A DNA stretch of 64,000 nucleotides from a bacterium (lineage in GTDB: Bacteria; SAR324; JACQKK01): assembly GCA_965205845.1 (NCBI GenBank), contig CBDBIG010000003.1:313117-377116 (forward strand). Reading direction: 5' to 3'. Both the position numbers and the translations under genes were made by a program. A model generated the notes under the pieces. That model did no database searches and was not told the origin of the DNA. It saw only the letters and a list, made by a program, of their open reading frames with translations. How positions within the stretch are numbered: position 1 is the stretch's first letter; each line of letters opens with the position of its first letter. Below, in pieces: positions 1-64,000 of the stretch.

Positions 1-613
1 TCGCAGGAAGTTCGTGGAGCTCTTTGGGATTAATGCTTCCTACATACCCCACCGCATGAGGCGTTAAAATGCCTTCAGGATAGAGCCGTTTAAACTCGAC
101 CTTAAGCGAAATACCAGAAAGGTCTTCTTGGTAGGTGTCAACAATGTCGGCCACCTTGCGTCCTACATCTTTAAGCAACACCACGGGTTTAAACACGGGT
201 CTTGCAGCATTTTTGCGTAAAATGTTTTCAAAGTGCTGCAGCGGAATGTTTGTAAGTTGGGAAAGGTTTTGCAAGGTTTGGTTTTGGTTGAGAGCGTCCT
301 CACGGGTAAACTGCAACGCAAAAGAGGCGCGGTTATAGGCAATAATGCGCGCATTCCTGTCGTAAATAACCCCGCGGGGGCCTTCTAATGGGGCAACCCG
401 AATGCGGTTTCCACGCGAAACCTCCTTGTAGTATGAGGCAGAAATGGCTTGCAAGTGAATCAGGCGAAGCACCCATATGACCCCTAAGCAGGCCAAACAG
501 ACCATCATCAAGGCAATCCAGTTGCGAAAACGCGCATTGGCGATGGCTTCAAAAGTATGGAACTTCATAGCGTTGTTCTTTAAAAACGGGGAGCAGTGCT
601 GTATCAAAGCCAT
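1..613 (-). CDS. mrdA: Penicillin-binding protein 2 (peptidoglycan D,D-transpeptidase MrdA), N-terminal part; gene continues past window start
   Basis: Own reverse-strand translation from ATG (complement of 611-613; alternative ATG at complement of 566-568): MALIQHCSPFLKNNAMKFHTFEAIANARFRNWIALMMVCLACLGV (TM helix) ...RIRVAPLEGPRGVIYDRNARIIAYN...RLYPEGILTPHAVGYVGSINPKELHE. This matches the PBP2 N-terminal pattern. It is absent from the ORF track because it is truncated by the window edge. Confidence 0.55.
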   Translation of the reverse strand, partial: MALIQHCSPFLKNNAMKFHTFEAIANARFRNWIALMMVCLACLGVIWVLRLIHLQAISASYYKEVSRGNRIRVAPLEGPRGVIYDRNARIIAYNRASFALQFTREDALNQNQTLQNLSQLTNIPLQHFENILRKNAARPVFKPVVLLKDVGRKVADIVDTYQEDLSGISLKVEFKRLYPEGILTPHAVGYVGSINPKELHELPA

Positions 614-1023
614 GATGCCCGCCAAGGGCTCGGTTGTCTAGTGGGTGCCGAGACACGCTTTTGCACTGGCAAAAATGATGGTTTTTGTGTGTAAAGGGAC
701 ACATGTTTTTACACTGGGTATTTTGCCGTTTTTTTTTGAGGCCTTCTTACCGCCATCTATGTCGCCTGGGCAGTGAAAATTTTTGGAGGCGTGCAGGTTT
801 TTAGCCGACAATGTGATGGGGACGAGGCGATTCATACGCTATGGTCGTTGTGTTTGTCCCATTTGTAGATGTTAAAAAAAAACGGGTAACGTGCGTTAAG
901 GCAAACGCTCGAGGTTAAGCTTTGCTTATGATAAAAACTGTTATAGTTTGACGTTAGATTGTGTAGTGATGCGTTGTTGTGCATATTCCTCCCCTTTTTT
1001 GAACCACCTGGTGCCCACACCCA

Positions 1024-2226
1024 ATGAAATCAGCAACATCCACCGCAAAATTTAACGGTTATTTTGGACAATTTGGCGGCCAATTTATTCCCGAAACCTT
1101 GGTAACGCCACTCAAGGATTTGACCCGTGCTTTTGAGGCAGCGACGGCAGATCCAAACTTTTGGGATGAAATGCGTTTGCTCCTTCGCGACTACGTCGGG
1201 CGGCCTACTCCATTGTTTTTAGCCAAGCGCTTAACTGCACACTGCGGTGGTGCCCAAATTTACTTGAAGCGTGAAGATTTAAACCATACAGGTGCGCATA
1301 AGGTGAATAACACCTTGGGTCAGGCTTTGTTAGCCAAACGCTTGGGCAAAAAGCACCTTATTGCCGAAACAGGTGCAGGCATGCATGGCGTGGCAACGGC
1401 CACGATGGCAGCATTGTTTGGGTTAGAATGCACGGTGTTTATGGGTGCTAAAGACATTGAGCGCCAAGCGCCCAATGTGGCGCGCATGCGGATGCTAGGC
1501 GCTAAGGTCAATGCAGTGAATGCGGGTTCAAAAACCCTCAAAGATGCCATGAACGAAGCCTTGCGCTACTGGGTGGCTGAGATAGACAATGCTTTTTACG
1601 TCATTGGATCGGTGGCAGGGCCGCACCCTTATCCGCTGATGGTGCGCGAGTTTCAGCGTGTGATTGGGGAGGAGGTAAAAAAACAAATGGCCCAAAAAAC
1701 GGGCAGCCTACCCGATTTGCTCATTGCCTGCGTGGGTGGCGGAAGCAATGCGATGGGGCTCTTTGCCACATTTATCGATACCCCCAGTGTACGCCTGCGC
1801 GGTGTTGAAGCGGCGGGTCAAGGCTTAGAAAGCGGTAGGCATTCTGCAGCACTTCATGCAGGCAAAATTGGTGTTTTGCATGGCAGCAAAAGTTACGTGC
1901 TCCAAGATCAAAATGGACAAGTACAAGAAGCGCACTCGATTTCCGCAGGGCTCGACTACCCCGGGGTGGGTCCCGAACACAGTTACCTCCAAGATAGCGG
2001 GCGGGCGGAGTATGTTGCCATTACAGACGACGAAGCACTGGACGCCTGTTTTGCCCTTTCACGCCTAGAAGGTATTTTGCCCGCCCTAGAAAGTGCCCAT
2101 GCCATTGCAGATGCCATGAAGGTCGCCCACGAAATGCCCAGCACAAAAAGCATCGTTGTCAACCTTTCAGGTCGTGGTGATAAAGACCTTAATAGCATAA
2201 TGAATGCAAGTCCCGATCGCTTTTAA
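1024..2226 (+). CDS. trpB: Tryptophan synthase beta chain
   Basis: 400-aa ORF with the hallmark [39 protein letters not shown], the PLP-binding Lys region, and GGGSNAMG. Confidence 0.95.
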
Positions 2227-2376
2227 AGCAATATTTTATCCTGATGCTCTCGGTATCGACCACGCTCCTCCAAAAGGCTGATGATGAGTGCCCGCGGGAG
2301 GTCTTTACCGTTTTAACCCCTTACCGCTTGCATCTTACCCGCCTCCTTTGTGTAATAAACACTGCGGTTGCGCTCC

Positions 2377-2476
2377 CGATCTTTTTTGCCAGTGGCAAAG
2401 CATGGAGACGGGGACACCCGTTTGCGCTGCCGATCTTTTTTGCCAGTGGCAAAGCATGGAGACGGGGACACCCGTT
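2377..2476. repeat. 54-bp direct tandem repeat x2 (CGATCTTTTTTGCCAGTGGCAAAGCATGGAGACGGGGACACCCGTT) between trpB and the HDAC gene
   Basis: Exact 46-bp cores at 2377-2422 and 2431-2476. The ORF track shows the duplicated peptide (DLFCQWQSMETGTPV x2) in the spurious N-extension of ORF 2288. Confidence 0.9.
2386..2452. promoter_or_regulatory. Two copies of the perfect palindrome TTGCCA-G-TGGCAA (2386-2398 and 2440-2452) spaced 54 bp apart; candidate operator pair for a dimeric regulator
   Basis: The 6-1-6 inverted repeat was read directly. A centre-to-centre spacing of 54 bp is about 5 helical turns. It lies about 200 bp upstream of the HDAC-family gene start. Confidence 0.3.
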
Positions 2477-2644
2477 ATTTCCATGTGGTCGCATAAGCAT
2501 GGGGACGGGGACAACGGGCATGCACTTAAGTTTTGGGTGATTTTTGCCATAAATTTGCTTTTTGGGCTTCGAATGTGGTGTAAGGAAGGCTGGCGTTTTA
2601 GAGAATCATCGGGCGGCGGGTGCTGGTTACATCACAAGGGGGCA

Positions 2645-3679
2645 ATGCTAAGAAAAATGATGCGCGTTTTTTATCATCCAAGCGAGCAGCACTACCGCCC
2701 ATCGCGCACCTGGTTTCATGGACGCATCGAGCCCAATCCCGAGGTTGTTGCGCGCACCCAAAGCATTTTAAATGCACTGGAACAACACCCCAATTTTGCG
2801 TTTGAAGAACCCCCTAACCTTGATCCCACAAAAGACCTGCCTTTACTGGCAGAGGTGCACGATGAAGGCTACCTAAACACCTTAAAAACGGTGTGCGAGA
2901 GGCTGGACCCAGAGGAAGAGTTCTTTCCTTTTATGGCACGCCCCGACAAGGCCTTGTTGAAGGTGGCCTACCCCCGTGTGCGCATGGGCTATTATGCGGT
3001 CGATGGTTCCATGCCCTTATTAACCCGCTCTTTTACCACAGCCTTAGGAGCAGCCGCCAGCGCTTTGGCGGGTGCCAAGGCAGTGTTATCGGGTGAAAAA
3101 GCCGTATACAGTTTGTGCCGTCCCCCGGGGCATCATGCCAGCAGGGCATCGTACAGTGGGTATTGTCTGCTAAACAATGCCGCGTTGGCCGCGCAGCGTT
3201 TGTCTAAGCAGGGCAAAACCGCCATCCTCGACGTTGATTTTCATCATGGTAACGGAGTACAGGAAATTTTTTACGCACGTGAGGATGTGCTGTACGCCTC
3301 CTTACATGGTGATCCACGCCAAGCTTACCCTTTTATTTTGGGCGATAAAACCGAAACGGGAAACGGGGCAGGCTTGGGTTGCAACCATAATTTTCCCCTA
3401 CCCAAAGGCTGCAATTGGTCTTTGTATGCTCCCGCCTTAGAGGATGCCCTTGAGCGAATTGCCGCGTTTTCTCCCGACTTTCTAGTGGTAGGCCTTGGCT
3501 TTGATACCTATGCCAAAGATCCCATTGGTTTTTTTAAACTTGAGGTGTTGGATTTCGCTGCCATTGGAGCAAGGCTGGCGCAACTCCAATGCCCCACCTT
3601 GGTGGTCCAAGAGGGGGGCTATTGTGCACCTGAATTGGGGGATTTGGCGGTGGCTTTTTTTAGGGGCTTCGGGCATTAA
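2645..3679 (+). CDS. Histone deacetylase / acetoin utilization AcuC-family amidohydrolase (arginase-deacetylase fold)
   Basis: Contains DVDFHHGNGVQEIFY (the HDAC D-x-D-x-HHG-x-G motif) and GFDTYAKDP. The ORF-track start at 2288 runs through the tandem repeat, so the start was placed at the internal ATG at 2645 (MLRKMMRVFYHP). Confidence 0.8.
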   Translation: MLRKMMRVFYHPSEQHYRPSRTWFHGRIEPNPEVVARTQSILNALEQHPNFAFEEPPNLDPTKDLPLLAEVHDEGYLNTLKTVCERLDPEEEFFPFMARPDKALLKVAYPRVRMGYYAVDGSMPLLTRSFTTALGAAASALAGAKAVLSGEKAVYSLCRPPGHHASRASYSGYCLLNNAALAAQRLSKQGKTAILDVDFHHGNGVQEIFYAREDVLYASLHGDPRQAYPFILGDKTETGNGAGLGCNHNFPLPKGCNWSLYAPALEDALERIAAFSPDFLVVGLGFDTYAKDPIGFFKLEVLDFAAIGARLAQLQCPTLVVQEGGYCAPELGDLAVAFFRGFGH

Positions 3680-3752
3680 GGGGTTTGGATTTGGGGGGAT
3701 TTAGCGATGGCTTTTTTTAGGGGCTTCGGGCAAGGGGTTTGGATTTGGGGGG
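3643..3752. repeat. ~55-bp tandem duplication (x2) spanning the 3' end and stop codon of the HDAC gene
   Basis: GGCGGTGGCTTTTTTTAGGGGCTTCGGGCATTAAGGGGTTTGGATTTGGGGGG is followed by GCGATGGCTTTTTTTAGGGGCTTCGGGCAAGGGGTTTGGATTTGGGGGGGG. The first copy encodes the C-terminus AVAFFRGFGH and the stop codon. Confidence 0.85.
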
Positions 3753-4182
3753 GGTGGAGGCTTATTTTGGCTGCCCTTGGCACCCAACCTGATGCACTTT
3801 GCGTTCTTGATGGCTGGTTTTGCGCTCTTGGCAATGGGGGGGCCGCCATAGGCTTGGTTTTTTTTTTAGATGCCCCGCACGCACATAGAAGGCGGGCTTG
3901 CATCCCCAAGTTTTGATAGAACTTTTGCTGGCGGGTCCCCAGCACAAAGTGCCATGCTTTTATAAGCCTCATCTTGCGTGCTAATCGGCCTTTTAGTAGG
4001 GGTCTACGCCCGTTCTGTGCCAATTCTGCGCCAATTGCTATAAGCCAATGCCTTGTGCCAACTCCAACCCCACGTTACACGCAAAACAACCTGGGGCTGC
4101 CATACCTTTGCCCTCGCACTTTGGTTTTGTGGGCATTTGCTGGCAATTATGGGCTTTGCTAAAGTGCGACGTTGTGTTAGAA

Positions 4183-5010
4183 ATGCGCCGCAAGTACAAT
4201 CTGCTCTCGGTGGTGTTGTTCTGTGCACTTACCTTGCTCTTGTTGCGCTTTAGCCTGTCTCCCCAAAGCACAAACAATTGGCGTTTGACTCCCCGTGTAT
4301 TGGCCCTGGTCCAAGGCAAGGCCGTTTCTGCCCAGCAAAGCCTTGCCTTAAACCCACTGCTTAACCGCCCTTTTCCCACCCGCCAAGCACTCGTGCAGGC
4401 CTTGCGCCAAAGGCTAACAAAGCAGCCGTTAACATCGGCCGCGCTGCTAGCCCTGGTGGGGGCAGTCCAAAATAACCAAGGCGCACCCCTGGTGGCAGGC
4501 TTGCTGTGGGTAGCCTTGTTGCTCGGGGCTACCCTAAGTTTAAACCGCGCCTTTGAACAAGAACGCGAACAAGGCAGTTTAGACATTTTGCTGCTGGCTC
4601 CCGCCTCACGCTGGGTGTTGTATGGCGGGAAAATGCTGGCATGCTTGCTGCGCTTGTTGGTGTTACAGGCAATTTTAACGCCCCTAACGGCACTGTTTTT
4701 TGGGAGCACTCTACACGGGGCTTGGCTGGTATTGTTGCCAGCATTGCTGGGAGGTGCCGTGGGCATTGCCGCTTTGGGTGCCTTGCTGGGTTGGCTTGCA
4801 GCGGAGATCCCAGGGCGCGAGGCCCTGTTACCCATTTTGCTTTACCCACTACTTACCCCTTTGCTACTGGCTGTAGTGCACCTTACCCAAGGTGCCTTGC
4901 AAGGTTTGCCTTGGCATGAACACTGGCCTTGGTTACGCTTGATGCTGACTTTTGATGCCATGGTGTTGCTTGCGGCTTGGCTGTTGTTTGAGCACGCCGC
5001 GAACGGATAG
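4183..5010 (+). CDS. ccmB: Heme exporter protein B (CcmB)-like ABC-type permease
   Basis: RAFEQEREQGSLDILLLAPASRWVLYGG aligns to the E. coli CcmB FRDDLQDGSLEQLMLLPLP region. The protein has about 6 predicted TM helices. The start was moved to the internal ATG at 4183 (MRRKYNLLSVVLF) and is uncertain. Confidence 0.6.
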   Translation: MRRKYNLLSVVLFCALTLLLLRFSLSPQSTNNWRLTPRVLALVQGKAVSAQQSLALNPLLNRPFPTRQALVQALRQRLTKQPLTSAALLALVGAVQNNQGAPLVAGLLWVALLLGATLSLNRAFEQEREQGSLDILLLAPASRWVLYGGKMLACLLRLLVLQAILTPLTALFFGSTLHGAWLVLLPALLGGAVGIAALGALLGWLAAEIPGREALLPILLYPLLTPLLLAVVHLTQGALQGLPWHEHWPWLRLMLTFDAMVLLAAWLLFEHAANG

Positions 5011-5270
5011 AAAAACGCTATGTTTGAGCGTGCTTGTCGCTTGAATGTGCAAAAAACCATGCCATTAAAAACTTGCGGCGAGATGCCCAATGCAAAGCCA
5101 CTTTGTCCCAAAATGGCAAAGTATACGGACCGCTTACCTTGACACAAGGGGTGTTTCGAAAACGGGTTACTTCAAACATTAGATGCTTGTATTCATGGCT
5201 CCATTGGGTTTATGGTGGCTTCATAGAATCAAGCGAGCGTGATGTAATCCTCTTATGCGTATCGATTTCA

Positions 5271-6302
5271 ATGATGACCTTGGCCCAACGAACCCTTGCC
5301 CAAGTGATGGCGGGTAAGCACTTAAACCATGCCCAGTCCAAAGAGGCCATGGCCGGCCTTATGGCGGGGGAATGGACACCTGCTCAAATTGGGGCTTACA
5401 TTGCGGCGTTAAAAATGAAGGGCGAGCAAGTAGAAGAACTCTCTGGTTCCGCCGAGGCGATGCGTGAAGCGGCAGTATGGACCCCTATAGCACAGCGTCC
5501 CATACTCGACGTGGTCGGCACAGGGGGCGATGGCGTGGGCACGGTGAATGTTTCGACCCTAGCTGCGCTGTTGTGCGCTGCGGCAGGTGTGGCTGTAGCC
5601 AAACACGGCAACAAGGCCATTACAGGGCAGTGCGGGAGTGCAGATGTGTTAGAGCATTTGGGGGTAGCACTAAAAGCAGAAGCCAAATACGCCATGAAGG
5701 GCATTGATGCGGTCGGTTTTGCTTTTTTGTTTGCACCCATGTTTCACCCTGCCATGCGTCATGCAGCAGTGCCACGGCGTGAGATTGGCGTGCCCAGCAT
5801 GTTTAATTCCCTAGGTCCCCTGACCAACCCCGCGCGGGCAGAATGGATGCTGTTAGGGGTAAGCAAACAACAAGACGCCATGCGTTTTGCCCAAGTACTA
5901 CAACGCATGGGCTGTCAACGTGGGTTGGTGGTGCATGGTATGGATGGCTTGGATGAAGTAAGTTTGTGTGGCCCCACGCTTTTGCTTGAGGTAACTCCTG
6001 ACCGCATTGCTGAAAGCAGCATCACGCCGCAAGAAATGGGTTTAACCCCTTGTTCCTTGCCCGATTTGCAGTTGCCTAACCGCCAAGGCATTCTTGATGC
6101 TGCCAGCGCTATTGTCGAAGGCAAGGATACCGATTCTCCTCATGTTAACTTGGTTTTGTTGAATGCAGGAACTGCATTGTATGTGGCACAACGGGAACCC
6201 AGCATTGCCAAAGGGGTTTTACTGGCTAAAGCCGTGCTACGTGATGGCGGTTTAAAAACGATGTTACAAAAAACCGCTGCCTACACCCAAAATGCCCCTT
6301 AG
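5271..6302 (+). CDS. trpD: Anthranilate phosphoribosyltransferase
   Basis: LDVVGTGGDGVGTVNVSTLAALLCAAAG (the TrpD glycine-rich PRPP loop) and MFHPAMRHAAVPRREIG. The ORF-track start at 5034 adds an improbable 79-aa extension, so the start was placed at MMTLAQRTLAQVMAGK (5271). Confidence 0.88.
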   Translation: MMTLAQRTLAQVMAGKHLNHAQSKEAMAGLMAGEWTPAQIGAYIAALKMKGEQVEELSGSAEAMREAAVWTPIAQRPILDVVGTGGDGVGTVNVSTLAALLCAAAGVAVAKHGNKAITGQCGSADVLEHLGVALKAEAKYAMKGIDAVGFAFLFAPMFHPAMRHAAVPRREIGVPSMFNSLGPLTNPARAEWMLLGVSKQQDAMRFAQVLQRMGCQRGLVVHGMDGLDEVSLCGPTLLLEVTPDRIAESSITPQEMGLTPCSLPDLQLPNRQGILDAASAIVEGKDTDSPHVNLVLLNAGTALYVAQREPSIAKGVLLAKAVLRDGGLKTMLQKTAAYTQNAP

Positions 6303-6375
6303 AAAACGCTAAAGGCTTAAGCATGGCCTTGATAACCAAAAAACCTTTAAAACCACAACACGCATTCTTTTTGTT

Positions 6376-7188
6376 ATGGCTGCAGATCTTCTTCGGCGTA
6401 TTTTGGATGCCAAGTACCAAGAAATTGACCGCCTAAAAACCATCACCCCTTTTGCCGCCTTGCGAGATCAAGTGGCGGATCAACCCCCCACACGCAACCT
6501 TACCCTAGCACTCAAAGGGGATAGTCCACGCGGAAAATCGGGAATCGTGCCGATTTTGGCGGAAATCAAACGCAAGTCACCCTCCAAAGGGTTTTTCCCG
6601 TGGACACGCAACCCCCAAGCCCAAGCCCAATGTTATGCCAAGGGGGGTGCTGCCGCTATTTCGGTGGTGACCGATCCCGCCTTTTTTGCAGGCGACACTA
6701 CCTGGCTGACCCAAGTCAAGCAGGTAGTTAGCCTACCGATATTGCAAAAGGACTTTTTCATTGAACCTTACCAAATATGGCGCGCACGGGCTTTGGGGGC
6801 AGACGCCTGCTTGCTTATTGCAGCTGCCACCCCTGGGCAACAACTCACCGACTTGGTAGGTATTGCCCTGCAGGTGGGCTTGCACCCTTTGGTCGAGGTT
6901 GTCGACGAAGAAGAACACGCCCAAGCCACCCAAGCAGGTGCGCTGCTTATTGGGGTAAACAACCGCAATTTACGGACCTTTGAGGTCGACGAAACACGCA
7001 CGCTTCGCCTAATAAAATGTTATCACGAGCACCAAGTGTGTATCGCAGAATCGGGCATTCATCAAGCAGAGCAAATTCAAACCCTACGCCAAGCGGGAGT
7101 CGCTGCCTTTTTAATTGGTGAAGCATTGATGAAAGCGCAAAACCCCACCACTTTTTTACGCAACCTGCAAACCGTCTCCAAGGCTTAA
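6376..7188 (+). CDS. trpC: Indole-3-glycerol phosphate synthase
   Basis: ILAEIKRKSPSKG, the IGPS signature (IAE[VI]K+ASPS+G), and IGVNNRNLRTFEVD. Confidence 0.9.
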   Translation: MAADLLRRILDAKYQEIDRLKTITPFAALRDQVADQPPTRNLTLALKGDSPRGKSGIVPILAEIKRKSPSKGFFPWTRNPQAQAQCYAKGGAAAISVVTDPAFFAGDTTWLTQVKQVVSLPILQKDFFIEPYQIWRARALGADACLLIAAATPGQQLTDLVGIALQVGLHPLVEVVDEEEHAQATQAGALLIGVNNRNLRTFEVDETRTLRLIKCYHEHQVCIAESGIHQAEQIQTLRQAGVAAFLIGEALMKAQNPTTFLRNLQTVSKA

Positions 7189-7316
7189 AAGCCCGGCCCG
7201 CCTTCCCCACCACCACGAGCGACCATCATCGCTTCTCCACGGGCTGATTTTGCCTGATATTTAGATCTGCAGACAATTTGGTAAAAGCGCAAAGCATGGG
7301 TTTCACAGAAGGGTTT

Positions 7317-8525
7317 TTAAAAAACGCTTTTGATAAAAAAGCCATAGATCTGTGTTTTATCCACGCTAGAATCGGTGTTGGCGAATGTTGTTTTTGCTTC
7401 GCGACTGCCAATTTCCACACCCCATGAACCACCGGTACCCTTTTTTTCGAAACCTGTAATGATCGAGGTAACCTCAAAACCTTGCACGAGACCCACAAGG
7501 TCCGCCCCAGAGAGCGACGATGGAATAGCGTATTTTGTATCCTCACTTACCAGCAACGCGTGCACAGAGTATTTTCCACCTAGACGTATTCCCAATGCCA
7601 TGTCATCTTTGGTGGCGGTTCCAATGCCCTCACGGGGCGAATTGGCCATAGGGGTGCCTAACGCCGTCACCTTGGGAAGGGTGGTGCTGGTTAATTCTAA
7701 GCCAAGGTAAATCGCCCCCAGTCGCATATACAGTTCGACCACGCCAGCATTGGATTCAGTTTCTACTCCAAGGTCTATTTCTCCTGCGCCATTGTCTAAA
7801 CCTTCACCTTCAGCCAATTGCGTGCGGAAACCCAGCCCAAAACTAGGGCGGGTATAACTTAAATAAAACAAAGTACTGCTTTGGGTTTGAACGTCAAAAA
7901 TCTTGCCTGAGGCGTCGGCATTACAAGCGGGTTCACAACTGCTTGAAAGGGCGAAGCCTAGGTTTAGATTGCCAAGGTTAAACTTAAAATCAATAGCCCC
8001 TTGATCGAGCAGGGTATATTGCGCATAGCCATCGGGTGAGATGAGATTTTCAACGGGCTGCACCGCCGCAAAACCCGTGTTGTCAAGGTCTGGCAAGCGC
8101 CCGATGCTAATGGAAAAAGTTTGATTAGGCATCCAGCGCATGCGCACACGCCCACTTTCGATCTGCCCAGTGTTGAAAGTGCCCGTGCTGTCTTGACCGC
8201 CTCGGACAAAGGAGCCGCCTTGCGTACCAAGAAGGTGCAAACTGAAGTAATAATTCAAAACATCTCTTTTGCCCGTCAAAACCAGATCTGCATCAATGAC
8301 GGTATAAGTGTTTTCTAATTCAGATACACCGGAGGCAGCGCCTATTTCTTCGGTATATTGACCAAAAGAGGCAGAGGCCGTTCCCGAAAATTTGGGCAAT
8401 GCACGCATCATTGCGTTTAGTTTTTGCAAAGAGGCCAGGCCGCCCTCTTGGCCCCATGCCATGTGCCACGGCAAAAAAGCCAGCAGTAAGCCAATACCCA
8501 TCCAGCGCAATGTTTTCTCGACCAC
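7317..8525 (-). CDS. Predicted outer-membrane beta-barrel (porin-like) protein, paralog A
   Basis: Signal peptide MVEKTLRWMGIGLLLAFLPWHMAWGQ, alternating amphipathic strands, a C-terminal aromatic residue (…FIKSVF) and two Cys. Shares the motifs IGRLP...TGFA..QP, GAID..F and SSGC with the ORF at 8867-10123. Confidence 0.65.
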   Translation of the reverse strand: MVEKTLRWMGIGLLLAFLPWHMAWGQEGGLASLQKLNAMMRALPKFSGTASASFGQYTEEIGAASGVSELENTYTVIDADLVLTGKRDVLNYYFSLHLLGTQGGSFVRGGQDSTGTFNTGQIESGRVRMRWMPNQTFSISIGRLPDLDNTGFAAVQPVENLISPDGYAQYTLLDQGAIDFKFNLGNLNLGFALSSSCEPACNADASGKIFDVQTQSSTLFYLSYTRPSFGLGFRTQLAEGEGLDNGAGEIDLGVETESNAGVVELYMRLGAIYLGLELTSTTLPKVTALGTPMANSPREGIGTATKDDMALGIRLGGKYSVHALLVSEDTKYAIPSSLSGADLVGLVQGFEVTSIITGFEKKGTGGSWGVEIGSREAKTTFANTDSSVDKTQIYGFFIKSVF

Positions 8526-8664
8526 TCAATTTCTCCTCATCACCCCGTTAACGGATTCTTCTCAAAGGCCATCAATTACGAAATCGATTACGCCAAAATC
8601 TTTGGTCCATTATTAAATATCTTACCTGTGGTAAGGGCCTCACAAACACCATTCATCTCCTTGC

Positions 8665-8831
8665 ACCACCATGCCCCATTTGCCAATAAGTATCTTGCTT
8701 TCAACGGCTTTTACGCACGCACCACCATGCCCCATTTGCCAATAAGTATCTTGCTTTCAACGGCTTTTACGCACGCACCACCATGCCCCATTTGCCAATA
8801 AGTATCTTGCTTTCAACGGCTTTTACGCATG
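8665..8831. repeat. 55/56-bp tandem repeat x3 in the intergenic region between the two paralogous OMP genes, 140-300 bp upstream of OMP-A
   Basis: CACCACCATGCCCCATTTGCCAATAAGTATCTTGCTTTCAACGGCTTTTACGCACG occurs at 8665, 8720 and 8776. Confidence 0.9.
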
Positions 8832-8866
8832 CACTCGCAGAACACACCCGCACCCTTAAAAGGTGT

Positions 8867-10123
8867 CTACAAGGAGACGGCAAGAACCAGACGTGCGGCA
8901 GACCACTCAATCAGCGGTTCCTTCAACCCAGCCAGAGAGTATGGCGTGATTGATTTGATGGTATACTCAAAGCCATAGGAAACGTTGTTTCGCTTTCTTA
9001 GCAGACCAATATTCGTAAAAGAAACCTCTTCTTGTTTAATGCTCGTACCGGTGTTGGTCTCTTCATTGACCTGTTGAAAATAAACCTCCGTATTAGGAAA
9101 ACGAAATTTTAGCGCTATGGCAAGGTCTGTTTTTTCCGGGATAATGGTGTCGCGGTCAAGGCTTGTGCTCCCTGCAACGAGTGCCGCTGACGCCGAGTTG
9201 GCACCTATGCTAATCACCCGCGAAAGCTTTGTTTGGGTTGACTCCACCCCTATGTAAAAACCACCAAAATTAACGGCAAACTCCCCCACATTACCAGAAG
9301 CCTCGGTTTCAACATCGTTATCATCCGCCGCGGAAACCCCACCTACCCGCGAACCCCGCGCAAAAGCAAAAACATCGCGATACCCTATTTTCCAACGCCT
9401 ACCTACATAGCTAAAATAGGATAGAATGCTTTGTTGGCTGCCAACAGCAAATGTTCGCCCACGGGCAGTACGGTCGCAGCGAAGTGAACACCCACTGCTC
9501 ACACTCATGCCAACGATCAAGCCAATGGGCAGTTGAAAGCGCAGGTCAATCGCCCCTAAATCACGAGGTGTCAACTGGTTTACGCCATCGCTGCGCACCG
9601 GCGCATAGCCTGGTTGAATGTCAGCAAAACCCGTACCTTCAATGCCTGGCAAGCGACCTATGTCCACAAGTAAAAAATCGGTGGCGCGCCAACGTACCCG
9701 CACCTGCGCGGTTTGCACCCCACCCGTTTGAAACACATCGTTTCTCAATACGTCATTTCTGCCACCCTCGGTGAGGGCAACATCCTGCTCGCCATTGCGG
9801 TTGCCCACCCCATATTGTGCACCGCGCACACGAAAGCGAAAATAATACGCGAAATCGCGTCCGCCCGTAAGTGCCACGCTTGATTGGACGGCGGTAAAGT
9901 AAGAATTCTCGCTTACAGGGCCCTTCGAGCCCACAGGCACTGCCTTAAGCGAGATGTCTCCAAAAGAGGCATCAACATCTCCGCTAAACTTGGGATATTT
10001 GTTTAAATCCTGGATCACTCCTGATGATGCAAGCGCGCTGGCGGCTTGCCCCCAAGCGTTGCTGCCCCATGCAAAGCATAAAACGAGCAAGGTGGTATTC
10101 AATAAGAAGCGTATCATACTCAA
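8867..10123 (-). CDS. Predicted outer-membrane beta-barrel (porin-like) protein, paralog B
   Basis: Signal peptide MSMIRFLLNTTLLVLCFAWGSNAWGQ, and the same IGRLPGIEGTGFADIQP / GAIDLRF / SSGCSLRC motifs as paralog A. Confidence 0.65.
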   Translation of the reverse strand: MSMIRFLLNTTLLVLCFAWGSNAWGQAASALASSGVIQDLNKYPKFSGDVDASFGDISLKAVPVGSKGPVSENSYFTAVQSSVALTGGRDFAYYFRFRVRGAQYGVGNRNGEQDVALTEGGRNDVLRNDVFQTGGVQTAQVRVRWRATDFLLVDIGRLPGIEGTGFADIQPGYAPVRSDGVNQLTPRDLGAIDLRFQLPIGLIVGMSVSSGCSLRCDRTARGRTFAVGSQQSILSYFSYVGRRWKIGYRDVFAFARGSRVGGVSAADDNDVETEASGNVGEFAVNFGGFYIGVESTQTKLSRVISIGANSASAALVAGSTSLDRDTIIPEKTDLAIALKFRFPNTEVYFQQVNEETNTGTSIKQEEVSFTNIGLLRKRNNVSYGFEYTIKSITPYSLAGLKEPLIEWSAARLVLAVSL

Positions 10124-10399
10124 AACAGCAACAAAGCAGTACTAAAACGGGTGCGCCAGAAAAAATCAGCAAGCTTGCGGCCAATTTTACACCGTAAACC
10201 AAAGCAAACGGCCCAATGCTCTACGCAGAAAAACTCCCCAAGCACACCAATTTGGCCAAATCAACACACACACCCGTAGACCCTACTATTCCCTATTGGG
10301 AATCGGCAAGTGTTTTTTGTTGCTTTTGCCACCCCACTGCACTTTGCATCCAAACACTTTGTGAACACTTTGGTTAATGAGGTATGCGAACGAGTCTTT

Positions 10400-11260
10400 T
10401 TACCATTTATGGGTGATCTTCACACGGCCTTCCCATTGATTGAGCCATGTGTTGCGTGCATTGGCTAACGCATGTGCATGTTTTTGCCGTGCCTTTTGCA
10501 ATGCGCCATGTGTTGCGTTGACGTAAATGCCTGTTCCCAGTAACACAAGCAAACTGGCACCCCCATGCGTTGGCTTACGTTGGTGGTGGGCAATGCCCAA
10601 GCCAATTAAGCCCAAACTTAGCAGCAAGCTCCACCATCCTTCCTGGGTTTCCCCTTGGTAAAAAAAGCCCCCTCCAGGAAATGCACTGCCCCATGCTTGC
10701 ACCTGATTTTGTGTATGCTTTGGGTAAGGAGCACCCAATGTGGGAGGCAAAAAGGGGATAGGTTTGGCGCTATGTCGAGCCCAGTGGGTTAAACTTTGCG
10801 TTGCGCGTGCTATTTTACCTTGGGCAATTTGTGCGCTGGCGAGCAACGCCCATGCTTTTTGCAGGTGGGGACCCTTGGGATATTGATCCAAAAAAGCATA
10901 TGCCAGGCGTTCGGTGATCCGATGGCGCTTTGCTGCTTGGTAAAGGATGATTTGCTGTATTTTTGCCCTTGGAATTTGGGGGTGCTGCGGGGCTTGAATC
11001 ATAAAGCGCAGCAGTTCCGACTCGGCGCGGTGTAAATCGTTTGACTGCATTAAAAAATCAATCCAACCAAACAAACCTTTGCTAGCCCTATCAAGCGCTA
11101 CCTGCTGGGTTGCCGGGCCTGTGTTTTGGCCCCAAGGTACCGCCGCCTGTAAACCAAAGGATGGCGGTGCTGCGTTCGCTTTTTGGGTGGGTGTCTGGGG
11201 CTGGGCAAAACCCGTGCCCCACCACCATGTAAACAGTAAACACACCGCCAGTCCCATGCT
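10400..11260 (-). CDS. Hypothetical secreted/membrane-anchored protein (helical, repeat-like)
   Basis: 313-aa ORF. The probable start is the internal Met of MGLAVCLLFTWWWGTGFAQP (signal peptide). A hydrophobic segment LLLSLGLIGLGIAHH lies near the C-terminal third. No recognisable catalytic motif. Confidence 0.4.
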   Translation of the reverse strand, partial: SMGLAVCLLFTWWWGTGFAQPQTPTQKANAAPPSFGLQAAVPWGQNTGPATQQVALDRASKGLFGWIDFLMQSNDLHRAESELLRFMIQAPQHPQIPRAKIQQIILYQAAKRHRITERLAYAFLDQYPKGPHLQKAWALLASAQIAQGKIARATQSLTHWARHSAKPIPFLPPTLGAPYPKHTQNQVQAWGSAFPGGGFFYQGETQEGWWSLLLSLGLIGLGIAHHQRKPTHGGASLLVLLGTGIYVNATHGALQKARQKHAHALANARNTWLNQWEGRVKITHKW

Positions 11261-11443
11261 AAAATTTGGCCGACCACAGCGGAGCCGCGCATGTTTTGAG
11301 CGAAGAGTGCTGTGAGGAGGTCTGCTGTGAAATAACCGCATTTTTTTAGAGTACCGTCGGTTACTAACGAGATAGCATGCGCTATGAAGTGAAGGCGACC
11401 TTAGCCTTCCATTTGGTTCAACAGCGTACGAGGCTCCTCGCTT

Positions 11444-12160
11444 TTAGCGGGTGCCGTCTATTTCGAGGGGTTTAATTAGGGTGTCATCCAAGCGTTGTGC
11501 GTGGTGCTCGTCTTGCGGGGCTGCATCATCCTCCCCAACTTCCTCGTTGTCATCCAAGCGTTGTGCGTGGTGCTCGTCTTGCGGGGCTGCATCATCCTCC
11601 CCAACTTCCTCGTGACTAAAGAGCCCATCTTGGGGCAGTTCTGGGATATCTAAAGCCTCAAGGGTGGGGAGTTCTTTTAAGGTGCTAATGCCAAACAGGC
11701 TAAAAAATTTACCTGCCACCCCGTATAGCAAAGGGCGTCCGGGGCCTTCATCGCGCCCTGTGATGCGTACCAGGCGTTTTTCTAACAAGCCACGCAAACC
11801 GTTTGAAGAATCGACTCCACGTAAATGCTCTACTTCTGCGCGGCTGACGGGCTGACGGTAGGCAATGATGGATAAAATTTCCAACGCCGCAGGGGAAAGT
11901 TTGGTGGGTTTGTAACGGCTCAGCTGGCTTAGCCATGGTTTAAACATGGGCAGTGTGCGCATTTGGTAGGCTTCGCCCACTTTGGCAATATGAAACGCGT
12001 GCTCGGCCGTGCTGTATTGTTGGTTTAGGGTTTTAACCATGGAAGCAATACGTAAAGTACCATGCGGTTTAAGCAGGCGGTTTAATGCATGGCTCGAAAC
12101 AGGGTCGGCGCTGGAAAACAAAACCGCCTCCAAGACCCTCTTTGCATCGTTGTCTTCCAT
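11444..12160 (-). CDS. scpB: Segregation and condensation protein B
   Basis: N-terminal LEAVLFSSADPVS, winged-helix region SRAEVEHLRGVDSSNGLRGLLEKRLVRITGRDEGPGRPLLYGV, and an acidic C-terminal tail. Confidence 0.8.
   Translation of the reverse strand: MEDNDAKRVLEAVLFSSADPVSSHALNRLLKPHGTLRIASMVKTLNQQYSTAEHAFHIAKVGEAYQMRTLPMFKPWLSQLSRYKPTKLSPAALEILSIIAYRQPVSRAEVEHLRGVDSSNGLRGLLEKRLVRITGRDEGPGRPLLYGVAGKFFSLFGISTLKELPTLEALDIPELPQDGLFSHEEVGEDDAAPQDEHHAQRLDDNEEVGEDDAAPQDEHHAQRLDDTLIKPLEIDGTR
11483..11614. repeat. In-frame 66-bp tandem duplication inside the scpB 3' coding region (22-aa acidic repeat EEVGEDDAAPQDEHHAQRLDD x2)
   Basis: Identical 66-bp units at 11483-11548 and 11549-11614. 66 = 22 codons, so the reading frame is preserved. 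Confidence 0.9.
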
Positions 12161-12292
12161 AGACGTTTGCTTGTAATGGTTTTTTAGGCAATGATATAAA
12201 AACGGTGCACAGACACTGTGACAGTGGCCTAGGTGGTGGTCTCCGCACCCTTAAAATTGGGATAACGGGCTCGGCGGCGGGATAAAAAGCGC

Positions 12293-12646
12293 TCAAAAAA
12301 TCCAGGTACGCAAGATGCTCGCAAGTCTGCTGCGGATCCAAGCAAAAAGCAATGCCATCCCCAGACAATCGGTGATGATCCCAGGGGCCACCAACAACCA
12401 CCCCCCCAATACCATCAAGCAAGCTTCCATTCCTTCAAGGGTAGGCATGCGGTTGTTATGCCAGTCTGAATGGATGCTGGTCCACAAGGTCAGGCTCTCA
12501 CGCCGTGCCACCCAAAACCCTGCTAGCGCCGTAATGCTGCAAAGCACCACCAAAAACGCGGCTTCAAGGCGCAACCTAATCACCAGCATTACCTCCAACC
12601 ATGGGAGGATAAAAAGTGCCGCAATGCCCCACTTCAATCTCGTCAC
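12293..12646 (-). CDS. fxsA: FxsA-family inner-membrane protein
   Basis: LKWGIAALFILPWLEVMLVIRLRLEAAFLVVLCSITALAGFWVARRES and MVLGGWLLVAPGIITDCLGMALLFAW align with E. coli FxsA (LPFIAIFLYVYIEISIF... and LLLLLPGFFTDFLGLLLLLP). The ORF-track ATG at 12829 would overlap lipA by 83 bp. The true start is probably a GTG/TTG near 12646 and is uncertain. Confidence 0.55.
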   Translation of the reverse strand: MTRLKWGIAALFILPWLEVMLVIRLRLEAAFLVVLCSITALAGFWVARRESLTLWTSIHSDWHNNRMPTLEGMEACLMVLGGWLLVAPGIITDCLGMALLFAWIRSRLASILRTWIF

Positions 12647-12746
12647 CCACTCCCATCGCCAGTGTTTGTAGGCAGCGGGCCCTAGCACAAGCAAAACGTA
12701 CACCCACAAGGGGCTTCGCCACCACCACGCCCTACCTTCCAAAACC

Positions 12747-13673
12747 TTACCTGCGCAATTGTTGTTCAATATAAAATTCTGCTGCACGGTAAGAACTACG
12801 CACCAACGGACCAGAGGCCGTATAGGCAAAACCCATCTTTAACCCCGCTTGCTCAAGGGATTTAAAGTATGCTGGGGCCAGGTATTCTTGCACATTCAGC
12901 TTGCGCTGTGCGGGTTTAAGATACTGGCCAATGGTTAAAAACGAGACCCCGACCTTGCGTAGGTCTCCCATGGCTTCGAGGACCTCCTCCTCGCTTTCGC
13001 CCAGCCCTACCATGAGGGAGGATTTGGTTTTTATGGCGGGGGTATCGTGCTTTACTTGCTCAAGCAATTGCAAGGATTGCGTATAGGTAGCCCTTGGATC
13101 GCGTACTTTGGGGGTCAGGCGGCGCACGGTTTCCAAGTTATGTGCAAAAACCGCAGGCTTGGCATCCACCACCACTTTGGCATGCTCAAAACGTCCTTGA
13201 AAATCCGGGGTAAGGACCTCGATGAGCAACTGTGGGTTGGCCAGTTGGGTACGGCGAATGGTTTCGGCCACATGATGGGCCCCTTGATCGGGAAGATCGT
13301 CGCGATTCACGGTGGTGAGTACCACATAATTCAGTTTCATCTGGCGAATGGTCTCGGCAATATTCACCGGTTCGGTGGTGTCTAAAGGTTCAGGGTTGCG
13401 TGCGGTCGTAACCGCACAAAAACGGCAACCACGTGTGCAGGCATCGCCCATGAGCATAAACGTGGCGGTTCCGCCCTGCCAGCATTCGCCTATATTGGGG
13501 CAACGGGCTTCCTCGCACACGGTGTGCAAGCGCAAATTGCGTGCTTGGGACTGAATCCAGTGGTAGCGTTCGCCTGAAGGAATTTTAACCTTAAGCCAAT
13601 TCGGTTTGCGAAGAGGGGGATTTTCCGTGGGTTGTGGTTCATTTTTTTCGATGGGGGGCATCACGGGTGGCAT
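12747..13673 (-). CDS. lipA: Lipoyl synthase
   Basis: CEEARCPNIGECW...TATFMLMGDACTRGCRFCAV, i.e. both Fe-S cysteine motifs of LipA. Confidence 0.92.
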   Translation of the reverse strand: MPPVMPPIEKNEPQPTENPPLRKPNWLKVKIPSGERYHWIQSQARNLRLHTVCEEARCPNIGECWQGGTATFMLMGDACTRGCRFCAVTTARNPEPLDTTEPVNIAETIRQMKLNYVVLTTVNRDDLPDQGAHHVAETIRRTQLANPQLLIEVLTPDFQGRFEHAKVVVDAKPAVFAHNLETVRRLTPKVRDPRATYTQSLQLLEQVKHDTPAIKTKSSLMVGLGESEEEVLEAMGDLRKVGVSFLTIGQYLKPAQRKLNVQEYLAPAYFKSLEQAGLKMGFAYTASGPLVRSSYRAAEFYIEQQLRR

Positions 13674-14052
13674 CCCTTTTTTGGTGTCCGTTTGGAATTA
13701 TTTTTAGCGCAAACCGCCTTCATTGTGACAATTTTTCGATGGCAATGCCAGTGTTGCAAGAGCAATTTTTTAAAAATTTCTGCTGGAGCGAACGCTAGCG
13801 ACAAAACATCAAGGGGTACGATCATACCATACTTTCGAAAATGGATGGCGTTACGCCAGCACGGTTTTTTATGGAAGTTTCAAGGGGTGCACTGCCATAA
13901 ACTTACGGTCGGTATGGGGAATAGATGAGAGGCGCAACGGCTTGAAGGTGGTGGTTTTAAGCTGCGCACAAAGCATGTTGCTCAAACTTGTTGTAGACAA
14001 CACTTGCATCCAAAAGCAAAATGGGGGAAGGTTTTGTGGATGGCGTTGAGAT

Positions 14053-14124
14053 GGCGACGTAGCCAAGTGGTAAGGCAGAGGTTTGCAAAACCTTGTACCA
14101 CCGGTTCGACTCCGGTCGTCGCCT
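14053..14124 (+). tRNA. tRNA-Cys (anticodon GCA)
   Basis: GGCGACGTAGCCAAGTGGTAAGGCAGAGGTTTGCAAAACCTTGTACCACCGGTTCGACTCCGGTCGTCGCC. The 7-bp acceptor stem GGCGACG/CGTCGCC pairs. The anticodon loop is tt-GCA-aa. A T-arm GGTTCGACTCC is present. Confidence 0.85.
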
Positions 14125-14387
14125 TTTGCTGTTGCTTACTCAAAAAATAAGCACCCGTGGGTTTTGCCAGTGTGGGGTTCGCCAAATAGAGCCGGTGGTT
14201 TACCACGCATAGGACTGCTGGTGTTCGCTGGTGATGGTGCCCGCTTAGGCCAGCGTTGCTTGTTGCAGCTAAGAATTGCTATGTACCAAGGTGCCTTTTG
14301 GGCGTGGTTTACGGCCAATCCGCCAAAAGGGTTGTTCATCAGCAATGCAGGTGAAGTCGACAAAAAGGGCAAGCGCAAAGTGGGTTG

Positions 14388-14471
14388 GCCTGGGTGGCGG
14401 AATTGGTAGACGCAAGGGACTTAAAATCCCTCGCTCGTAAGGGTGTGCGGGTTCGAGTCCCGCCCTAGGCA
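14388..14471 (+). tRNA. tRNA-Leu (anticodon TAA), long variable arm
   Basis: GCCTGGGTGGCGGAATTGGTAGACGCAAGGGACTTAAAATCCCTCGCTCGTAAGGGTGTGCGGGTTCGAGTCCCGCCCTAGGCA. The acceptor stem pairs with one G-U. The anticodon stem is AGGGA/TCCCT with loop cTTAAaa. Class II variable arm. Confidence 0.85.
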
Positions 14472-14540
14472 TGAGAATTTGACAAAAAATATTCGATTAA
14501 GCCATCGCAGGCTTTTATGAGCGGTATATAAATCCCAAAC

Positions 14541-15173
14541 ATGGTGCATATAATGATACGTATTTTAGGCAGAAAAAACTCGATCAACGTCATGAAGGCC
14601 CTTTGGTGCGCCCGTGAGGTTGGAGCAGACTATGAGCGCCTGGACTATGGCGGTGCTTTTGGCAAAGTCGACGAGGCAGACTATCTGGCCAAAAACCCCA
14701 ATGGTCGCATCCCTACCATGGAAGATGGCGACATCACCTTGTGGGAATCCAACGTGATTGTACGCTACATGGCCGAAAAATATGGCTCAAATGGCATGTT
14801 CCCTGGCAGTGCAAAAGTGCGCTGGAATGCGGAAAAATGGATGGATTGGCAGCAAACCACCTTGAATGTGGCCATGAGCCCCGCATTTTGGGGGCTGGTG
14901 CGGACCCCACCGGAAAAACGTGATCGACAATCCATTCAAAATTCGGTGGATGCGAGCAATCGGTGCTGGCTGTTGTTAGACAGGCACTTGGCCAAGACTC
15001 CCTACATTGTGGGTGATCAGTTGACCATGGCCGATATTCCAGTGGGTTGCGGGGTGTATCGCTGGTTTGCCATGGAGGTGGAACGCCCAAAAATGCCCCA
15101 TGTAAATGCTTGGTACCAGCGCTTACAGCAACGCCCTGCCTTTTGTGAGCATGTAATGCAACCCCTTACGTAA
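14541..15173 (+). CDS. Glutathione S-transferase family protein
   Basis: N-terminal thioredoxin-like GST domain (SINVMKALWCAREVGADYERLD, IPTMEDGDITLWESNVIVRYMAEKYG), then a helical C-terminal domain. Confidence 0.75.
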   Translation: MVHIMIRILGRKNSINVMKALWCAREVGADYERLDYGGAFGKVDEADYLAKNPNGRIPTMEDGDITLWESNVIVRYMAEKYGSNGMFPGSAKVRWNAEKWMDWQQTTLNVAMSPAFWGLVRTPPEKRDRQSIQNSVDASNRCWLLLDRHLAKTPYIVGDQLTMADIPVGCGVYRWFAMEVERPKMPHVNAWYQRLQQRPAFCEHVMQPLT

Positions 15174-15253
15174 ACGCAATTGTTAACCCTATACAAACAA
15201 TCCTCTTTGCCCTCAAACCATCACTTAAGAATGCGGTGAAGGGTTAAAAAAGG

Positions 15254-15952
15254 GTGTCACACGCGAAAAATTGGGATGCCTGTTTGGAAGATTTATACTT
15301 TAAGCAGTTGTTGCTGGGGCCCATGGAGAATTTTGTCTACCTCATTGGCTCGCACTCGAGCAAGGAGGCTTTGGTGGTTGACCCTGCATGGCAGGTACAA
15401 CGCATTTTAGACATCCTGGCCCAAGATGACATGCAATTAAAAGGAATGCTGATTACCCACACCCATTTTGATCACGTGGGGGGGGATTTTCAAGGTAACC
15501 ATGTTGAAGGGGTGGAGCACTTGATGGAGAAACACCCCACCCGCGTTTACGTGCACAAAGCAGAGGCTAATTTTGCCCCCTTGCCCATGAGTGAACTGGT
15601 GGCGGTCGAAAACAACCATCAAATTACGCTAGGAAAGGTTGTTGTGCAATGCATTCATACCCCTGGTCATACCCCAGGGTCCCAGTGTTTTAAACTGGAT
15701 GACAGGCTGGTTGCTGGCGATACCTTGTTTATTGGTTCCTGCGGACGTACCGATTTACCGGGGGGCGATGCAGGGGAATTGTATGATAGTTTGACTCAAA
15801 AGCTGATGAAATTAGAAGAAAATACGCTGGTTTTTCCGGGCCACAATTATGCCCATGGACAGTGCAATACCACCATCATGGCCGAAAAAAAACACAATCC
15901 TTTTTTTGGTTTTTCTTCCCGCAGTGCTTTTTTGGCTGCCATGGGATATTAG
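15254..15952 (+). CDS. MBL-fold metallo-hydrolase (hydroxyacylglutathione hydrolase-like)
   Basis: ITHTHFDHVGG (the H-x-H-x-D-H zinc motif), and downstream HTPGHTPGS and D (LVAGDTLF). Confidence 0.8.
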   Translation: MSHAKNWDACLEDLYFKQLLLGPMENFVYLIGSHSSKEALVVDPAWQVQRILDILAQDDMQLKGMLITHTHFDHVGGDFQGNHVEGVEHLMEKHPTRVYVHKAEANFAPLPMSELVAVENNHQITLGKVVVQCIHTPGHTPGSQCFKLDDRLVAGDTLFIGSCGRTDLPGGDAGELYDSLTQKLMKLEENTLVFPGHNYAHGQCNTTIMAEKKHNPFFGFSSRSAFLAAMGY

Positions 15953-16016
15953 TTTTTAGGGGTGGGACAAGGTTTTTGCCAACCGCCAATGGCGGGCAGC
16001 CCGCCCCACGCAAGAT

Positions 16017-16128
16017 GTGTGCTGTGATGCCCATAGGTGGCAAGGCAAGCAAAAGTGCCCCTTTGTGCGGGTGTGTGCTGTGATGCCCATAGGTGGCAGG
16101 GCAAGCAAAAGTGCCTCTTGCCCATGGA
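16017..16128. repeat. 56-bp tandem repeat x2 (GTGTGCTGTGATGCCCATAGGTGGCARGGCAAGCAAAAGTGCC...) upstream of leuB
   Basis: Near-identical units start at 16017 and 16073. Confidence 0.85.
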
Positions 16129-16164
16129 TTCCAATGCTTTTTTAATTCAATCCTCCTTTATTGA

Positions 16165-17283
16165 ATGCCGCTAACCATGAATAAAAAACTTTTGCTCATG
16201 CCGGGAGATGGGGTAGGGCCTGAGGTTATCGAACAAGCGAAACGCGTTTTCGAAGCCCTTGTTTCCCGTGAAGGGCTAGCATTTGAGGTCGATGAGGCCT
16301 TGATTGGTGGTGCAGCTTACGATGCCAGTGGCTCGCCTTTGCCCTTCGAAAGCCTGAGCAAAGCGCGCGAAGCCGATGCCATTTTACTGGGAGCAGTGGG
16401 CGGAGGAAAATGGGATACCTTGGCCGATCATGCCTTGCGTCCTGAACGTGGGTTGCTCCGATTGCGCTCGGAACTGGCCTTGTATGCCAATTTGCGGCCC
16501 GCCACCGTGCTCCCCCAATTGGTGCAGGCCTCCTCGTTAAAAAAGGAATGGGTCTCGGGCTGCGACTTGTTGGTGGTGCGTGAGCTCACGGGGGGAATTT
16601 ATTTTGGGACACCCCGTGGAATTGAGGGAGAGATAGGGCAGCGGCGTGGGTTTAACACCCTTGTGTATAGCGAGTCCGAAATTGAGCGCATTGTGCGGGT
16701 GGGCTGCGATGCGGCACTGGGCCGTGGGGGAGGCCTTTGCTCTGTGGATAAGGCCAATGTTTTAGAATGTTCGATGCTATGGCGCGAGGTGGCTGGCAAA
16801 ACAGCCTCCCAATACCAAGGGGTTACTTTAGAACACATGTACGTTGACAATGCAGCCATGCAACTGGTGCGCGACCCACGCCAGTTTGATGTGATTGTAA
16901 CGAGCAATATGTTTGGCGATATTTTAAGCGATGTTGCTGCCATGATCACGGGTTCGATTGGAATGCTGCCCTCGGCCAGCTTAGGGGATGGGGGGGGGCT
17001 GTACGAACCTGTACACGGTTCTGCCCCTGATATTGCAGGTCAAGACCGGGCTAACCCCTTGGCTGCCATTTTGTCGGTCGGCATGATGTTACGCCACAGT
17101 TTTCAACTTTCGCAGCTCGACGATTTGCTGCAAAACGCGGTGAAAGAAGTACTTAAAACCCATTGTACCGCCGATTTAAACATTGAAGGTGCCAAGGTGG
17201 TGGGTTGCACGGAAATGGGTGCGTTGGTAGAAAAGGCGATTGCCAAGCAAACCATGCCCAAGGCCGTTGCATCAAATACGTAA
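16165..17283 (+). CDS. leuB: 3-isopropylmalate dehydrogenase
   Basis: [14 protein letters not shown]-terminus, [11 protein letters not shown] and NMFGDILSD motifs of LeuB/IDH-family decarboxylating dehydrogenases. Contains a G9 tract at 16990-16998 (DGGGL). Confidence 0.9.
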
Positions 17284-17339
17284 CACCGGATGATGACCGC
17301 GCCCACACAAAACACCCTCGTTCAAAGCGATAATAGTTC

Positions 17340-18203
17340 ATGCGTAAATCTGTTCACGTTTTTCATGCCAACGCTGCAAAATCTGCCAAGCCGCCTCCCG
17401 ATACACTTGAAGTGCAGGTGCGCCCCGCCGCCACCTTGGTGCTGCTCCGCGATGCTCCCAGCAAAGATGAAGCAAGCAGCGTGTTGCAGGTACTCCTTTT
17501 GCGCCGCACCCCCAAAGCGGGTTTTGCTGCCAACGCCTATGTGTTTCCTGGTGGGGCGGTCGATGTCCATGATTGTACCCCAAACGCCGCGCGATTGAGT
17601 ACCCTTAGCCAAGGGCAAGCGGGTAAAGCCCTTGGCCTTACGGCCCATCATGAAGCGTTGGGCTACTACCTTTGCGCGATTCGCGAAACCTTTGAAGAGG
17701 CCCTCATTTTGGTGGGGAGCAAAAAACACCGTGGAACCCAACCCGATGTGGTGGTTTTGCGCGAGGCTCGCGAGCAGATGCAAAACGGCAAGGTGGATTT
17801 TTTTTCGTGGCTACAAAAACAAGATCTCATGCTGCATGCAAAAGACTTGGTGTATTTTTCTCATTGGATTACCCCTAAGGGGTCTTCCCGCCGTTTTGAC
17901 ACGCGTTTTTTTGCCTGCCGTGCACCCAGTACGGCGGCTGTGGAGGTCGACAATGGCGAAATGCTGGCCAGCTGGTGGACCACACCCGCACAAGCCCTCG
18001 ACGCCTTGAAAGAACGCAGGATTGAAATGATGCACCCCACCGCGGCAACCTTACGGTTGCTCTTACAGCACCAAACAGTGAAGGACGCACTGCAAAATTT
18101 GGCTCAGCAACCTAAAGGCCCCGTACTGCCCAAACGGGTAACCACGCCCCAGGGCGAAATGCGCGTCCTGATGCCATGGGATAAGGATTATGAAAACGCT
18201 TAA
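17340..18203 (+). CDS. NUDIX-family hydrolase (putative)
   Basis: Nudix-box-like segment PGGAVDVHD...x...AIRETFEEALIL (G-x5-E-x7-REuxEExGu). Moderate confidence, motif-level only. Confidence 0.5.
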   Translation: MRKSVHVFHANAAKSAKPPPDTLEVQVRPAATLVLLRDAPSKDEASSVLQVLLLRRTPKAGFAANAYVFPGGAVDVHDCTPNAARLSTLSQGQAGKALGLTAHHEALGYYLCAIRETFEEALILVGSKKHRGTQPDVVVLREAREQMQNGKVDFFSWLQKQDLMLHAKDLVYFSHWITPKGSSRRFDTRFFACRAPSTAAVEVDNGEMLASWWTTPAQALDALKERRIEMMHPTAATLRLLLQHQTVKDALQNLAQQPKGPVLPKRVTTPQGEMRVLMPWDKDYENA

Positions 18204-19740
18204 TCGATTGAAAATAAGCCCATGGTTTTTGACGGCGTATGTGCTCGCCTGTCTGGCACCGCCCGCTTTAGCACAACGCAATTTTAAACCCCTTGAGCAA
18301 GGGGATGGCGTTGATGTTGAAGAAAAAATCGTCCTTTTGCGCGGTGTCGAGGCGCGGGCAGAGTTTGCCGCATGGTTGGAGCAAATGCGCTCGAGCGATC
18401 TAAAGCTTGAATTGGGGCACGCTTCAGGAAGCCGTTCCAAGCAAGATACCCTACTCTTTTTTAGAACGGTAAGGCACCAAAATATTTCGGTTAATTTGGA
18501 AGTCCAATTGGGTGATACCGCCTTTCAACCTACTGAATGGCGCCGCCAAGAAGACCCCAGCAGTGCAGCACGTGCGCCGCAGTCGAACCCATTAACCCTA
18601 AGCGTACGCCAGGCGCACATTGCCTACCGCTTTAATCCACGCTCACGCCTGCGAATAGGCAAGCAGTATGTTTCTTTCGACGAGGGGCGGGGCAAAATCT
18701 TTCACGGTTTTTTTCCAGCGATCCAATTTGATTGCTTTGTGAAGACCTGGTGCTTTCCCATCAAAGTGGCGTATATCGGCCCATCATCTGCCGATGCGGC
18801 CTACCAGTTTGCCTTGCGCTATCCCGCTTGGGATGAGGGTGAGGGCCTTGAGCGCCGCCGTTTTCAGGTAGAATTGTTCCGGACACGCTACACAGAAAAC
18901 AATGTCCCTTTGGCGGTAGGTTTTGGGGCAGGACGTTCTAACCCAAGCGATCAAGACGACCTCACCCAAAATCCCACCTTGGTAAATGATGGCGCAGGAA
19001 CGGTGTTTTTTGATACCAACGGTGTCGACATATACGGGCTACGCTTTTGGTGGGATACGTCATGGCTAAACTTGTATTTGGATACCATTTCCTCAAACGG
19101 CGCACGGGTGTACCATCGGCGCAAATTACCAACGGGGGACTTTGTAAGCTCTTTAAATGGCGGGGCAGAAACCAATCGCCAACAAGTAAGGGGCAATGCC
19201 AGTGAGCTAGAGGTCTCGATTTCCGTGCAAAAAAACTTGCGCTTTGGTTTGCGTGTGATGCGCGCAGATGGCGACCCAAATCGCAGCAATGCAGGGCAAG
19301 GCGTGTACGCCCGCAGTTTAGAGGGGTATTATGAGATTACCCCGGGGGGCTACACGGGCAGCAGGCTTTATTTTAATGGCAGCGGTGGCGAAGCCCTTAA
19401 CAAAGGCCTTGGCTTGGGGCATTCCATCACCAATACCTCCATGGATAGCGTGTTGTTTTATTGGAAACAAGCGCAAAATTTGGGTCTTTCTTTTGACATC
19501 GCAATCCATCGCTTGGCTTACAAGCACCCTGTACGCAACGCCCAAGGGGCTTTCACCACCGATATTGGGAGAGAATTGAATGTCTTGATGCAAAAGCCCT
19601 TGAGTGAGGACTTAAATTTGGAATGGGAATTCAATTATATTTCTGCTGCCAGTGGGTTTTCCTTAACCGACCACCGACCACCCGTGGCCAGTCCCGATGA
19701 CCTGTCCCAGGCTATTATGCGCCTTCACTATCGTTTTTAG
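18190..19740 (+). CDS. Predicted outer-membrane beta-barrel protein (516 aa), unrelated to the OMP-A/B pair
   Basis: Signal peptide MKTLNRLKISPWFLTAYVLACLAPPALAQ. Rich in alternating strands with aromatic girdle residues. C-terminal …LHYRF. Confidence 0.5.
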   Translation: MKTLNRLKISPWFLTAYVLACLAPPALAQRNFKPLEQGDGVDVEEKIVLLRGVEARAEFAAWLEQMRSSDLKLELGHASGSRSKQDTLLFFRTVRHQNISVNLEVQLGDTAFQPTEWRRQEDPSSAARAPQSNPLTLSVRQAHIAYRFNPRSRLRIGKQYVSFDEGRGKIFHGFFPAIQFDCFVKTWCFPIKVAYIGPSSADAAYQFALRYPAWDEGEGLERRRFQVELFRTRYTENNVPLAVGFGAGRSNPSDQDDLTQNPTLVNDGAGTVFFDTNGVDIYGLRFWWDTSWLNLYLDTISSNGARVYHRRKLPTGDFVSSLNGGAETNRQQVRGNASELEVSISVQKNLRFGLRVMRADGDPNRSNAGQGVYARSLEGYYEITPGGYTGSRLYFNGSGGEALNKGLGLGHSITNTSMDSVLFYWKQAQNLGLSFDIAIHRLAYKHPVRNAQGAFTTDIGRELNVLMQKPLSEDLNLEWEFNYISAASGFSLTDHRPPVASPDDLSQAIMRLHYRF

Positions 19741-19770
19741 AGATCGTTTTTAGAGTGAGACAATATCTTG

Positions 19771-21078
19771 ATGAGCAAAGCACCCGCATTGCATTTAAAC
19801 CGTTCCAACGCACTGTTTCAGCAAGCCCAACAGCTGCTGGTGGGTGGGGTGAACAGTCCTGTGCGTACTTTTCGCGCAGTTGGGAACGCACACCCCTTGT
19901 TTATCCAAAAGGCAAAAGGGGCTTACGTGTATGATGTGGATGGCAATCGCTACCTCGATTACATGGGTGCCTGGGGTCCTATGATTTTAGGCCACGCCCA
20001 TGAAACCATTGAAAAAGCGGTGATTGAGGCCGTGAAGAATGGACTGGCCTTTGGCTTGTGCTGTGAAACCGAAATGGAACTGGCCAAAGCCGTACAAGCA
20101 TGCTGCCCCCATGTAGAACAAGTGCGCTTTGTGAATTCTGGGGGGGAAGCCGCGCAAACGGCCTTGCGCTTGGCACGCGGGTATACTAAACGAGAGAAGG
20201 TGGTGAAGTTTAACGGCTGCTATCATGGAAGCATCGACCCGCTGTTGGTCAAAGCGGGTTCGGGCCTGTCCACTTTAGGCATTCCCGATTCCGCGGGCGT
20301 AACCGCAGGCAGTGCGCAAGATACCCTGTGCGCCGAATTTAACGACCTTGAGAGTGTGATCGCATTGTTTGAGGCCAATGCGGGTGAGGTCGCAGCGCTT
20401 ATTTTAGAGATTATTCCTGGCAATATGGGGGTGGTAACCCCCAAACTACCCTTTTTACAAGGGTTAAGGGACTTGTGCGATCGCGAAGGTGCGGTGCTGA
20501 TTGCGGATGAGGTGATGACTGGCTTTAGGGTGGGTTTGGGTGGTGCGCATGCGCTATTTGGGCTTGTGCCCGATTTGATAATGTTTGGTAAAGTAATGGG
20601 CGGTGGCATGCCCGTAGGTGCGGTCGGGGGACGCACAGATATTATGCAAACTCTCTCGCCACAAGGGCCTGTGTACCAAGGGGGCACGCTGTCTGGTAAC
20701 CCTGTGGCCATGGCCGCTGGACTTGCTGCGTTAACCCTATTGCAACAACAAGAACGTGATGATGGGTTTTATGCCGAACTCAACCGCAAAAGCGCCATGC
20801 TATTGGATGGCCTAAAGAGCATTTGCAAAAGTGCGGACATTGGTGTGCAAACGTGCCATTTTGGGGGCATGCTAGGGTTTTACTTTAGCGATACTCCCGT
20901 AGAAAATTACCGCCAAGCGATGGCAGCCAATGGACCTCAGTATCAGCGTTTGTTTCGCGGCTTGCTTAAACGCGGGATCGTGTTTGCGCCCTCGGCTTTA
21001 GAAGCCGCTTTTGTATCGACAGCCCATGGCGAAGAAGAGATTGAGCAGACCCTTGATGCGATGAAAGAGGTGTTGTGA
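19771..21078 (+). CDS. hemL: Glutamate-1-semialdehyde 2,1-aminomutase
   Basis: GGVNSPVRTFRAVG N-terminal motif and the PLP lysine region MFGKVMGGGMPVGAVGG. The stop overlaps the next gene (ATGA). Confidence 0.92.
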   Translation: MSKAPALHLNRSNALFQQAQQLLVGGVNSPVRTFRAVGNAHPLFIQKAKGAYVYDVDGNRYLDYMGAWGPMILGHAHETIEKAVIEAVKNGLAFGLCCETEMELAKAVQACCPHVEQVRFVNSGGEAAQTALRLARGYTKREKVVKFNGCYHGSIDPLLVKAGSGLSTLGIPDSAGVTAGSAQDTLCAEFNDLESVIALFEANAGEVAALILEIIPGNMGVVTPKLPFLQGLRDLCDREGAVLIADEVMTGFRVGLGGAHALFGLVPDLIMFGKVMGGGMPVGAVGGRTDIMQTLSPQGPVYQGGTLSGNPVAMAAGLAALTLLQQQERDDGFYAELNRKSAMLLDGLKSICKSADIGVQTCHFGGMLGFYFSDTPVENYRQAMAANGPQYQRLFRGLLKRGIVFAPSALEAAFVSTAHGEEEIEQTLDAMKEVL

Positions 21079-21329
21079 TGTCACCAAACCCTCTCGGTGA
21101 AAGGAAACGAAAAGTCCCCCAAGCACCCAAAAAACCGCCGCAGCCTTCCTTGTGGAGCAAAGGCGTGCGATTTATGGCGGTGGGTGTTGAGGTAGCCGTT
21201 GCGATTTTGCTAAGCTTATGGGTGGGTCAGTGGCTTGACATCCGCCTTGGTAGCGAGCCTTGGCTATTGTTGGGATGCATGTTGGTTGGGATGATTGCCG
21301 CGCTCCGTATTTTAATGCGTTTGCGCTAG
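21075..21329 (+). CDS. atpZ: Small 2-TM membrane protein in the atpZ/AtpI-like position at the head of the F0 ATP synthase operon
   Basis: 84 aa. It has a basic N-terminus and two hydrophobic helices (VGVEVAVAILLSLWVGQWL / LLLGCMLVGMIAALRIL). It is immediately upstream of atpI-atpB-atpE. Its 3' end is the first unit of the 87-bp array. Confidence 0.6.
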   Translation: MMSPNPLGERKRKVPQAPKKPPQPSLWSKGVRFMAVGVEVAVAILLSLWVGQWLDIRLGSEPWLLLGCMLVGMIAALRILMRLR

Positions 21330-21790
21330 GCCTGCGGTTTGCACACAGCGCAGCTATTGGGATGCGTGTTGGTTGGGATGATTGCCGCGCTCCGTATTTT
21401 AATGCGTTTGCGCTAGGCCTGCGGTTTGCACACAGCGCAGCTATTGGGATGCGTGTTGGTTGGGATGATTGCCGTGCCCCGTATTTTAATGCGTTTGCGC
21501 TAGGCCTGCGGTTTGCACACAGCGCAGCTATTGGGATGCGTGTTGGTTAGGATGGTGGCCGCGCTCCGTATTTTAATGCGTTTGCGCTAGGCCTGCGGTT
21601 TGCACACAGCGCAGCTATTGGGATGCGTGTTGGTTAGGATGGTGGCCGCGCTCCGTATTTTAATGCGTTTGCGCTAGGCCTGCGGTTTGCACACAGCGCA
21701 GCTATTGGGATGCGTGTTGGTTGGGATGGTGGCCGCGCTCCGTATTTTAATGCGTTTGCGCTAGGCCTGCGGTTTGCACACAGCGCAGCT
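21265..21790. repeat. 87-bp tandem repeat x6 that begins inside the atpZ 3' end; every unit re-creates the atpZ C-terminal codons (…GMIAALRILMRLR) and the TAG stop
   Basis: Units start at 21281, 21368, 21455, 21542, 21629 and 21716 with exact 87-bp period (87 = 29 codons). Units differ by a few SNPs (GGTTGGGATGATTGCC vs GGTTAGGATGGTGGCC). The ORF track shows the repeated peptide AIGMRVGWDDCRAPYFNAFALGLRFAHSA in another frame. Confidence 0.95.
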
Positions 21791-21833
21791 TTGAAGAATG
21801 GGTTCGTAATACAAGCATGCAGCCAGGTGAGGG

Positions 21834-22205
21834 ATGATCGATAAATCTGCAAACGCACTTTCGTGGCGTAGAATAAGGTACTTGCTTTATGCCATTGCCG
21901 TTTTGGGCGGACTCATGGCAGGCTTGAGCCTGTGGTTTATAGGCAGCAAATTTGCTGGTGCGCTCTTGCTTGGGGTAGGCCTGGTGTTGTTGAACGTGTG
22001 GGGGACAGCACGATTTGCCTCTGCCTTGCTAAATAAGCAAAGGAAAAGTTTATTGTGGATTGCCTATCCCTTTAAACTATTGATAGACGTAGCCTTCGTC
22101 GTGTGGCTTATTGGATATGTGCAAATTGATCCCATTGGGTTTTTAGCGGGGCTCTCTACGCTGGCGATAGGGGTGGTGCTTTTTGCCTTCTACCCAAATG
22201 CTTAA
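21834..22205 (+). CDS. atpI: ATP synthase protein I (AtpI)
   Basis: 123-aa polytopic membrane protein directly upstream of atpB, with four hydrophobic helices. Call is positional plus topology. Confidence 0.6.
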   Translation: MIDKSANALSWRRIRYLLYAIAVLGGLMAGLSLWFIGSKFAGALLLGVGLVLLNVWGTARFASALLNKQRKSLLWIAYPFKLLIDVAFVVWLIGYVQIDPIGFLAGLSTLAIGVVLFAFYPNA

Positions 22206-22265
22206 AAGTTTGTATGTGAGAAACAAATCACGAAAAAGGGCGGAAATTAAAGGGGACCGGCGCTT

Positions 22266-22985
22266 ATGGCAGAACAAAATGCAATTACTTGGGGAGAACA
22301 GTTGCTTCCAGGGGTTGAGCACACGTTGGCGAAGTATGGCGTGGACCCCCATGCAGGGATTGACGCTGTGGTGGTGGGAGTTGCGCTGGTTGCCTTTGCC
22401 TATGTGGTTGGCCGTCCTTTTCGCAAAGGGCGCATGCTTGAGCCCAAAGGCAAGGCCAGTTACAGTTTTTTAGGAGAGGTCTTGGTGGGCGGCATGCTGA
22501 ACATGTTTAACGGAATTATTCGTAGTGGCGCAAGGCCGTTTTTTGTGCTACTGGGTTCCTTTGCTTTGTTTATTTTAGCAAACAATTTGATCGGTTTGAT
22601 CCCTGGGTTTCACCCACCCACCTCTCAGTACAACGTTACGGTGGTGATGGCGTTGATGGTGTTTTTTACGGCTCATTACACGGGGATTCGTCAACACAAA
22701 TTTGGTTATGTTAAAAAATTTTTGGGACCTTTGGTGTTGATAGCCCCGCTCATTTTTCCCATTGAAATCATCAGTCACCTCGTTCGCCCGCTTTCGTTGT
22801 CTGTACGTTTGTTTGGTAACATTACGGGTGACCATCAGGTGGTGTCGGTGTTTAGCTCGCTACTCGCTGTTGGATTGCCTGTGCCCTTTATGGCATTGGG
22901 CGTGCTTGTTTCTTTTTTACAAGCGTATGTGTTTGTTTTATTGGCAGCAGTATACTTTCAAGATGCACTAGACCACCCACACTAG
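22266..22985 (+). CDS. atpB: F0F1 ATP synthase subunit a
   Basis: [15 protein letters not shown] (the essential Arg of subunit a), multi-TM, 239 aa. Confidence 0.9.
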
Positions 22986-23092
22986 CCCCTGTTTGTTGTG
23001 CGTCGGGAGGGGAGGTATTGTACCTAAGTTACGCACAGGTTTATTGGATGACCGTGATCCGCCAACATTTTATGAAAGAAAAGAAAACATAC

Positions 23093-23404
23093 ATGAAACA
23101 AAAAACCTTATTTCTATTTGGCTTATTCATCTTGGCTTTGGCTACCCCGCTTTATGCTGCCACGGGCGAAGTTGCGACGTTGGGCCTGGCCTTAGGAGCA
23201 GGCATTGCCATTGGGATTGCTGCTTTAGGTGGTGGTATTGGTCAAGGTATCGCTGTTTCCAGTGCCTTAGAAGGCATTGCGCGCAACCCAAATGCGGCGG
23301 ATAAAATTTTTACCCCCATGATTATTGGCCTCGCCTTGATTGAATCGTTGGTAATTTACGGCTTGGTAATTGCGTTTATTTTGCAAGCAAAAATTGCTGT
23401 CTAG
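23093..23404 (+). CDS. atpE: F0F1 ATP synthase subunit c with an N-terminal signal-peptide-like extension
   Basis: c-subunit hairpin [25 protein letters not shown]...ARNP...[21 protein letters not shown] (with the ion-binding E). It is preceded by [24 protein letters not shown]. The start was placed at the ATG at 23093. The ORF-track start at 23018 is less likely. Confidence 0.85.
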
Positions 23405-23674
23405 CCTACTGATTGCTTGGCCTTAAAGCGATGAGGGGCACATTAGGGCAAAACAACACGCTCTTTGGTTTTTCTTTAAAAGGCGGCTAAAGGGCACGTT
23501 TGGGTGGGTACGTGTCGCCAAGCGATTTGGCGGATTGCTTGTTCCTTTCGCCCCTTGCCCCCGTTTACCGGGGGTTGCTTGGCTCGTACTTTTTGATGAG
23601 GCTATTTATCAGCATATGTGCAAGCTTTTGGCTGTGATACAAGGCCTTATGTAACCAACCACTTCCGCCCAAGA

Positions 23675-23860
23675 GCGATCTCATTCAATCCCGTCGCGTT
23701 GTGTTCGCCCGTAGCCGATCAAAAACCCTTGTGAAAGCGATCTCATTCAATCCCGTCGCGTTGTGTTCGCCCGTAGCCGATCAAAAACCCTTGTGAAAGC
23801 GATCTCATTCAATCCCATCGCGTTGTGTTCGCCCGTAGCCGATCAAAAACCCTTGTGAAT
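23675..23860. repeat. 62-bp tandem repeat x3 (GCGATCTCATTCAATCCCGTCGCGTTGTGTTCGCCCGTAGCCGATCAAAAACCCTTGTGAAA)
   Basis: Units at 23675, 23737 and 23799 in the gene-free region downstream of atpE. Confidence 0.9.
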
Positions 23861-24214
23861 CCGTTTTCTGGCACCTGCGCCTAAACCCCTTTTAGCAATT
23901 GCGTGTAAACCCTTGGGGTATGCCTTAAAAAAGCCGTGGGGGTATTCATGGGGCGTTTGCCCCTTTGCCGACCACCCCTTACCCGTGTGTCCTGAGAAGG
24001 GCACGGGAAAGAGCGGTCCATTTGGCGGTCAAAACCGCCTTTTACGCGCAAGATGAAACGGGTTTTTCATCGGCCATTTTGGGTTTTGGTTTAAAGGTTT
24101 TGGTTTAAGCCAACGCTTAAAACTCAGGTAACCGCCCAGCCCAGCCAAGAAGTGCATGTGTCCGAGCCTTGCTGGCGTGAAAAACATACCTCTCGCGCCT
24201 TGGCAGGGTTGCTC

Positions 24215-24252
24215 GCCCTTGCGTATCACTTAAAGCGGGCAAGGGCTTTTTT
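24215..24252 (+). terminator. Rho-independent terminator candidate
   Basis: GCCCTTGCGTATCACTTAAAGCGGGCAAGGGC (8-bp GC-rich stem) followed by TTTTTT. Confidence 0.6.
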
Positions 24253-24473
24253 GGGGTTATTCTCTATTGCCTTGGTGCTGTGGGTTGGCTTTTCTTGGAG
24301 TGCTTCCTCTTGGGTAGGAGGCCTCGGCAGCACTCTCGAGCCTTGAAGCCCTTTTGCAAAAGCACCTTGCATTCTCTGGGGGCAGGCTTTACCCACAAAA
24401 CCTAAAACCGCGTTATGAATCGCTACGCTATTGCGGGCAAAAGCCCTTTTTTGAGCATGGCTTGCCCTTTGGT

Positions 24474-24593
24474 CGATTTCAAACACAGGTTCAAACACAG
24501 GTTCAAACACAGGTTCAAACACAGGTTCAAACACAGGTTCAAACACAGGTTCAAACACAGGTTCAAACACAGGTTCAAACACAGTGCCATCAA
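24474..24593. repeat. 12-bp microsatellite (CAGGTTCAAACA) x10
   Basis: Read directly. It yields the FEPV/QTQV/FKHR peptide repeats seen in three ORF-track frames. Confidence 0.95.
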
Positions 24594-24644
24594 TCGCAAT
24601 GCTCGCCTTGACCTTAAAACCCCAAACCCATTCCTTCTTGGACG

Positions 24645-25124
24645 CCAGCCACCTGTTCCGCAGAGCAGATTCGAAGCCACGAGCGTTTACAAATGCTGTC
24701 AACAGCCGTAAAAAAAGAGTACTTGCGTTACATGAGGCGCAATCACCGACGTGGTAGCCCTCCCATGCGCGCATCATGAAAGAAATGTGCTACACTGAGG
24801 TGTCCTACGAACAGGCTTGGTTGGCTCTGCAGCCAGTTAAGTCGTTCATCCAAGTTTTGGCCCTTTTTTTAAGTATCACATGTACCAGCCACCTGTTCCG
24901 CAGAGCAGGTTCGAAGCCACGAGCGTTTACAAATGCTGTCAACAGCCGTAAAAAAAGAGTACTTGCGTTACATGAGGCGCAATCACCGACGTGGTGGCCC
25001 TCCCATGCGCGCATAATGAAAGAAATGTGCTACACTGAGGTGTCCTACGAACAGGCTTGGTTGGCTCTGCAGCCAGTTAAGTCGTTCATCCAAGTTTTGG
25101 CCCTTTTTTAAGTATCACACGTAT
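24645..25124. repeat. 240-bp direct tandem duplication (x2), near-identical
   Basis: Unit 1 is 24645-24884 and unit 2 is 24885-25124 (CCAGCCACCTGTTCCGCAGAGCAG...GGCCCTTTTTTTAAGTATCACA). Each unit carries a sigma70-like TTTACA-N17-TAAAAA and a T-run. Confidence 0.95.
24686..24714 (+). promoter_or_regulatory. Candidate sigma70-type promoter (TTTACA - 17 bp - TAAAAA), repeated at 24926-24954 in the second 240-bp unit
   Basis: -35/-10-like hexamers with 17-bp spacer read directly. A T7 run at 24864-24870 lies about 150 nt downstream, a possible short transcript. Speculative. Confidence 0.3.
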
Positions 25125-25135
25125 CTGTGTAAACG

Positions 25136-26509
25136 ATGTTTGAAGTATTACGCGAACGATTTCATCAGGCAGCCAACCAGTTCAAAGGCGGACGTTTGCG
25201 CCAAGAATTACTGGAAGAAGTACTCGAACAGGTGCGTGCTGCCTTGCTTGAAGCGGATGCTGGGCTGGAAAGCATTGCGCTATTTTTGGAGTGCTTGCGC
25301 CGGCGCTGTGAGCAAGAAGCCCCCCCGAATGATGAGGGTGTCTCTGCCAGTCAACGCTTTTTAAAAATGGCAGCAGAAGAATTGGCCACCATGATGGGAG
25401 GGGAAGAGGCCAAACCCTTGCGCACAACAGGTCGCCCCGCCTTGATTATGTTGGTGGGGCTACAAGGGGCAGGCAAAACAACCACTTGCGCCAAGCTGGC
25501 TTTGCACTTGCAGACCACCACTAAAAAGCGCTGTCATATGGCTTCTACCGACCACCGCCGTCCTGCCGCCATGGAACAACTTGCAGTGTTAGCGCAAGGT
25601 TTGGGTGTGTCTTGTAGCCCTCCCAACACGGCCAAGAATGCCATGAAACTGGCACGTTATGGTCTTTCTGCAGCCAAAAAAGCCAAGTGTGAAGTGCTAC
25701 TGCTTGACACCGCGGGGCGCTTGGAAATGGACACGGCACTCATGGATGAATTGGCTCAAATGGCCCAGGTGCTTCAACCCACTGAAATTTTGTACGTGGC
25801 TGATGGAATGAGCGGGCAAAATGCCGTGCAAGCATCGCGTCAATTTGCCGCAAAACTGCCTTTAACAGGATGCATTTTAACCAAAATGGAAGGGGATGCC
25901 AGGGGCGGGGCGGCCATTTCGATTCGTCACGGAAGTGGTGCTGTGGTTAAATTTATGGGCGTCGGAGAAAACCCTAAAGACCTCGAGGTTTTTCATCCGC
26001 AACGTATTGCCTCACGTATTTTGGGCTTAGGAGATATCCTCTCCTTAATGGAGCGGGCAGAAACGCTGTATAGCGAAGAAAAATCCCTTGAAATCCAGCG
26101 CAAAATGGCGCAGAACGCTTTTACTCTCACCGACTTTTTAGAGCAACTGCGCAATTTTAAAAGCATTGGGTCCATGAGTGAATGGAAGGAAATGCTACCC
26201 GCGTTGGGCAATGCTGGGGGCAACAAAATGGATGAAGGGCGCATGCGTAAAATGGAAGCAATGATTTGCTCAATGACCTTCGCCGAACGCGAGAACCATC
26301 AAATCATAAACCCTTCAAGGCTTCTCCGGATTGCCAAGGGCAGTGGCTGTAAAACCAGCGATGTCCAGCGTTTGCTTAAGCGGTTTAGACAAATGCGCAA
26401 AACCATGAAAAACCTGCGACAGTTGCAAAAGCAAAATGGCGGGGATTTAAGTTCTTTGCTCGGCGGAATGGGCGGGGAAGGGATAAAGGCTGGAAAAGGT
26501 TTTTTTTGA
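25136..26509 (+). CDS. ffh: Signal recognition particle protein Ffh
   Basis: N domain MFEVLRERF...LLEADAG, the GTPase motif MLVGLQGAGKTTTCAKLA plus DTAGR, and an M domain with a Met-rich C-terminal region. Confidence 0.93.
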   Translation: MFEVLRERFHQAANQFKGGRLRQELLEEVLEQVRAALLEADAGLESIALFLECLRRRCEQEAPPNDEGVSASQRFLKMAAEELATMMGGEEAKPLRTTGRPALIMLVGLQGAGKTTTCAKLALHLQTTTKKRCHMASTDHRRPAAMEQLAVLAQGLGVSCSPPNTAKNAMKLARYGLSAAKKAKCEVLLLDTAGRLEMDTALMDELAQMAQVLQPTEILYVADGMSGQNAVQASRQFAAKLPLTGCILTKMEGDARGGAAISIRHGSGAVVKFMGVGENPKDLEVFHPQRIASRILGLGDILSLMERAETLYSEEKSLEIQRKMAQNAFTLTDFLEQLRNFKSIGSMSEWKEMLPALGNAGGNKMDEGRMRKMEAMICSMTFAERENHQIINPSRLLRIAKGSGCKTSDVQRLLKRFRQMRKTMKNLRQLQKQNGGDLSSLLGGMGGEGIKAGKGFF

Positions 26510-26528
26510 CCCTTTTGCCAAAGGTTTT
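26510..26528 (+). terminator. Weak terminator-like hairpin after ffh
   Basis: CCCTTTTGCCAAAGG followed by TTTTGAT. Short stem, low confidence. Confidence 0.3.
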
Positions 26529-26919
26529 GATAAAAGTTTTTAAGGTTGCTAGCATTTTGTGTATGATGGTACGTCTTTAGGTCAAAATCCTATGCCGATG
26601 GATGCCGTCAGGCGGCCTTCGGTCGTCCTCTTATGCTTTGCAAAACGCTGCTTAAAAAATGGCAGCCTTGGGACCGTGTATATCGGTGATGGCTTGGTGT
26701 CTCAAGCAAGCGGATAGACATCCATGGCAAAAAAGGACGCGGGCGAGAATTTATTGCCCCAGTGCAATCCAGAGGTAAGCCCTTCTAGCAAGCATCCCCG
26801 TGAGGTCCGCAAAAGTTCATCTAAGCCGGCAAAACCAGCCAAAAGCCTATGCAAAGCATGTTTTGGACAGCAAGCCTTTTGATTACAATTTAACACTAAG
26901 GAGTTATTGAGAAAATACT

Positions 26920-27300
26920 GTGTCATTAAGCATCCACTTAGCCCGTGGTGGGAAGAAAAAAAGACCTTTTTATCGTGTTGTTGTGCAAGAAAGAACGGCA
27001 CCACGCGATGGACGTTTTATCGAGCGCATTGGTGAATACAACCCTTTGCTCACAGAGGGTAAATCCTCGTTTAAATTGGATCGCGTTAAGCATTGGATGG
27101 ATGTGGGGGCCAGCCCCAGCCTACGGGTGTACAAGTTGCTTTCTTTTCATGGGTTTTCGCACCCAGCACTCGACAAAGTTGCCGCACGTGAAAAAATTTC
27201 ATCTGCCGCACGTGAAAAAGCCTACGCCTTAAAGCAAGCAGCGGAAAAAACCGCCAAAGAGGCTGAGGAAACCAAAGCAGAAAAAACCAAGAAGGCTTAG
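26920..27300 (+). CDS. rpsP: 30S ribosomal protein S16 with Lys/Ala-rich C-terminal extension
   Basis: GTG start. SLSIHLARGGKKKRPFYRVVVQERTAPRDGRFIERIGEYNP is the conserved S16 core. The C-terminal 45 aa (AAREKISSAAREKAYALKQAAEKTAKEAEETKAEKTKKA) includes a 24-bp in-frame duplication. Confidence 0.9.
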   Translation: MSLSIHLARGGKKKRPFYRVVVQERTAPRDGRFIERIGEYNPLLTEGKSSFKLDRVKHWMDVGASPSLRVYKLLSFHGFSHPALDKVAAREKISSAAREKAYALKQAAEKTAKEAEETKAEKTKKA

Positions 27301-27466
27301 AGAAATTTTCACATCTGCCAGCCCCGGCAATATGGGGGTGCTTTGCGTAAAAGGCATCCATGGTTGGCCTTGTCTACGTGGGGTGACTTTGCGTAAAGAG
27401 GCCCTGTGGTTGGGCTTTACTGCTCTATGGCAGTGCTCAACGCGCTGGGGCTGACTTGCCACAAGC

Positions 27467-27658
27467 AACGCTGAGGTGCACATTGTTGTAAACCGTGTTT
27501 GAAAGAGGGGCGCTCGATTGAAACCATGCTGTTTGACCGCGAACAACTCCCTTGCATTAAGCAACGCTGAGGTGCACATTGTTGTAAACCGTGTTTGAAA
27601 GAGGGGCGCTCGATTGAAACCATGCTGTTTGACCGCGAACAACTCCCTTGCATTGGCG
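27467..27658. repeat. 96-bp tandem duplication (x2) covering the RBS, start codon and first 11 codons of rimM
   Basis: Units at 27467-27562 and 27563-27658. Copy 1 contains ATGCTGTTTGACCGCGAACAACTCCCTTGCATT and runs into TGA, giving the decoy ORF MLFDREQLPCIKQR. Copy 2 is the real rimM start at 27622. Confidence 0.9.
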
Positions 27659-28194
27659 TGGTACTCCGACCCCACGGCTTAAAAGGGGTGCTTTGCGTGC
27701 GGGCTTTTGCCTTGTTTCGCCCAGCCATTCAAGTTTTACCCACGCTGATTGTATACGGTGCGGGGGCGTTGTGCGAAAAAACGGTGCTGGACTACACATC
27801 GAATAACGGATTGTGGCATGTGAAACTGCAAGGTGTAAGCACGCGTACCCAGGCCGAGGCTTTGCATAAAGCCCAATTGCTGGCGCATCCAGATGCGCTG
27901 GTGACACTTTCGCAGCATGTACCCCCCAACACCCCCACACCCCAGGCACAGGGCAACCCACACGCATTGTGGGATGCCATATTGGGTTGCAGTGTTCAAA
28001 CGGAAACTGACGAAGTACTGGGGGAGGTGGAAGGGGTGTTTTCGACGGGTGCCAATGATGTACTGGAGGTGCGTCCAAACACCGGTGGCAAGGTCTTGCT
28101 GGTGCCTTGGATTGAACAGGTGGTGCGCTCCATTAACCTTGCCAAACGGCAGGTATGCATTCGCCCTTTGGAAGGAATGCAAGAGATGCCATGA
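27622..28194 (+). CDS. rimM: 16S rRNA processing protein RimM
   Basis: LPCIGVVLRPHGLKGVLCVRAF (the RimM N-terminal beta-barrel motif) and a C-terminal PRC-barrel-like region. Position is between rpsP and trmD. The start was moved from 27595 (inside the repeat) to the ATG at 27622. Confidence 0.85.
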   Translation: MLFDREQLPCIGVVLRPHGLKGVLCVRAFALFRPAIQVLPTLIVYGAGALCEKTVLDYTSNNGLWHVKLQGVSTRTQAEALHKAQLLAHPDALVTLSQHVPPNTPTPQAQGNPHALWDAILGCSVQTETDEVLGEVEGVFSTGANDVLEVRPNTGGKVLLVPWIEQVVRSINLAKRQVCIRPLEGMQEMP

Positions 28195-28973
28195 AGCAAC
28201 CCCTAGGCAAAACAGCAACACCGTGCCCTACCCTAACCGAGCAAACAACCCCCAGGCATCCCAATCCCCTCAAATATTTGGATGTCATTACCCTATTTCC
28301 CGCCCTGTTTGCGCCGTGGTTGCAAGAGGGGTTGATGGCAAGGGCCAAGAAGCGTGGTTTGATTCAACTTACGTTGGTCCCTTTGCGTCAGTACGGCCTC
28401 GGGCCAAGGCATAACGTGGATGCTACCCCTTACGGCGGAGGCCCGGGGATGGTGCTGCGCCCTGAACCCATTGCAGCCGCTTTGGAAGCACGCACACAAA
28501 TCCACAAAGCCAAGGGCTTGCACGCACATTGCGTTTTGCTCACCCCCCAAGGCAAGCCCATTCAACAAGCCATGGTCGAGGACTGGGCACAACAGTCGAA
28601 ACGGGTGCTTACCCTAATTTGTGGGCGCTACGAAGGCTTTGATGAGCGCGTTCGTCAAACCTTGGTCGATGAGGAGGTGTGCGTGGGGGACTTTATTTGC
28701 TTAGGCGGCGAAGCCTTGGCTTTGGCCGTGCTCGAGGCGGTGGTGCGACTGCTCCCAGGATCATTGGGCAACAAAAGCTCCCCTAAGGAAGAGAGCTTTA
28801 GCAATGGAGGTTTAGAATATGCCCAGTATACAAAACCATTGGTGTTTAAAGGGTATGAGGTCCCCCCTGTATTGCGTTCAGGCAACCATGCCCAAATTAC
28901 GACATGGCGTCAGCAACAAGCAAAGCAACGTACAAGGCTGCGCCGTCCCGACCTCTCCCAAGGCAAAGGGTAG
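28191..28973 (+). CDS. trmD: tRNA (guanine37-N1)-methyltransferase
   Basis: LKYLDVITLFPALFAPWLQEGLMARAKKRGLIQL (TrmD N-terminus) and YGGGPGMVL (the SAM-binding trefoil-knot motif). The start ATG overlaps the rimM stop (ATGA). Confidence 0.92.
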   Translation: MKQPLGKTATPCPTLTEQTTPRHPNPLKYLDVITLFPALFAPWLQEGLMARAKKRGLIQLTLVPLRQYGLGPRHNVDATPYGGGPGMVLRPEPIAAALEARTQIHKAKGLHAHCVLLTPQGKPIQQAMVEDWAQQSKRVLTLICGRYEGFDERVRQTLVDEEVCVGDFICLGGEALALAVLEAVVRLLPGSLGNKSSPKEESFSNGGLEYAQYTKPLVFKGYEVPPVLRSGNHAQITTWRQQQAKQRTRLRRPDLSQGKG

Positions 28974-29043
28974 GCATGCAGCATTTCTTCATAAGGCGAA
29001 AAAAAGAGCCATTGCAAAACGGGTTGTGTTGGCGCAAAATAGC

Positions 29044-29898
29044 ATGACAAAAAGCGAGGTGGAAAAACCAAACGCACAGGGGACAAAACCCATGGGTGAA
29101 ACGGCCGCCAAACCCACTCCTGAAGAGGTCGACGGCTTGCGCGAGCTGTTGCAAGGCTCAAGTAGCATTACGGTGTTTAGTGGGGCTGGAATGAGTACGG
29201 AGTCGGGAATTCCGGATTTTCGCGGGCCCAATGGTGTGTGGCAACGGGTCGATCCTGCTGATTTTCACATTGACCGCCTGCTTGCCAGCGATGAATCGCG
29301 CAAGCGTTATTGGCTGCGTAGCAGCACGATGTATGCGCAAATAAAGCAGGCACAACCCAATTTAGGGCATCATGCCGTGGTCCAGTTAGAGCAATTGGGC
29401 CGCTTACACGCCCTTATCACCCAAAATGTGGATGGCTTGCACCAACAAGCAGGGAATAACGATACCAAGGTGCTCGAGTTGCACGGCAATGCATGCTACG
29501 TTGCTTGCCTTTCGTGTCAAAAAAAGATATCACGCGAGATCTACCAGCCAAAGGTTGGTGAGGATGGTTTTGCACCTCCATGCGAGGCGTGCGCGGGCAT
29601 CATGAAGCCAGCGACCATCTCTTTTGGGCAGATGCTCGACCCTCAGGTGCTTGAAACGGCCGTGCAGGCGTCAAAAAATTGCGATTTGTTTTTGGTGGTG
29701 GGGTCTTCATTGCAAGTTCATCCCGCGGCCACCTTGCCTTTTGTGGCTTTGGAACAAGGGGTGGACCTGGTCATTTTGAATGCGCAAACCACCCCCTGCG
29801 ATTCCTTTGCCAAACTGGTGGTGCATGCATCGTCTGCCCAAACCTTGCACCAAGCGGTGAACGCGCTCTCTGCCAAAGCAGGTCATGTTTTACACTAA
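29044..29898 (+). CDS. cobB: NAD-dependent protein deacylase, Sir2 family (CobB-like)
   Basis: GAGMSTESGIPDFRGPNGVW, ITQNVDGLH, and the C-x2-C...C-x2-C zinc ribbon (CLSCQKK...CEACAG). Start chosen at MTKSEVEK (29044) and is uncertain. Confidence 0.85.
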   Translation: MTKSEVEKPNAQGTKPMGETAAKPTPEEVDGLRELLQGSSSITVFSGAGMSTESGIPDFRGPNGVWQRVDPADFHIDRLLASDESRKRYWLRSSTMYAQIKQAQPNLGHHAVVQLEQLGRLHALITQNVDGLHQQAGNNDTKVLELHGNACYVACLSCQKKISREIYQPKVGEDGFAPPCEACAGIMKPATISFGQMLDPQVLETAVQASKNCDLFLVVGSSLQVHPAATLPFVALEQGVDLVILNAQTTPCDSFAKLVVHASSAQTLHQAVNALSAKAGHVLH

Positions 29899-29925
29899 AC
29901 GCGGAATAATAGGTTCCACACACGC

Positions 29926-30510
29926 ATGTCAAATATTCCTCACGGAAATGTGTATCGATTCCAAAACTGGACACCCACCATTGCCCCCAGTGCTTATATC
30001 GCCCCCGGGGCACATGTTATAGGCCAAGTGCACCTTGCAGCCAAAGTACACATTTTGTTCAATGTCGTGCTGCGCGGTGACAATGCAGCCATTACTGTGG
30101 GTGAGGGTTCAAATATACAAGACAACTCCACCATTCATGTAGAGCCAGCTCGGGAAGATGGCACACCCCAAGCCCCTTGCACCATTGGTAAAAACGTAAC
30201 CATTGGGCACAACTGCCTTGTGCACGGTGCAACCATTGAGGACGAGGTGCTGATTGGCATGGGTGCAGTGGTGATGAATTTTGCCAAAATTGGCCGTGGT
30301 TGCATTGTGGGCGCAGGTGCGATTGTGCTAGAACATACCGTGGCACCGCCTTTTTCTTTGCTGGTGGGAGCACCTGCTATAATTAAAAAAACCTATCCCT
30401 CAAAAGAAGCCCTTGCGGTAACCGTTCGTGCAGCGCAAGGCTATCAGCAACGCATTGAGGACTTTAAAACCACCTTACGCCAACAAAACATGGGGCATGG
30501 TCAAACTTAA
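29926..30510 (+). CDS. Gamma-class carbonic anhydrase family / left-handed beta-helix hexapeptide-repeat protein
   Basis: IAPSAYIAPGAHVIGQVHLAAKVHILFNVVLRGDN...IGHNCLVHGATIEDEVLIGMGAVV: hexapeptide repeats with the His pattern of gamma-CA/YrdA-like proteins. Confidence 0.7.
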   Translation: MSNIPHGNVYRFQNWTPTIAPSAYIAPGAHVIGQVHLAAKVHILFNVVLRGDNAAITVGEGSNIQDNSTIHVEPAREDGTPQAPCTIGKNVTIGHNCLVHGATIEDEVLIGMGAVVMNFAKIGRGCIVGAGAIVLEHTVAPPFSLLVGAPAIIKKTYPSKEALAVTVRAAQGYQQRIEDFKTTLRQQNMGHGQT

Positions 30511-30559
30511 CGCTCGCCGTCTGTACACGTACGCTCCCCTTGCGCATGATAAAGGCCCT

Positions 30560-30990
30560 CAACGACAAGAACCATTTTACAACCACACCCCAGCAAGGTC
30601 GCTAAACCAGCATCGCCCCATGCAAAGGTGGAACGCACAAAGCACGGCGACAAGAACCATTTTACAACCACACCGCAGCAAGGTCGCTAAACCAGCATGA
30701 CCCCATGCAAAGGTGGAACGCACAAAGCACGGCGACAAAAACCATTTTACAACCACACCCCAGCAAGGTCGCTAAACCAGCATCGCCCCATGCAAAGGTG
30801 GAACGCACAAAGCACGGCGACAAAAACCATTTTACAACCACACCCCAGCAAGGTCGCTAAACCAGCATCGCCCCATGCAAAGGTGGAACGCACAAAAGCA
30901 CGGCGACAAAAACCATTTTACAACCACACCCCAGCAAGGTCGCTAAACCAGCATCGCCCCATGCAAAGGTGGAACGCACAAAAGCACAGC
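30560..30990. repeat. 85/86-bp tandem repeat x5 between the gamma-CA-like gene and nfeD
   Basis: Marker ACCATTTTACAACCACACC occurs at 30571, 30656, 30741, 30826 and 30912. The units encode nothing recognisable. Confidence 0.9.
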
Positions 30991-31014
30991 AATTTTTCAA
31001 AAAACACAGGGTAG

Positions 31015-31491
31015 GTGGGTGAATCGATGGAATGGTTTTATTGGATTTCTTGGGCGCAAATCTGGCTAATTGTGGGCCTTTTTTTGATTGGGATGGATCT
31101 CTTTATCCCATCTGGTGGGTTGCTGGCAGCCACGGGTTTAACGGTACTTTCTGCTGCGCTCTTAGCGTGGTTTCAGGTAGCATGGTGGATATATTTGGTC
31201 GTACTGCCTCCCATGGCAGCTCTTTTCGTTGCGCTGTGCCTTTGGGTATTGGCCAAGGGGGGTGGTTTGCTTGAACGCTGGATACTACCCGAAAAGATTA
31301 AAACCAACATGGATGCCCTGCCAGGCCGCGAGGGGCTGGTAAGACAGCTGCGTGAAGATGGATTGGTTTATGTTGAGGTGCAAGGAGATCGCTGGCTGAG
31401 CACGGTCGAAGGCAAGGCAAGGGTAGAAGTGGGGACACGCGTTCGCATTGTACGCGTGCAAGAAGGTCGCTTGGTGGTAAGCATCTGTTGA
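31015..31491 (+). CDS. NfeD-family membrane protein (stomatin-operon partner)
   Basis: Three N-terminal TM helices, then a C-terminal OB-fold-like soluble domain (VQGDRWLSTVEGKARVEVGTRVRIVRVQEGRLVV). Located immediately upstream of an SPFH gene. Confidence 0.75.
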   Translation: MGESMEWFYWISWAQIWLIVGLFLIGMDLFIPSGGLLAATGLTVLSAALLAWFQVAWWIYLVVLPPMAALFVALCLWVLAKGGGLLERWILPEKIKTNMDALPGREGLVRQLREDGLVYVEVQGDRWLSTVEGKARVEVGTRVRIVRVQEGRLVVSIC

Positions 31492-31574
31492 GGTGTTTTT
31501 TGAATTTTAGGGAACGCACACCGGCGTACTTATGGACGTCATTTTTTTTGAAAGGATAAGTAGGTACAACAAAG

Positions 31575-32426
31575 ATGTTTTTTTATCGCATCCCCCAAGC
31601 CCATGTGATGGTGGTTGAACGCTTGGGTAAATTTCACCGCATTTGCCAGCCTGGTTTAAGGGTACTTTTGCCCATACTCGATTACCCCAAAGAAATGCCC
31701 GAATGGGAAGGGCGTGGAGTACGCTTAGTGGGCAGCCGTCCTATTTTGGTGGAGCTGGCAGAGCAATCTTTAGGGACAGAACCACGTGCGAGCATTACCC
31801 GCGACAACGTGCAGCTGCGTGTTGACACGCTTATTTATTGGCAGGTTACCGATGTGATGCGTGCCGTGTATGAAGTAGATGTGCTGCCCAATGCCATTTT
31901 GGATCTTACCCTGACCACCTTGCGCTCGGTAATTGGCAGCATGAACATGGATGAGGCCATTAGCAACCGCCTAAAAATTAACGACGCTGTGCAAACCGAG
32001 CTTCAAGGTGCGGTGGAAAAATGGGGGGTGCGGGTCAACCGTGTGGAAATTCAAGAACTGCATGCCTCGGATGAAGCCTCTGCGGCAATGCTGAAACAAA
32101 TGACCGCTGAGCGTGAAAAACGCGCAGCCGTTACCGAAGCCGAAGGGAAAAAAGCCGCCGCTATTTTAGAGGCAGAAGGCTATCGCGAGGCGGTGCTCAT
32201 CCGTTCAAAGGCGGATGCGGATGCCATGAAGGAGTTTGCCCGTGGGGAAGCAGAATTTCTAAAACCACTCCACCAAGTGCTGGGAGAAAAGAACGGAATG
32301 AATTTTGCTCTCGCTGCAAAATACCTCCGCACCCTTGGCAGCATGGATGAAACAGCCAAGGTGTTTTTGCCCTTAAACCTGGCTGAAGCCATTGATACGG
32401 TTTTACGCGGCACGGGCAAAAAATAA
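31575..32426 (+). CDS. SPFH/band-7 (stomatin-like) protein
   Basis: VVERLGKFHRICQPGLRVLLPILD, a band-7 core, and a Glu/Ala-rich coiled-coil tail. Canonical nfeD-SPFH pair. Confidence 0.85.
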   Translation: MFFYRIPQAHVMVVERLGKFHRICQPGLRVLLPILDYPKEMPEWEGRGVRLVGSRPILVELAEQSLGTEPRASITRDNVQLRVDTLIYWQVTDVMRAVYEVDVLPNAILDLTLTTLRSVIGSMNMDEAISNRLKINDAVQTELQGAVEKWGVRVNRVEIQELHASDEASAAMLKQMTAEREKRAAVTEAEGKKAAAILEAEGYREAVLIRSKADADAMKEFARGEAEFLKPLHQVLGEKNGMNFALAAKYLRTLGSMDETAKVFLPLNLAEAIDTVLRGTGKK

Positions 32427-32831
32427 GGGCATTTGCAAAAGTGGTTGCTTTTAAGCAATCTTGCAAGCCTCATTCAAGCATTGTTATAGACGCGGCACGG
32501 GCAAAAAATAAGGGCATTTGCAAAAGCAGTTGCTTTTAAGCAATCTTGCAAACCTCATTCAAGCATTGTTATAGACGCGGCACGGGCAAAAAATAAGGGC
32601 ATTTGCAAAAGCAGTTGCTTTTAAGCAATCTTGCAAGCCTCATTCAAGCATTGTTATAGACGCGGCACGGGCAAAAAATAAGGGCATTTGCAAAAGCAGT
32701 TGCTTTTAAGCAATCTTGCAAGCCTCATTCAAGCATTGTTATAGACGCGGCACGGGCAAAAAATAAGGGCATTTGCAAAAGCAGTTGCTTTTAAGCAATC
32801 TTGCAAACCTCATTCAAGCATTGAATAGAAA
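32407..32831. repeat. 85-bp tandem repeat x5 that starts inside the SPFH gene 3' end (includes the TAA stop) and fills the whole intergenic space up to the next start codon
   Basis: GCGGCACGGGCAAAAAATAAGGGC marker at 32407, 32492, 32577, 32662 and 32747 with exact 85-bp period. The first unit encodes …LRGTGKK-stop. Confidence 0.95.
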
Positions 32832-33425
32832 GTGAAAGCGCGCACGATGGCCGATCATTTTGAAACCCCCAAAAACATGCGCATCCCCAACGTGATAGAG
32901 AAAACCCTCAGCGTCCAGCAAAAACATGCCCAAAAGGCTGTACTCGATAGCCCGCGCGGGCATGTGGTGGGGCCGTTTTGGGCATGGCTTTATAGCCCCA
33001 AAATGTGCATCCATGCTCAAGCAATGGGGGCCTATGTGCGCTTTGAAACCAGCTTGCCTAAACCCTTAAACGAGTTAGCCATTTTGCTCACAGGTCGGCG
33101 TTGGCGTTCTCAATTTGAATTTTTTGCCCACGCCAAACTGGGCATAGCTGCAGGTTTGGGCCGTGATTTGATTGAAGCCTTGCGCCAAGGTAACCGCCCT
33201 GAAGGCATGAGCGATGACGAAGTGCTGGTGTATGATGCCGTGGAAACCTTGCTTGCCACCAGCCGCATGCCTGATAAGCTTTATCAGCAGGTCGAAACCC
33301 GCTTTGGCGTGCAAGGCACCGTCGATTTGGTGGCTGCGGTAGGCTATTACACCATGGTATGCCTCACCTTAAACACTTTTCGCATTTTGCCTGAGGAGGC
33401 GGATATGCCATTTGAAGAGAAGTAA
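32832..33425 (+). CDS. Carboxymuconolactone decarboxylase (CMD/AhpD-like) family protein
   Basis: VDLVAAVGYYTMVCLTLNTF, a typical CMD-family helical core. Start possibly the MADHFE Met at 32847. Confidence 0.6.
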   Translation: MKARTMADHFETPKNMRIPNVIEKTLSVQQKHAQKAVLDSPRGHVVGPFWAWLYSPKMCIHAQAMGAYVRFETSLPKPLNELAILLTGRRWRSQFEFFAHAKLGIAAGLGRDLIEALRQGNRPEGMSDDEVLVYDAVETLLATSRMPDKLYQQVETRFGVQGTVDLVAAVGYYTMVCLTLNTFRILPEEADMPFEEK

Positions 33426-33502
33426 AAAATACGCCCAAGATTAGAAAAAATCGCCCAAAAAATATCCAAAAAGGCAAAGCCATAGCGCTCTTTTTAAAAA
33501 AA

Positions 33503-34270
33503 TTGCACGCCCAGGTAAAGTCTATGCAAAAATTTGCCCGCGATGTACCTGCCAACGTGGGTGTTACCATTCCCCAAATGTCCAGCGCAAGCAATCTTTG
33601 TGCATGTGCTGACCAAAGTATTGACTTGGCTGTCACATCCCCGCCCTATTTAAACGCCGTTGACTATCCCCGAACCCATCAGCTTGAAACTTACTGGTTA
33701 GGCCTCGCTTCTGGTTCTTTGAGGGATTTAAAAGCGCAGCACATCGGTACTGAAGTTGTTTCTTCACGGGATTGCAAACGCTTACACGCGACGGGTTACG
33801 ATTGCGCGGATGCTGTTATTGCAAGCATCTATCAAAAAGACCCGCGCAGAGCCTACCATTGCCTACAAGTACTTGGTAGATATGGAAGAGCTATTTAAAA
33901 GAAGTAAATCGGGTGTTAAAACCACAGGGAAGGTATGTGATTGCGATTGGCTCTAACAAGGTTAGGGGGCATACCTTTGAATCTTGGAGACATTTTATCG
34001 ACATCGCACAAAGCGTTGGTTACAGGGTAAACCATCGGTTCGAGTCGGAGATTATTAACCACTTTATCAAAGTACCTCGCGATGAGCGCATTGAGGAAGA
34101 TCATGTGTTGGTATTGTAAAAAGGAAAGAAAATAAAGGCCAACGTGCCGCTGCCACTGGGTTTGCAAACGAAAGCAGGCTTCTTGGGGCCTTATTATCAA
34201 GGGGTTACAATGCTTTTAGGGTAGACCTACCTCTATCTTCTTATGATATTATCATGGAATTGGATCCACG
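33503..34270 (+). pseudogene. Beta-class (N4-cytosine/N6-adenine) DNA methyltransferase, disrupted by at least two frameshifts
   Basis: Frame 1 gives CADQSIDLAVTSPPYLNAVDY (motif IV, the D/S-PPY type). Frame 2 gives YKYLVDMEELFKRSK. Frame 3 gives RVLKPQGRYVIAIG. A further frame reads AAATGFANESRLLGALLSRGYNAFRVDL, resembling the FxGSGTT...GR.FIGIE SAM-binding region. The order IV->I matches the beta class. No intact ORF spans these pieces. Confidence 0.6.
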
Positions 34271-34708
34271 GAGCAATATCCGTATCCAGGTAAAAACGGT
34301 CGGCATTTGCTGGGTCCGTTCGTTTTACAGGGGGTCTAAGGGGAGGTGTCGATCGGTCCTATAAATCGGGTGTTAAAGCGTACATACAAAGCACACGTAC
34401 CTCAGACGCAGTGGTGGGAGTAAAAGTAGAGAGAGAAAACGGCGACTCCAAAATAGATTTCTACATCATCCCCACGTTGTACATTGAAAAATTGGAACAA
34501 AAAAGCCTCTCTATAAACAAAATACCCCAGGCAAAAAATCACTGGAAACTTCTTGAAATGTGTAAAGACCACGCGTACGTTGAAAATCTATTTTGTTAAA
34601 GTGTGCGTCATGGTATTTTTAGTACGCACGTTCGTCCTAGCTTGTTTGGCGATTTTACCCGCCCACAGTACACCATTCACCTTTTCATTGCGTGCTGCGT
34701 AAAAACCG

Positions 34709-35575
34709 ATGACACAACCCGCCACCTTGCAAGATATCAACGCCTTCCCCCCACTGGCGGTTTTAAACGCTAATGTACACAGGGTGCTCGGCATGAACCC
34801 TTCTGCCTTCACGGGACCAGGAACCAACACCTACCTGGTGGGGCAGGCGGGGTCGAACCCTGTATTGATAGACTCGGGGATTGGAGTGCCCGTTTGGCAG
34901 AAAAACTTACAAACCCACACGCAACAGCAAAAGCATGCACCCCAGCGCTGCTTGTTTACCCACGGTCACCCCGACCATATTGGTGGTTGGCAACAACTGC
35001 GTGCACTCTGGCCCAACATTCCCTTTTACAAAATGCCCTGGCCTCAAAAAGATGGTGCGCTCACCCCACAATTAACACCCATTCAAGATGGCAATGTGTT
35101 TGAGGGAGAAGGCTACACGTTGCGCGCTGTACACACCCCAGGGCATGCCCCAGATCATATTTGTTTTTGGCTTGAAGAAGAAAAAGCCTTGTTCACGGGG
35201 GATGTCGTGCTAGGCATTGGAACCACGGTGATTCCACAAGACGGTGGTAACATGAAGCAATACCTTGGATCGCTGCAACGCTTGCTTGAGATGAAACCCG
35301 AGCGCATTTATCCAGGGCATGGTCCCGTTATTGAAAACGCCTGTGCCACCATTACAAACCTCATCAACCATCGCCTGCAACGCGAGGAACAAGTGCTCAA
35401 TTGCGTGGGTGATGGCCTTGAAAGCGTGGAGGAAATTGTAGCCTTGCTCTACCAAAAATATCCCAAAAACCTACACCACGCAGCAGGACAATCGGTGCTG
35501 TCTCACCTGGACAAATTGGTGGAAGACGGGCGGGTTGTGCGTACGGGGATGCCGCCACGCTTTGGCTTATTGTAA
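34709..35575 (+). CDS. MBL-fold metallo-hydrolase
   Basis: LFTHGHPDHIGG (H-x-H-x-DH), HTPGHAPDH, and GDVVLGIGT with the downstream His. Confidence 0.8.
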   Translation: MTQPATLQDINAFPPLAVLNANVHRVLGMNPSAFTGPGTNTYLVGQAGSNPVLIDSGIGVPVWQKNLQTHTQQQKHAPQRCLFTHGHPDHIGGWQQLRALWPNIPFYKMPWPQKDGALTPQLTPIQDGNVFEGEGYTLRAVHTPGHAPDHICFWLEEEKALFTGDVVLGIGTTVIPQDGGNMKQYLGSLQRLLEMKPERIYPGHGPVIENACATITNLINHRLQREEQVLNCVGDGLESVEEIVALLYQKYPKNLHHAAGQSVLSHLDKLVEDGRVVRTGMPPRFGLL

Positions 35576-35709
35576 GCGCGATTTGAGCACTTAACACGCA
35601 CTTCTTTTGTGAACCTTGGAAAAAAGCCTGCCTGGCTACAAACACAACGGCTTTGTGGGGGTATGGTGCGTTCAAAAAAACATCCTCGCACCATGATGGT
35701 TATTTTATT

Positions 35710-36594
35710 ATGGTGACACCCCCCCCTTGCCTTACCAACGCAGATACACCCCAAAAAACGCGTCAACTGCTGGGTGAGCGGCTGCAAACGTTTGTACCCA
35801 GGCCCCCACCCTATCCGCTGATTATGGGCATTATCAACGTCACCCCAAACTCGTTTAGCGATGGTGGCGACCTACCCCAGCTCGAGGATGTGCTCCGTCG
35901 GGCAGGCACCTTAAAGGGCGAAGGGGCAGATATTTTAGATGTAGGTGGGGCGTCCTCACATCCCAATGCCCCCCATACCCCAATTAAAGTGGAATTACAG
36001 CGCGTTGTGCCCGTGGTGAAAACCCTACACCAGCAAGGATTGGGACCTATTTCAATCGATACCCAACACCCTGCTGTCGCGCAGCAATGCCTGCACGCAG
36101 GGGCGCACCTAATCAACGATGTAAGCGGCCTTTGCACCACCCAAACCCCCAACGCTGATATGGCCGCGATCGCTGCTCAATTTGGAGCGCCGCTGGTGAT
36201 CACCTGCAACCATTTGAACCAACCCCCTCCCCCCAACACGCCTTTGTTAGAAGGGATGCTCCATTTTTTTAAGCAGCGCATTACCGCCGCCAAAAAGCAC
36301 GGGGCGACCCAACTTATTTTGGATCCTGGGTATGGTTTTGGCAAAAGCCTGCCCCAAAACTTGCAAACTTTGCGCGAACTTTCAAGTTTAATCCCTTTGG
36401 GTTACCCTATTTTAACCTGCACTTCGCGCAAAGGTTCCCTTGGCAAGTTAAGCGCAGAACCCAAACCAAAGGAACGCCTAGGTGCCGGTTTGGCAAGTGC
36501 ATTCTTTGCGCTGAAACAAGGGGCTAGCATTGTGCGTACCCATGATGTAAAACCCTTGCACCAGTTCGTTCATCTATGGCACACTTTGCGGTGA
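35710..36594 (+). CDS. folP: Dihydropteroate synthase
   Basis: IMGIINVTPNSFSDGGD (the DHPS N-terminal motif), DILDVGG, and GASIVRTHDV (C-terminal motif). The start is uncertain (ORF-track ATG at 35653; a later ATG at 35710 was used). Confidence 0.85.
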   Translation: MVTPPPCLTNADTPQKTRQLLGERLQTFVPRPPPYPLIMGIINVTPNSFSDGGDLPQLEDVLRRAGTLKGEGADILDVGGASSHPNAPHTPIKVELQRVVPVVKTLHQQGLGPISIDTQHPAVAQQCLHAGAHLINDVSGLCTTQTPNADMAAIAAQFGAPLVITCNHLNQPPPPNTPLLEGMLHFFKQRITAAKKHGATQLILDPGYGFGKSLPQNLQTLRELSSLIPLGYPILTCTSRKGSLGKLSAEPKPKERLGAGLASAFFALKQGASIVRTHDVKPLHQFVHLWHTLR

Positions 36595-37240
36595 CCCGCG
36601 CACAACATAGGCTAGGCAACACCTTATATAAATTTTTTTGTTTTTATGGCGTAAAAAAATTAAAGCATCGTTATTGCGCTTTTTGTATGTGATGTTTTGC
36701 GCAAGGCTTGGGCGTTGGCGGCTTGGCCACTGTACGCGCGTTTTCTCACATCATTTCAAAATACAGTCAATTAAGAAGCACGCAAGCCTGCTTGCCGCCG
36801 ATATTTCCTTGCGCAAAACACGCCTTTTTACGGCAGCCGAAAAGCGTGAGGTAAAACGCTTGCAACAAGCAAAGGCGCGCGTTGTGCGGACCCATGATGC
36901 TAAAACCCTTGCACCAGTTCGTTCATCTATGGAACCCCTTACGATGACCCACGCACAATTTGGCTATGAGCAGGACCTTAAATGAACTTTTTTTGGTTTT
37001 TATGGCGTAAAGAAATCAAAGCCTCGTTATTGCGCTTTTTGTTTGTGATGTTTTGCGCAGGCTTGGGCGTTGGCGGTTTAGCCACTGTACGCGCGTTTTC
37101 TCACACCATTCAAAATACGGTCAATCAAGAAGCACGCAGCCTGCTTGCCGCCGATATTTCCTTGCGCAAAACGCGCCCTTTTACGGCAGCCGAAAAGCGT
37201 GAGGTAAAACGCTTGCAACAAGCAGGGGCGCGCGTTGTGC
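36530..37240. repeat. ~355-bp tandem duplication spanning the folP 3' end, the intergenic spacer and the first ~85 codons of the downstream FtsX-permease gene
   Basis: Unit 1 is about 36530-36885 and unit 2 about 36886-37240. GTGCG[GT]ACCCATGATG...CACCAGTTCGTTCATCTATGG..., TTTTTATGGCGTAAA[AG]AAATCAAAG...CGCTTTTTGT[AT]TGTGATGTTTTGCGCA...GCCACTGTACGCGCGTTTTCTCACA...CGCTTGCAACAAGCA. About 93% identity. The junction lies at the short homology TTGTGC. Confidence 0.9.
36638..36985 (+). pseudogene. Chimeric ORF created by the 355-bp duplication: N-terminal 80 aa of the FtsX-permease fused to a diverged copy of the FolP C-terminus
   Basis: MFLWRKKIKASLLRFLYVMFCARLG...LLAADISLRKTRLFTAAEKREVKRLQQAKARVVRTHDAKTLAPV. 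Compare the real gene MNFFWFLWRKEIKASLLRFLFVMFCAGLG...LLAADISLRKTRPFTAAEKREVKRLQQAGARVVQ and the FolP end VRTHDVKPLHQFVHLWHTLR. Confidence 0.6.
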
Positions 37241-39516
37241 AAGGCATCCGCTTTTTGTCTTTGGTGCAGCGTCTCGATGCCAATGGCAAGCCTCTTGCCG
37301 CCCGTCTTGCAGGGGTGCGCGGTGTGCAGGCGGGATATCCTTTGTATGGGCGTGTGATTACCGCATCGGGAAAGCCGTTGAGTCAATTGCTCACCAAAGG
37401 GCATGCTTTGGTCGAAGAAAGTTTGCTCTATCAGTTGGACGCCAAGGTAGGCGACACGCTGCGCTTGGGCAAGGTAGAACTTAAAATTGCCGATGTGCTG
37501 ATACGCGAGCCCGATGCCACCGTGCAATTTAGCCGTTTTGCTCCACGCTTACTCATGGGTTTTGAAGAAGCCCAGGCAAGCGGCCTGATTGGGCCCGCCA
37601 GCCGCGTGGTCCGTAACACGCTCATTCGTCTGCCTAAAACACAAGACCCCCACCAACAAGCCGATTCTCTGCGCAAGGCTTTACCCAATCGCTTTTCAAC
37701 CATTCGTACCTACGACCAAGCCCAACCCTTTTTTAGGCGCATCAAACGCACTCTAGAAGACTACCTTAACCTCATTGGCCTTGCGGCTTTACTGCTCTCG
37801 GGCGTGGGCATAGCGGGGGCAGTGCGCGTACACACCTTGCGCAGTGCCAACCCTTACGCACTCTACCGTTGCCTGGGTGCCCCTACCCGTACGCTTTTGG
37901 GTGTACACGTGATGACGGTGGGGTTTTTTGGTATTTTGGGCGGAATCCTGGGCGGCATCATTGGAGGCCTTGCCCAGCAGGTACTTAACCTATGGCTTGG
38001 GGAATTGTTGCCCGTAAAACTGGTGTTTGCTTGGACTCCCCGTTTGTTGATTCCCCCGGTTGTGATGGGCGCGGTGGTTGCCGTTTGGTTTTCGCTTGCA
38101 GCACTGTGGCGCTTAGGCCAAACCCCACCCGTACAAACCCTCCGCCGCGACATTGCCCATGAGGGAGTGCGAGGCTTGTTTCGTTTACCCGAAGCACTGA
38201 CAAGCTTTGCGATGAGCATTGCCTTTGCCTGCGTGATGGTGTGGCTCACCGTGGGGTTTAACACCCTATCGCTTATTTTTATCGGTGCTTTGGCTGCTGC
38301 CATGGTGCTGTGCCCATTGATTGGCTTGGGCCTGATTGCATTGATTCGCGGCTTGCCCTCGGCATGGCCCTTTATTGTACGCCAAGGGGTGGCTTGCCTA
38401 CACCGCCCTGGCAATCAAACTTTAACCATTATTGCCTCGATTGGTTTAGGAGGCTTGGTGTTGTTTACTGCATTACTGTTGCGCAACGATTTACTGCACC
38501 AACTTACCCCTTCGAAGGAGGTTGACCAACCCAATGTGTTTATGGTGGATATTCAACCCAGTCAACGCGAAACTTTTCGCCTTTTGGCCAAAAAACATGG
38601 CCTCGGCAACGCAAATTTAACCCCCATTGTTCGCGGGCGGATTAAGGCTGTAAAAGGCGAACGTGTTAAACCCAACGAAATCGAAAACAGTGACGCACTC
38701 CGCTATTTACGCTTTGAATATGCCATGACGTATCGCGATGCGCTGGGGCAAGACGAAAAATTGCTAAAAGGTACATTTGCCCATGACCCTAGCATTTTAG
38801 GTCCCCAGGTGTCGGTTACCCAATGGTTGGTTGATCACGGCAAATTTGGGATTGGCGACACCATTACCATGGACATTCAAGGGGTTCACGTGAAGGCCAC
38901 CATTACCAGCATTCGCCGTGTCAATTGGCGTAGTCGCCGTGCCAATTACTCTTTGGTGTTTTTGCCAGGAGCACTTGAAGAGGCACCAAAAATTTACCTC
39001 GCCGAAGCTTTTTTGCCCACAGCCCAAGCCAAGGCCAACCTGCGCCGCGATTTGGTGAAAACCCTGCCTAATGTAAGCATGCTCGATATTGAAAGCATTT
39101 TAAAAACCCTTAACCTTGTGCTGGATCGCGCTGCTGCTGCCTTGCGTTTTATGGCGGTGTTTTTGCTCATCATTGGGTTGAGTATTTTGTTTAGCGCAAT
39201 CCTTGCCTCAAGGGTAGTACGCCTAAAAGAGGTGGGTTTGTGGCGTGCCTTGGGATCCAGTCAGCAAACCATTTTGCAGATTACCGCGGTCGAACAAGGC
39301 ATTTTAGGGTTGGCTGCAGGTGCTGTTACCGTTATGGGAGCCAATGTGCTCGCCTGGGCCTTGCTGCGCTTCGTGTTTCATTTCAACTTTCATTTTTCAT
39401 GGGAGCATAGCATGCTGGCCTGGGGCATCACCATTCTTAGCACGACGGCAGGTGGGGTTTTATGCAGTTGGCCTACGCTGCGCGGCACCCCCCTTTCCGT
39501 TTTAAAGGAAGAATAG
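36982..39516 (+). CDS. ABC transporter permease with duplicated FtsX domains (YbbP/MacB-like, about 10 TM)
   Basis: 844 aa. Two FtsX-type 4-TM modules, each preceded by a large extracytoplasmic domain. The N-terminal TM is followed by a MacB-like periplasmic domain. No ATPase domain was found in the window. Confidence 0.75.
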   Translation: MNFFWFLWRKEIKASLLRFLFVMFCAGLGVGGLATVRAFSHTIQNTVNQEARSLLAADISLRKTRPFTAAEKREVKRLQQAGARVVQGIRFLSLVQRLDANGKPLAARLAGVRGVQAGYPLYGRVITASGKPLSQLLTKGHALVEESLLYQLDAKVGDTLRLGKVELKIADVLIREPDATVQFSRFAPRLLMGFEEAQASGLIGPASRVVRNTLIRLPKTQDPHQQADSLRKALPNRFSTIRTYDQAQPFFRRIKRTLEDYLNLIGLAALLLSGVGIAGAVRVHTLRSANPYALYRCLGAPTRTLLGVHVMTVGFFGILGGILGGIIGGLAQQVLNLWLGELLPVKLVFAWTPRLLIPPVVMGAVVAVWFSLAALWRLGQTPPVQTLRRDIAHEGVRGLFRLPEALTSFAMSIAFACVMVWLTVGFNTLSLIFIGALAAAMVLCPLIGLGLIALIRGLPSAWPFIVRQGVACLHRPGNQTLTIIASIGLGGLVLFTALLLRNDLLHQLTPSKEVDQPNVFMVDIQPSQRETFRLLAKKHGLGNANLTPIVRGRIKAVKGERVKPNEIENSDALRYLRFEYAMTYRDALGQDEKLLKGTFAHDPSILGPQVSVTQWLVDHGKFGIGDTITMDIQGVHVKATITSIRRVNWRSRRANYSLVFLPGALEEAPKIYLAEAFLPTAQAKANLRRDLVKTLPNVSMLDIESILKTLNLVLDRAAAALRFMAVFLLIIGLSILFSAILASRVVRLKEVGLWRALGSSQQTILQITAVEQGILGLAAGAVTVMGANVLAWALLRFVFHFNFHFSWEHSMLAWGITILSTTAGGVLCSWPTLRGTPLSVLKEE

Positions 39517-39696
39517 GCACCCTGTTGATGTTGCGCATGGCACCAACCGTTGAAAACGGAGGCTGCTTTAACGCTACCCATAGAAAAAAATCGTAGTGGG
39601 CAAAGAGGGTGCGTACGATCCCCTCTGAACAAGCCAACCAGCACCCATTGCCATGCCTTGATCCATTTTGGTGCACTTTAAAAAGCCTCGTCTGGT

Positions 39697-42600
39697 TCAC
39701 AGGGCATCTGCCAAGCCAACGGGTTGGTATTTCCATGAAACAAAGTGCCTTTGCAACGCAAAGTACACCCCAAGGCAAATGGGCAAACGGGCATCCCACC
39801 GATAAAAGGCATCGCCATAGGCTTGGAGCTGGGCTTTGTGCTCGTCGATTCTTTCTGCAATAAAGGCTTCCAGTTGCACACCTCGCAATTCATGGGTTTG
39901 TCCTTCCACTTTATAGTCTACAATCCAGCGAATTTTCTGATGTACAAAACTGCGATCAAGAATGCGTTTTTTGGGTTGATTGGAACCGTTGGCAACCCAC
40001 AAGGGCATTTCCGTAACTCCTGGACAACGCAATAGCCAGCGTCCATTTGCATCGGTTATCACGTTGTTTAAGGCGTGTTGTACCGTTTGCACCGCTTGGG
40101 TTAAATGGCCTAAATCGACCCCTTGGGCAAGCAAACGCGCCTTGATTTGAGCCTGCAACGCTGCAATTTTGGTGCTGTTCCAGCCCTGCAAACCATCGTT
40201 AGCCATTTGCATTAGCAAAGCATGGACTTCTTCCCCCACCAAGCGGTTGGTATGCCTGGCATGGTCAAAGTCATGGAAACCCAAGGCTTCTTTTACGCTC
40301 GCTTCTTCCTTTGCGCCTTGGGTTTGGGTCCATCTGTCATCCCAAGGGGGATCGGGTAAACCGGGAGGATAATCGACGCACTGCCACCCAAGGTTAAGGC
40401 GTTGAAGCATGCGGGGGGTGGCTTCTGCGGGTTGATCCGTTGTTTGGGCGGCAAAGGGGGGCTGCGTCTTGGCTTCATGTGTTGCGCTGAGGGAGTCTGG
40501 TACGCTGTTTTTAATGGCTTTTTCTTCGCCACCATCCCACAGGAAGCGTAGAAATGAGCCTTGTTCAGGCAGGTTTTTTCCTGGTCCTTGGGGTGCTGCA
40601 ACCTTGAGTTCCCCGCCCAGCAAAATATGTTTTTTGGCACGGGTAACAGCCACATACAACAAGCGTAGGGCCTCGTTTGCCTGGCGTTGTTTGTCGCGTT
40701 GCGCCAACCATTCATATAAGCTGGGCTCTTTTTGAGCCGCTGCGTCATATGCGTTAGGACGCGGTGCCATGAACACCGCCTGTGCCAGGAGGTTTGGTGT
40801 GGGTTGCTTGTGCGCCAGGGAGTCACCCGGGGTGTCATCCATGCTCGTGTTAAGCGCACCTTTTTCCCAGCGCAGCACAGAGGTATCGCTGTTCTTTACC
40901 CCAAAATGCAAACCAGGCAGCACCACCACATCAAATTCGGTCCCCTTGGCTTTGTGTATGCTCATTACCTGCACCTGTTGTAAACTACTCGGCTGGTTGG
41001 GGGCATACACCTTGGCGAGGCGCGCCTCTAAGGCATAAGGCCAAGGGAGTTCTCCACCTTGTAGGGGTTTTTCAAGTTGAGCAAAGCAGGCTTGCACAGT
41101 GTGCAATGCTTGGGTTTGTATCGTGATATTAGGGTTTTGGAGTGTTGCGGGACCATTAAGAGCCAGCCAGCATCCTTCGACCCAATCGCGCAGGGCAAGG
41201 CGCTCACGCAGGACGAAAGCCGCTTTAAATGCATGCAGCACGGGCTGAATACGTGCGCGGCCATCGAGGCTTAAGGTGGCCTGCACTGCGGGGTTTTGCA
41301 GCCTTTCGTACACGCTTAACAGCGTTGTATCATGGCCGTTGTGGACAGATGGGCAGATTTGATGCAAATCGCTGAGGCACAAACCACACCAAGGGGCACG
41401 CAACACAGCCATCCATGCAATGGCATCATCTGGTAGGTAAAGGGCATGTACCAAGCTTGAAATATCAAGGGCTTCTTGTTGCGTGCCCAAGGTTTCAAGG
41501 TCAACCCCCTGGTATGCTATCCTATGCAAACGCATGGCTTGCAAAAAGGGTTGTACGTGCTTTCGGGTACGAAACAACACAGCCACACGGGGTGTTTGCT
41601 GGTGCAAGGTGGTGTCTTGCTGCATGCAACTTTGCAAGCGCATCGCCAATTGTTGCGCCCAATCAGGGGGCGCATGGCTCGGTGTAGCCTCTCGGTTTGG
41701 GGTGCATACATAGGCGATGCATGGCGTGTGCGGGTGGTTCCTTGGCGGGATACTGGTTTGTGGAGGCATGGCTTGGGCAAAGCGAATGGCACCCAACGCT
41801 GCATATTGTTTTGCGGGAGACATCTGCTCAAATATCCGATTTGTCCAGCGAATAAGGGCAGGGCTGGAGCGAAAATTGACTTGCAAGCGTAAAAACTGGG
41901 GTTTAACCTGGCCTAAGCCATGGTCAATCACATGTAAAAATACCGCCACCTCAGCGCCCCGAAAGCGATAAATGGCCTGCATGGGGTCGCCCACCAAAAA
42001 TAAACTATTCTCCTGGCCGTCGTTAAAATGGCGGGTAAGCAAAGTGAGAAGTTGCAACTGGGTGTGGGAGGTATCTTGAAACTCATCCACCAGCAAATGG
42101 TGCAAACCCGTTTTTCCAAAGGCGTGAAGAAAAGGTGCTTCATCCAGTACAAGCAAAGCATCTTGGGTAATTTGCAGGTAATCAATGCCCCCTTCTTGCG
42201 CAAACAATGCTTGCAGGCATTGGTTGGCATGCCACGCCATGCGCATGATGGCTTGCAGCTCTTGCCCTTGTACTTTTGCAAAAGGTGGGGCGCAATAGTG
42301 TCTTACATCACTTAAGCCTGCAACCGCATGCGGCACAGCAGCCAATTGTTTGAGCAGAAGCTTCATTTCTCGTTTGGCTTGCTCGCCTGCGCCCCCCCCC
42401 ATTTGTTTATTGAGGTAGCCGAGGTTTTTGTCGAGATTTTTTCGTACCCTACCTGCTTGGGTGAGTAAAAAAGCCGCCCAACTGCGCCATAGGCCAAGGC
42501 ATTGTTGCAGCCCTTGGTAAAACTGGGTGGGTGTTTGAAAATCACTGTCCTTGGGTGTTTGAGGCCAGTTATCAACTTTGGCCAAAGCCGTTAAGAGCGA

Positions 42601-43497
42601 TGGTTCATTCCCTTGTTCGGTTAAAATACGCACGGCCCGCTGTGCTTGCTGCGCAAAGGCTTGGCCCAGATGGGTTTGTTCCAAGGTTTGTTCCAAGGTC
42701 CCCAACGATTGCTGTAGCCAGTAAGCCCATGCTTGGTTGTGCTGTTGGAGCCACTCACGCCATGGTTGCGCGTTTGGCGTGTTTTTGGTGTTGCTGGCAT
42801 GAGGGCTTAACATGCCAAGCCACTGATCGCGGGTTCTTAGCATATGGGCCAGCATGCTGGCTGCTTGCATGTACTGGTTGTCCATGTAATCCAAAAAAGA
42901 TCCCGCTGCTTGAGACAACGGACCCTCCTTTTCCAGCGCACTCAAAGCCTGCATGGCTGCGCGTTGATACAGCAATTCGGAATCATCAAGTACCGTGTTG
43001 CTGCCGCTTGTTTTACGCTGAAAAGGGGCACTGCGTACAATGTGGGAGCACAGGGAATCGATGGTTTGAATGCGCAAGCGATGTGGCATTTCCAGCAGTT
43101 GCCAGTTTTTTTCTTGGTTGCGTGTATACGCTGCCAGGGCTAGTTGCTGGCGCCCTTGTTCTTGGGTACTAGGTTTGGCAGCGGCATCTTTGGAGTGGGA
43201 TTGAGGCACCCCCTCTTGTAAAGCGTTCAATACACGCTGGCGCATTTCGGCAGCAGCTTTTTTGCTAAAGGTAATGGCCAGTACGTGCTCTGGCTCTTCC
43301 ACCTGTGCCAGCAATGCCAACACGCGCTGGATAAGAAGCTCGGTTTTACCCGAACCTGCTGGAGCTTGTACAATAAACGAGTGCTTGGTGCAGAGTGCTT
43401 GTTGGCGCAGCGCATCATCAGGAGAAGCCTGGGCTGGTATATCAGCAGTGCGCGAGTACGTCGTGTGTTGGGTGTCCTTGTTTTGCATATCGCTCAT
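39697..43497 (-). CDS. addA: ATP-dependent helicase/nuclease subunit A (AddA; UvrD-family helicase plus C-terminal RecB-type nuclease)
   Basis: Walker A FIVQAPAGSGKTELLIQRVLALL, UvrD-like motifs, and the C-terminal nuclease motif ILDRSFVHQKIRWIVDYKVEGQ (G-x-ID-x... IVDYK). 1266 aa. The start overlaps the addB stop by 4 bp. Carries a C9 tract at 42392-42400. Confidence 0.85.
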   Translation of the reverse strand: MSDMQNKDTQHTTYSRTADIPAQASPDDALRQQALCTKHSFIVQAPAGSGKTELLIQRVLALLAQVEEPEHVLAITFSKKAAAEMRQRVLNALQEGVPQSHSKDAAAKPSTQEQGRQQLALAAYTRNQEKNWQLLEMPHRLRIQTIDSLCSHIVRSAPFQRKTSGSNTVLDDSELLYQRAAMQALSALEKEGPLSQAAGSFLDYMDNQYMQAASMLAHMLRTRDQWLGMLSPHASNTKNTPNAQPWREWLQQHNQAWAYWLQQSLGTLEQTLEQTHLGQAFAQQAQRAVRILTEQGNEPSLLTALAKVDNWPQTPKDSDFQTPTQFYQGLQQCLGLWRSWAAFLLTQAGRVRKNLDKNLGYLNKQMGGGAGEQAKREMKLLLKQLAAVPHAVAGLSDVRHYCAPPFAKVQGQELQAIMRMAWHANQCLQALFAQEGGIDYLQITQDALLVLDEAPFLHAFGKTGLHHLLVDEFQDTSHTQLQLLTLLTRHFNDGQENSLFLVGDPMQAIYRFRGAEVAVFLHVIDHGLGQVKPQFLRLQVNFRSSPALIRWTNRIFEQMSPAKQYAALGAIRFAQAMPPQTSIPPRNHPHTPCIAYVCTPNREATPSHAPPDWAQQLAMRLQSCMQQDTTLHQQTPRVAVLFRTRKHVQPFLQAMRLHRIAYQGVDLETLGTQQEALDISSLVHALYLPDDAIAWMAVLRAPWCGLCLSDLHQICPSVHNGHDTTLLSVYERLQNPAVQATLSLDGRARIQPVLHAFKAAFVLRERLALRDWVEGCWLALNGPATLQNPNITIQTQALHTVQACFAQLEKPLQGGELPWPYALEARLAKVYAPNQPSSLQQVQVMSIHKAKGTEFDVVVLPGLHFGVKNSDTSVLRWEKGALNTSMDDTPGDSLAHKQPTPNLLAQAVFMAPRPNAYDAAAQKEPSLYEWLAQRDKQRQANEALRLLYVAVTRAKKHILLGGELKVAAPQGPGKNLPEQGSFLRFLWDGGEEKAIKNSVPDSLSATHEAKTQPPFAAQTTDQPAEATPRMLQRLNLGWQCVDYPPGLPDPPWDDRWTQTQGAKEEASVKEALGFHDFDHARHTNRLVGEEVHALLMQMANDGLQGWNSTKIAALQAQIKARLLAQGVDLGHLTQAVQTVQHALNNVITDANGRWLLRCPGVTEMPLWVANGSNQPKKRILDRSFVHQKIRWIVDYKVEGQTHELRGVQLEAFIAERIDEHKAQLQAYGDAFYRWDARLPICLGVYFALQRHFVSWKYQPVGLADAL

Positions 43498-46400
43498 TTT
43501 AAAAAAATGCCTTCTTGGGTATTTTCTGAGTCACCAAGATGGCTTTTTTTGGGTGTGCCCAGGGGGCCTTCTTTGGCTTTTATGCGGCAAAAAGCCGTAA
43601 AATCGCAATACTCGCAGGCGTCGTCTTGAGGATCGACCTGCGCTGCCCCTCGAGAAAATTGTTTCACGCTTTTTTCAAATGCCTGTTGCCAACGTGCCAA
43701 CAGTGCTGGCTGTGTAGGCCATGGGTTTTTACCCCAGGTGCTTACTTTGTTGCCAAACAAACTGTCTTTGAATGTGACCTCACTCAAGCCAATCATCTCC
43801 ATGCCTTTGCGGTGCAGTTTGGCAAAAGCAAGTGCCATCAGGGGTTTTTGCTGCTGCGCTGGCTGTTGTGCTTGTTTTTGGAGCCAGGCCAAGGCATAAA
43901 GGGGCAGTTGGGGTTGGGTAATGCGTTCCTCGTTCTGCCATGAATGAAGGGGCAGTGTTTCTCCCGTTTTATAGTCCAGCAACACGGCAGCCTCAACCGC
44001 TTCTTGTGCATTCGATTCAAGGCTGCATTCTACGTAGTCCAAGCGGTCGAGACGTAGGCTTAAGGGCAAGCCAACCACGCTAAAGTCCAGTTTTTCCTCT
44101 TGCTTGCCTACACAAAAATCGCCCCTTTCCATGGCTTCTTTTTCCAACCATGCTGTGAGCAAACGGGTGATACGTTTGCCTTCCAAGCGTGCGGCGGCGG
44201 GAGAAAGCATCACGGTTTTTTTGCTTGCCTGTGCTTCGCTCGGTTTAGCTTGTGCTGCGGGGTCTGCGGGGTCTGCGGGGTCTGCGGGGTCTGCGGGGTC
44301 TGCGGGGTCTGCGGGGTCTGCGGGGTCTGCGGGGTCTGCGGGGTTGCTTACGCGAATAACACGCCCAATGGTGCGTTCCAAGGCTTGCTTAAAAGCCAAA
44401 GGTTTGGCAAGGAGGGCTCGTAATTCGCTTTGGCTTTGGGCCGCATCGTGCCAAAAAATTTCCAACACCCAGTGCACAATATTGCCTCGGGTCAGTGCGT
44501 CCAAACCTGTTTGCGCAAGGGTTTTTTTTTGGAGCATCAGGCGGTGCCTTGCAAAACTGCGAAAAGGGCAGAGCGCAATATCTTGGAGCAAACTTGCACC
44601 ACCCTTTAGGGTAGACACATCAATGGGCGGCCCGTTGGAATCGGGGCATGACTGCCAAGGCGAATGGCTTTGGGCATGGTCCAACATGGCCATCCATGCC
44701 GTGTGGGGGGGTGTCGGCATGGCACCTTTGGTGACGATAGGAGGGGGGGTGATGGTTTGCAGCAAGGAGCTGGGTCTGCGCTCCTCTTCGCTATCTAACT
44801 GCTGGGTTGCGTGGCTAATAACCACCTGCTTGGCGCTATGCAACAAGCGCGTCAGGCTCATTTTTCCCAGTGCAAGTTCACGGGCAGCACTTGAGCGTGG
44901 CATCTGATGGTCGCGTTGAAAAGCAAGGGGTAGCAAAGCATGCGGCATGGGCGGGGGAGGCCAGTGTTGATCATCAAAGCCCAACACCCATAGGTGGTCA
45001 AAAAAGAGACCGCTAGCCTGCCATGGTCCTAAAATATGGAGGCTTGCTTCGAATCCCTCGGCTTGAAAGGGGGTTTCTGCAACGATCCGTTGTAACCATG
45101 CAAACGCTTGGTTTGCAGACCATAGGTTCGTCGTTTGTGTATTTTGGATTCCATCGAGGGTGGAAAATACCTGCAACGCCTTTAAAAATCTCTTTTTTGC
45201 CTGTGCCTCGGTACTGTTAAGACCGCCCTCGGTTTGGCTCCCGTTTTTGGAAAAACCCAAGGTCCAACCCGCTGTGTGCAACAGGTTTAAAAAAAAATGC
45301 GCCCATTGCGAGGGCATTTTGTGCGTTGTTTGGGCCAATTGCCACGCATTTTTCCAAGCTTGCATTGGTTGGCACCATGTCTGCAGTTCTACCCCCGAAC
45401 GTTGCGCTTGTTGCAGCACATGGCGCACTGAAAACGGCTCAACCCAGGTGGCCAAAAAACGATGCGCAAACCGTGCACGCGGAATGCGTTCGGCGGTGGC
45501 ACCCACAATAAATGGGCTTGTAACCCACTGCACAAAATGCTTGGCACTGCGTGCAACCAAAGGGGATTGCAACAAGAGCAAGGCCGCTTGGACCAACCCT
45601 TGCTCGCTGAGTGGTGGTGCATAGGAAAGGTTAAAGGGCTTGGCTGCACCTGCCTCGGTTGCATGGGTAATCAGGGTTTTGATGGGGGATAAATACTGTG
45701 TACAGACCGTGTGCACCCGTTGCCATTCTTCTTGCAGATTGGGGTGGATAATCGCAATTTTTTGCTTTGGGTTTTTTTGGGATAAGTCACGTGCCCAAAG
45801 CAGTGCTCCCTCTAATTCCTTTTGCGAGTTTGAATACGGATGCACGGTAGGAGGGTTTGCCAACGGCGGTGGTGCTTGCCTTTGGGGTTGTGGCTCGGCT
45901 TGGGCGCGGGGTAGGGCAAGCCAAGTGCTAGCTGGCACGTTCACGGGGACCCACTCCACCACCACTTGTAGAGTACGCAATGCATCAAACAACCGCTCTT
46001 GCTGCGGGGTCAAGACATCAAACCCGCAGAGCACCATGTTGGTGGGCAACATAAACCCAAAGCCTTGGGTACTACCTTGTTCTCCAAGGTAATGTTCCCT
46101 TTCCAAAGCATGCACCACCAAACTGGCTACCTGTTCTTGACTACACCACCCTTGGGTATGCATTGCTTGCCCAAAAGCCAATGCCCAATTGACAAAAACC
46201 TTGGCTTCCAATTGCAACGTATGGGCAAAGGCTTCCTTTGCATGGGGCTGTAAAAACGCTCCTATGGTGGTATTCCAGCCCACAACATGCCACTCGCATA
46301 GCAAACCCCATGCTTGCTGTGCCAAGGCAGCGGCTTTGGCTGGTGTTAAGGGCTTATGAGTCGTCGTTGGGTTATGCAGGGGTGTTGTGCGGGAATTACG

Positions 46401-46691
46401 TGTATTGGCAACGTTCCATCCGCAACGTGCAATTACTTGCTCCCACATAAGCCGTTCTTGCCACATATCCAAGGGCCATGGGGCTACATGCTGCGCGTCG
46501 AATCGGCCCAAGCGCAGTGCTTGCCACAGGCTACGTACCCATTCGTGCCAAACCACAATGTAAGAATCTTCCCAAACCCGCAGGCCTGCTTGGTATTTTT
46601 GCGCGTCATATTGTGTGGTGAGTTCATGCTGCAAACGCTTATTTGCAGTGAGTGTGAGCGTGGTTTGTGGGCGTTTTTGGAAGGCTTCCAT
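43494..46691 (-). CDS. addB: ATP-dependent helicase/nuclease subunit B (AddB) with Fe-S-stapled PD-(D/E)xK nuclease domain
   Basis: C-terminal AAVLLDYKTGE nuclease motif, and the cysteine cluster DDACEYCDFTAFCRIK typical of the AddB iron-sulfur staple. 1065 aa. Contains the in-frame PAD x9 repeat and two 9-nt A/T homopolymers. Confidence 0.8.
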   Translation of the reverse strand: MEAFQKRPQTTLTLTANKRLQHELTTQYDAQKYQAGLRVWEDSYIVVWHEWVRSLWQALRLGRFDAQHVAPWPLDMWQERLMWEQVIARCGWNVANTRNSRTTPLHNPTTTHKPLTPAKAAALAQQAWGLLCEWHVVGWNTTIGAFLQPHAKEAFAHTLQLEAKVFVNWALAFGQAMHTQGWCSQEQVASLVVHALEREHYLGEQGSTQGFGFMLPTNMVLCGFDVLTPQQERLFDALRTLQVVVEWVPVNVPASTWLALPRAQAEPQPQRQAPPPLANPPTVHPYSNSQKELEGALLWARDLSQKNPKQKIAIIHPNLQEEWQRVHTVCTQYLSPIKTLITHATEAGAAKPFNLSYAPPLSEQGLVQAALLLLQSPLVARSAKHFVQWVTSPFIVGATAERIPRARFAHRFLATWVEPFSVRHVLQQAQRSGVELQTWCQPMQAWKNAWQLAQTTHKMPSQWAHFFLNLLHTAGWTLGFSKNGSQTEGGLNSTEAQAKKRFLKALQVFSTLDGIQNTQTTNLWSANQAFAWLQRIVAETPFQAEGFEASLHILGPWQASGLFFDHLWVLGFDDQHWPPPPMPHALLPLAFQRDHQMPRSSAARELALGKMSLTRLLHSAKQVVISHATQQLDSEEERRPSSLLQTITPPPIVTKGAMPTPPHTAWMAMLDHAQSHSPWQSCPDSNGPPIDVSTLKGGASLLQDIALCPFRSFARHRLMLQKKTLAQTGLDALTRGNIVHWVLEIFWHDAAQSQSELRALLAKPLAFKQALERTIGRVIRVSNPADPADPADPADPADPADPADPADPADPAAQAKPSEAQASKKTVMLSPAAARLEGKRITRLLTAWLEKEAMERGDFCVGKQEEKLDFSVVGLPLSLRLDRLDYVECSLESNAQEAVEAAVLLDYKTGETLPLHSWQNEERITQPQLPLYALAWLQKQAQQPAQQQKPLMALAFAKLHRKGMEMIGLSEVTFKDSLFGNKVSTWGKNPWPTQPALLARWQQAFEKSVKQFSRGAAQVDPQDDACEYCDFTAFCRIKAKEGPLGTPKKSHLGDSENTQEGIFLK
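44259..44339. repeat. 9-bp microsatellite (GGGGTCTGC) x9 inside addB, in frame (encodes PADPADPAD... on the minus strand)
   Basis: Read directly. 9 perfect units. The ORF track shows PADPADPADPADPADPADPADPADPA within AddB. Confidence 0.95.
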
Positions 46692-46846
46692 CTGTTTTGT
46701 TCCATTGTTTTAAAAAGAGCTGCTCTTTTTTGCACACGTATCCCCATCTTTAAAATCTCACAAACGAAGTACAAGTGCCATGAGAACGATGGCTTGTTAT
46801 CGGCATAACCCTTGTGGCTATCGCAATTTAAATCGGTCTGATAGGG

Positions 46847-47062
46847 CACAAAGCCAAACGCACCTTGATTCTCGCGCTCAAGGATTTTCTTTTCTGCATG
46901 CCAGCGTCCAAGTTTTATCCCATTTTTCCCTGCGCTGCTTCCTTGTGCACAAAGCCAAACGCACCTTGATTCTCGCGCTCAGGGATTTTCTTTTCTGCAT
47001 GCCAGCGTCCAAATTTTGTCCCATTTTTCCCTGCTTCGGGTTCCTTGTGCACAAAGCCAAAC
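46847..47062. repeat. 101-bp tandem duplication (x2, bounded by a 13-bp direct repeat CACAAAGCCAAAC) covering the thyX 3' end, stop codon and downstream
   Basis: Units at 46861-46960 and 46961-47062 have a few SNPs and one small indel. This makes the ThyX C-terminus FGFVHKEPEAGK...GAFGFVHKEAAQGKMG-stop with FGFVHKE twice. 101 is not a multiple of 3, so the copies are read in different frames. Confidence 0.9.
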
Positions 47063-48591
47063 AAGGGTGCAAATAAAGGATGCGCTTTCAGTACGCATTG
47101 ATACATCTGCTGGGCAATCCCTCTGTATACCAAATGGCCTTGGGGCATCGTGCGTAACTCGGTTAACCAAATCAGTGCCCTTAAATTGAGATGCACCTGC
47201 CAGCGTACACGATAAGCCATGGGGAGCACGTAGGCGGCTTGCTCGGCAGAAAAATGCTGGCTCAGTTGCTGGTGCGCCTCGGCGGCTTGCAAAATCGCTT
47301 GGCAAAAAGGTTTTTCTAAGTTTGCCGCTTGAATATCTTCTGGGATCGTATAACCAAGGCTGATTCCAAGGGGTTGCCGTTGCTGGGTTAGGGTGCGATG
47401 GCGGTGCAGGTCGCGAAACGCACCAAAATCCGCCTGCAATTCGAAGGTGTAAAACACCAGTTCGGTGGCTCGGGGGGGCTTGTGGCGGCGGTTTTTGCGC
47501 GCTTTGCCCAGGCTTTCGATGGCTCTTTGGCGGGCGGCGGCGTCTAAGTCTGCCACGCTACGCTGTACGCCATCCCAGGGGCAAGACTGGTCCTCGTACA
47601 ACCACGCCGTAAGCATTTTTTCAACCGCTTGTCCCTCGCTTTCACAGTGCAACAGGCGTACGCATTCTCCACCGTTTTCCGCAATCCCCTCAAAGGCTTG
47701 GGCGACCGAAGCAGGGGGAAATACCTGTGCGAGGGTTTTTTGACGCGCTTTAAGCAGGGTTTGATGGTAGGTTTGTTGCGCTTTGGTGTTGGGGTGCTCC
47801 CTGGCGGAGCGCGTAACGAAAGCGGGAATCACGCCTTCCAGTTCGCATTGCATGGCATTGGCAAGGGCTTGCATTTCAGGCAAAGACTGGCTGCGTGTTT
47901 TGGCAATAAGGCTTTGAAAAAAACGCCCGTTACCATAAAGCCCCATGTTGGTGTGGGTGCAAATGGGAAGCAACCCCCGCAAAACATCCAAGGCGTGTGC
48001 GTGCAATGCTCTTTCCCATGGAATTTTCTTTTGTCCTTGGGGTCGCGGGCTGGCTTGCCTTAAAAATTGCTGTAAAGGGCCAAGCAAATCTCGATAACTG
48101 TCAAACAAAGTGCGCACGGCTTTTAAAAACAACCCTTGCTGGGGTGACGCCATAATTTGAGGGTCTTGATAAAAACGATAGTCACCATTGAAGAGGTCAT
48201 CAAAGCGCACATAACGCGTCGATTTTTCGAGGAATGAGCCCCCAATGCGCGAAGCCTGCAAATGGTTGGCAGCAAGCATCGAAATGCCCTCCAAGGCCAA
48301 GTGTGCACCGCCCAATTCTCCCACCGAATCATCGCCATAGCCATCGAGCACACGTTTGTAAAATGCATGCGCTTTTTTCTCATCGGCTTCCAAAAGGGTC
48401 TCCTCGCCCGCCAAAAATTCGCGCTCCAAGAGGCTGCGCAAATCGAGATTTGAACGCGAATAACGCGAAAACAATGCACCCTTCACCACCTCTGGCAAGG
48501 CTTTTAACGCAAAGATAGGCCTTTGTGTATTGGTTACAAAGCGTGCTACGGTGGTGGGATTAAAGGGCGTTAAAGGGGAATGCTTGTTCAT
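46915..48591 (-). CDS. thyX: FAD-dependent thymidylate synthase ThyX, long tandem-domain form (558 aa)
   Basis: C-half: ELVFYTFELQADFGAFRDLHRHRTLTQQRQ (the ThyX RHR motif) and RVRWQVHLNLRALIWLTELR (ThyX C-terminal N-x-R-x-L helix). N-half: SRIGGSFLEKSTRYVRF (S-x3-S-x-RY half of the ThyX signature) and ALDVLRGLLPICTHTNMGLYGNGRFFQSLIAKTRSQ. Two ThyX-like domains are fused. Confidence 0.65.
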   Translation of the reverse strand: MNKHSPLTPFNPTTVARFVTNTQRPIFALKALPEVVKGALFSRYSRSNLDLRSLLEREFLAGEETLLEADEKKAHAFYKRVLDGYGDDSVGELGGAHLALEGISMLAANHLQASRIGGSFLEKSTRYVRFDDLFNGDYRFYQDPQIMASPQQGLFLKAVRTLFDSYRDLLGPLQQFLRQASPRPQGQKKIPWERALHAHALDVLRGLLPICTHTNMGLYGNGRFFQSLIAKTRSQSLPEMQALANAMQCELEGVIPAFVTRSAREHPNTKAQQTYHQTLLKARQKTLAQVFPPASVAQAFEGIAENGGECVRLLHCESEGQAVEKMLTAWLYEDQSCPWDGVQRSVADLDAAARQRAIESLGKARKNRRHKPPRATELVFYTFELQADFGAFRDLHRHRTLTQQRQPLGISLGYTIPEDIQAANLEKPFCQAILQAAEAHQQLSQHFSAEQAAYVLPMAYRVRWQVHLNLRALIWLTELRTMPQGHLVYRGIAQQMYQCVLKAHPLFAPLFGFVHKEPEAGKNGTKFGRWHAEKKIPERENQGAFGFVHKEAAQGKMG

Positions 48592-48884
48592 TGGAAAATT
48601 TGAGGTGGGGTGAGGAGATTGCCCTCATTGAAAAGCAGGCTTTTTAACGCATGGCTTGGTTTAAATTGATTTAGAGATGAGGGGCGGGAAACGGGCACCG
48701 CGAGGCGTGGGCTGCACTGCCCGGGAAAGTATACTAAAGGTATACCAAAAAACGGCGCAATAAACGCGGAAATAATCGCTTCGTTTTTCACCATCATCCA
48801 AAATGGATTATCAAATAAATTTCCACCAGCCAATGCACATTGGCCAGGCTTGCTTATCATTGCCATCTGGGCGCAAAATAACCC

Positions 48885-49202
48885 ATGACCCCAAAAGATC
48901 AAATCATCGTCCGTGGTTTTATTTTGTTGATCTTTGGTGCCATCATTGCGTTGCTTCAATCCGTTCTACCGGCAGCAGCCCCCATTGCCGTGGCTTTATA
49001 TGGCTGCGTGCAAGGTCTCAACAAACGCCTTGGAGCACGTCTCCGTTTATTCGAATGGCTGGCTAGCTTGGTATTGGCCGTCTTGTTATGGTTGGTGCGC
49101 GAACCTTTTGCTTGGATTTTGTGGGGCCTTGGCGCGACCATGGCAGGTGCTGGTATTTACTGCCTTATGCTTGGCTGGTTTGCTAGCCAGCATAAGCCAT
49201 AA
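48885..49202 (+). CDS. Small hypothetical membrane protein (3 predicted TM helices)
   Basis: 105-aa ORF with LLIFGAIIALLQSVLPAAAPIAVALYG / LASLVLAVLLWLV / LGATMAGAGIYCLMLGWF. No similarity recognised. Low confidence that it is expressed. Confidence 0.3.
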   Translation: MTPKDQIIVRGFILLIFGAIIALLQSVLPAAAPIAVALYGCVQGLNKRLGARLRLFEWLASLVLAVLLWLVREPFAWILWGLGATMAGAGIYCLMLGWFASQHKP

Positions 49203-49279
49203 AGGCGTTATAGATTGCAGAGCCGTCGTGCGCGTCCTATAGCATTGTAACTGCTGACGACACCATCTTAAGAAATAAA

Positions 49280-50050
49280 ATGCCCTTGATACACAGCCTC
49301 AAAACCCTGCTGTATACGCTAGTGCTTAGCGCATGTTGGCAACTGGTGCTACCTACGGTTGCGCGGACACAAGCAAGCGCACAAGCGGATGTCCTCACAA
49401 AAAGCAACCCCATTTCCCAAGGCACACCCAGCCCGCAACCTGGGTCCACTTGGCGTCTGGATGATTTTACCCGAACATGGGACCCCAATACATTGCCTAA
49501 ACCTTGGATGTATCACAAAATATTTCCCCTTTTTGGGAGCAGTAGCAACATGTTGCTCCAGTTTGTGCACACACCAATCAAGCATTATATCCATATGAGA
49601 AGCGGACCAAAGGATTTTTTTGGCGTGGGTGTAAAGGGCATTGAAACAAGACAATGGCCTGTTTGGGAGTGGTCTTGGCGGGTAAGCAAAATACCGCGTG
49701 GGGGAGATGTGCGAAACCCCAAAAAAAATGATCAAGCGGGCTCGGTGTGTTTGTATGACAAGTTAAGCCCTTTGAACATTGGGAATGGTGTGTGTTACCT
49801 CTGGGAAAATACGGTACCCAAAAACACTTGGTATTCTAGTCGCAACCTGCACACCATGGTGTTGCGCAATGTAACTGAAGATGGGCTCAACCGTTGGTAT
49901 CGCGAAAAGCGCAATGTAGCGGCAGACTATCGCCGATTGTTCAAGCGACTCCCACCTCGCAAACTGTTTTTTGTGTTAACCATTGACGCCGACTCTACCC
50001 AGAGCGTGGCAGAGGTTTTTTACCGTGATATCGTTTTGCATAAACGCTAA
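49280..50050 (+). CDS. DUF3047-family secreted protein
   Basis: Signal peptide, then W..SW...KIP....VRNPKKNDQAGSVCL...FFVLTIDADSTQSVAEVFYRDIV, which matches the conserved blocks of DUF3047 (…NPK…QD.A..V.V and LTIDADST.S.A). Confidence 0.6.
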   Translation: MPLIHSLKTLLYTLVLSACWQLVLPTVARTQASAQADVLTKSNPISQGTPSPQPGSTWRLDDFTRTWDPNTLPKPWMYHKIFPLFGSSSNMLLQFVHTPIKHYIHMRSGPKDFFGVGVKGIETRQWPVWEWSWRVSKIPRGGDVRNPKKNDQAGSVCLYDKLSPLNIGNGVCYLWENTVPKNTWYSSRNLHTMVLRNVTEDGLNRWYREKRNVAADYRRLFKRLPPRKLFFVLTIDADSTQSVAEVFYRDIVLHKR

Positions 50051-50068
50051 AAAACCCCTCCTCATGGC

Positions 50069-51496
50069 TTGCCCAACAGCCTTTTTGAACCGTGGCTCAT
50101 GTTAAAGTTTCTCGCAGATTTTTTTGGCAAGTCACCCTCTGCCCTACCCGCCCACGGTCAAGATCCGTCTGCATTGCTCGAGGTTGTGCTGTCCAAAAAA
50201 GGAATGGCTAAAAAAAACCAAGGAGCTCTCGAACAAGCTGCTCCTGCGGTACTGGCCAATGCCCTAAGTGCTTTGTCTCTTCAAAATCAGGTCACCGTGC
50301 TAAGGCGCTTGACCATTAAGCAAAGTGCCATCATTTTAACCCACTTAGAATCAGCTTTGCTTCCCCCCTTAGGGCAAAGGCTATCTCATGGTTTTCTCCA
50401 GCGCGTGTTGGCTACCCTTGAACCCGATGCAGCAGCCTCAATTGCCCACCATTTGCCCAAACCATTGATTGAAAAAGCCTTGTCGCGTTTGCGCCCAGGG
50501 CATCGTCAAGCGATTTTGCAGGTAATGTCTCACCCCCTTGAGCACGCAGGGAGCCTGATGAACCCTAACATTGTGCTCATTGAGGAAGGGTATACCGTAG
50601 CAAAAGCCCTAAAAACTGCACGTGCGAGCATGTTGTTGGTGGACATGAAGTCGTTTTTTTATGCCTTTGTGGTGAATGAAACGGGGCGTCTCACGGGTCT
50701 GCTACCTTTGTGGCGCATGATTGTGGCCAGCCCCACGGGGTTGGTGCATGAGGTAATGGATAAAAAAGTGGTGGCGGTCCAAGATAGCACGGATCGCGAG
50801 AGTGCCAGCCGCTTAGCACTTGAGCATGACCTGATTACCCTACCCGTTGTGGATGCCAACTATCACCCCATTGGGCGCATTACTGCCGATGATTTAATGG
50901 ATGTGATTCACGAAGAAAACCAAGAAGACATGGGGCGTTTTAGCGGAACGGGTGTCGAAAGTGTGTTGGGTGCACCCATTTGGCGCTCCATTTTAAGCAG
51001 GTTGCCTTGGCTACTTTTGGCCATGAGTGGTGAGTTTCTGCTTTCTGTAGTGATGGAAACCCGTCAAGATTTGCTTTTTTCCCTGCCCATGCTCGCCGTT
51101 TTTTTCCCTGTAATGATGGCCATGGGCGGGAACGTGGGAGTCCAATCTGCCTCGTTGGTTATTCGCGGTCTTGCTACAGGCGAAGTAAGTACGGGGCGTT
51201 TGATGCAGCGAATTTTTCGTGAGCAAGCCATTTCGCTGGGTTTGGGTGTTGTTTTGGCAGGTACGCTATTTGCTGGGGGCTGGTTGCTCACCCAAAATAT
51301 ACACTTAAGTGGTGTGCTGGGGGCTGCGACCTTGATCAATATTTTTTTGGCGAGCACCGTTGGAGGTGGCATTCCCATTTTGTTTAATGCACTTCATCGC
51401 GATCCGGCCATGGCGGCAGGGCCACTGCTTACCACCTTGAACGACATGATGGGGGTGGGTGTTTATTTACTGCTTGCTTGGCTTGTTTTGTTTTAA
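50069..51496 (+). CDS. mgtE: Magnesium transporter MgtE
   Basis: N domain, tandem CBS pair, and a TM domain with MAMGGNVGVQSASLVIRGLATGEV and LTTLNDMMGVGVYLLLA (MgtE pore motifs). Confidence 0.88.
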   Translation: MPNSLFEPWLMLKFLADFFGKSPSALPAHGQDPSALLEVVLSKKGMAKKNQGALEQAAPAVLANALSALSLQNQVTVLRRLTIKQSAIILTHLESALLPPLGQRLSHGFLQRVLATLEPDAAASIAHHLPKPLIEKALSRLRPGHRQAILQVMSHPLEHAGSLMNPNIVLIEEGYTVAKALKTARASMLLVDMKSFFYAFVVNETGRLTGLLPLWRMIVASPTGLVHEVMDKKVVAVQDSTDRESASRLALEHDLITLPVVDANYHPIGRITADDLMDVIHEENQEDMGRFSGTGVESVLGAPIWRSILSRLPWLLLAMSGEFLLSVVMETRQDLLFSLPMLAVFFPVMMAMGGNVGVQSASLVIRGLATGEVSTGRLMQRIFREQAISLGLGVVLAGTLFAGGWLLTQNIHLSGVLGAATLINIFLASTVGGGIPILFNALHRDPAMAAGPLLTTLNDMMGVGVYLLLAWLVLF

Positions 51497-51778
51497 GGGC
51501 TAACCCAGACAACTCAAAAACAAGGAGGTGTGCTTTGGTTTTTTGATGACTGCGTTTAAGGCACCCTTTTTGCGCGTACAATACCCTTCAAGTGAGCCGT
51601 TTGGCTCTATAGCGACGATCGGGCAAACGGCACTACAGATTTTTTAAGTCAAGGAATTCCCCGTAAAAACCGCTGGTGTCCACAAACACCCACTAAAAAT
51701 TCCAGCGCGGCATCGCAAGGGTTTGGGGACCTTGCTGCCATGTGGTTTTTGGGGCAACACGCGGGCGTAGAAAAAAAT

Positions 51779-52057
51779 TTAGAGAATTTTGGGGGCTTTA
51801 AAAAAGCCATTTTCGACGTGAGGGCTAAAATCGGCCACGTCTATGTTCGATTGTACAGGTTCATCTTTGCGCAACGGAAGGGTGGCGGTGCTTTCCCTCA
51901 CCACATCGCCAGTATCGGCTTCTTGCACTTGTCGTACAATGCCTAAAATCGATTTGAATTGTTCGGTAAACAACACTTTTTCTGCATCACTCAGTTCAAG
52001 CGCGGCCAATTTGGCAATTTTTTTAATCAAAGCCTGATCAATGACTGGATTTTGCAT
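51779..52057 (-). CDS. gatC: Asp-tRNA(Asn)/Glu-tRNA(Gln) amidotransferase subunit C
   Basis: MQNPVIDQALIKKIAKLAALELSDAEKVLFTEQFKSILGIVRQVQEADT...PLRKDE...FKAPKIL, the GatC pattern. Start set at the internal Met (52057) rather than the ORF-track start at 52087. Confidence 0.75.
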   Translation of the reverse strand: MQNPVIDQALIKKIAKLAALELSDAEKVLFTEQFKSILGIVRQVQEADTGDVVRESTATLPLRKDEPVQSNIDVADFSPHVENGFFKAPKIL

Positions 52058-52378
52058 GGCTCCCTTTTTAAGATTCGCACACGGCAATCTTGACTACGGT
52101 TACAGTGATAACGCATCTAACGCATAGATTGTGTAGTCTGTTCGGTATTTATTCGAAGGCAACCATTGAGCAATGACCGTCCCCCCAAATACAACACGCT
52201 GTCCTATAAAAAAACCGCCCCTTTACCAAGGAATTCCAAAGAATTTACCCTTTGATGGGAGTTTGCCAAGGTGACATCCCCATTCTTTTGAAACCAAAAA
52301 AAGGCCTTGAGATTCTTCTCTCGGACCCTACAAGGGATTAAAACCCTTTAACCTCCCGCTACAAACGGTAGAATTTGC

Positions 52379-52843
52379 TTAAAACGGAATATCATCATCA
52401 ATGTAGGGCTCATCTTCTCTGGCATGGCCTTGTGGTGCTGCAGCCGCATCTCCACGGGGTGGGAGTGTTGACCGCCGTCCATAAGAAGCACCGCTTCCTC
52501 CTCCGCCTCCTTCTTCTTTACGGTCTAAAAATTGAAAGGCATTGACTTTGACTTCCTTGGTATAGCGTTTGATGTTTTCCTTATCGACCCATTCGCGGGT
52601 TTCGACGCGCCCCTCCACGTATACCCTTGAACCTTTGTGCAGGTAGTTTTGTACCAATTCTGCCTGCTTGCGCCATACCACACAGTTGTGCCATTCGGTT
52701 TTTTCCTGCATTTCGCCTTGTTTATCACGCCAGCGTTCATTGGTGGCAATGGAAAAATTGGCGACTGCATCACCCGATCGGGTGTAGCGCACTTCTGGGT
52801 CGCGACCCAGATATCCAATGAGCATGATTTTATTGAGGCTCAT
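52379..52843 (-). CDS. ssb: Single-stranded DNA-binding protein
   Basis: OB-fold MSLNKIMLIGYLGRDPEVRYTRSGDAVANFSIATNERW...TEWHNCVVW, a Gly-rich linker and an acidic tail DDDIPF. Confidence 0.93.
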   Translation of the reverse strand: MSLNKIMLIGYLGRDPEVRYTRSGDAVANFSIATNERWRDKQGEMQEKTEWHNCVVWRKQAELVQNYLHKGSRVYVEGRVETREWVDKENIKRYTKEVKVNAFQFLDRKEEGGGGGSGASYGRRSTLPPRGDAAAAPQGHAREDEPYIDDDIPF

Positions 52844-53037
52844 AGCAAAACGGTCACTTTTTAAACATGGTTTTTGATAAAGAGGTTAGGGTAAACAAAA
52901 AACACCACACCACCTGCACGGAGCCACCCTGCGCTAGGATACCAATAAATTGCACGAAAAAACCACCTTGCACCTGTCGCCTTAAGCATCTTGTCGTGTT
53001 GCTTCGTGCTGAGGGTTTGTTTTTTAGCGTTCAAAAA

Positions 53038-53622
53038 TTAATGGCGCTTTAGCACGCCAAGTGCTGCTTGAATACGTTCTTCGATGCTACCTGCATTTGG
53101 GGGCACTTTTTGTAATGCGTTGAGTATGTCAAGTTCTTTAAAGCCTAGGTTGTTGAGTGCAGAGGCCAATTCGTCGTTATGGGTGGTGGCAAATGGCACT
53201 TTTTCCCCTTTGGATGGGGGGGCAATTTTACCCTGTAATTCAAGGTAAATGCGCTCAGATCCCTTTTTTCCCAGCCCAGGCACCGAGGCAAGGCGGGCAG
53301 TATCACCTTGGTCAATGGCTTGGCGCAGGCCATCTACCGAAAGGGCGCTGAGCAAAGCCATGCCAATCCGCGGTCCCACGCCACGCACGCTTAGCATGCG
53401 GTCAAACAACATTTTTTCCTCTAAACTCTCAAAACCATACAGTGTCATAGCGGTTTCGCGCACAACCATGCTGGTATGCAGCCTTATTTCTCCTACCTCA
53501 CTGCTGGCTTTTGCCACCAATTGAGGGCCCACAAATACCTGATATCCCACCCCCGCGGCATGTAAAATCACCACACTGTCCTCTTGATGAGGTAGCAGGC
53601 GACCTTCAAGTATGGCAATCAC
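53038..53622 (-). CDS. ruvA: Holliday junction branch-migration complex subunit RuvA
   Basis: MIAILEGRLLPHQEDSVVILHAAGVGYQVFV, the helix-hairpin-helix pair (LLSALSVDGLRQAI... / LASVPGLGKKGSERIYLEL), and C-terminal domain III. Confidence 0.9.
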   Translation of the reverse strand: MIAILEGRLLPHQEDSVVILHAAGVGYQVFVGPQLVAKASSEVGEIRLHTSMVVRETAMTLYGFESLEEKMLFDRMLSVRGVGPRIGMALLSALSVDGLRQAIDQGDTARLASVPGLGKKGSERIYLELQGKIAPPSKGEKVPFATTHNDELASALNNLGFKELDILNALQKVPPNAGSIEERIQAALGVLKRH

Positions 53623-54140
53623 GACAAGGCACTTTTTAAAAAAAGAGACGATTGAACGTTAGCAGCATGGGTCAGGGCAATGGCGAGGGCATCGGATTCA
53701 TCGCCGCCCATGGTTTGGTGGTATTGTAGCAACATCTGCACCATACGTGCTACCTGTGCTTTCTCGGCGCGCCCGCTGCCCGTCATGGCTTGCTTAACAC
53801 TGCTAGGGCTATATTCAAAAAGTTGAATCCCGTGGCGGGCCAGGGTGAGCAGTGACGCCCCGCGTGCCTGCCCCAACGCAAGGGCACTCCTCGGGTTATG
53901 CGCACTAAATACTCCCTCAATCGCACCGTGCTTGGGTTGGTAGGTTTCTAGTACGGCTTCTAGCCCCTCGGCTAACCGGCATAAACGCGTGTGCAAAGGT
54001 GCTCTGCTCGACAATTTGAAGACGCCACTTCCCAACCGTACCTGCTGTTGTGCGCTTTGTTGTAAAATAACCCCCCAACCCAGCATGCGGCTCCCAGGGT
54101 CGACCCCCAAAATGGTTAAAGGAAAGTTTATCCGTTCCAT
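53619..54140 (-). CDS. ruvC: Crossover junction endodeoxyribonuclease RuvC
   Basis: ILGVDPGSRMLGWGVI (catalytic Asp), ...EGVF..., and the acidic residues of the RNase H fold. Overlaps ruvA by 4 bp. Confidence 0.9.
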   Translation of the reverse strand: MERINFPLTILGVDPGSRMLGWGVILQQSAQQQVRLGSGVFKLSSRAPLHTRLCRLAEGLEAVLETYQPKHGAIEGVFSAHNPRSALALGQARGASLLTLARHGIQLFEYSPSSVKQAMTGSGRAEKAQVARMVQMLLQYHQTMGGDESDALAIALTHAANVQSSLFLKSALS

Positions 54141-54880
54141 TCTTTAGCCAATCCTTCAGACAAATCAAAATTGGAAAACACTTTTTGCACATCGTCATCT
54201 TCTTCGAGAAAGTCCAAGAACTTCACCAGTTTTTCAGCTTGGACCCTGTCGGCAATTTCGACCTGCACGGTGGGTAACCATTCCAATTGTGCCGCTGTGA
54301 TCTTCATTTTTTTATCTTCGACACAGCTCCGCACAGCATCAAACTGCTCCATAGGGCAATACACCACAAAGTGCTCTTCTTGCTCTTCCAAATCATCTGC
54401 TCCGCCTTCGAGTACAGCATTGGTGATTTCTTCTTCTGCAATTCCCGCTTTGGGGACCATAAGGACCCCTTTGCGTTGAAACATATGCTGCACCGAATTA
54501 GAACTGCCTAAATTGCCATTGTGCTTGCTAAAAATAGAGCGTACCGAGGCCACCGTACGGTTGCGATTGTCCGTTAAAGCCTCCACCATAACGGCCACAC
54601 TAAATGGGCCATAGCCTTCATACACAATTTCCTCAAAATTGTTGCCTCCTAAACCACCCGCCCCCTTTTTGACGGCACGCTCAATGGTATCGCTTGGCAT
54701 GTTTTGCCCACGCGCTTGGGTTACTGCGAGGCGCAAGCGCGGGTTGGTGTCAATATCACCACCGCCTTGTTTGGCTGCTACCGTAATTTCACGAATTAAT
54801 TTTGTGAAAATTTTACCGCGTTTGGCGTCCACGGCAGCCTTTTTGTGTTTAATCGTACTCCACTTGCTATGTCCTGACAT
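54128..54880 (-). CDS. yebC: YebC/PmpR-family transcriptional regulatory protein
   Basis: MSGHSKWSTIKHKKAAVDAKRGKIFTKLIREI, a near-universal YebC N-terminus. Confidence 0.92.
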   Translation of the reverse strand: MSGHSKWSTIKHKKAAVDAKRGKIFTKLIREITVAAKQGGGDIDTNPRLRLAVTQARGQNMPSDTIERAVKKGAGGLGGNNFEEIVYEGYGPFSVAVMVEALTDNRNRTVASVRSIFSKHNGNLGSSNSVQHMFQRKGVLMVPKAGIAEEEITNAVLEGGADDLEEQEEHFVVYCPMEQFDAVRSCVEDKKMKITAAQLEWLPTVQVEIADRVQAEKLVKFLDFLEEDDDVQKVFSNFDLSEGLAKEWNG

Positions 54881-55298
54881 CGTTTACCTTCATTTTTCCC
54901 TCCCTTATTTTAGTGCGCGTACTTGCAGCATGCGAGCACGATAATAGGGATGCCTCCCTGATCCCATGGCGCACATCGTACTTTATTTTTCGCGAATTAG
55001 CACGACCATTTTTTATCACTCGCCCGTAGCTATCTCGGGTGCGTTGTGGAAACCATCTCGAGCAGAGCGCAATGAAATCTTTCCCTCCTTCGATTCATTT
55101 GAATGCCAACGGGTTGATACCCGATACGTCATCGGCTCATCCAAAGGCCACCCCCAAAACATCACAGAACGGCTTTACAGCCATTTTAAAACCCTACAAA
55201 AGCAGCCTCACAAAGGAGGCAAGCGATTGATGACAACATCAAAACGCAAAAAACAGGGCTATTGCAAAATTTGCGGTCAAGACGGGCAGTGTAAAAAC

Positions 55299-55410
55299 AG
55301 GTGCACATTTACACGGATGGGCGTTGGTGCCAAGCAAAACGAAGGCGGCAAAGCAGGTGCACATTTACACCGATTAGCGTTCGTGCCAAGCAAAGGGAAG
55401 CAGTTGTTCC
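55299..55410. repeat. 56-bp tandem duplication (x2, about 80% identical) of the epmA 3' end including its stop
   Basis: AGGTGCACATTTACAC[GC]GAT[GT][AG]GCGTT[GC]GTGCCAAGCAAA... appears at 55299 and 55355. Copy 2 encodes …LLPFAWHER-stop. Copy 1 is a diverged duplicate downstream. Confidence 0.8.
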
Positions 55411-56939
55411 ACCAAATCGGCACCGCAAAGGGCAAGGAGTAAGCGCTCAAGACCCACGGCCATGCCTGCAGCGGGCGGCATGCCTTGTTCGAGGGAGGTT
55501 AAAAAGGCTTCATCCAAAGGCAATTGAACCAAGCCAAGGTGCTGGCGCTGGATCAATTCTGTCTGATAGCGTTGACGTTGCTCCCTTGCATTGGTTAACT
55601 CACAAAAACCATTGGCGAGTTCAAGACGGTTAACATACCATTCCATCCGCAAGGCCACGCTGGAATCTTGGGGATGCAATTGCGCCAAACTCGCCGCTTG
55701 GGCTGGCCAATGTACCAACAGCACACAACCCATGGGCAGGCGTCCAATCAGCAGGTCGATTAAGGCCGTAAAGAGGCTGTTGAAGTCTGCTTGGGCAAAA
55801 CTTTGTAAATTGGGCAAGCCTGCTTTTTGCACTTGTTGATAAAGGGCTCGCGCGCCTTTTCTCCAGTTAGGCGTAATGCCTAAATAGTGGGTAAACGCTT
55901 GGGCCACGCTTAGTTCCAACCACGTATGACTTTGGCTTAAAGCACGCGCACACTGCTGCAAACTGGCTATTTTGGCCTGAATGCTTGCTTGGGCTTGGCT
56001 GGCTTTTGGCACCAAGGCATCGCCAAGGGTTTGCCACAATTGGGCTGCTTCCAATGCCAGAGGTGCACAGCTGGCACCCAGTTGTTTGAGACGCACCTTA
56101 AGCGTTTCCTCGTTTGCAAAACCCTCACACCATTCAAGCAGGGTAAACTCTGGGTTGTGTAGTGTGCCTAAATCGCCCCCGCGCCATACGGGCCCCAGGC
56201 GGTACACACGCGAAAACCCCCCACAAAGGAGGCGTTTTAAATGGTGTTCCGGGGAGGTAATCAGCCAGCTTTCTTCGGCAACAATGGGGTGAGACACCGC
56301 CTCTGGGTTAGGCCCTTGGGTAAGGCTTGGGGTTTCTACCTCTAAAAACCCTTGTTGATGCATTACCTCACGCAAACGGCGTACCAAACGGGCGCGCAAA
56401 TGGAGCCAATTCATGCGGCTGGGGTGGTAAACAACGGCTGATTCGAGTCCTTGCACAGTGATTGCGTGGTGGTGGCCCTGGTTTTGCGTGGCAGGAATGG
56501 TGCGTTCAAATTGATTCCAGCGCATGGAATCTCCCCCACCGTCCCAACGCAAAGGGCGGTGCAAGCAGCGCATGGAGAGCACTTGCTTTCGCGTCCAATC
56601 CACACTACAGGCAATCCAGTCCCCCGTTTTAACGTGCCCTTTTTGGACTTGGTTCAACATGGTGTCATGCAGCACAAATTTGCGCGTAATGCCATGTAAC
56701 TGGGTGAGACGCACCTGCCCAACAGGGCTGAGCATAAGCCAAATAAAAGCTGGGCGGGGGTGTGCGCTTTGGCTGGGAGTGATGGCGGGTTTCCGGACCG
56801 TGCTATCTATCTGTTTGCCCTTGCGCGGCGCTGCATTTGGGATATGCTCGGCGCTTTTGGTGTTTGGCTGCCGTTGAGTATCTTGCACACGCAGCACCCG
56901 TGCCCCAATCTCTTGCGCCCCAAGGACAGCCGCACTCAT
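55374..56939 (-). CDS. epmA: EF-P lysine-34 beta-lysyltransferase EpmA (PoxA/GenX; class II LysRS paralog) with ~175-aa N-terminal extension
   Basis: LysRS-like catalytic core: LRARLVRRLREVMHQQGFLEVETPSL (motif 1), FSRVYRLGPVWRG (motif 2-like), and NGFCELTNAREQR...PPAAGMAVGLERLL (motif 3). Adjacent to efp. The start ATG overlaps the efp stop (ATGA), supporting the long form. An alternative internal start MNWLH at 56414 gives a canonical 347 aa. Confidence 0.7.
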   Translation of the reverse strand: MSAAVLGAQEIGARVLRVQDTQRQPNTKSAEHIPNAAPRKGKQIDSTVRKPAITPSQSAHPRPAFIWLMLSPVGQVRLTQLHGITRKFVLHDTMLNQVQKGHVKTGDWIACSVDWTRKQVLSMRCLHRPLRWDGGGDSMRWNQFERTIPATQNQGHHHAITVQGLESAVVYHPSRMNWLHLRARLVRRLREVMHQQGFLEVETPSLTQGPNPEAVSHPIVAEESWLITSPEHHLKRLLCGGFSRVYRLGPVWRGGDLGTLHNPEFTLLEWCEGFANEETLKVRLKQLGASCAPLALEAAQLWQTLGDALVPKASQAQASIQAKIASLQQCARALSQSHTWLELSVAQAFTHYLGITPNWRKGARALYQQVQKAGLPNLQSFAQADFNSLFTALIDLLIGRLPMGCVLLVHWPAQAASLAQLHPQDSSVALRMEWYVNRLELANGFCELTNAREQRQRYQTELIQRQHLGLVQLPLDEAFLTSLEQGMPPAAGMAVGLERLLLALCGADLVEQLLPFAWHER

Positions 56940-57499
56940 TTTTTAACCCGTTCCACATATTCACCACTGCGGGTATCAATGCGCAATACCTCCCCTTTTT
57001 CCACAAACAACGGGACCTGAATGACCGCACCCGTTGACAATGTGGCAGGTTTGCGCCCGCCTGTAACGGTATCACCCTTTACCCCTGGGTCGGTATCGGT
57101 TACCTCGAGTTCAACAAAATTGGCTAGGGAAACGCTAATGGGTTGGTCATTATGCAACAGCACGCTAACGTCAGTGTTTTCCAGCAAAAAGTGCGCATCG
57201 TCCCCCAACGCTTCTTTGGTTAATTGATACTGCTCATAGCTGCTTTGATCCATAAAAGTGTAGATATCCCCTTCTTTGTAAAGGCATTGCATGGTCCGCG
57301 AGTCGAGGGAGGCCTGTTGTAGTTTTTCGCCTGACTTCCAAGTACGATCAAGCACTGCACCGTTAAGCATGTTACGAATTTTGCAGCGGGTAAACGCATT
57401 GCCCTTGCCTGGTTTTACAAACTGAAAATCAATCACCGTGTAGGGGTTACCATCAATTTCAATTTTGAGTCCTTTGCGAATGTCTGAGGTATCGTACAT
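56936..57499 (-). CDS. efp: Elongation factor P
   Basis: MYDTSDIRKGLKIEIDGNPYTVIDFQFVKPGKGNAFTRCKIRNM. The KPGKG loop carries Lys, i.e. the EpmA-modified type. Confidence 0.93.
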   Translation of the reverse strand: MYDTSDIRKGLKIEIDGNPYTVIDFQFVKPGKGNAFTRCKIRNMLNGAVLDRTWKSGEKLQQASLDSRTMQCLYKEGDIYTFMDQSSYEQYQLTKEALGDDAHFLLENTDVSVLLHNDQPISVSLANFVELEVTDTDPGVKGDTVTGGRKPATLSTGAVIQVPLFVEKGEVLRIDTRSGEYVERVKK

Positions 57500-57778
57500 C
57501 CCGCCTTTGTGCTGCTCCTTGTCGTTTTGCTATTTTTGGGTGTTCTCTGCTGAGACTCTCAATGCTTGAGATACAACAAACATGGCGTAAAGTAAATCCA
57601 ATGTTTTCTTTGGCAAGGTTTGTAAAAGGGTGTACGAAAGTGCTCAGGGATGGCTATAGGGAGAGAAAATCTGAGGCTTGAGAAGCCACCCCCAAGCTTT
57701 TCCGCAGCATTTTTGTTATTAAGGGTCTCGAAGCCCTTGTTCGAAGCGCACTCTGCTCTCAAACCCTTTATAGTGTTA

Positions 57779-57788
57779 GGGGGGGGGG
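57779..57788. repeat. G10 homopolymer in the efp upstream / flgL downstream intergenic region
   Basis: TTAGGGGGGGGGGAATAAG read directly. Confidence 0.9.
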
Positions 57789-57860
57789 AATAAGCCATCG
57801 TTACCCTGACAGGGCCACGTTCCCTTTTGTTGTTGAGAGGCAAGACGGGAGGGTTTTTGC

Positions 57861-59111
57861 TTAGCGCAGAAAGTCGAGCAAACTGGGGGCTAACAAGCGC
57901 TCCCCCGTGTGCAGTACCGAGCGGTATTTGGTTTCTGCCGTGTTCAAATCAATCGAGGCATCGGCCACGTCCAAATCTTCTACCACCGAGATGCGCTGGG
58001 TGTTTAAAAATTCGCGATCGTCCATGGTTTGCAGGCGGTCTTGCAAGGTTTTGCTCACTATCCCCACATCAGAGCGCCGCAGAAATGCTCGATTTAAGGC
58101 GCGGTCAATCTCTCCCAAGCGCGCACTCAAAGTTTTGCCATCATCGCTTTTTAGTGCCTCGATGAGGCCTTTTAGCAAAGTGAACGTATCGCCATCATCC
58201 TCTTTTGCGCCATCGCTTTTTTGAGGCCAAAAAATTTCTGGAGCGGTCAGGTTGATTGCCCTCGTTTTGCCGTCTCCAATGGGTGCCAAGCGTTTGGCAT
58301 CATCCCCTACATAGGTCAGGTAGGGATTAGGTTGTACCTTAAACATCAGCCCCTCGTCAAAAAACATTTGCGTGTTCGACACACTGCCCTCAAAGCGCAT
58401 TTGTGTTTTTTCGCTGGGCAAGCCGTGAGGATTCACCAGCTCAATCACAGGGCGTAACAATTGCTCTCGACTAAAGGTTTTGCCACCATCGTCGGATACC
58501 ACAAAATGCGCCTCACCAAAGCCACCCTCCTTGACCACCCGTACTTCATATTCGCGATTAAAATGCCCCTCTACATCGACCACCATGCTCTGCTTGCCCA
58601 ACGCCAAGGCAGCTTGCGTGGTTAAGCCACCCCCATCAATGGTGGCTTGGGTTACCTCTGGGTTTTTCACCAAAGGTGGTTTAAGCGTACTGCTTCCCGC
58701 AAATAGGTGTACTTTGCCAAGGCGGTTATTGCCTATATCTATCAGGGATCTCAAAATATCCTCGAGTTCATTGGCAGCCAATCTGCGCGTTTCTGCATCG
58801 AAGGTATCGTTGGCATGGGTAATCACAATGCCTTTGGCACGGTTAAGCAATTCTGCCGATTGTTGTAGTTCTTGCTCGGTCCGATCAAGCCACACGTAGT
58901 TGTCTTGGACGGCGCGTTTCACCGCTTGGGCATGGGAGACGCGGGTACGGTGGTCTTGTACTTGAGCAGCACCGATTGGGTCATCTGAATAGCGATTGAT
59001 ACGCCGTCCGCTGCTCAATTTCTCTTGAATTTCTTGCAAACGCCCGCTGGAATTTTGCAAATTGCGTACCGTTTCTCCGTGGCGCGTTGTGTCTGATACA
59101 CGCATAAGCAA
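57861..59111 (-). CDS. flgL: Flagellar hook-associated protein 3 (HAP3)
   Basis: Flagellin-like N-terminus MLMRVSDTTRHGETVRNLQNSSGRLQEIQEKLSSGRRINRYSDDPIGAA, and a C-terminal helical region. Follows flgK. Confidence 0.8.
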   Translation of the reverse strand: MLMRVSDTTRHGETVRNLQNSSGRLQEIQEKLSSGRRINRYSDDPIGAAQVQDHRTRVSHAQAVKRAVQDNYVWLDRTEQELQQSAELLNRAKGIVITHANDTFDAETRRLAANELEDILRSLIDIGNNRLGKVHLFAGSSTLKPPLVKNPEVTQATIDGGGLTTQAALALGKQSMVVDVEGHFNREYEVRVVKEGGFGEAHFVVSDDGGKTFSREQLLRPVIELVNPHGLPSEKTQMRFEGSVSNTQMFFDEGLMFKVQPNPYLTYVGDDAKRLAPIGDGKTRAINLTAPEIFWPQKSDGAKEDDGDTFTLLKGLIEALKSDDGKTLSARLGEIDRALNRAFLRRSDVGIVSKTLQDRLQTMDDREFLNTQRISVVEDLDVADASIDLNTAETKYRSVLHTGERLLAPSLLDFLR

Positions 59112-59179
59112 AACCTGTGCTAGCCCTAAAAAAGGGGATTGTATTCATAGTGTGTTTTTTAAAATCCTGCCCTTGAGCA

Positions 59180-60871
59180 TTACAGGTCAAGCACCGTTTG
59201 GGTCATTTCATTCACCGTGTTTAAAAACTTTGCAGAAGCCTCAAAACCCCGTTGATGCTGCACCATGGCGGCCAACTCCTCATCGGTATTCACCCCCGAA
59301 ACCTCGTTACGCAGTTTTTGAAACTGGTCGACGATTAAGCGGTGGTTTTCTGCCTCTTGTTGTACGCGATCAATCTCTAAGCCAAGGTCAATCAAACTGC
59401 CATTGTAGTATTCATCCAAGGTGCTGGTTTGCTGGTTTAGCAGGTTCGAAAACTGGAGTTGATGAATTCCCAAAGCGACAGAATTGTCCCCTGGCTTAAG
59501 GCGTTGGCCCGTGGTAACCTGTTGGGGGTTGTTGACAATATCTGGGTTGAGGCTAAAATTTTTGGCCCCTCCGCTGCTGTGAAAAAAACCATTTAGCCCC
59601 AAAGCCACGCTAAAATCGCTTTCATCGGGTCCCAGCACAAAATGCTCCCCGGGGGCTGCTTGCAACTGCACCCGCCCTTGGGAATCAATCTCGGCCATTA
59701 GGTGGCCACCTGCCAGTTGGTTAATCCGGGTTACCACATCTTCGACGCTGTCTTTGCCCGCGTGTACGGGAATTTCGAGGGTATTGCGGATGGTTTCGCC
59801 ATCGGGGCTGGTAAATTGGACGCGAAACATGCCATCACGCAAAAAGGGAGCGGGGTTATCCTGCCATAAATGTCCCATCTCTGCTGCCCCTTGCAGGCTT
59901 TCAAAACGATGGAGCAGGCCCGTGCCTGGGTTGTGCAAACGGTTTACCTCATACATTAGGGTGTCCGCCAGGGTGTTGAGTTCATCGAGCGCTTTGGAAG
60001 CCGTTTTATCACGCACCTCCACCATGTGGTGCAATGCGCCGCTTTTAAGCGTATAGGTTAAATTGTGTGGCGGGCCAGAGGATTGCAGCCCGTGAATTTG
60101 CATGCTGGCTGCGCTTTTAAATTCTGCGGGTGCAAGATGCAGCCTTGATGATACCCCGCCGTTAACCAGAGGAAATCCGTTGCCAATGCTTACATTGAGC
60201 ATCTTTTTATTATCCTCGACCCATTTCACCTCCACAATGCGGGAAAGTTCTTTGAGGGCTTTTTCGCGCGCATCGCGCAGATCGTTGGCCTCACCACGCA
60301 ACCGATCTACCCGTGAAATTTGCCTGTTGAGTTCGGCAATTTTGTTCGCCTTTTGGTTGACCTCATGAATGCTTTGGCTTAAGCGTTCATTAAAATCTCC
60401 GCGCAAGGTTTCAATGCTGTTGTGCAAACCGCCCATGCGCTCTGCCAAAGCCTCGCCTTTTTGCAACACATCGCGCCGATGAATTTCTTGCTCGGGGTTG
60501 TTGGCCAAACCCGACCACGAACCCCAAAATGCGTTTAAAGCCTCGCGCAGGCCATTGCCCTCAATCTCGGCAAACAAGCTTTCCAAAGCACGCAAGCCTT
60601 GTTGGCGTACCCCAAGGCCAGCATCGGTTGATTGCTCTGCAATCAGCCGTTTGTTCACAAAATTGTCGCGTACCTGGGCTACCCGCTCCACATCCACCCC
60701 GCCACCTAACAAATTGCGGGTAGGGTGCTTGGCGGCGTATTCCACCCTTTGGCGTGAGTAGTTTTCATCTTCCGCATTGGCGATGTTATGCCCAGCCGTT
60801 TGCATGCCCGACTGCTGCACTTGCATGGCGCGTGCGCCAAGGCTTAGCTGAGAAAACAATGAACTCGTCAT
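59180..60871 (-). CDS. flgK: Flagellar hook-associated protein 1 (HAP1)
   Basis: MTSSLFSQLSLGARAMQVQQSGMQTAGHNIANAEDENYSRQRVE (FlgK N-terminal rod/hook-family motif), and the C-terminal ...QRGFEASAKFLNTVNEMTQTVLDL. Confidence 0.88.
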   Translation of the reverse strand: MTSSLFSQLSLGARAMQVQQSGMQTAGHNIANAEDENYSRQRVEYAAKHPTRNLLGGGVDVERVAQVRDNFVNKRLIAEQSTDAGLGVRQQGLRALESLFAEIEGNGLREALNAFWGSWSGLANNPEQEIHRRDVLQKGEALAERMGGLHNSIETLRGDFNERLSQSIHEVNQKANKIAELNRQISRVDRLRGEANDLRDAREKALKELSRIVEVKWVEDNKKMLNVSIGNGFPLVNGGVSSRLHLAPAEFKSAASMQIHGLQSSGPPHNLTYTLKSGALHHMVEVRDKTASKALDELNTLADTLMYEVNRLHNPGTGLLHRFESLQGAAEMGHLWQDNPAPFLRDGMFRVQFTSPDGETIRNTLEIPVHAGKDSVEDVVTRINQLAGGHLMAEIDSQGRVQLQAAPGEHFVLGPDESDFSVALGLNGFFHSSGGAKNFSLNPDIVNNPQQVTTGQRLKPGDNSVALGIHQLQFSNLLNQQTSTLDEYYNGSLIDLGLEIDRVQQEAENHRLIVDQFQKLRNEVSGVNTDEELAAMVQHQRGFEASAKFLNTVNEMTQTVLDL

Positions 60872-61077
60872 AAGGGGCCACGGTTATGGGTAAAAAAGGA
60901 ATCTGCAATAGGATTTTTAAACGCGCACACCATGCATCAATTCGGGGTCCATGGCTTGCATCAAGGTGGGTACAAGGGCTGTTTTTTTATTAAGAGGATG
61001 ACCACCCACCTCATTAAAAAGGGTATTTGAACACGGCATTCCCCAGTTCCCATTACGCGGTTCTTGTACGGAACAAT

Positions 61078-61112
61078 GCAAAAAGGGCGCAAAAAGGGCG
61101 CAAAAAGGCGCA
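61078..61112. repeat. 11-bp repeat GCAAAAAGGGC x3 (phased A5 tracts) about 210-240 bp upstream of flgK
   Basis: GCAAAAAGGGCGCAAAAAGGGCGCAAAAAGGCGCA read directly. Same unit as the array at 62955-63020. Confidence 0.9.
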
Positions 61113-61303
61113 TTTTGTTGCTCTGGCGGGTAAAGCATCTGAGATGTGATAACAAAGAAACAAAAACCAACGCGCCAAGGCGCGATGCCAGGGGTGTATG
61201 GGCTGAACAAGGGCCGTTTGTTGCCAATACATGCTGAAATCTGGCGTGACTAAACACAACTGTGATCCCCCAAAAGTTTTTGCACTTTTGTAAGTTGCAC
61301 GTT

Positions 61304-61837
61304 TTAAACCGATTTGCTGGTAAAATGCATGGTGCGCTGGGCCAGACGGCCTGCACCGGAGTAAGTGGTGTGCAGTTTGGCTGCCTCGCAAATAACATGC
61401 AAGGTCGCATCCATGGCCTGCAAACGGGCTTTGGCGTTGCGTGCCGTGTGCGCTGCCATGCGTTGAATATCTTGTGCTTGTTGTCTTAGCTTTTGATGCA
61501 ACGGCAAAAAAGCGTCCGCGTTTTCAGCAGCAGCGCAGTTTGCCAAGTCTTTTAGGCATGGCGGACTATTGCTCACCCCCCATTGGGTGCCCAATTCGAT
61601 GGCACACGCAACAAGTGCTTTCTCAACATCTTGTACTTCCACAGCCATACGCGACTTGCGCTGTTGGAGGCGGGTAAAATCGGTAGCATTCAGTTTTCCA
61701 TCATTTTCCAGTTCGTAAGCCAATGCTTTTTCCATGGCAACCAGGGTCTTTTCCAATTTGCGCAACAACCCCAGCATGGCCTGGGCACTGCCTTCGCCGC
61801 GTCCTAACGATGTGGGTTCATTGGCTAAAGAAGGCAT
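61304..61837 (-). CDS. flgN: Putative flagellar export chaperone FlgN-like protein
   Basis: 177-aa helical protein between flgM and flgK (the canonical flgN position), with LEKTLVAMEKALAYELENDGKLNATDFTRLQQRKSRMAVEVQDVEKAL. Mainly a positional call. Confidence 0.4.
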   Translation of the reverse strand: MPSLANEPTSLGRGEGSAQAMLGLLRKLEKTLVAMEKALAYELENDGKLNATDFTRLQQRKSRMAVEVQDVEKALVACAIELGTQWGVSNSPPCLKDLANCAAAENADAFLPLHQKLRQQAQDIQRMAAHTARNAKARLQAMDATLHVICEAAKLHTTYSGAGRLAQRTMHFTSKSV

Positions 61838-61928
61838 ACGTAAAAAAACCAGCGAGCCCGTTTGCCTTGTTCAAGCATAAGGGAGGGGGTTGGGGGAAAA
61901 AAAGGGAGGGGGCCTCCTTAGAAAGCCA

Positions 61929-62234
61929 TTACAAGCGCTCGTGAATCGCTTCTGCAACCAGTTTGTCGGCCACCGCGTTGGCATTGACTTGGTAAGTGCC
62001 TGCTTGAATCTCGGCACGCAGGGTTTCCACTTTTTTCATGTCGACATCCGGTGTGTCGGCAATTGCCTGCTTTAGTTTGTGCACGGTTAAGGCTGGGCGT
62101 GCCTGACCTTGCAAGCCCTGAGGGGCTTTACGAAAGGGGCTAGTATCTTTTTTTACCTGAAACTCACCTGCGCCACGGCTTTTTGCATGGCGCGTTTCTG
62201 GCGAAATATGAGGGGTGCTGGGATCAACCTTCAT
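61929..62234 (-). CDS. flgM: Anti-sigma-28 factor FlgM
   Basis: 101 aa. C-terminal KLKQAIADTPDVDMKKVETLRAEIQAGTYQVNANAVADKLV matches the FlgM sigma28-binding helices (…IK.AI……VD..KV..LK..I..G.Y.VD…IA.KL). Confidence 0.75.
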   Translation of the reverse strand: MKVDPSTPHISPETRHAKSRGAGEFQVKKDTSPFRKAPQGLQGQARPALTVHKLKQAIADTPDVDMKKVETLRAEIQAGTYQVNANAVADKLVAEAIHERL

Positions 62235-62455
62235 GGTAAACTCCTATAGATAGAGGCAGTCAGTGGTTTTGTGTGTGGGTGTTTGTTTTAAAATACGGCT
62301 TGCGTGTTTTAACAATGGGTATCAAGCGGTGTTTATCAAGTGACAACGCAGTGCCAAGCAAACAGCCATCACCCGCCATCATGCTACCTTATTTAAACCC
62401 TTGATGCCCAGCGTGTTCTGCCTTGCAGGGCCCGCGTCTCAGCCCTTCGTTTTGC

Positions 62456-62878
62456 TTAAGGGATCACGGGTGCCCCTTTACTGGGTGCAAGGGCCGCTTT
62501 TTCAGTATAAGGATTTTTGCTGCCTTGATGAACTGCGGCGCGCTCTGCTAGGGGCTCGTATTTTTTAAGCGATTGCAGTAAATTTTCCGTAAAACCGAGA
62601 CCCCCGTTTTCACCAATTAAGCGCACGTACTCCGTGTCAAGCATTTCGGTAAACCATTCTTGGCTGGTGGTTTTGCCAAATAGATCCGACTTTGGGGTGG
62701 CTTTGCGCATCGAGCGCACCATCATCTCGGTCAGCATATTCTCAAATTCTTGCGCTGCCTTGCGTAACTTCACCATATCTTGCGCTTTGTTGGCTTCTGC
62801 TGCTGCACTTTGGGTTTGTGCAAGCTGGTGTTGCTTGCGTGGCAGGCTTGCGTAGTCTGGAATAATATTGAGTGCCAT
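62456..62878 (-). CDS. flgJ: Flagellar rod-binding protein FlgJ (N-terminal Rod_binding domain only; no muramidase domain)
   Basis: AAQEFENMLTEMMVRSMRKATPKSDLFGKTTSQEWFTEMLDTEYVRLIGENGGLGFTENLLQSLKK matches the Rod_binding family consensus. Start set at MALNIIPDY (62878). The ORF-track start is 62926. Confidence 0.75.
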   Translation of the reverse strand: MALNIIPDYASLPRKQHQLAQTQSAAAEANKAQDMVKLRKAAQEFENMLTEMMVRSMRKATPKSDLFGKTTSQEWFTEMLDTEYVRLIGENGGLGFTENLLQSLKKYEPLAERAAVHQGSKNPYTEKAALAPSKGAPVIP

Positions 62879-62954
62879 TTTTTTTAAAAACCTAACCCTT
62901 CGTTGTAAAAGCAGGTGGCAAGTCAAGGGAGACTGACTATCAGCCCACTATAAT

Positions 62955-63020
62955 GCAAGAAGGGTGCAAGAAGGGTGCAAAAAGGGCGCAAAAAGGGCGC
63001 AAAAAGGGCGCAAAAAGGGC
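62955..63020. repeat. 11-bp repeat x6 (GCAAGAAGGGT x2 + GCAAAAAGGGC x4), helically phased A-tracts immediately upstream of flgJ-flgM
   Basis: TGCAAGAAGGGTGCAAGAAGGGTGCAAAAAGGGCGCAAAAAGGGCGCAAAAAGGGCGCAAAAAGGGCACAAGG read directly. The 11-bp period is about one helical turn. Confidence 0.9.
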
Positions 63021-63246
63021 ACAAGGCAAAGCATTAAAAAGAGAGAGCATGTCAGACTAGGCACTTTACAAGCCTTGGCTCTAAACCCTTGCAGTGCGAA
63101 GTGGGGGTAGGCCCGTATGACAGCAAGGAGTGTGGCGTAAACCCCAAGGGTCTCCTCTTGCGTGGCTGAGTGATAAGGGGAAGGAAAAAGGGTTTTTCCT
63201 TTAAAAAAAAACGGCTGATGGCTTTTTTAAAAAAGGGTGTTCTTTC

Positions 63247-64000
63247 CTAGCGAATCTCCAATTCTGCATGCAAAGCCCCAGCATTTTTGATGCCGCGCAG
63301 TATTTGCACCAAATCTGCTGGCGAAGCCCCAATGCGATTCAGGCCTTCGACCACCTCTTTTAGGTCGACCTCCCCTTTAAACAGGGCAATCCCGCGCTTT
63401 GTTGGGTCCCCAAGGGCACTCCCAGGCTCGGCGTTGGCTCCATTACTGTTTTCAGGACCCACTTCAATGCGAATACCCCCCTGGGAAATGGCCACGGGTG
63501 CGATGCGCACATGCTGACCCATCACAATCGAGCCCGCACGTTCATCAATAATTACTTTGGCAACAAAGTCGGGTTCCACCTCCAAATTTTCAATTCGTGA
63601 AAGCAACTCCACAGTACGCCCTAAATAACTATCGGGCACAGAGATTTCAACAGAACCTGCATCTTTGGCTTGGGCTGAACCTTCACCCAAAGCGCGATTC
63701 ACCGCCTTGGCCAAACGATAGGCTGTGGTAAAATCGCTTTGCTTAAGGTTAATGTACACGCGGGTGCGGGTGTTTAAATTGAGGTTGATTTCGCGCTCAA
63801 CCAGTGCACCGCTGGGCACGTGGCCTTTTGTAGCCACCAGGCTTGAGCGCGAATCGAGGCGGGTGCGGGTGTCTGTACTGGTGTCCAAATCGCGCCGTAA
63901 CCCTTGTGGAATACCCGATATGGTCCCTTGTGCAATGGCATATACCTGCTGGTTGGTGGCACTTAAAGGGGTTAGCATCAGCGTCCCCCCACGCAAGGAG
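63247..64000 (-). CDS. flgI: Flagellar P-ring protein FlgI, C-terminal ~250 aa (5' end beyond window)
   Basis: …VAKVIIDERAGSIVMGQHVRIAPVAISQGGIRIEVGP... and the C-terminal GASPADLVQILRGIKNAGALHAELEIR match the FlgI C-terminal consensus. The ORF is open to the window edge. Confidence 0.85.
   Translation of the reverse strand, partial: SLRGGTLMLTPLSATNQQVYAIAQGTISGIPQGLRRDLDTSTDTRTRLDSRSSLVATKGHVPSGALVEREINLNLNTRTRVYINLKQSDFTTAYRLAKAVNRALGEGSAQAKDAGSVEISVPDSYLGRTVELLSRIENLEVEPDFVAKVIIDERAGSIVMGQHVRIAPVAISQGGIRIEVGPENSNGANAEPGSALGDPTKRGIALFKGEVDLKEVVEGLNRIGASPADLVQILRGIKNAGALHAELEIR

Follow-up and report, generated by a model that had tools for sequence, protein, structure and literature searches.

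Dense, locally derived tandem duplications in a 64 kb stretch of a SAR324-like bacterial genome

The window (the whole 64 kb stretch analysed here) carries housekeeping genes including trpB, leuB, atpE, ffh, rimM, folP and thyX, together with the recombination genes addA, addB, ruvA, ruvC and ssb; Rfam matches are confined to two tRNAs, and the nearest relatives of its Ffh, at 50% identity, are encoded by SAR324/Lambdaproteobacteria-like MAGs. Between and across these genes, TRF called 12 strong tandem arrays with periods of 54-353 bp and several further arrays with units of 9-12 bp, and two older duplications that TRF missed were recognised by eye (16016-16127 and 55298-55411), bearing out the claim of a sequence-only reading that at least 12 tandem arrays occur in these 64 kb. 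Under the TRF parameters of PMC3287509, tandem repeats occupy 6.33% of the window (297 TRF rows per Mb) compared with 0.35% of 83 unrelated bacterial control loci (1.25 Mb) scanned with identical settings. With a period of at least 20 and a score of at least 150, the window holds 12 arrays compared with about 0.5-0.8 per 64 kb in the controls. Published tandem-repeat fractions are 6.3% for Ehrlichia ruminantium and 0.38% for Escherichia coli (PMC3287509), and the content of the window, several per cent of its DNA and more than ten times that of a typical bacterium, is of the E. ruminantium type. The arrays at 11482-11613, 24645-25123, 24478-24584, 44255-44344, 62955-63024 and 61078-61112 were absent from the earlier list. 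Mean spacer length is 245 bp in the window and 135 bp in relatives (p = 0.10).

Table 1. Tandem arrays in the 64 kb window
Position	Strand	Unit x copies (identity)	Location and context
2368-2476	.	54 bp x2 (98%)	between trpB stop (2226) and HDAC domain, probably either spacer upstream of HDAC or its 5' region; an older, partial third copy comes next
3637-3754	+	57 bp x2-2.1 (87%, 3 bp indel)	over HDAC stop codon (3677-3679)
8663-8834	.	56 bp x3.07 (98-100%)	intergenic, 32 nt past stop of ORF 8867-10123(-); GCAC microhomology at junction
11482-11613	-	66 bp x2 (exact)	scpB, in frame
16016-16127	.	56 bp x2 (88%), older	intergenic, metallo-beta-lactamase-fold gene / leuB
21270-21790	+	87 bp x6 (94-100%)	from 60 nt before atpZ stop (21327-21329)
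23674-23859	.	62 bp x3 (98-100%)	intergenic, downstream of atpE
24478-24584	.	12 bp x8.9 (exact)	(PVFE)n in doubtful ORF 24226-24777(-)
24645-25123	.	240 bp x2 (97.5%)	end 12 nt upstream of ffh start codon (25136)
27463-27654	+	96 bp x2 (exact)	rimM upstream region, start codon and first 11 codons
30563-30987	.	85 bp x5 (95-98%)	whole spacer, hexapeptide-transferase gene (stop 30510) to nfeD (start 31015)
32405-32823	+	85 bp x4.9 (95-100%)	from 22 nt before SPFH gene end (stop 32424-32426)
36530-37240	+	353 bp x2 (90%)	over folP stop (36592-36594) and YbbP-like permease start (36982)
44255-44344	-	9 bp x10 (exact)	in-frame (PAD)10 insertion in AddB
46846-47062	-	101 bp x2.1 (92%)	starts precisely at ThyX domain end; 13 nt direct homology bounds units
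55298-55411	-	56 bp x2 (75%), oldest array	over epmA stop (55374-55376)
62955-63024 and 61078-61112		11 bp units	called by TRF

The lineage sample comprises the window and 8 kb from a related species (L087), an independent assembly from another sample with a GC content of 52.5% and 81% nucleotide identity in efp. L087 is the closest other sequence and has only efp-epmA in common with the window. Tandem repeats make up 10% of it, including a 104 bp x6 array that begins within a short-chain dehydrogenase gene, 54 nt ahead of its stop, and a 47 bp x4.7 array that abuts another stop. Distant relatives (L081, L084-86 and L088; GC 61-69%) have at most one comparable intergenic array, with one in 69 kb of L081 and L084-86 and none in 20.5 kb of L088. 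In a further relative, L089 (4.9 kb, GC 52.8%), the sole array is one of 51 bp x2.4 at 81% identity, probably located in the rpsP tail.

The units are specific to their loci. Cross-array or dispersed unit matches were not found in the window beyond chance hits of 11-21 nt, except for the 11 bp unit GCAAAAAGGGC, present at two loci, and several units are copies of the neighbouring gene's own coding sequence (atpZ, SPFH, folP, permease, rimM and thyX). These observations uphold the earlier description of the arrays as young tandem duplications rather than MITEs, and no transposase or integrase domain was found among the approximately 60 ORFs scanned, as the sequence-only reading had also stated. 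Junctions carry 0-5 nt of microhomology, with a single 13 nt case, in keeping with the proposed slippage or illegitimate recombination; no common junction motif survives 136 tests. Identity between adjacent copies is mostly at least 95% and ranges from 75% to 100%, rather than the 93-100% implied by an earlier estimate of 0-7% divergence. In the 87 bp and 85 bp arrays, variants are nested among the copies in a way that indicates stepwise growth. Periods of 54-57 bp account for five of the 14, a concentration not predicted by a model of featureless slippage; of the unit-length clustering that had been described, this group is weakly supported (p = 0.002 to 0.06 according to the null) and is diluted by L087, whose units of 47 and 104 bp make the clustering weaker still.

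Duplication has left recognisable marks on reading frames. Copies of gene 3' ends had been said to re-create stop codons, which holds for atpZ, where the unit consists of the last 19 codons, TAG and 27 nt of spacer, and for the SPFH gene, where TAA is present in all units. It does not hold for HDAC, where a 3 bp deletion removed the TAA of the second copy, for epmA, where the stop codon of the outer copy is mutated, or for thyX, where the ORF runs through the whole of one unit and, in a shifted frame, terminates in the second, leaving a non-conserved C-terminal tail of 48 aa. At 5' ends, the first copy in the rimM array yields a 14-aa decoy ORF (27526-27570), and the folP/permease duplication yields a chimeric 115-aa ORF joining the permease N terminus to the folP C terminus (36638-36985), both matching their earlier description; in the inner copy, the permease start codon has changed from ATG to ATA. 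All three intragenic arrays have periods divisible by 3, compared with 5 of the 13 remaining arrays, and in ScpB the array duplicates 22 aa of the acidic C-terminal tail, a region beyond the conserved domain. Simple-sequence contingency loci, in which units of 1-9 bp in a promoter or 5' coding region turn a gene on or off, were considered and rejected: unit length in the main arrays is 54-353 bp, and the short 9 and 12 bp arrays are in frame and so cannot shift the frame.

Anchoring on gene ends had been put forward as a special property of the arrays. Under a selection-filter null that discards only duplications lying wholly within a gene, 7 of the 13 arrays span a gene terminus where 5.3-5.5 would be expected (p = 0.24-0.26). 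This null reproduces the termini count (p ~0.25), and selection alone accounts for most of the placement of arrays at gene ends. What remains of the claim is a modest 3' excess: 6 arrays in the window span a 3' end compared with 3.0-3.2 expected (p = 0.05-0.07), or 7 compared with 3.5 when L087 is included (p = 0.037), and p falls to 0.010 if the L087 array that touches a stop is also counted. A pure filter does not predict this residual excess unless 5'-spanning duplications are also selected against.

The arrays are probably the product of frequent slippage-type duplication and unit-level expansion and contraction, weakly purged and filtered by selection. In this lineage, represented by the genome with the 877 kb contig and at least one related species, duplications of about 47-353 bp would arise often and be removed slowly. 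The first duplication would occur by RecA-independent slipped-strand mispairing or template switching, needing little or no microhomology and affecting essentially arbitrary sequence. Once two copies exist, the unit itself would supply homology, and the variant patterns suggest later expansion and contraction through slippage or unequal sister-strand exchange. Selection, as the statistical comparison above shows, then purges duplications wholly within genes if they break the reading frame; where a stop or start is spanned, one intact copy of the gene is always spared, so survivors are intergenic, in frame or at termini. The 3' gene-fragment copies, decoy start, chimeric ORF and changed C-terminal tails would be by-products of this process, side effects rather than designed function. 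Drift and relaxed deletion bias in an AT-shifted, rearranged and possibly host-restricted genome probably underlie the regime.

The 3' excess could instead mark a mutational hot spot, with replication forks or transcription complexes stalled at gene 3' ends, for instance by termination or by conflict between replication and transcription, provoking template switching, so that anchoring would be mutational rather than selective. In favour of this reading are the excess over the filter null, the same 3' pattern in L087, and the ratio of 7 3'-spanning to 2 5'-spanning arrays; this asymmetry is not significant alone, however, and selection against duplicated promoters or start codons would also yield it. 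Against it, the units lack excess secondary structure relative to shuffled sequence (fold z -1.7 to +1.3), and terminator-like sites occur at chance level in the window (37 compared with 32.6+/-5.9 expected), with none found in the 3'-end-spanning units and one chance-level match at the left edge of the intergenic array at 30563. The suggested link to transcription termination or 3'-end processing is not supported by the same data. Six arrays are moreover wholly intergenic and three intragenic, and the depth to which units penetrate genes is scattered, from 18 to 75% of the unit. Taken together, these observations make a 3'-end hot spot unlikely. We are about as doubtful of a distinct duplication process, something other than a raised level of slippage, that prefers gene ends and lengths of about 55 and about 85-100 bp and continually remodels 3'UTRs and C-terminal tails. 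Such a length preference could reflect the footprint of the replisome, SSB or a nucleoid protein, or encounters between replication and transcription, and if the process were real this would be the densest known bacterial minisatellite-like system, with a mechanistic signature readable from sequence.

It is improbable that the arrays are kept because they are useful, varying 3'UTR length, C-terminal tails or promoter spacing in the style of contingency loci. Proteins are indeed altered in the ThyX tail, the ScpB acidic tail and the (PAD)10 insertion of AddB, and the ffh upstream region and the rimM start are each duplicated. However, the genes affected are housekeeping genes with no common theme, the changed tails lie outside conserved domains, no motif is common to the units, and redundant copies decay, as in the lost permease start and the lost HDAC and epmA stops. 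Assembly or amplification artefact, in which stutter or mis-joined reads create false tandem copies, is very unlikely: it could account for the two exact two-copy duplications (at 11482 and 27463), but most arrays show structured differences between copies, the intragenic arrays are all in frame, and older duplications have diverged to 75-90% identity. The same array architecture in L087 points to a lineage trait, not an assembly artefact. Mycobacterial MIRU-VNTR loci consist of tandem units of about 50-100 bp at intergenic junctions, overlapping neighbouring stop and start codons, and MIRUs constitute one dispersed sequence family. It is scarcely credible here, and largely refuted, that copies of a dispersed family (MIRU-, REP- or MITE-like) landed at gene boundaries and were amplified there, for although the unit sizes and gene-boundary location recall MIRUs and GCAAAAAGGGC recurs, the units are mutually unrelated, derive from adjacent coding sequence, have no copies elsewhere in the window and are accompanied by no detected transposase.

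Frequent, weakly purged duplication of this kind has described counterparts. A 2012 description credits E. ruminantium with the highest tandem-repeat content of any bacterium reported, and the sequence-only reading chose the right analogue in this species, with 6.3% in both under the same TRF settings. As in that genome, each array belongs to its own locus, most lie in non-coding DNA or at gene ends, and truncated gene fragments are among the results; slipped-strand mispairing is proposed for both, and both have rearranged neighbourhoods. The two systems differ in that the lineage of the window is deep-branching and not within Rickettsiales, uses hemL and has flagellar genes, and in GC content (51% compared with about 28%). 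Units in the window are shorter (mean 75 bp compared with 139 bp), copies are fewer (3.7 compared with 4.8) and more alike (97.5% compared with 91.6%), and loci per Mb are more numerous (297 compared with 133). Coding density is unusually low in E. ruminantium, at about 64%, and comes out at about 76-78% in the window when maximal ORFs, which overestimate coding, are used. Arrays of the E. ruminantium type vary in copy number within or between isolates, whereas those in the window are known from one assembled sequence.

E. ruminantium is not the sole precedent, as had been supposed. In Wolbachia, VNTR-105 and VNTR-141 are likewise intergenic, with periods of about 100-140 bp, near-identical copies and expansion and contraction attributed to slippage, although the tandem-repeat fraction is 4-6 fold lower (0.9-1.6%) and the units carry hairpins thought to trigger slippage (PMC3287509), whereas units in the window have no excess structure. 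In Portiera aleyrodidarum BT, repeats proliferate in enlarged intergenic regions alongside rearrangements, an outcome ascribed to changes in mutation and repair together with tolerance in non-coding DNA (PMC3673631). Those repeats are microsatellites with a spike at 7 bp, compared with units of 47-353 bp here; the Portiera BT genome, of 358 kb and 26% GC, no longer carries dnaQ, mutL, ruvC and ssb (PMC3673631), whereas the window retains ruvC, ruvA, ssb and addAB.

Should the window prove representative of its genome, the tandem-repeat content of this lineage would be at least that of E. ruminantium. Repeats at the E. ruminantium level in an unrelated genome of 51% GC indicate that the regime is not peculiar to AT-rich Rickettsiales. 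Annotators should be cautious here, since duplication has generated many of the small ORFs and gene tails as by-products, and the arrays would be excellent VNTR markers for the organism. The lineage offers a second, independent system for studying how short tandem duplications originate, how selection shapes the sites at which they survive, and how gene fragments, decoy starts, chimeric ORFs and new C-terminal tails are born.

The array-rich character of the window is a real and striking feature. TRF returned 21 rows, 12 of which are strong arrays (head-to-tail tandem duplications) with periods of 54–353 bp, and a seed-and-extend search independent of TRF recovered identical array families. 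Two older 56-bp duplications, at 16017 and at epmA, lack a TRF row and were picked up by the sequence-only reading; both are real on reading of the sequence. Identical TRF settings applied to 83 unrelated bacterial loci (1.25 Mb; period ≥20, score ≥150) yielded 15 rows and about 9 distinct arrays, corresponding to 0.5–0.8 per 64 kb versus 12 in the window and bearing out the unusual density claimed from the sequence alone. Under the fixed TRF parameters of PMC3287509 (Table 4), applied unchanged, tandem repeats occupy 6.33% of the window (297 rows per Mb) and 0.35% of the control loci (72 rows per Mb). Published values are 6.3% and 133 rows per Mb for Ehrlichia ruminantium, the highest content then reported among bacteria, 1.6% and about 73 rows per Mb for Wolbachia wMel (93 rows in 1.27 Mb) and 0.38% and about 19 rows per Mb for E. 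coli (89 rows in 4.65 Mb; PMC3287509). Array ages, measured as identity between copies, range from 75% to 100%, and self-BLAST of the window, which has poor sensitivity below about 70% identity, detected no further, older decayed arrays.

Arrays and other located features. Positions refer to the window unless a relative's locus is named; single positions are array starts.
Feature	Position	Unit (bp) x copies	Remark
Array	2368	54 x 2	TRF
HDAC array	3637	57 x 2.1	TRF
Array	8663	56 x 3.1	TRF
scpB array	11482-11613	66 x 2	TRF; exact, in-frame doubling of a 22-aa acidic C-terminal segment
Older duplication	16017-16128	56	88% identical
atpZ array	21270	87 x 6	TRF
Region after atpE	23405-25135		1.7 kb
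Array	23674	62 x 3	TRF
Array in doubtful 183-aa ORF	24478-24584	12 x 9	TRF; in-frame (PVFE)x9
Array	24645	240 x 2	TRF
ffh-trmD block	25136-28973
rimM array	27463	96 x 2	TRF
Intergenic array	30563	85 x 5	TRF
Terminator-like match	30573-30554 (minus)		at left edge of the 30563 array
SPFH array	32405	85 x 4.9	TRF
ORF pair	33503-34119		131 aa (SPPY motif) and 68 aa
folP/permease array	36530	353 x 2	TRF
addB array	44255-44344	9 x 10	TRF; exact in-frame (PAD)x10 insertion
thyX array	46846	101 x 2.1	TRF
thyX ORF	46915-48591 (minus)		558 aa, roughly double the normal length
epmA older duplication	55299-55410	56	75% identical
epmA ORF	55374-56939 (minus)		about 175-aa N-terminal extension ahead of the GenX domain
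epmA-efp block	55374-57499
GCAAAAAGGGC array	61078-61112	11 x 3.3	TRF; intergenic, between flgK and flgN
GCAAAAAGGGC array	62955-63024	11 x 6.4	TRF; intergenic, between flgJ-like gene and flgI
rpsP extension, distant relative L081	11808-12181	33/66/69
rpsP extension, distant relative L089	738-857	51

Profile scans place these arrays among an ordinary housekeeping gene set: trpB, an HDAC-family gene, ccmB, trpD, trpC and three ORFs without family; scpB, fxsA, lipA, tRNA-Cys and tRNA-Leu; GST, a metallo-beta-lactamase-fold gene, leuB, a NUDIX gene and hemL; atpZ-atpI-atpB-atpE; ffh, rpsP, rimM and trmD; a SIR2 gene, a hexapeptide transferase, nfeD, an SPFH gene, folP, a YbbP-like permease, addA and addB; thyX, a DUF3047 gene, mgtE, gatC, ssb, ruvA, ruvC, yebC, epmA and efp; and a flagellar cluster with a flgL-like flagellin-family gene, flgK, flgN, flgM, flgJ-like and flgI. 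As the sequence-only reading had stated, the scans found no transposase or integrase in the window, and an Rfam search of it returned two tRNAs and no other match. Neither atpF nor any convincing gene is present in the region following atpE, which may be decayed and contains four arrays (62 bp x3, 14 bp x2, 12 bp x9 and 240 bp x2). The two adjacent ORFs at 33503-34119 resemble what is left of a DNA methyltransferase gene after a frameshift; neither has a Pfam match at E ≤ 0.01, and the contig of the closest relative (L087) carries an intact N6_N4_Mtase-HNH gene. The HDAC, ccmB, trpD, SIR2, trmD and atpE ORFs begin 60–150 codons upstream of their domain, and such 5′ overruns make true starts, and hence coding density, uncertain.

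A stop codon is spanned by six arrays (HDAC, atpZ, SPFH, folP, thyX and epmA) and a start codon by two (rimM and the permease); the permease and folP ends share one 353-bp unit. Another array terminates 12 nt ahead of the ffh start, three lie inside ORFs, and a further five or six are purely intergenic. The proposal that 3′-end copies re-create stop codons is correct for atpZ and SPFH, where every unit contains the last codons plus stop, but not for HDAC, in which a 3-bp deletion removed TAA from the second copy, or for epmA, in which the stop of the outer copy is mutated. The thyX array begins precisely at the end of the ThyX profile match, and because the ORF crosses one whole unit and stops in the next in a shifted frame, its 48-residue tail is a duplication product. 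Both ORFs ascribed to 5′-end duplication are present: a 14-aa decoy at rimM, and a 115-aa ORF joining a copied permease N terminus, its ATG already decayed to ATA, to a copied folP C terminus. Within ORFs all arrays are in frame (3/3), compared with 5 of 13 other periods divisible by three. The 11-bp unit GCAAAAAGGGC is the sole unit present at more than one locus, and its A5 tracts, phased with a spacing of one helical turn, point to intrinsic DNA bending.

Does the position of arrays at gene ends reflect targeting or selection? When a duplication includes a stop or start codon, one gene always stays intact, as an upstream gene can rely on the first copy and a downstream gene on the last; only wholly internal duplications are disruptive. 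We compared the arrays with a filter null in which a segment of each observed period was put at every window position and wholly internal placements (49–74%) were dropped. Seven of 13 arrays in the window span a terminus versus 5.3–5.5 expected (p = 0.24–0.26), and this fit indicates that the gene-end anchoring described earlier is mainly a survivorship pattern. What stands of that claim is a modest 3′ excess, with 6 arrays observed versus 3.0–3.2 expected in the window (p = 0.05–0.07), 7 versus 3.5 when L087 is added (p = 0.037) and 8 versus 3.5 when a stop-touching array there is included (p = 0.010). Arrays spanning 5′ ends number 2, versus 3.0–3.2 expected in the window alone and about 3.5 with L087. 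This asymmetry could stem from selection against duplication of promoters, ribosome-binding sites and start codons or from a genuine mutational bias towards gene ends.

Clustering of unit lengths is weakly supported. Five of 14 periods fall in 54–57 bp and three in 85–87 bp, and none of 15–53 bp occurs in the window, but the chance of five periods within a 4-bp span is 0.002–0.06, varying with the smooth null. In L087 one array has a period of 47 bp (or 92 bp) and the other of 104 bp, and quantisation of unit length (multiples of 28 bp or the helical repeat) does not fit.

Several more specific drivers of duplication were rejected. Junction microhomology is 0–5 nt, with the single exception of 13 nt at thyX, where the bounding direct homology noted from the sequence is confirmed. 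The candidate junction motif GTGC/GCAC occurs at 3 of 14 junctions (background 0.10; p = 0.18), and the best junction 4-mer (p = 0.006 among 136 tests) does not survive multiple-testing correction, nor does any other motif. Terminator-like sites are at chance level (37 versus 32.6 ± 5.9 expected) and absent from 3′-end-spanning units, arguing against terminator-driven slippage and the suggested link to transcription termination. Hairpin-driven slippage is rejected on single-strand folds of 12 units, with z of −1.7 to +1.3 versus shuffles. A dispersed repeat family is rejected, as similarity between arrays and between arrays and the rest of the window is limited to chance matches of 11–21 nt; many units are recognisable copies of the neighbouring gene's own sequence, and MIRU-like families are excluded because the units are mutually unrelated. 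Assembly artefact is contradicted by nested copy differences (in the 87-bp array, ATT in copies 1–3 and GTG in copies 4–6, with copies 4 and 5 the same), identities of 75–100%, in-frame intragenic arrays and arrays in the independent assembly of L087.

The genome is absent from the GTDB species representatives. All window proteins lie on one 877,621-bp contig and were found once in a large protein collection; the best hemL match among GTDB species representatives is 50–54% identical, and the nearest Ffh sequences (50%) come from MAGs, some labelled SAR324/Lambdaproteobacteria. Protein searches gave no Ffh match between 51% and 99% identity and no AddB match above 27%, and the 87-bp unit core had 0 exact DNA matches in JGI metagenomes. 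L087, an 8.3-kb ENA contig (ERZ26693861), was reached by cluster look-up and encodes a protein in the same 90% cluster as the window's EF-P. Its efp is 81% identical in nucleotides, its GC content is 52.5% and its flanking genes are unlike those of the window. L087 contains a 104 bp x6 array (97%) beginning 54 nt ahead of a short-chain dehydrogenase stop and a 47 bp x4.7 array whose end coincides with another gene's stop codon, together making up 10% of the contig.

More distant relatives (EF-P 68–72% or Ffh about 50% identical) differ in composition and array content. GC content is 61–69% in L081, L084–L086 and L088 and 52.8% in L089 (4.9 kb), versus 51% in the window. One comparable intergenic array occurs in L081 and L084–L086 (about 69 kb), none in L088 (20.5 kb), and L089 has a lone 51 bp x2.4 array (81%), probably in the rpsP tail. 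In relatives, rpsP, lying between ffh and rimM, has a repetitive C-terminal extension, a coding repeat unrelated to the window's intergenic arrays. All of the more distant relatives keep trmD-rimM-rpsP-ffh adjoining a divergent efp-epmA, the compact ancestral order. In the window 30 kb separate the two blocks, and efp has different neighbours again in L087 (split short-chain dehydrogenase ORFs, fliM and fliN), indicating that rearrangements accompany the repeat-rich state. Few arrays, high GC and compact synteny in distant relatives make dense arrays, AT shift and broken synteny a trait of the sublineage uniting the window and L087. As most arrays are at least 95% identical internally versus a 19% efp difference between the species, they are younger than the split, and the duplication process would have been active in both branches rather than in one burst.

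Taken as a whole, slippage-type duplication with unit-level growth and shrinkage, weak purging and a selective filter is probably the best account of the arrays. Duplications would begin where homology is minimal, by slippage or template switching independent of RecA, and arrays would then expand and contract, presumably still, as units misalign or exchange unequally; the window carries addAB, ruvA, ruvC and ssb. Selection would remove gene-breaking duplications, and the remainder would persist because purging is weak in a lineage that is AT-shifted, rearranged and possibly host-restricted. The genome looks AT-shifted and possibly reduced, yet with flagellar and recombination genes. The analysis shows that the arrays are dense, young and of local unit origin, have short homologies at their junctions, obey the in-frame rule, fit the filter null and recur in a relative; the molecular mechanism, continuing copy-number change and the population-genetic cause are inferred.

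By likeness, the closest analogue is E. ruminantium, where repeats are mainly non-coding, expand and contract, and have been attributed to slipped-strand mispairing (PMC10710844, PMC7343930, PMC3287509); its equal tandem-repeat fraction upholds it as a precedent. It is not the only one: related cases, milder or of microsatellite type, are the VNTRs of Wolbachia (PMC3287509) and the repeats of Portiera BT (PMC3673631). E. ruminantium belongs to another lineage with a GC content of about 28% versus 51%, and the window has shorter units, fewer copies, higher copy identity and more loci per Mb. The defining feature of E. ruminantium is copy number that varies between and within isolates, whereas the window's arrays are known from one assembled sequence. 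The residual 3′ bias and length clustering leave a small door open for a more specific process; the window's arrays add to a known kind of tandem-repeat plasticity, without a new mechanism.

Follow-up and report, generated by a model that had tools for sequence, protein, structure and literature searches.

A six-unit 87-bp tandem array repeating the 3' end of atpZ in the ATP synthase operon of a SAR324-like bacterium is probably a tolerated local minisatellite

In enterobacteria, the REP, BIME, and ERIC elements are imperfect palindromes scattered over the genome, and they act by forming stable stem-loops. MIRUs are dispersed homologous units, apparently mobile, whose insertion at start codons couples the MIRU ORF at -4 nt to the gene that follows (PMC12548453), and the MIRU-VNTR loci of Mycobacterium tuberculosis go back to Supply et al. 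1997, as relayed in PMC3635867 and PMC12548453. In Ehrlichia ruminantium, intergenic tandem repeats undergo active expansion and contraction, and their copy number varies between strains, according to the summary in PMC10710844 of work by Collins et al. (2005) and Frutos et al. (2006). Copy-number polymorphism is the hallmark of an active minisatellite. For SAR324 genomes, a literature search on tandem repeats returned nothing relevant. As regards the genes concerned here, an atpZIB3E3 operon has been described in Pelobacter carbinolicus (PMC3543383), and AtpZ has been associated with Mg2+ acquisition in Bacillus pseudofirmus OF4 (PMC4453477).

Here, a repeat array between atpZ and atpI was analyzed in a window of 64 kb, i.e., the whole stretch of 64,000 nucleotides under study. 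The closest relatives of the organism are SAR324/Lambdaproteobacteria-like MAGs with 53 to 61% protein identity. A conspecific sequence was not found among the genome contigs, where the closest AtpB shared 53% identity, or among the metagenome contigs, where it shared 60%; the hemL product was 100% identical only to its own contig, and its next best match reached 61%. Exact-sequence look-ups with AtpI, AtpZ, AtpB, Ffh, and HemL likewise led to no conspecific contig. The features of the locus are as follows.

19768-21078, + strand: hemL-type glutamate-1-semialdehyde aminomutase gene (PF00202, 9.9e-77)
21075-21329, + strand: atpZ (PF09527, 5.9e-14)
21263-21269, + strand: GCTATTG, left member of the short, imperfect direct repeat on either side of the amplified segment (sequence reading)
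21270-21791, + strand: six-unit 87-bp array (Tandem Repeats Finder, unit comparison, and in-frame translation)
21270-21356, 21357-21443, 21444-21530, 21531-21617, 21618-21704, and 21705-21791, + strand: units 1 to 6, in this order
21330-21791, + strand: redundant part of the array, i.e., the 27 spacer-derived nt of unit 1 plus units 2 to 6
21788-21793, + strand: GCT-TTG, right member of the same imperfect direct repeat
21792-21833, + strand: unique 42-nt rest of the atpZ-atpI spacer (sequence reading)
21825-21833, + strand: Shine-Dalgarno-like AGGTGAGGG, directly 5' of the atpI ATG
21834-22205, + strand: atpI, 123 aa (PF03899, 4e-06, above the gathering score)
22266-22985, + strand: atpB, F0 subunit a (PF00119, 8.9e-47)
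23018-23404, + strand: atpE, F0 subunit c (PF00137 matches residues 59-122; translation probably starts 3' of 23018)
23515-23541: terminator-like hairpin 3' of atpE

The Pfam matches bore out the gene calls hemL-atpZ-atpI-atpB-atpE, the last four of which had been proposed from a sequence-only reading of the window, and the homologues of the hemL gene are named glutamate-1-semialdehyde 2,1-aminomutase by their sources. The TGA stop of hemL overlaps the start of atpZ (GTGATG, 21075-21080), whose product is 84 aa long from GTG 21075 or 83 aa long from ATG 21078. Residues 32 to 82 of AtpZ correspond to positions 3 to 53 of the 54 positions of the PF09527 profile, and the conserved domain is complete. 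The TAG stop (21327-21329) directly follows the second hydrophobic helix, and the last 60 nt of the gene are part of unit 1, which is needed to complete the domain. In an alignment with 14 relatives, the conserved core of AtpZ was intact and the hydrophilic C-terminal tail of the relatives was missing. Gene order and families are the same as in the atpZ-atpI-atpB-atpE operons of former Deltaproteobacteria. In contrast to the operons of the relatives, AtpZ ends here right after its second helix, and atpI follows only after 504 nt, 435 of them in repeat copies.

The 87-bp, six-copy array was found to be real. Tandem Repeats Finder reported a period of 87, 6.0 copies, 97% matches, 0% indels, and a score of 965 at 21270-21790, and six full units span 522 bp. 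The units differ pairwise at 0 to 5 positions, with units 4 and 5 being identical. Each of them is composed of 57 nt from the atpZ coding sequence, TAG, and 27 nt from the spacer. Unit 1 is the native 3' end of atpZ, with its final 19 codons, the TAG, and 27 nt of adjoining spacer, and units 2 to 6 are in-frame copies of it, which amounts to five extra copies with a total of 435 bp. In the atpZ frame, TAGs lie 87 nt apart at 21327, 21414, 21501, 21588, 21675, and 21762, and the translation past the stop reads LRILMRLR-stop followed by ACGLHTAQLLGCVLVGMIAALRILMRLR-stop, with the peptide variants AVP in unit 3, VRMVA in units 4 and 5, and GMVA in unit 6. This agrees with the earlier claim that the units reiterate the C-terminus of AtpZ together with its stop. 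The period is also exactly 29 codons, as had been pointed out with regard to frame neutrality; this has no effect, since there is a stop in each unit. A 50-nt unit core had exactly six matches in the window, all inside the array, and none in 100 dinucleotide shuffles. A CRISPR array was rejected, with the units being contiguous, their start-to-start spacing being exactly the unit length of 87 nt, and unique spacers being absent. Downstream of the array, the rest of the spacer contains the stops TGA 21792, TAA 21807, and TGA 21828 in the atpZ frame. It ends in AGGTGAGGG, which, given its complementarity to the 3' end of the 16S rRNA, presumably serves as a Shine-Dalgarno sequence for atpI.

Six variable sites were found in units 2 to 6, and all six are non-synonymous in the atpZ frame. 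The resulting changes are M to V, G to R, I to V (two sites in one codon), A to V, and L to P, and both the G-to-R and the L-to-P changes fall in the hydrophobic helix. With such relaxed substitutions, units 2 to 6 are pseudo-C-termini with no sign of coding constraint. The substitution pattern is ordered: ATT GCC occurs in units 1 to 3 and GTG GCC in units 4 to 6, a G-to-A change is common to units 4 and 5, and unit 3 has two private changes. None of the six copies differs from the others in the 3' 52 nt of the unit, and the variable sites cluster at unit positions 10 to 35. Constraint on these 52 nt was considered and rejected; the clustering is not significant (estimated p of about 0.08) because only about four independent mutation events are involved.

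The array is unique to this lineage: none of the 67 related loci in which atpZ was detectable has it. An atpI-sized ORF occupies the atpI position in 61 of them, and there the distance from the atpZ stop to the first possible atpI start ranged from -29 to +29 nt, with a median of -23 and a value of -4 in the closest relative (L081), compared with 504 nt here. The array does interrupt a normally tight junction, as had been claimed. The distance from the atpZ stop to the atpB start was 936 nt here and 192 to 728 nt (median, 397 nt) in the 67 related loci, and removal of five units (435 bp) reduces it from 936 to 501 nt, which is inside the range of the relatives. Because the array is absent in the relatives, and because the removal of units restores their atpZ-atpB distance, it was regarded as derived. 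The order atpZ-atpI-atpB is common to most relatives, and hemL lies directly 5' of atpZ in some of them as well (e.g., L001, L003, and L081).

The window contains 12 to 14 unrelated long-period arrays, or about one per 5 kb. Arrays with a period of at least 40 nt numbered 12 in 64 kb (5.7% of the window) versus 3 in 1.93 Mb from 160 related loci, a density that predicts 0.1 per 64 kb, a comparison subject to bias, as arrays of this type are collapsed or broken in MAGs assembled from short reads. Related loci from contigs of 0.4 to 1.1 Mb (L001, L024, L047, L060, and L072) contained no long-period arrays. The arrays are mostly located in non-coding DNA, with 24% of their bases in ORFs versus 76% for the window, and almost always at gene boundaries, several of them with redundant gene ends in visible decay. 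Six of the 14 overlap the 3' end of a gene (HDAC-like, atpZ, SPFH, folP, thyX, and class II aminoacyl-tRNA synthetase), and the stop codon lies within the repeated unit of the HDAC-like, atpZ, SPFH, and folP arrays. Some arrays of E. ruminantium reportedly also duplicate gene fragments. The rpsP-rimM junction holds an array as well. In the 353-bp folP/MacB-like duplication, the outer half-copies are intact and the inner ones are decayed, with stops and about 10% divergence, which is the expected fate of redundant copies. From these 64 kb, we infer that the atpZ array is one product of a tandem-duplication process that would be active across the genome, rather than a device specific to the ATP synthase operon.

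All direct-repeat families with units of at least 48 nt in the window are local tandem arrays. A dispersed repeat family was rejected, with the array units sharing no sequence or k-mer beyond chance. In pairwise unit alignments between arrays, the best scores reached or came near the upper end of the null range (top score of 29 versus a null maximum of 26), and these involved the longest units; the search for a shared (Chi-like) motif among the window arrays yielded common 6- to 8-mers that were at best no commoner than in random segments. Two 85-bp arrays, one on each side of the nfeD-SPFH pair, were compared because they have the same period and about five copies each, and homology between them was rejected (score of 17 versus a null median of 14). 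In addition, the atpZ array is the highest-copy long-period array of the 64-kb window, an observation that was counted against the minisatellite view.

As in E. ruminantium, the window has many independent long-period arrays in non-coding DNA, with local duplication and long intergenic regions, here seen over 64 kb; the organism itself is unrelated to E. ruminantium. The atpZ array has the head-to-tail units of high identity and the local origin of a minisatellite or VNTR, and within the window it is accompanied by many independent arrays with unrelated units, enriched in non-coding DNA. Like MIRUs, the atpZ array consists of 40- to 100-bp tandem units between operon genes, presumably co-transcribed, with short ORFs in register. 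Unlike MIRUs, its unit copies a local gene end, occurs only at this array within the window, and belongs to no dispersed family there, and the last stops of the array (TAG 21762 and TGA 21792) lie 39 to 69 nt from the atpI start at 21834 instead of being coupled at -4 nt. Like the REP, BIME, and ERIC elements, it would be repetitive DNA transcribed between cistrons that could alter the ratio of upstream to downstream expression; in contrast to them, its unit is confined to one locus of the window and is no more stably folded than shuffled sequence.

Taken together, we consider it likely that the array is a young local minisatellite that arose by slippage or unequal recombination and is tolerated, its copy number being that of one genome. 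A segment of 87 to 90 bp, reaching from the final 19 codons of atpZ through TAG to 27 nt into the spacer, would have been duplicated in tandem. The first duplication was probably caused by replication slippage between the imperfect direct repeats GCTATTG and GCT-TTG, a candidate slippage site judging by their position, and later slippage or unequal recombination between the copies would have led to six units. The copies behind copy 1 would then be untranslated pseudo-C-termini. The array may be tolerated because atpZ and its stop are preserved in copy 1 and atpI still has a ribosome-binding site of its own. Most likely, it is transcribed passively as part of a hemL-atpZ-atpI-atpB-atpE message, in which it would be a neutral spacer of 504 nt, untranslated and with little structure. 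It probably has one side effect: atpZ and atpI no longer overlap, and any translational coupling present in the relatives would be lost as well.

It is unlikely that the array was instead selected as a regulatory spacer that uncouples atpZ from atpI-atpB-atpE and lowers or tunes downstream expression. Such a spacer could act through partial termination, RNA processing, or decaying termination-reinitiation via six short in-frame ORFs, with the copy number serving as a rheostat or contingency switch. An effect on translational coupling is plausible because the array has replaced the overlap or near-abutment of atpZ and atpI that is conserved in the 61 related loci, and reinitiation is conceivable, with in-frame TTG, GTG, and ATG codons occurring shortly after each preceding TAG. 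MIRUs in operons can carry coupled ORFs (PMC12548453), and an effect on expression has been proposed for them (PMC3635867). However, neither a terminator-like nor a sigma-70-like promoter site was found within 21075-21834, with the nearest terminator-like sites on the + strand at 20993 and 22523. The complementary hexamers TGCGCT and AGCGCA, from which a stem in every unit had been proposed, are present at unit positions 53-58 and 78-83, but the fold z-scores of single units against shuffles were +1.1, +1.1, +1.4, and -0.8, no better than shuffled sequence, and no stable stem-loop of the REP/BIME kind exceeded chance in any unit. The whole 504-nt spacer folded worse than 100 of 100 shuffles (z of +2.9), and no Rfam family reached its threshold in a search of the array. 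A structured inter-cistronic RNA, as the sequence-only reading had envisaged, was rejected on the basis of the unit folds, the whole-spacer fold, and Rfam. G-rich, C-poor RNA is a poor substrate for Rho loading, and the spacer is of this type, with 172 G and 110 C. There is no coupling at -4 as in MIRUs, since the final in-frame stop of the array region, TGA 21792, sits 39 nt before the atpI ATG. Moreover, the array is absent in every relative examined, and its presence can be explained without selection because about a dozen unrelated arrays lie at other gene boundaries of the window. The missing terminator and promoter signals, the absence from relatives, and the 12 to 14 sister arrays all speak against the suggestion that the array tunes the atpZ:atpIBE ratio.

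We consider it quite unlikely that the array is a copy-number-variable spacer which uncouples the ancestrally overlapping atpZ and atpI and whose unit number sets the expression of F0 (atpI-atpB-atpE) relative to hemL/atpZ. If true, a core bioenergetic operon would contain a contingency locus or expression rheostat produced by genome-wide tandem duplication as in E. ruminantium, and this in a SAR324-like lineage that is uncultured and deep-branching. A misassembly of repetitive reads, affecting the array or its copy number, is very unlikely. Assembly errors are frequent at tandem arrays, and the locus is represented by a single assembly, in one contig of 877,621 bp. However, the ordered substitutions of the units look like real history rather than collapse or stutter, and a dozen other arrays in the contig have periods of 54 to 353 nt and identities of 90 to 100%, some being 10% diverged with indels. 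Partial readthrough or recoding of the six TAGs (e.g., with pyrrolysine), which would yield AtpZ isoforms with one to five additional 29-residue hydrophobic modules, is extremely improbable. The period in whole codons and the open frame of each unit between its TAGs are compatible with it, as is a weak Rfam PYLIS_2 match at 21548-21642 (21 bits; E of 0.02 to 0.04). However, this score is far under the gathering score of 36 (PYLIS, RF02509), and the UAG aligned to PYLIS_2 at 21548 is the G-to-A variant of unit 4, out of the atpZ frame. In addition, TAG is an ordinary stop that ends 10 of the 48 ORFs of the window, the extra modules would contain the G-to-R and L-to-P changes, and one period in three is divisible by 3 by chance, with other arrays having periods of 85, 85, 62, 56, 101, and 353 nt.

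As a tolerated minisatellite, the array has little weight for the ATP synthase operon; it is best read as tolerated junk, a duplication that landed without killing a gene. The atpZ-atpI overlap evidently can be lost in this lineage, and the break of an overlap conserved in many relatives could well change the expression of atpI, atpB, and atpE. Caution is also warranted in annotation, where pipelines may call spurious ORFs across such arrays, e.g., at 21260-21550. If the array density of the window holds genome-wide, the organism would be a second, unrelated case beside E. ruminantium, and such a case would show how tandem duplication shapes intergenic length, gene termini, and operon structure.

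The tandem array between atpZ and atpI was recovered by Tandem Repeats Finder (TRF) at 21270-21790, with a period of 87, 6.0 copies, 97% matches, no indels, and a score of 965. Thus, the array reported by the sequence-only reading is real and lies where it had been placed. The accompanying gene calls for atpZ, atpI, atpB, and atpE were confirmed with Pfam.

Genes at the locus, with Pfam assignments
19768-21078, + strand, hemL-type aminomutase gene (PF00202)
21075-21329, + strand, atpZ (PF09527, 5.9e-14)
21834-22205, + strand, atpI (PF03899)
22266-22985, + strand, atpB (PF00119)
ending at 23404, + strand, atpE (PF00137)

The atpZ start is overlapped by the hemL TGA, and a terminator-like hairpin lies 3' of atpE (23515-23541). 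The atpZIBE arrangement has precedents, such as that of Pelobacter carbinolicus (PMC3543383), and AtpZ has been linked with Mg2+ acquisition in Bacillus pseudofirmus (PMC4453477).

The six in-register units differ pairwise at 0 to 5 positions. ATGATTGCC is common to units 1 to 3 and ATGGTGGCC to units 4 to 6; units 4 and 5 do not differ at all, and unit 3 has two changes seen in no other unit. The window contains exactly six occurrences of a 50-nt unit core, all inside the array, and 100 shuffles contained none. As had been claimed, the units reiterate the atpZ C-terminus and its stop. Unit 1 is the native atpZ end (19 codons and TAG) followed by 27 nt of spacer, not a copy; its residues are required to complete the PF09527 domain, the profile of which was matched to position 53/54. 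Units 2 to 6 contribute 435 extra bp. When the atpZ frame is read onward, ...LRILMRLR* is followed by five near-copies of ACGLHTAQLLGCVLVGMIAALRILMRLR*, with an in-frame TAG at 21327 + 87n and then TGA at 21792, TAA at 21807, and TGA at 21828. The 42 unique nt after the last unit end in AGGTGAGGG immediately before the atpI ATG, and atpI thus has its own Shine-Dalgarno-like sequence. The exact 29-codon period, which had been pointed out, has no consequence because every unit has a stop. It is a one-in-three coincidence; other arrays in the window have periods of 85, 85, 62, 56, 101, and 353 nt.

Comparison with relatives indicated that the array is derived. Exact-protein look-ups found no conspecific in any collection searched, and the source species appears to be otherwise unsampled. 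Identity to the nearest proteins does not exceed 61%, and these belong to SAR324, Lambdaproteobacteria, or unclassified delta-like metagenome-assembled genomes (MAGs); HemL is 100% identical to its own database entry alone, with the next match at 61%. For AtpB, the best identity was 53% in 185,579 species genomes and 58 to 60% in JGI metagenomes, with the best matches from SAR324, Lambdaproteobacteria, and unclassified "Deltaproteobacteria" MAGs. A recognizable atpZ upstream of atpB was present in 67 of the 160 fetched loci. In these 67, the atpZ stop lay 192 to 728 nt from the atpB start (median, 397); the window value is 936 nt, or 501 nt once the five extra units are subtracted. The first possible atpI start lay -29 to +29 nt from the atpZ stop (median, -23) in the 61 loci with an atpI-sized open reading frame (ORF), and at -4 in the closest relative, L081, versus 504 nt in the window. 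These junction lengths mark the array as a derived insertion into a normally overlapping junction, in agreement with the view that it interrupts a tight operon. In an alignment with 14 relatives (including L081 and the related loci L002-L005), the window AtpZ ends directly after the second hydrophobic helix and lacks a hydrophilic tail, whereas in the relatives a tail of 20 to 35 residues is encoded by sequence that overlaps the start of atpI. The nonrepeat portion of the spacer (69 nt) may represent what is left of this tail after degeneration.

The sequence-only reading had proposed that the array, if co-transcribed, forms a possibly structured intercistronic RNA, with a TGCGCT/AGCGCA stem in each unit, and may tune the atpZ:atpIBE ratio. 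The hexamers are indeed present, but structure was not supported: 87-nt windows in four registers gave fold z-scores of +1.1, +1.1, +1.4, and -0.8 against dinucleotide shuffles, and the 504-nt spacer folded worse than all 100 of its shuffles (z, +2.9). Neither a sigma-70-like promoter nor an intrinsic-terminator-like site was found in 21075-21834. With 172 G and 110 C, the spacer has a base bias contrary to that of a good Rho-loading site, being rich in G and poor in C. Ratio tuning found no support, and we consider a selected regulatory spacer or rheostat unlikely. An Rfam search yielded only a subthreshold PYLIS_2 match at 21548-21642, which was judged to be a chance match (21 bits versus a gathering score of 36; E, 0.02 to 0.04); its starting UAG, which lies outside the atpZ frame, arises from the unit-4 G>A change. 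The array also failed the tests that define REP/BIME-like, PYLIS, terminator, and CRISPR elements, and these readings were rejected.

Readthrough of the TAG codons would turn the units into an extension of AtpZ. TAG serves as an ordinary stop codon for 10 of the 48 window ORFs. In the copies, each of the six variable sites alters the residue encoded in the atpZ frame, with two of the changes, G>R and L>P, falling inside a hydrophobic helix; the copies are thus not maintained as coding sequence. Readthrough is highly improbable, and an assembly artefact, although slightly less remote, is also very unlikely.

The best-supported account, which we consider likely, is a local minisatellite. An imperfect short direct repeat flanks the amplified segment (GCTATTG, 21263-21269; GCT-TTG, 21788-21793), and repeats of this type are used in slipped-strand mispairing. 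Initial slippage, presumably at this repeat, would have duplicated the atpZ end and adjoining spacer, and later expansion may have proceeded by slippage or unequal recombination, with the identical units 4 and 5 as the probable mark of the latest step. Selection would tolerate the array because it leaves atpZ and its stop undamaged, along with the ribosome-binding site and start of atpI. It is probably transcribed passively within a hemL-to-atpE message, with the likely side effect that the atpZ-atpI overlap is lost, together with any translational coupling.

Tandem duplications are abundant throughout the window. TRF found 12 arrays with a period of at least 40 nt (3,679 bp, 5.7%), and a direct-repeat search added two weaker ones, for a total of 14.

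Long-period arrays in the window
2368-2476, array
3637-3752, 57 x 2, 3' end of HDAC-like gene
8663-8834, array
11482-11613, 66 bp x 2, in ScpB gene (- strand, 11444-12160)
16016-16119, array
from 21270, 87 x 6, 3' end of atpZ
23674-23859, array
24645-25123, 240 bp x 2, atpE-ffh gap
27455-27654, array
30563-30987, 85 bp x 5.0
32405-32823, 85 x 4.9, 3' end of SPFH gene
36530-37240, 353 x 2, 3' end of folP
46846-47062, 101 x 2.1, 3' end of thyX
55294-55400, 56 x 1.9, 3' end of class II aminoacyl-tRNA synthetase gene

The 160 related loci (1.93 Mb) held three such arrays, or 0.1 expected per 64 kb, and those from contigs of 0.4 to 1.1 Mb held none; the contrast (~100-fold fewer per base in relatives) is inflated, as short-read MAGs underrepresent such repeats, but is still large. 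The thirteen arrays besides that of atpZ have periods of 54 to 353 bp and identities of 86 to 100% and lie mostly at gene boundaries; one of them separates rpsP from rimM. Units of different arrays were no more alike in sequence or k-mer content than chance would give. Just 24% of the array bases fall in ORFs versus 76% for the window, where ORF coverage is only about 76 to 85%. Six of the 14 overlap a gene 3' end, and the stop codon lies inside the repeated unit at the HDAC-like gene, atpZ, the SPFH gene, and folP. The clearest example is the 353-bp duplication, which covers the 3' end of folP and the 5' end of a MacB/FtsX-like gene: copy 1 preserves an intact folP, copy 2 preserves an intact permease start, and the redundant inner halves contain stops and show ~10% divergence. 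Such an outcome is what neutrality would predict for a tandem duplication across a gene boundary, and the atpZ array conforms to it at a less advanced stage.

Several other repeats were observed. The two 85-bp arrays lie on either side of the nfeD-SPFH pair; their homology was rejected (score of 17 versus a null median of 14), and the equal period looks like coincidence. The perfect in-frame 66-bp duplication lengthens the ScpB C-terminal tail by 22 acidic residues (EEVGEDDAAPQDEHHAQRLDD). The thyX-like ORF (46915-48591, - strand) encodes 558 aa with two Thy1 stretches, the usual ThyX being ~220 to 250 aa, and the 101-bp duplication, not divisible by 3, altered its C-terminal reading frame. 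A perfect 9-bp x 10 array (44255-44344) encodes (PAD)x10 in an AddB-like PD-(D/E)XK nuclease gene (43494-46691, - strand); the adjoining 1266-aa ORF (39697-43497) is probably its putative AddA partner. The 11-bp GCAAAAAGGGC, the sole repeat unit present at more than one window locus, occurs in tandem at 61078-61112 (3.3x), overlapping a weak 97-aa ORF call (60917-61210, - strand), and ~1.9 kb away between ORFs at 62955-63024 (6.4x). A perfect 12-bp x 8.9 array (TTCAAACACAGG, 24478-24584) lies beside the 240-bp duplication in the 1.7-kb atpE-ffh gap; mechanical ORF calls across these two repeats (e.g., 24226-24777) are probably spurious.

The array belongs to a known kind, the bacterial minisatellites that arise when a gene end is duplicated locally. 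Its nearest known counterpart is found in Ehrlichia ruminantium, whose noncoding DNA contains tandem repeats that actively expand and contract (PMC10710844). The two share a pattern in different organisms; here, the pattern is known from one genome. MIRU-VNTRs are also located between operon genes and carry in-register ORFs (PMC3635867, PMC12548453), but they are defined by a dispersed homologous family and a -4 coupling to the downstream start, neither of which the array has. The chief interest lies in how densely young tandem duplications occur in an unsampled lineage rather than in the ATP-synthase locus.

What the first reader, a model, noticed from the sequence alone, without database searches (positions are those of the whole stretch)
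23405..25135. 1.7-kb gene-free, repeat-rich region with terminators and a duplicated 240-bp module that looks like a small transcription unit
This region contains no credible protein gene between atpE and ffh.
- A 62-bp x3 array lies at 23675-23860.
- Two terminator hairpins lie near 24025 and at 24215-24252.
- A (CAGGTTCAAACA)x10 microsatellite lies at 24474-24593.
- A 240-bp unit is present twice in tandem at 24645-25124.
- Each 240-bp unit carries a sigma70-like TTTACA-17-TAAAAA and a GGCCC + T7 run about 150 nt downstream, so each could give a short, abundant non-coding RNA made in two copies.
- Alternatively, the conserved minus-strand ORF start MRAWEG(H/Y)HVGDCASCNASTLFLRLLTAFVNARGFE, present in both units, could be a small protein.
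- I could not recognise SRP RNA, tmRNA, RNase P or 6S motifs here.
Basis: partly seen in the sequence, partly recalled or inferred. Interest (0 to 1): 0.55.

Follow-up and report, generated by a model that had tools for sequence, protein, structure and literature searches.

The report
Duplicated non-coding spacer upstream of ffh
The 1.7-kb stretch between the ATP-synthase c-subunit gene and ffh is real non-coding, repeat-rich spacer DNA, but its duplicated 240-bp module is most likely a recent tandem copy of the DNA just upstream of ffh rather than a new small-RNA or small-protein gene.

Summary
There is a 62-bp x3 array, a 12-bp x8.9 microsatellite (not x10) and a 240-bp x2 duplication. No ORF in 23405-25135 has family, homologue or codon-usage support.

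The "small transcription unit" reading is not supported:
- Rfam gives nothing.
- The unit folds no better than shuffled sequence on either strand.
- The GGCCC+T7 "terminator" has no stem.
- The TTTACA-17-TAAAAA site lacks the key final T of a -10 box.
- The minus-strand ORF matches other proteins only through its (VFEP)n low-complexity part, and it is absent from the protein collection that holds the neighbouring genes.

The window carries 15 unrelated near-perfect tandem arrays. They have near-integer copy numbers and sharp edges, and several include gene ends. Unit 2 ends 11-12 nt before the ffh ATG.

Best reading: this is an inter-operon spacer at a synteny breakpoint, inflated by local tandem duplications. 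One of these doubled the ffh-proximal upstream region, which probably holds the ffh promoter and leader and includes a + strand hairpin. This is ordinary and of low interest. RNA data would be needed to exclude a small RNA.

The parts
23094..23404 (+). atpE (F0 c subunit), the last gene of the hemL-atpZ-atpI-atpB-atpE run and the left border of the spacer
   Evidence: Pfam ATP-synt_C, E = 1.5e-21. The start codon was chosen by eye at the ATG at 23094.
23557..23575 (+). GC-rich hairpin (CCCCCGG/CCGGGGG) about 150 nt after the atpE stop; a candidate atp-operon terminator element without an adjacent U tract
   Evidence: -18.4 kcal/mol in context, z = -2.9. The sliding-window fold flags 23480-23630.
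23674..23859 (.). 62-bp x 3.00 tandem array, 99% identical, with sharp edges and no microhomology
   Evidence: The period is not a multiple of 3. No notable structure.
23950..24071 (+). Cluster of short hairpins (23950-23963, 24024-24039 with a UUUU tail, 24052-24071); the most structured part of the spacer
   Evidence: -10.4, -10.4 and -8.1 kcal/mol. The sliding-window z reaches -3.9.
24215..24252 (+). Terminator-like element: 8-bp GC-rich stem (24215-24222 / 24239-24246), 16-nt loop, then U6 (24247-24252)
   Evidence: The loop is too long for the consensus scan, so that scan did not list it.
24478..24584 (.). Perfect 12-bp microsatellite TTCAAACACAGG x 8.9
   Evidence: It is open in five of the six reading frames, which lengthens chance ORFs across it.
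24645..24884 (+). 240-bp unit 1 (upstream copy)
24885..25123 (+). 239-bp unit 2 (ffh-proximal copy); it ends 11-12 nt before the ffh ATG
24926..24954 (+). TTTACA-N17-TAAAAA promoter-like site of unit 2 (the twin in unit 1 is at 24686-24714); a possible ffh promoter, unproven
   Evidence: It fails the T at -10 position 6. The consensus scan has no discriminating power in this genome.
25049..25087 (+). 17-bp imperfect hairpin rich in G-U pairs, about 50 nt upstream of the ffh ATG (the twin in unit 1 is at 24809-24847); more stable as + strand RNA
   Evidence: -18.8 kcal/mol, z = -3.8, 0 of 200 shuffles on the + strand. On the - strand: -13.7 kcal/mol, z = -2.15.
25099..25109 (+).
   Evidence: -4.2 kcal/mol, z = 0.0. 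Not listed by the terminator scan.
24226..24777 (-). 183-aa minus-strand ORF running from unit 1 through the microsatellite; judged spurious
   Evidence: Only the (VFEP)n part finds matches, and there is no self hit. Not in the protein collection. The N-terminal part is non-coding by codon usage, and only 24240-24470 is gene-like.
25136..26509 (+). ffh, the first gene of the ffh-rpsP-rimM operon and the right border of the spacer
   Evidence: Pfam SRP54, SRP_SPB and SRP54_N. The operon order is conserved in relatives.

Best explanation
The 1.73 kb between atpE and ffh is non-coding inter-operon spacer. It lies at a point where gene order differs from the closest available relatives.

**What the spacer holds**
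- Its left and middle parts carry + strand hairpins, with and without U tracts. These plausibly end atp-operon transcription (inferred).
- About 460 nt of its length are extra copies from three independent, recent tandem duplications (62 bp x3, 12 bp x8.9, 240 bp x2).
- These duplications are instances of a window-wide mutational habit. Local segments, whatever they contain, are duplicated head to tail and persist where they do no harm.

**What the 240-bp module is**
- It is the segment that ends 11-12 nt before the ffh start codon, doubled.
- It therefore most likely carries the ffh promoter and 5' leader, including a + strand hairpin about 50 nt before the ATG.
- The duplication would give ffh two tandem copies of its upstream control region (inferred, not shown).
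- It is not an independent small-RNA or small-protein gene.
For: **No gene or known RNA in the spacer**
- Rfam has no match at gathering score, and only implausible eukaryotic miRNA-type hits at E <= 10.
- Pfam, PHROGs and NCBIfam give nothing on six-frame translations, apart from one sub-threshold hit.
- tblastn with the relatives' neighbouring proteins finds no remnant.
- Codon-usage scores in the units are negative in all frames.
- The spacer ORFs are absent from the protein collection, while RpsP and Ffh of the same 877,621-nt contig are present.

**The duplications are a general local process**
- The window has 15 arrays of unrelated units, totalling 3946 bp or 6.2%. The 13 comparison loci have 9 arrays and 1653 bp in 191 kb.
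- Copy numbers are near-integer, with 0-15 nt of overlap at the edges and no shared boundary motif.
- Some units contain gene ends, so they copy pre-existing local sequence. The 87 bp x6 array includes the last 60 nt of the ATPase_gene1 gene. The 96 bp x2 array includes the rimM start.
- No copy of the 240-bp or 62-bp unit occurs elsewhere in the window or in the metagenome contigs. The 240-bp unit has no match in viral contigs, and the whole spacer has none in plasmids.

**Position of the module**
- Unit 2 ends 11-12 nt before the ffh ATG.
- In relatives, ffh heads the ffh-rpsP-rimM-trmD-rplS operon behind a 250-320 nt promoter spacer.
- The relatives' divergent neighbour efp lies 30 kb away here, at 56936-57499 with 72-75% identity. 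The spacer therefore sits at a rearrangement junction.
- The hairpin at 25049-25087 is stronger on the ffh strand.
Against: - Even without the extra copies, about 1270 nt of unique non-coding DNA remain unexplained. That is far more than any other gap in the window.
- The ffh promoter has not been located. The consensus scan finds no site here, and it has no power in this genome (18 sites found against 16.3 expected).
- Periods of 12 and 240 are multiples of three, and the minus frame at 24240-24470 has gene-like codon usage. A small orphan gene is therefore not fully excluded.
- No close relative exists (next-best Ffh is 50% identical). Conservation could not be tested at all.
- No transcription data are available.
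Confidence: 0.6

Rival explanations
1. One reading: each 240-bp unit is a self-contained gene for a small non-coding RNA. It would run from the TTTACA-17-TAAAAA promoter to the T run and be present in two copies.
For: - The motif pair exists in both units.
- The exact pattern also occurs at two other places in the window, where about 0.06 is expected from the single-motif counts.
- A + strand-biased hairpin lies inside the putative transcript.
- T7/T6 runs follow about 145 nt downstream.
Against: - There is no stem in front of the T run (-4.2 kcal/mol, z = 0).
- The -10 box lacks its final T.
- TAAAAA is 2.8-fold enriched in upstream regions generally, while TTTACA is not clearly enriched (4 found against 2.3 expected).
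- The whole unit folds like shuffled sequence.
- No Rfam family matches.
- A terminator 25 nt before the ffh ATG would block ffh, unless ffh had another promoter in the remaining 25 nt.
Confidence: 0.12
2. A real orphan protein gene lies on the minus strand: the 183-aa ORF at 24226-24777 with a (VFEP)n repeat, or a shorter product of its 3' part. It would be divergent from ffh, and its 5' end would be caught in the 240-bp duplication.
For: - It is the longest ORF in the spacer.
- Codon-usage score for 24240-24470 on the minus frame is 11.5-18.6 per 50 codons, against a gene mean of 16.4 +/- 6.9.
- The periods 12 and 240 keep the frame.
- Relatives have a divergent gene upstream of ffh.
Against: - Searching 1.84 billion proteins matched only residues about 60-100, the low-complexity repeat, with no self hit.
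- Neither start variant is in the protein collection.
- The N-terminal 45 codons lie where all frames score as non-coding.
- The two substitutions inside this ORF frame are both non-synonymous.
- A stop-free microsatellite makes a chance ORF of this length likely, at roughly p ~ 0.1 by my estimate.
- No Pfam, NCBIfam or PHROG family matches.
Confidence: 0.07
3. A tandem type I toxin-antitoxin-like module, comparable to the E. coli LDR or Ibs/Sib repeats. Each unit would encode a small peptide (31-aa + strand ORF MKEMCYTEVSYEQAWLALQPVKSFIQVLALF) and an overlapping antisense RNA.
For: - A tandem intergenic module of a few hundred bp is the typical layout of such loci (my own knowledge of LDR/Rdl and Ibs/Sib).
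- A TTTACA-N17-TAAAAA site on the minus strand at 25133-25105 faces the + strand site, so convergent transcription is conceivable.
Against: - The peptide is not kept between copies. T7 against T6 shifts the frame, so unit 1 reads on to 111 aa.
- There is no long uninterrupted hydrophobic stretch.
- The minus-strand site is complete only at the right flank, not in unit 1.
- Codon scores are negative.
- The region was not scanned against the PADLOC library, so no defence-system family assignment was tested.
Confidence: 0.04
4. The 240-bp unit is a decayed fragment of an HUH rolling-circle Rep gene from an integrated small replicon, and the nearby arrays are former iterons.
For: - The frame +1 translation of one unit matches Pfam Gemini_AL1 positions 13-83 without gaps, E = 1.8e-4 at 21.9 bits. 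With both copies the E-value is 4e-8.
- PDB Rep 7vg8_A matches at E = 0.03.
- Shuffled versions do not hit this family.
Against: - The score is below the family cut-off of 24 bits.
- The two copies are not independent evidence.
- The metal-binding HUH motif aligns with PPM, and there is a stop codon in frame.
- The match ends at the unit edges, and ffh starts immediately after.
- No motif I or motif III is present.
- tblastn against plasmids and phages finds no Rep.
- No word-sharing homologue exists.
- One of ten shuffles reached E = 0.0075 against another family. Correcting for the roughly 40 segments of six-frame translation brings the hit near chance (the segment correction is my estimate).
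Confidence: 0.04
5. The tandem copies are assembly artefacts and do not exist in the organism.
For: - Some arrays in the window are 100% identical (66 bp x2).
- The source appears to be a single unannotated assembly with no close relatives to compare.
- One difference between the units is a homopolymer length, which is a typical sequencing error.
Against: - The two 240-bp units differ at 4 substitutions as well.
- Arrays of 3-6 copies carry scattered differences.
- The 353 bp x2 array is only 90% identical, so it is old.
- Arrays avoid disrupting genes, as expected of real, selected sequence.
Confidence: 0.05

Closest known systems
Intergenic tandem duplications / variable-number tandem repeats (VNTRs) of bacteria, formed by slippage or unequal recombination
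   Same: - Copies are head to tail and near-identical.
- Copy numbers are near-integer, with little or no microhomology at the edges.
- Units are copied from local sequence, including gene ends.
- Arrays sit where they are tolerated.
   Different: - The density is higher than in the comparison loci: 6.2% of the window against 0.9%.
- Three arrays are stacked in one spacer.
- Variability between strains could not be tested.
Tandem (duplicated) promoters upstream of a housekeeping operon
   Same: The duplicated segment is the 240 nt that abut the ffh start. In relatives, ffh heads an operon behind a promoter-bearing spacer.
   Different: - No promoter has been mapped here.
- The duplication looks like a recent accident (98% identity) rather than a conserved architecture.
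E. coli LDR and Ibs/Sib tandem type I toxin-antitoxin repeats
   Same: Tandem intergenic modules of a few hundred bp with small ORFs and possible convergent promoter-like sites.
   Different: - The small ORF is not conserved between the copies.
- It has no clear transmembrane peptide.
- No antisense RNA evidence exists.
Geminivirus-type HUH Rep catalytic domain (Pfam PF00799)
   Same: A 72-residue gapless sub-threshold alignment of one reading frame of the unit.
   Different: - The score is below the family cut-off.
- The HUH motif is absent.
- There is an in-frame stop.
- Nothing supports it in plasmid, phage or protein searches.

Membership tests
Tandem duplication / VNTR | Head-to-tail copies of one unit with high identity | tested here: met
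   62 bp x3 at 99%, 12 bp x8.9 at 100%, 240 bp x2 at 98%.
Tandem duplication / VNTR | The unit is a copy of local sequence, not a dispersed mobile repeat | tested here: met
   No other copy of the 240-bp or 62-bp unit in the window or in metagenome contigs. The 240-bp unit has no match in viral contigs, and the whole spacer has none in plasmids. Sister arrays in the window include gene ends.
Tandem duplication / VNTR | Copy number varies between strains | not testable with these tools
   No second genome of the lineage is available; the next-best Ffh is 50% identical.
Intrinsic (Rho-independent) terminator: the GGCCC + T run of each 240-bp unit | Stable GC-rich stem-loop directly followed by a U tract | tested here: not met
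   Best fold is -4.2 kcal/mol with z = 0.0. The nearest real hairpin ends 16 nt before the T run. Not listed.
Intrinsic terminator: 24024-24039 and 24215-24252 | Stable GC-rich stem-loop directly followed by a U tract | tested here: inconclusive
   The stems exist (6 bp with U4; 8 bp with U6), but one has a short tail and the other a 16-nt loop. Termination itself was not measured.
Sigma-70-type promoter: TTTACA-17-TAAAAA | -35 and -10 hexamers at 16-18 nt spacing, with A at position 2 and T at position 6 of the -10 box | tested here: not met
   Position 6 of the -10 box is A. The scan lists no site in 23000-25400, but it has no power in this genome: 18 sites found against 16.3 expected.
Known RNA families (Rfam 15, including SRP RNA, tmRNA, RNase P, 6S) | Covariance-model match at or near the gathering score | tested here: not met
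   None at gathering score in the window apart from 2 tRNAs. At E <= 10, only far-sub-threshold miRNA-type hits appear, caused by the microsatellite.
Structured small RNA in general | Folding energy clearly below shuffled controls, or covariation | tested here: inconclusive
   The whole unit gives z = -0.99 and +0.34. One local hairpin reaches z = -3.8 on the + strand. Covariation cannot be tested because there are no homologues.
Protein-coding gene (minus-strand 183-aa / 69-aa ORFs, + strand 31/111-aa ORF) | Homologues, family match or gene-like codon usage over the ORF | tested here: not met
HUH Rep endonuclease (PF00799) | Score at or above the family cut-off, and HUH and Y motifs present | tested here: not met
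   21.9 bits against a cut-off of 24. HUH aligns with PPM. Motifs I and III lie outside the match. There is a stop in frame.
Type I toxin-antitoxin tandem module | Small hydrophobic ORF conserved in every copy, plus an antisense RNA | tested here: not met
   The ORF is 31 aa in unit 2 but reads on to 111 aa from unit 1, because of T7 against T6. Antisense RNA is not testable.

The most novel reading that the evidence does not exclude
The 240-bp module is a functional, copy-number-variable control cassette. It would be either a tandemly duplicated promoter-leader that tunes ffh-rpsP-rimM expression, or an unclassified + strand small RNA built around the G-U-rich hairpin. It would sit in a deep-branching lineage whose intergenic regions are unusually prone to tandem duplication.
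Probability: 0.12. Interest if true: 0.45.

Novelty: new member of a known kind. Interest (0 to 1): 0.2.

Why it matters
The practical value is mainly negative. The region should not be annotated as a small-RNA or small-protein gene on present evidence, and the apparent promoter-terminator look of the unit does not survive testing.

Two points have modest wider interest:
- **Repeat density.** The window shows an unusually high density of young, unrelated tandem duplications that copy whatever lies locally, including gene ends and the DNA in front of ffh. This makes the genome a natural case for studying how such duplications arise and whether doubling a promoter region changes expression.
- **Lineage.** The genome belongs to a poorly sampled lineage. 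Its Ffh is at most 50% identical to any other protein in the collection, so comparative tests will only become possible when sister genomes appear.

Tried and rejected
1. **Known RNA.** Rfam at gathering score and at E <= 10, plus ARAGORN, found nothing in the region.
2. **Pseudogene remnants.**
   - Six-frame translations against Pfam, PHROGs and NCBIfam gave nothing credible.
   - tblastn with the proteins that flank ffh in relatives also gave nothing.
   - No atpF remnant was found.
3. **Rep-like hit (PF00799).** I followed it up with single-unit scoring, PDB, shuffles, tblastn against plasmids and phages, and a word-based homologue search. I judged it chance.
4. **Minus-strand ORF.** A full HMMER search of 1.84 billion proteins and exact look-ups of eight spacer ORFs gave only low-complexity matches, and the ORFs are not on record.
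5. **Conservation in relatives.**
   - The source contig could not be retrieved.
   - The genome scan found only Ffh at about 40% identity.
   - The best protein hits are 50% identical.
   - Their ffh upstream regions do not align with the unit.
6. **Dispersed-repeat or mobile-element idea.** There are no other copies in the window, metagenome contigs, viral contigs or plasmids.
7. **Promoter evidence.** The consensus scan is uninformative in this genome. Hexamer enrichment in 36 upstream regions shows A-rich leaders but no clear -35/-10 pair, and TTTACA is not clearly enriched.
8. **Shared mechanism motif at array edges.** None was found.
9. **Literature.** A search for SAR324 together with tandem repeats and intergenic returned no papers.
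Full report
**1. What is in the sequence**

The finding's inventory is essentially correct.
- Tandem Repeats Finder and the repeat tool give a 62-bp x 3.00 array at 23674-23859 (99% identity).
- They give a perfect 12-bp microsatellite at 24478-24584 with 8.9 copies.
- They give a 240-bp duplication at 24645-25123.
- A pairwise alignment fixes unit 1 at 24645-24884 and unit 2 at 24885-25123. The units differ by four substitutions and one T7/T6 length difference, and their edges are sharp.
- The TTTACA-N17-TAAAAA sites (24686-24714 and 24926-24954), the GGCCC + T runs (24859-24870 and 25099-25109) and the shared minus-strand ORF start are all present.
- The flanking genes are as stated. An aminotransferase class III gene (hemL-like), an ATPase_gene1-family gene, atpI, atpB and atpE lie on the left. 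ffh, rpsP and rimM lie on the right.
- A crude ORF map shows a gene-dense window. This 1731-nt gap is by far its largest non-coding stretch.

**2. Is anything known encoded there?**

No known RNA or protein family was found.
- Rfam finds only two tRNAs in the whole window at gathering score. In 23300-25300 at E <= 10 it finds nothing credible, and the top hit is a eukaryotic miRNA model matching the microsatellite. ARAGORN agrees.
- Six-frame translations of the spacer give no PHROG or NCBIfam family beyond low-complexity matches, and no ATP-synthase b-subunit remnant.
- Proteins that flank ffh in the nearest relatives leave no trace in the spacer.
- A codon-usage log-likelihood trained on 27 long ORFs of the window scores real genes at 16.4 +/- 6.9 per 50 codons. 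The 240-bp units score negative in all six frames, and most of the spacer is low. Only the minus frame at 24240-24470, and the microsatellite itself, reach gene-like values.

**3. The one protein-family lead**

Frame +1 of the unit hits Pfam Gemini_AL1, the HUH Rep catalytic domain. The E-value is 4e-8 when both copies are present. The copies are not independent, though.
- A single unit scores 21.9 bits (E = 1.8e-4), below the 24-bit cut-off.
- In the alignment to a solved Rep (7vg8_A, E = 0.03), the HUH motif aligns with PPM and the frame contains a stop codon.
- tblastn against plasmids and phages finds no Rep.
- No word-sharing homologue exists.
- Ten composition controls did not hit this family, but one reached E = 0.0075 elsewhere. 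Correcting for the roughly 40 segments of six-frame translation brings the hit near chance (the segment correction is my estimate).

I keep this lead as a low-probability rival.

**4. The small-protein alternative**

The 183-aa minus-strand ORF (24226-24777) was searched with full HMMER against 1.84 billion representatives.
- Every hit aligns to residues about 60-100, the (VFEP)n translation of the microsatellite. There is no self hit.
- Exact look-ups show that none of eight spacer ORFs is in the 15-billion-protein collection. RpsP and Ffh from the same 877,621-nt contig are there.
- All four substitutions between the units are non-synonymous or lie outside the candidate frames.
- The microsatellite is open in five of the six frames, so long chance ORFs across it are expected.

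**5. The small-transcription-unit reading**

- The unit as a whole folds like shuffled sequence (z = -0.99 on +, +0.34 on -).
- The proposed terminator has no stem (-4.2 kcal/mol, z = 0.0).
- The proposed -10 box lacks the conserved final T. The consensus scan lists no promoter in 23000-25400. That scan has no discriminating power in this genome, however: it finds 18 sites against 16.3 expected, and 31 terminators against 29.6 expected.
- The exact TTTACA-N17-TAAAAA pattern does recur at 25133 (-) and 62909 (-), which is more than single-motif counts predict.
- However, TAAAAA is 2.8-fold enriched upstream of genes generally. This reflects A-rich, Shine-Dalgarno-poor leaders. TTTACA is not clearly enriched.
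- What does stand out is a 17-bp G-U-rich hairpin at 25049-25087, with a twin at 24809-24847. It is stronger as + strand RNA (-18.8 kcal/mol, z = -3.8) than as - strand RNA (-13.7, z = -2.15).
A strong hairpin lies at 23557-23575.

**6. Context that explains the repeats**

- The window holds 15 tandem arrays of unrelated units, totalling 3946 bp or 6.2%. The 13 comparison loci hold 9 arrays and 1653 bp in 191 kb.
- Copy numbers are near-integer, edges overlap by 0-15 nt, and no boundary motif is shared.
- Some units include gene ends. The 87 bp x6 array starts with the last 60 nt of the ATPase_gene1 gene. The 96 bp x2 array contains the rimM start. A 66 bp x2 array sits in frame in the ScpB tail. 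A 9 bp x10 array sits in frame in an AddB-like gene.
- These are therefore local segmental duplications of whatever sequence is there, kept where harmless.
- Neither the 240-bp nor the 62-bp unit occurs elsewhere in the window or in the metagenome contigs. The 240-bp unit also has no match in viral contigs, and the whole spacer has none in plasmids.

**7. Context that explains the module**

- Unit 2 ends 11-12 nt before the ffh ATG.
- In the closest available relatives (Ffh 50% identical, SAR324- or Lambdaproteobacteria-labelled MAGs), ffh heads the ffh-rpsP-rimM-trmD-rplS operon. It sits behind a 250-320 nt spacer shared with a divergent efp.
- In this window, efp and its neighbour lie 30 kb away (55374-57499; EF-P 72-75% identical) and the atp genes sit upstream of ffh instead. 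The spacer therefore marks a rearrangement junction.
- The 240 nt abutting ffh are the natural place for its promoter and leader. This last step is inference.

**8. Verdict**

The region is gene-free and repeat-rich, and hairpins with U tails are present. The specific idea of a duplicated small transcription unit or small protein is not supported.
- The best-supported account is non-coding inter-operon spacer inflated by recent tandem duplications, one of which doubled the ffh-proximal control region (confidence about 0.6).
- Limits: there are no transcription data and no close relatives. About 1270 nt of unique spacer remain without an assigned role.
- Novelty: this is a new member of a known kind (intergenic tandem duplication). 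Interest is low.

Noticed in passing
window 21270-21790: An 87 bp x 6 array (97%) whose unit begins with the last 60 nt and the stop codon of the ATPase_gene1-family gene (21075-21329). The gene's 3' end is therefore repeated six times between that gene and atpI.
   Followed up: partly
window 27455-27654: A 96 bp x 2 array that includes the rimM start codon and first 11 codons plus 63 nt upstream. The first copy is a truncated false start, and the ORF list picks an upstream TTG at 27595.
   Followed up: partly
window 36530-37240: An older 353 bp x 2 duplication (90%) spanning the 3' end of a pterin-binding (folP-like) gene and the 5' end of a MacB/FtsX-type permease gene. The 115-aa ORF at 36638-36985 looks like the duplicated gene start.
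   Followed up: no
window 11482-11613 and 44255-44344: Two in-frame coding repeats. A perfect 66 bp x 2 repeat lies in the C-terminal tail of ScpB. A 9 bp x 10 repeat lies inside an AddB-like PD-(D/E)XK nuclease gene next to an AddA-like helicase.
   Followed up: partly
whole window (gene starts listed): Few Shine-Dalgarno motifs. Many start codons are preceded by A-rich runs (TAAAAA, AAAAAA), and TAAAAA is 2.8-fold enriched in upstream regions.
   Followed up: partly
window 25136-26509 (ffh) and 56936-57499 (efp): Ffh has no relative above 50% identity among 15 billion proteins apart from itself, yet EF-P is 72-75% identical to the same SAR324-like MAG relatives. The lineage is poorly sampled and Ffh is unusually divergent. 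The source contig (877,621 nt, in NCBI and ENA) could not be retrieved.
   Followed up: partly
window 46915-48591 (-): The ThyX-domain ORF is 558 aa, about twice the usual length. Pfam reports two matched stretches, the best at residues 365-505, and a 101 bp x 2.1 array overlaps its 3' end.
   Followed up: no
window 26510-26919: A 410-nt gap lies between ffh and rpsP, where relatives have about 75-120 nt. It has no Rfam match at gathering score, and its content was not examined.
   Followed up: no
window 25105-25133 (-) and 62881-62909 (-): The exact pattern TTTACA-N17-TAAAAA recurs on the minus strand directly in front of the ffh ATG, and again just upstream of a probable gene start at 62877. 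Only about 0.06 such sites are expected from the single-motif counts.
   Followed up: partly
window 62955-63024: An 11-bp microsatellite GCAAAAAGGGC x 6.4. Similar GCCC + T-run or GGGC + A-run pieces recur in the atpE-ffh spacer (24243-24252, 24443-24452, 24860-24870).
   Followed up: no
L009 9808-10201: The SAR324-like relative carries two tandem arrays (periods 33 and 69) inside the extended gene that follows ffh. Repeat-proneness near this operon may therefore not be unique to the window's genome.
   Followed up: no

Follow-up and report, generated by a model that had tools for sequence, protein, structure and literature searches.

A five-unit 85-bp tandem array behind an SPFH gene, probably a young local duplication, in a genomic window dense in such arrays

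In the 64-kb stretch of DNA analysed here (the window), the spacer between a gene for an SPFH/Band 7 protein and a gene of the carboxymuconolactone decarboxylase (CMD) family is occupied by five tandem copies of an 85-bp segment. This array is probably a young local tandem duplication of the VNTR or minisatellite type, without a dedicated function. Taken by itself it is ordinary; the notable part is the density at which such arrays occur in the window, which is seen also in a relative. The anatomy of the array, the density of arrays, the dissimilarity of their units, their avoidance of ORF interiors and the presence of the same trait in that relative are direct observations, whereas the mechanism of duplication and its neutrality are what we infer.

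TRF delimited the array at 32405-32823, with a period of 85, 4.9 copies, 98% matches and 0 indels, and by eye a degenerate similarity runs on to about 32829, for a full span of 32405-32829 and about five units (Table 1). A 28-mer taken from the unit has exactly five occurrences at 85-nt spacing (0 expected from 100 shuffles), and an alignment of the five units with their flanks showed that neither flank is part of the repeat. Together, these three analyses confirmed the 85-bp x 5 array that a preliminary description of this DNA had reported after the SPFH gene. They also confirmed that it begins in the last SPFH codons, the ORF ending in ...LRGTGKK-TAA with its stop codon (32424-32426) inside unit 1. 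Other parts of that description had to be adjusted. In its phase the units start at 32407, 32492, 32577, 32662 and 32747, each opening with GCGGCACGGGCAAAAAATAAGGGC, whereas the repeat already starts 2 nt earlier, at 32405. The array does occupy the spacer as claimed, but it does not reach the start of the next gene, from which a unique 17-nt linker separates it. The GTG at 32832, where the array had been said to end, is merely the first possible start of the downstream ORF; this gene most likely starts at ATG 32847, the database protein being the 192-aa product from that codon and a 63%-identical orthologue starting at the equivalent Met.

Each 85-nt unit is made of 22 nt of the ORF (A CGC GGC ACG GGC AAA AAA TAA) followed by 63 nt of former spacer, so that the description of the array as five copies of the gene's own end holds for 22 of the 85 nt in every unit, but not for the other 63 nt, which are duplicated ancestral spacer. 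The unit length of 85 is not divisible by 3, so that no frame is maintained from one unit to the next, and the four extra copies of RGTGKK-stop downstream of the real stop codon are untranslated. Only three variant sites were found among the five copies. Positions 32442-32443 read TG in unit 1 and CA in the other units, and the site at 32467/32552/32637/32722/32807 reads G/A/G/G/A in units 1-5. The four internal junctions read TTATAGAC; the last unit ends instead in AATAGA (32824-32829), which is probably the ancestral right flank. The present SPFH-CMD spacer of 420 nt thus corresponds to 340 nt of added repeat and an ancestral spacer of about 80 nt. The two genes that it separates are co-oriented, both on the + strand, and unit 1 includes the stop codon of the first. 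A motif in the left flank, CATTGATA (32390-32397), is similar to the unit end CATTGTTATA and was excluded from the repeat, as it lies at a distance of 89 and not 85 nt, out of register.

Table 1. Positions of the tandem arrays of the window, of the five units of the SPFH-CMD array and of the genes around it (arrays are given as period in bp x copy number)
Feature	Position	Strand	Remarks
54 x 2 array	start 2368		
57 x 2 array	3637-3754		contains the stop codon of an HDAC-like gene
56 x 3 array	start 8663		
66 x 2 array	11482-11613		perfect 66-bp (22-aa) duplication, in frame, in the C-terminal tail of ScpB beyond the domain
87 x 6 array	21270-21790		44 nt before atpI, with which the atp F0 cluster begins
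62 x 3 array	start 23674		
240 x 2 array	start 24645		
96 x 2 array	27463-27654		perfect duplication containing the rimM start codon (ATG 27622)
85 x 5.0 sister array	30563-30987	+	unrelated unit; fills the spacer between a gamma-carbonic-anhydrase-like gene and nfeD
nfeD-like gene	31015-31491	+	Pfam PF01957 NfeD, E 8e-7, 29.6 bits (cut-off 29.1)
SPFH/Band 7 (stomatin/paraslipin-like) gene	31575-32426	+	Pfam PF01145 Band_7, E 3e-34; stop TAA 32424-32426
85 x 5 array	32405-32829		SPFH-CMD spacer
Unit 1	32405-32489	+	opens with the genuine 3' end of the SPFH gene, TAA included (22 nt); edge variant TG at 32442-32443
Unit 2	32490-32574	+	untranslated gene-end copy (32490-32511) and spacer copy; A at 32552
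Unit 3	32575-32659	+	identical to unit 4
Unit 4	32660-32744	+	identical to unit 3
Unit 5	32745-32829	+	tail AATAGA at 32824-32829
Unique 17-nt linker	32830-32846	+	between the array and the downstream start codon
CMD-family gene (carboxymuconolactone decarboxylase/AhpD-like)	32847-33425	+	recognised through homologues only
353 x 2 array	36530-37240		90% identity; contains the folP stop and a macB-like start
101 x 2 array	46846-47062		3' end of thyX; period 101/102 bp, x 2.15

The identity of the neighbouring genes was as first proposed. An NfeD-domain gene (PF01957) lies directly upstream of the SPFH gene (PF01145) on the same strand, and this adjacency is found also in the relative (L081/L082) that holds the closest SPFH relative found, at 46% identity. 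The assignment of the downstream neighbour to the CMD family is supported only indirectly, through homologues: the gene itself was not matched in searches of Pfam, NCBIfam and PDB sequences, and its homologues at E <= 1e-43 (values of 1e-43 and weaker are also cited) carry PF02627 or the JGI name 4-carboxymuconolactone decarboxylase. The SPFH product corresponds exactly to a 283-aa database protein; the exact SPFH and CMD proteins are each singletons, located on the same single contig of 877,621 bp, and exact-protein look-ups returned no independent contig with either of them. Just downstream of the CMD gene, two short ORFs (33503-33898 and 33913-34119) in different frames and without Pfam match may be a frameshifted or degraded gene.

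No recognisable signal was found in the unit itself. A consensus scan for intrinsic terminators (a G+C-rich stem-loop followed by a U tract) found no terminator-like site in 32405-32846, and a scan for sigma-70-like promoters (-35 and -10 hexamers at 16-18 nt spacing), a consensus that may not fit the promoters of this host, found 0 sites in 30400-33000. A weak promoter look-alike, TTGCAA-N18-TATAGA preceded by TG, is present at the four internal junctions; it departs from the consensus, and the last unit, which adjoins the CMD gene, lacks it. From the stop codon onwards, each unit can also form a 12-bp imperfect, A/U-rich hairpin, which no U tail follows. In RNA folding, neither single units nor the complete array did better than shuffled sequences (z-scores of -0.1 to -1.5), and Rfam gave no match in the array at the gathering threshold or at E <= 1. 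With neither a terminator nor a promoter consensus found, the array may be part of a 3'UTR or of a 5' leader.

Eleven further arrays accompany this one in the window. With identical TRF settings for the window and the comparison loci (period of at least 40, at least 90% match), the 12 arrays amount to about 188 per Mb, against 2 arrays in 1.37 Mb of 80 other bacterial loci (1.5 per Mb), a difference of about 130-fold; this baseline consists of distant loci from the profile scan with the SPFH alignment, with at most 43% identity and without the source genome among them. Four of the arrays, the SPFH one included, contain the stop codon of a gene, and two contain a start codon. The special character that the preliminary description had implied for the SPFH array is not borne out in view of these other arrays, three with a stop codon and two with a start codon, the 353 x 2 array having both; its overlap with a stop codon is what is expected of a random duplication that is tolerated because the gene stays intact, and most likely not a special device. 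The 12 units are mutually dissimilar, and none of them recurs in dispersed form in the window, as judged by blastn and by local alignments set against shuffles. Each array thus stems from its own local duplication rather than from the insertion of a repeat family. The arrays are close to integer multiples of their period in length, most of them with an excess of 0-5 nt and the one at 32405 with about 1 nt, which implies that the initial duplications involved little or no microhomology at the junction. Identities between copies range from 100% to 90%, and the rpsP-rimM spacer contains a decayed 46-bp repeat of 72% identity; the spread of identities indicates a spread of ages and a continuing process. 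Only two of the 12 arrays lie fully inside an ORF, compared with 6.65 expected under random placement (P = 0.006). This avoidance of ORF interiors suggests selection against gene-disrupting duplications and also argues against assembly artefacts. The 87 bp x 6 array (21270-21790) has the highest copy number, and the variants common to its neighbouring copies indicate stepwise growth.

Several of these duplications overlap the ends of other genes. In thyX (minus strand, 46915-48591), the gene-proximal copy has no stop codon and the ORF extends by about 34 codons before it meets the stop in copy two, such that the C-terminus reads ...FGFVHKEPEAGKNGT...FGFVHKEAAQGKMG before the stop, through one copy into the second. 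The 96 x 2 array (27463-27654) left copy 1 with a pseudo-start and an upstream ORF of about 14 codons before rimM. The 353 x 2 array (36530-37240) takes in the 3'-terminal ~65 nt of folP and the initial ~250 nt of a macB/FtsX-like gene, and leaves a pseudo-5' fragment, seen as the ORF at 36638-36985; it is older, since its copies are 90% identical. Repeats with shorter units also exist in the window. One is an in-frame coding repeat of 9 bp x 10 (CTGCGGGGT) at 44255-44344, inside an addB-like nuclease gene. Another is an 11-bp unit, GCAAAAAGGGC, arrayed x3.3 at 61078-61112 and x6.4 at 62955-63024 in the flagellar region, in both cases upstream of minus-strand genes (flgK, 59180-60871, and an ORF at 62456-62926). 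This unit, which forms A-tracts phased at one helical turn and, unlike those of the long arrays, is found at two loci, possibly makes up curved-DNA promoter elements.

The genes of the window are chromosomal housekeeping genes (trp genes, leuB, atp F0 genes, ffh-rpsP-rimM, addAB, thyX and flagellar genes). The database proteins nearest to Ffh are only ~50% identical to it, with SAR324 and Lambdaproteobacteria as the named ones among them, and the host is an uncultured, deep-branching bacterium without a close sequenced relative. Its ffh-rpsP and rpsP-rimM spacers (~410 and ~320 nt, respectively) are 5-10 times longer than the 74-90 nt and 23-43 nt found in the relatives L086 and L087. Coding density in the window is ~79% even with maximal ORFs, which is low for a bacterium, and many spacers measure 300-800 nt. 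Several ORFs (for example, HDAC-like, CcmB-like and TrpD) have long N-terminal extensions before the Pfam domain that are probably over-called starts.

An 876-bp ENA contig from an independent assembly (L085) encodes the 63%-identical CMD orthologue and bears three arrays: one of 14 x 4.9 that ends 28 nt before the ATG, one of 44 x 2.1 that contains the stop codon of the CMD orthologue, and one of 52 x 2.4. Both ends of the contig lie within arrays, as expected of a short-read assembly, which suggests that such genomes fragment badly in short-read assemblies; breaks of this kind may be part of the reason for the near-invisibility of the lineage in short-read metagenomes. The trait is absent from the more distant relatives (L081-L084 and L086-L088), except for one 45 x 2 array and one 115 x 2.1 array. 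Searches for the unit 28-mer in JGI metagenome contigs gave 0 matches, JGI-inclusive protein searches revealed no close relative, and nothing relevant was found in the literature on SAR324 tandem repeats or on the BioSample of L085.

The array would have originated when illegitimate recombination or template switching, involving ~1 nt of microhomology, duplicated an 85-bp segment that included the SPFH stop codon and almost all of the spacer, the left breakpoint lying 22 nt inside the SPFH 3' end and the right one ~18-24 nt upstream of the CMD start codon. Replication slippage or unequal homologous exchange would then have brought the two copies to five, and partial homogenisation of the array would have left the edge units as the most divergent. 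A left breakpoint in the last codons would have done no damage, as the gene retains its native final codons and stop in the first copy. With unit 1 keeping the end of the ORF and the last unit keeping the native junction to the CMD start, both flanking genes stay intact, and for this reason the array would be tolerated. The consequences would be confined to a five-fold longer untranslated spacer, grown from ~80 to 420 nt, and to the fivefold presence of any weak signals that it contained. The array would thus be one case of a lineage-wide excess of duplications from which those disrupting coding sequences are removed by selection.

A regulatory role is an alternative that we regard as unlikely. 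As an amplifier or rheostat acting in cis, the array would stack SPFH terminators and/or CMD promoters, and slippage in copy number would tune CMD expression or uncouple it from nfeD-SPFH. Its location, filling the spacer and ending 17 nt before the ATG, is suited to such a function, as are the hairpin that every unit carries from the stop codon and the TTGCAA-N18-(TG)TATAGA found at the internal junctions. Nevertheless, neither promoters nor terminators were recognised in the array by the consensus scans, shuffled sequences fold equally well, and the promoter look-alike is missing precisely from the unit next to the CMD gene. Moreover, the 11 other arrays, with their unrelated units, are found at all kinds of boundaries, gene ends included, which fits a mutational process better than design. 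Two unexplained coincidences nonetheless lend a regulatory role some plausibility and count against the neutral reading. The CMD orthologue of L085 also has an upstream array (14 x 4.9, 28 nt before the ATG), unrelated to the one described here. In addition, two unrelated 85 x 5 arrays, identical in period and copy number, flank the nfeD-SPFH pair, a coincidence for which we found no mechanism. It is very unlikely that the array, or its copy number, resulted from mis-assembly or polishing of a single 85-bp segment, even if the exact proteins are known from one contig only and JGI metagenome contigs gave no match to the unit. The three variant sites form a non-trivial pattern among the copies, with the edge units most divergent, and the arrays avoid ORF interiors, which artefacts would not. 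The identities from 100% to 90%, together with the decayed 72% repeat, amount to a spread of ages, and the independent short-read contig of the relative has similar arrays and breaks inside them.

We consider it extremely improbable that a dispersed intergenic repeat family (MIRU-like, MITE, REP or BOX) inserted at this place. According to PMC3184786 (after Supply et al. 1997), MIRU are 40-100 bp units, often in tandem, located in spacers between co-oriented genes, co-transcribed with them and with ends overlapping the adjacent genes; they form one dispersed family, possibly MITE-like, with ~40-50 loci. The array shares with them the tandem units of this size in a spacer between co-oriented genes and the overlap with the stop codon of the neighbour. 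By contrast, the arrays of the 64-kb window have mutually unrelated units, each of which comes from the gene end and spacer at its own locus, and no dispersed family was found there. The SPFH unit does not recur elsewhere in the window and resembles none of the units of the other 11 arrays, its first 22 nt are the end of the local gene and it is devoid of terminal inverted repeats. On the basis of the blastn comparison of all units against the window and of the local alignments against shuffles, we rejected a MIRU or MITE family as their source. It is just as improbable that the units are binding sites, of the iteron or centromere kind, or copies of a structured RNA: TTGC/GCAA half-palindromes recur in the unit, as binding sites might, but no Rfam match and no significant fold were detected, the context is one of chromosomal housekeeping genes, and many unrelated arrays lie nearby.

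The probable nature of the array as a tandem duplication of VNTR type finds parallels in several known systems. Bacterial VNTR or minisatellite loci, such as the MLVA loci of Wolbachia (PMC3625123), likewise have near-identical head-to-tail units of local sequence in intergenic positions, and presumably expand and contract, like the array, by slippage or unequal exchange. With 85 bp x 4.9-5.0 and 98% identity, the array falls in the ~10-100+ bp range of such tandem repeats, whose defining property is copy-number polymorphism; the difference resides in the density, ~188 arrays per Mb of window against 1.5 per Mb in the comparison loci. Microhomology-mediated tandem duplications that rely on several nt of microhomology have been described in Schizosaccharomyces pombe (10.1101/2020.03.03.972455). 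They are also local, tandem and reversible and provide a substrate for further expansion, but they concern a different organism and the junctions of the window arrays show mostly 0-5 nt, and ~1 nt in the SPFH array. The contingency-locus promoter repeats of Neisseria and Haemophilus are short units that act through promoter spacing or reading frame. In Beggiatoaceae, intergenic TAACTGA repeats use the same motif genome-wide (PMC4679880). Both resemble the array in being intergenic, just upstream of genes, where copy number could alter expression; however, their units are of 1-8 nt, whereas the one described here has 85 nt and is specific to its locus.

A broader reading, which we advance only tentatively and judge rather unlikely as a whole, is that the window reflects an unusual mutational regime of a deep-branching lineage, in which microhomology-poor tandem duplications of 50-350 bp would arise or persist at gene boundaries at more than 100 times the usual bacterial density. 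Under such a regime, part of the arrays, among them that preceding the CMD gene, which has an array in both orthologues, would operate as expression rheostats, and gene ends would be remodelled by stop loss with read-through, by new upstream ORFs and by multiplied promoter or terminator modules. The density of arrays at gene boundaries in the window, together with that in the relative, offers a natural experiment on how duplication shapes spacers, gene termini and regulatory regions and, if copy number varies in the population, the arrays would be high-resolution strain markers.
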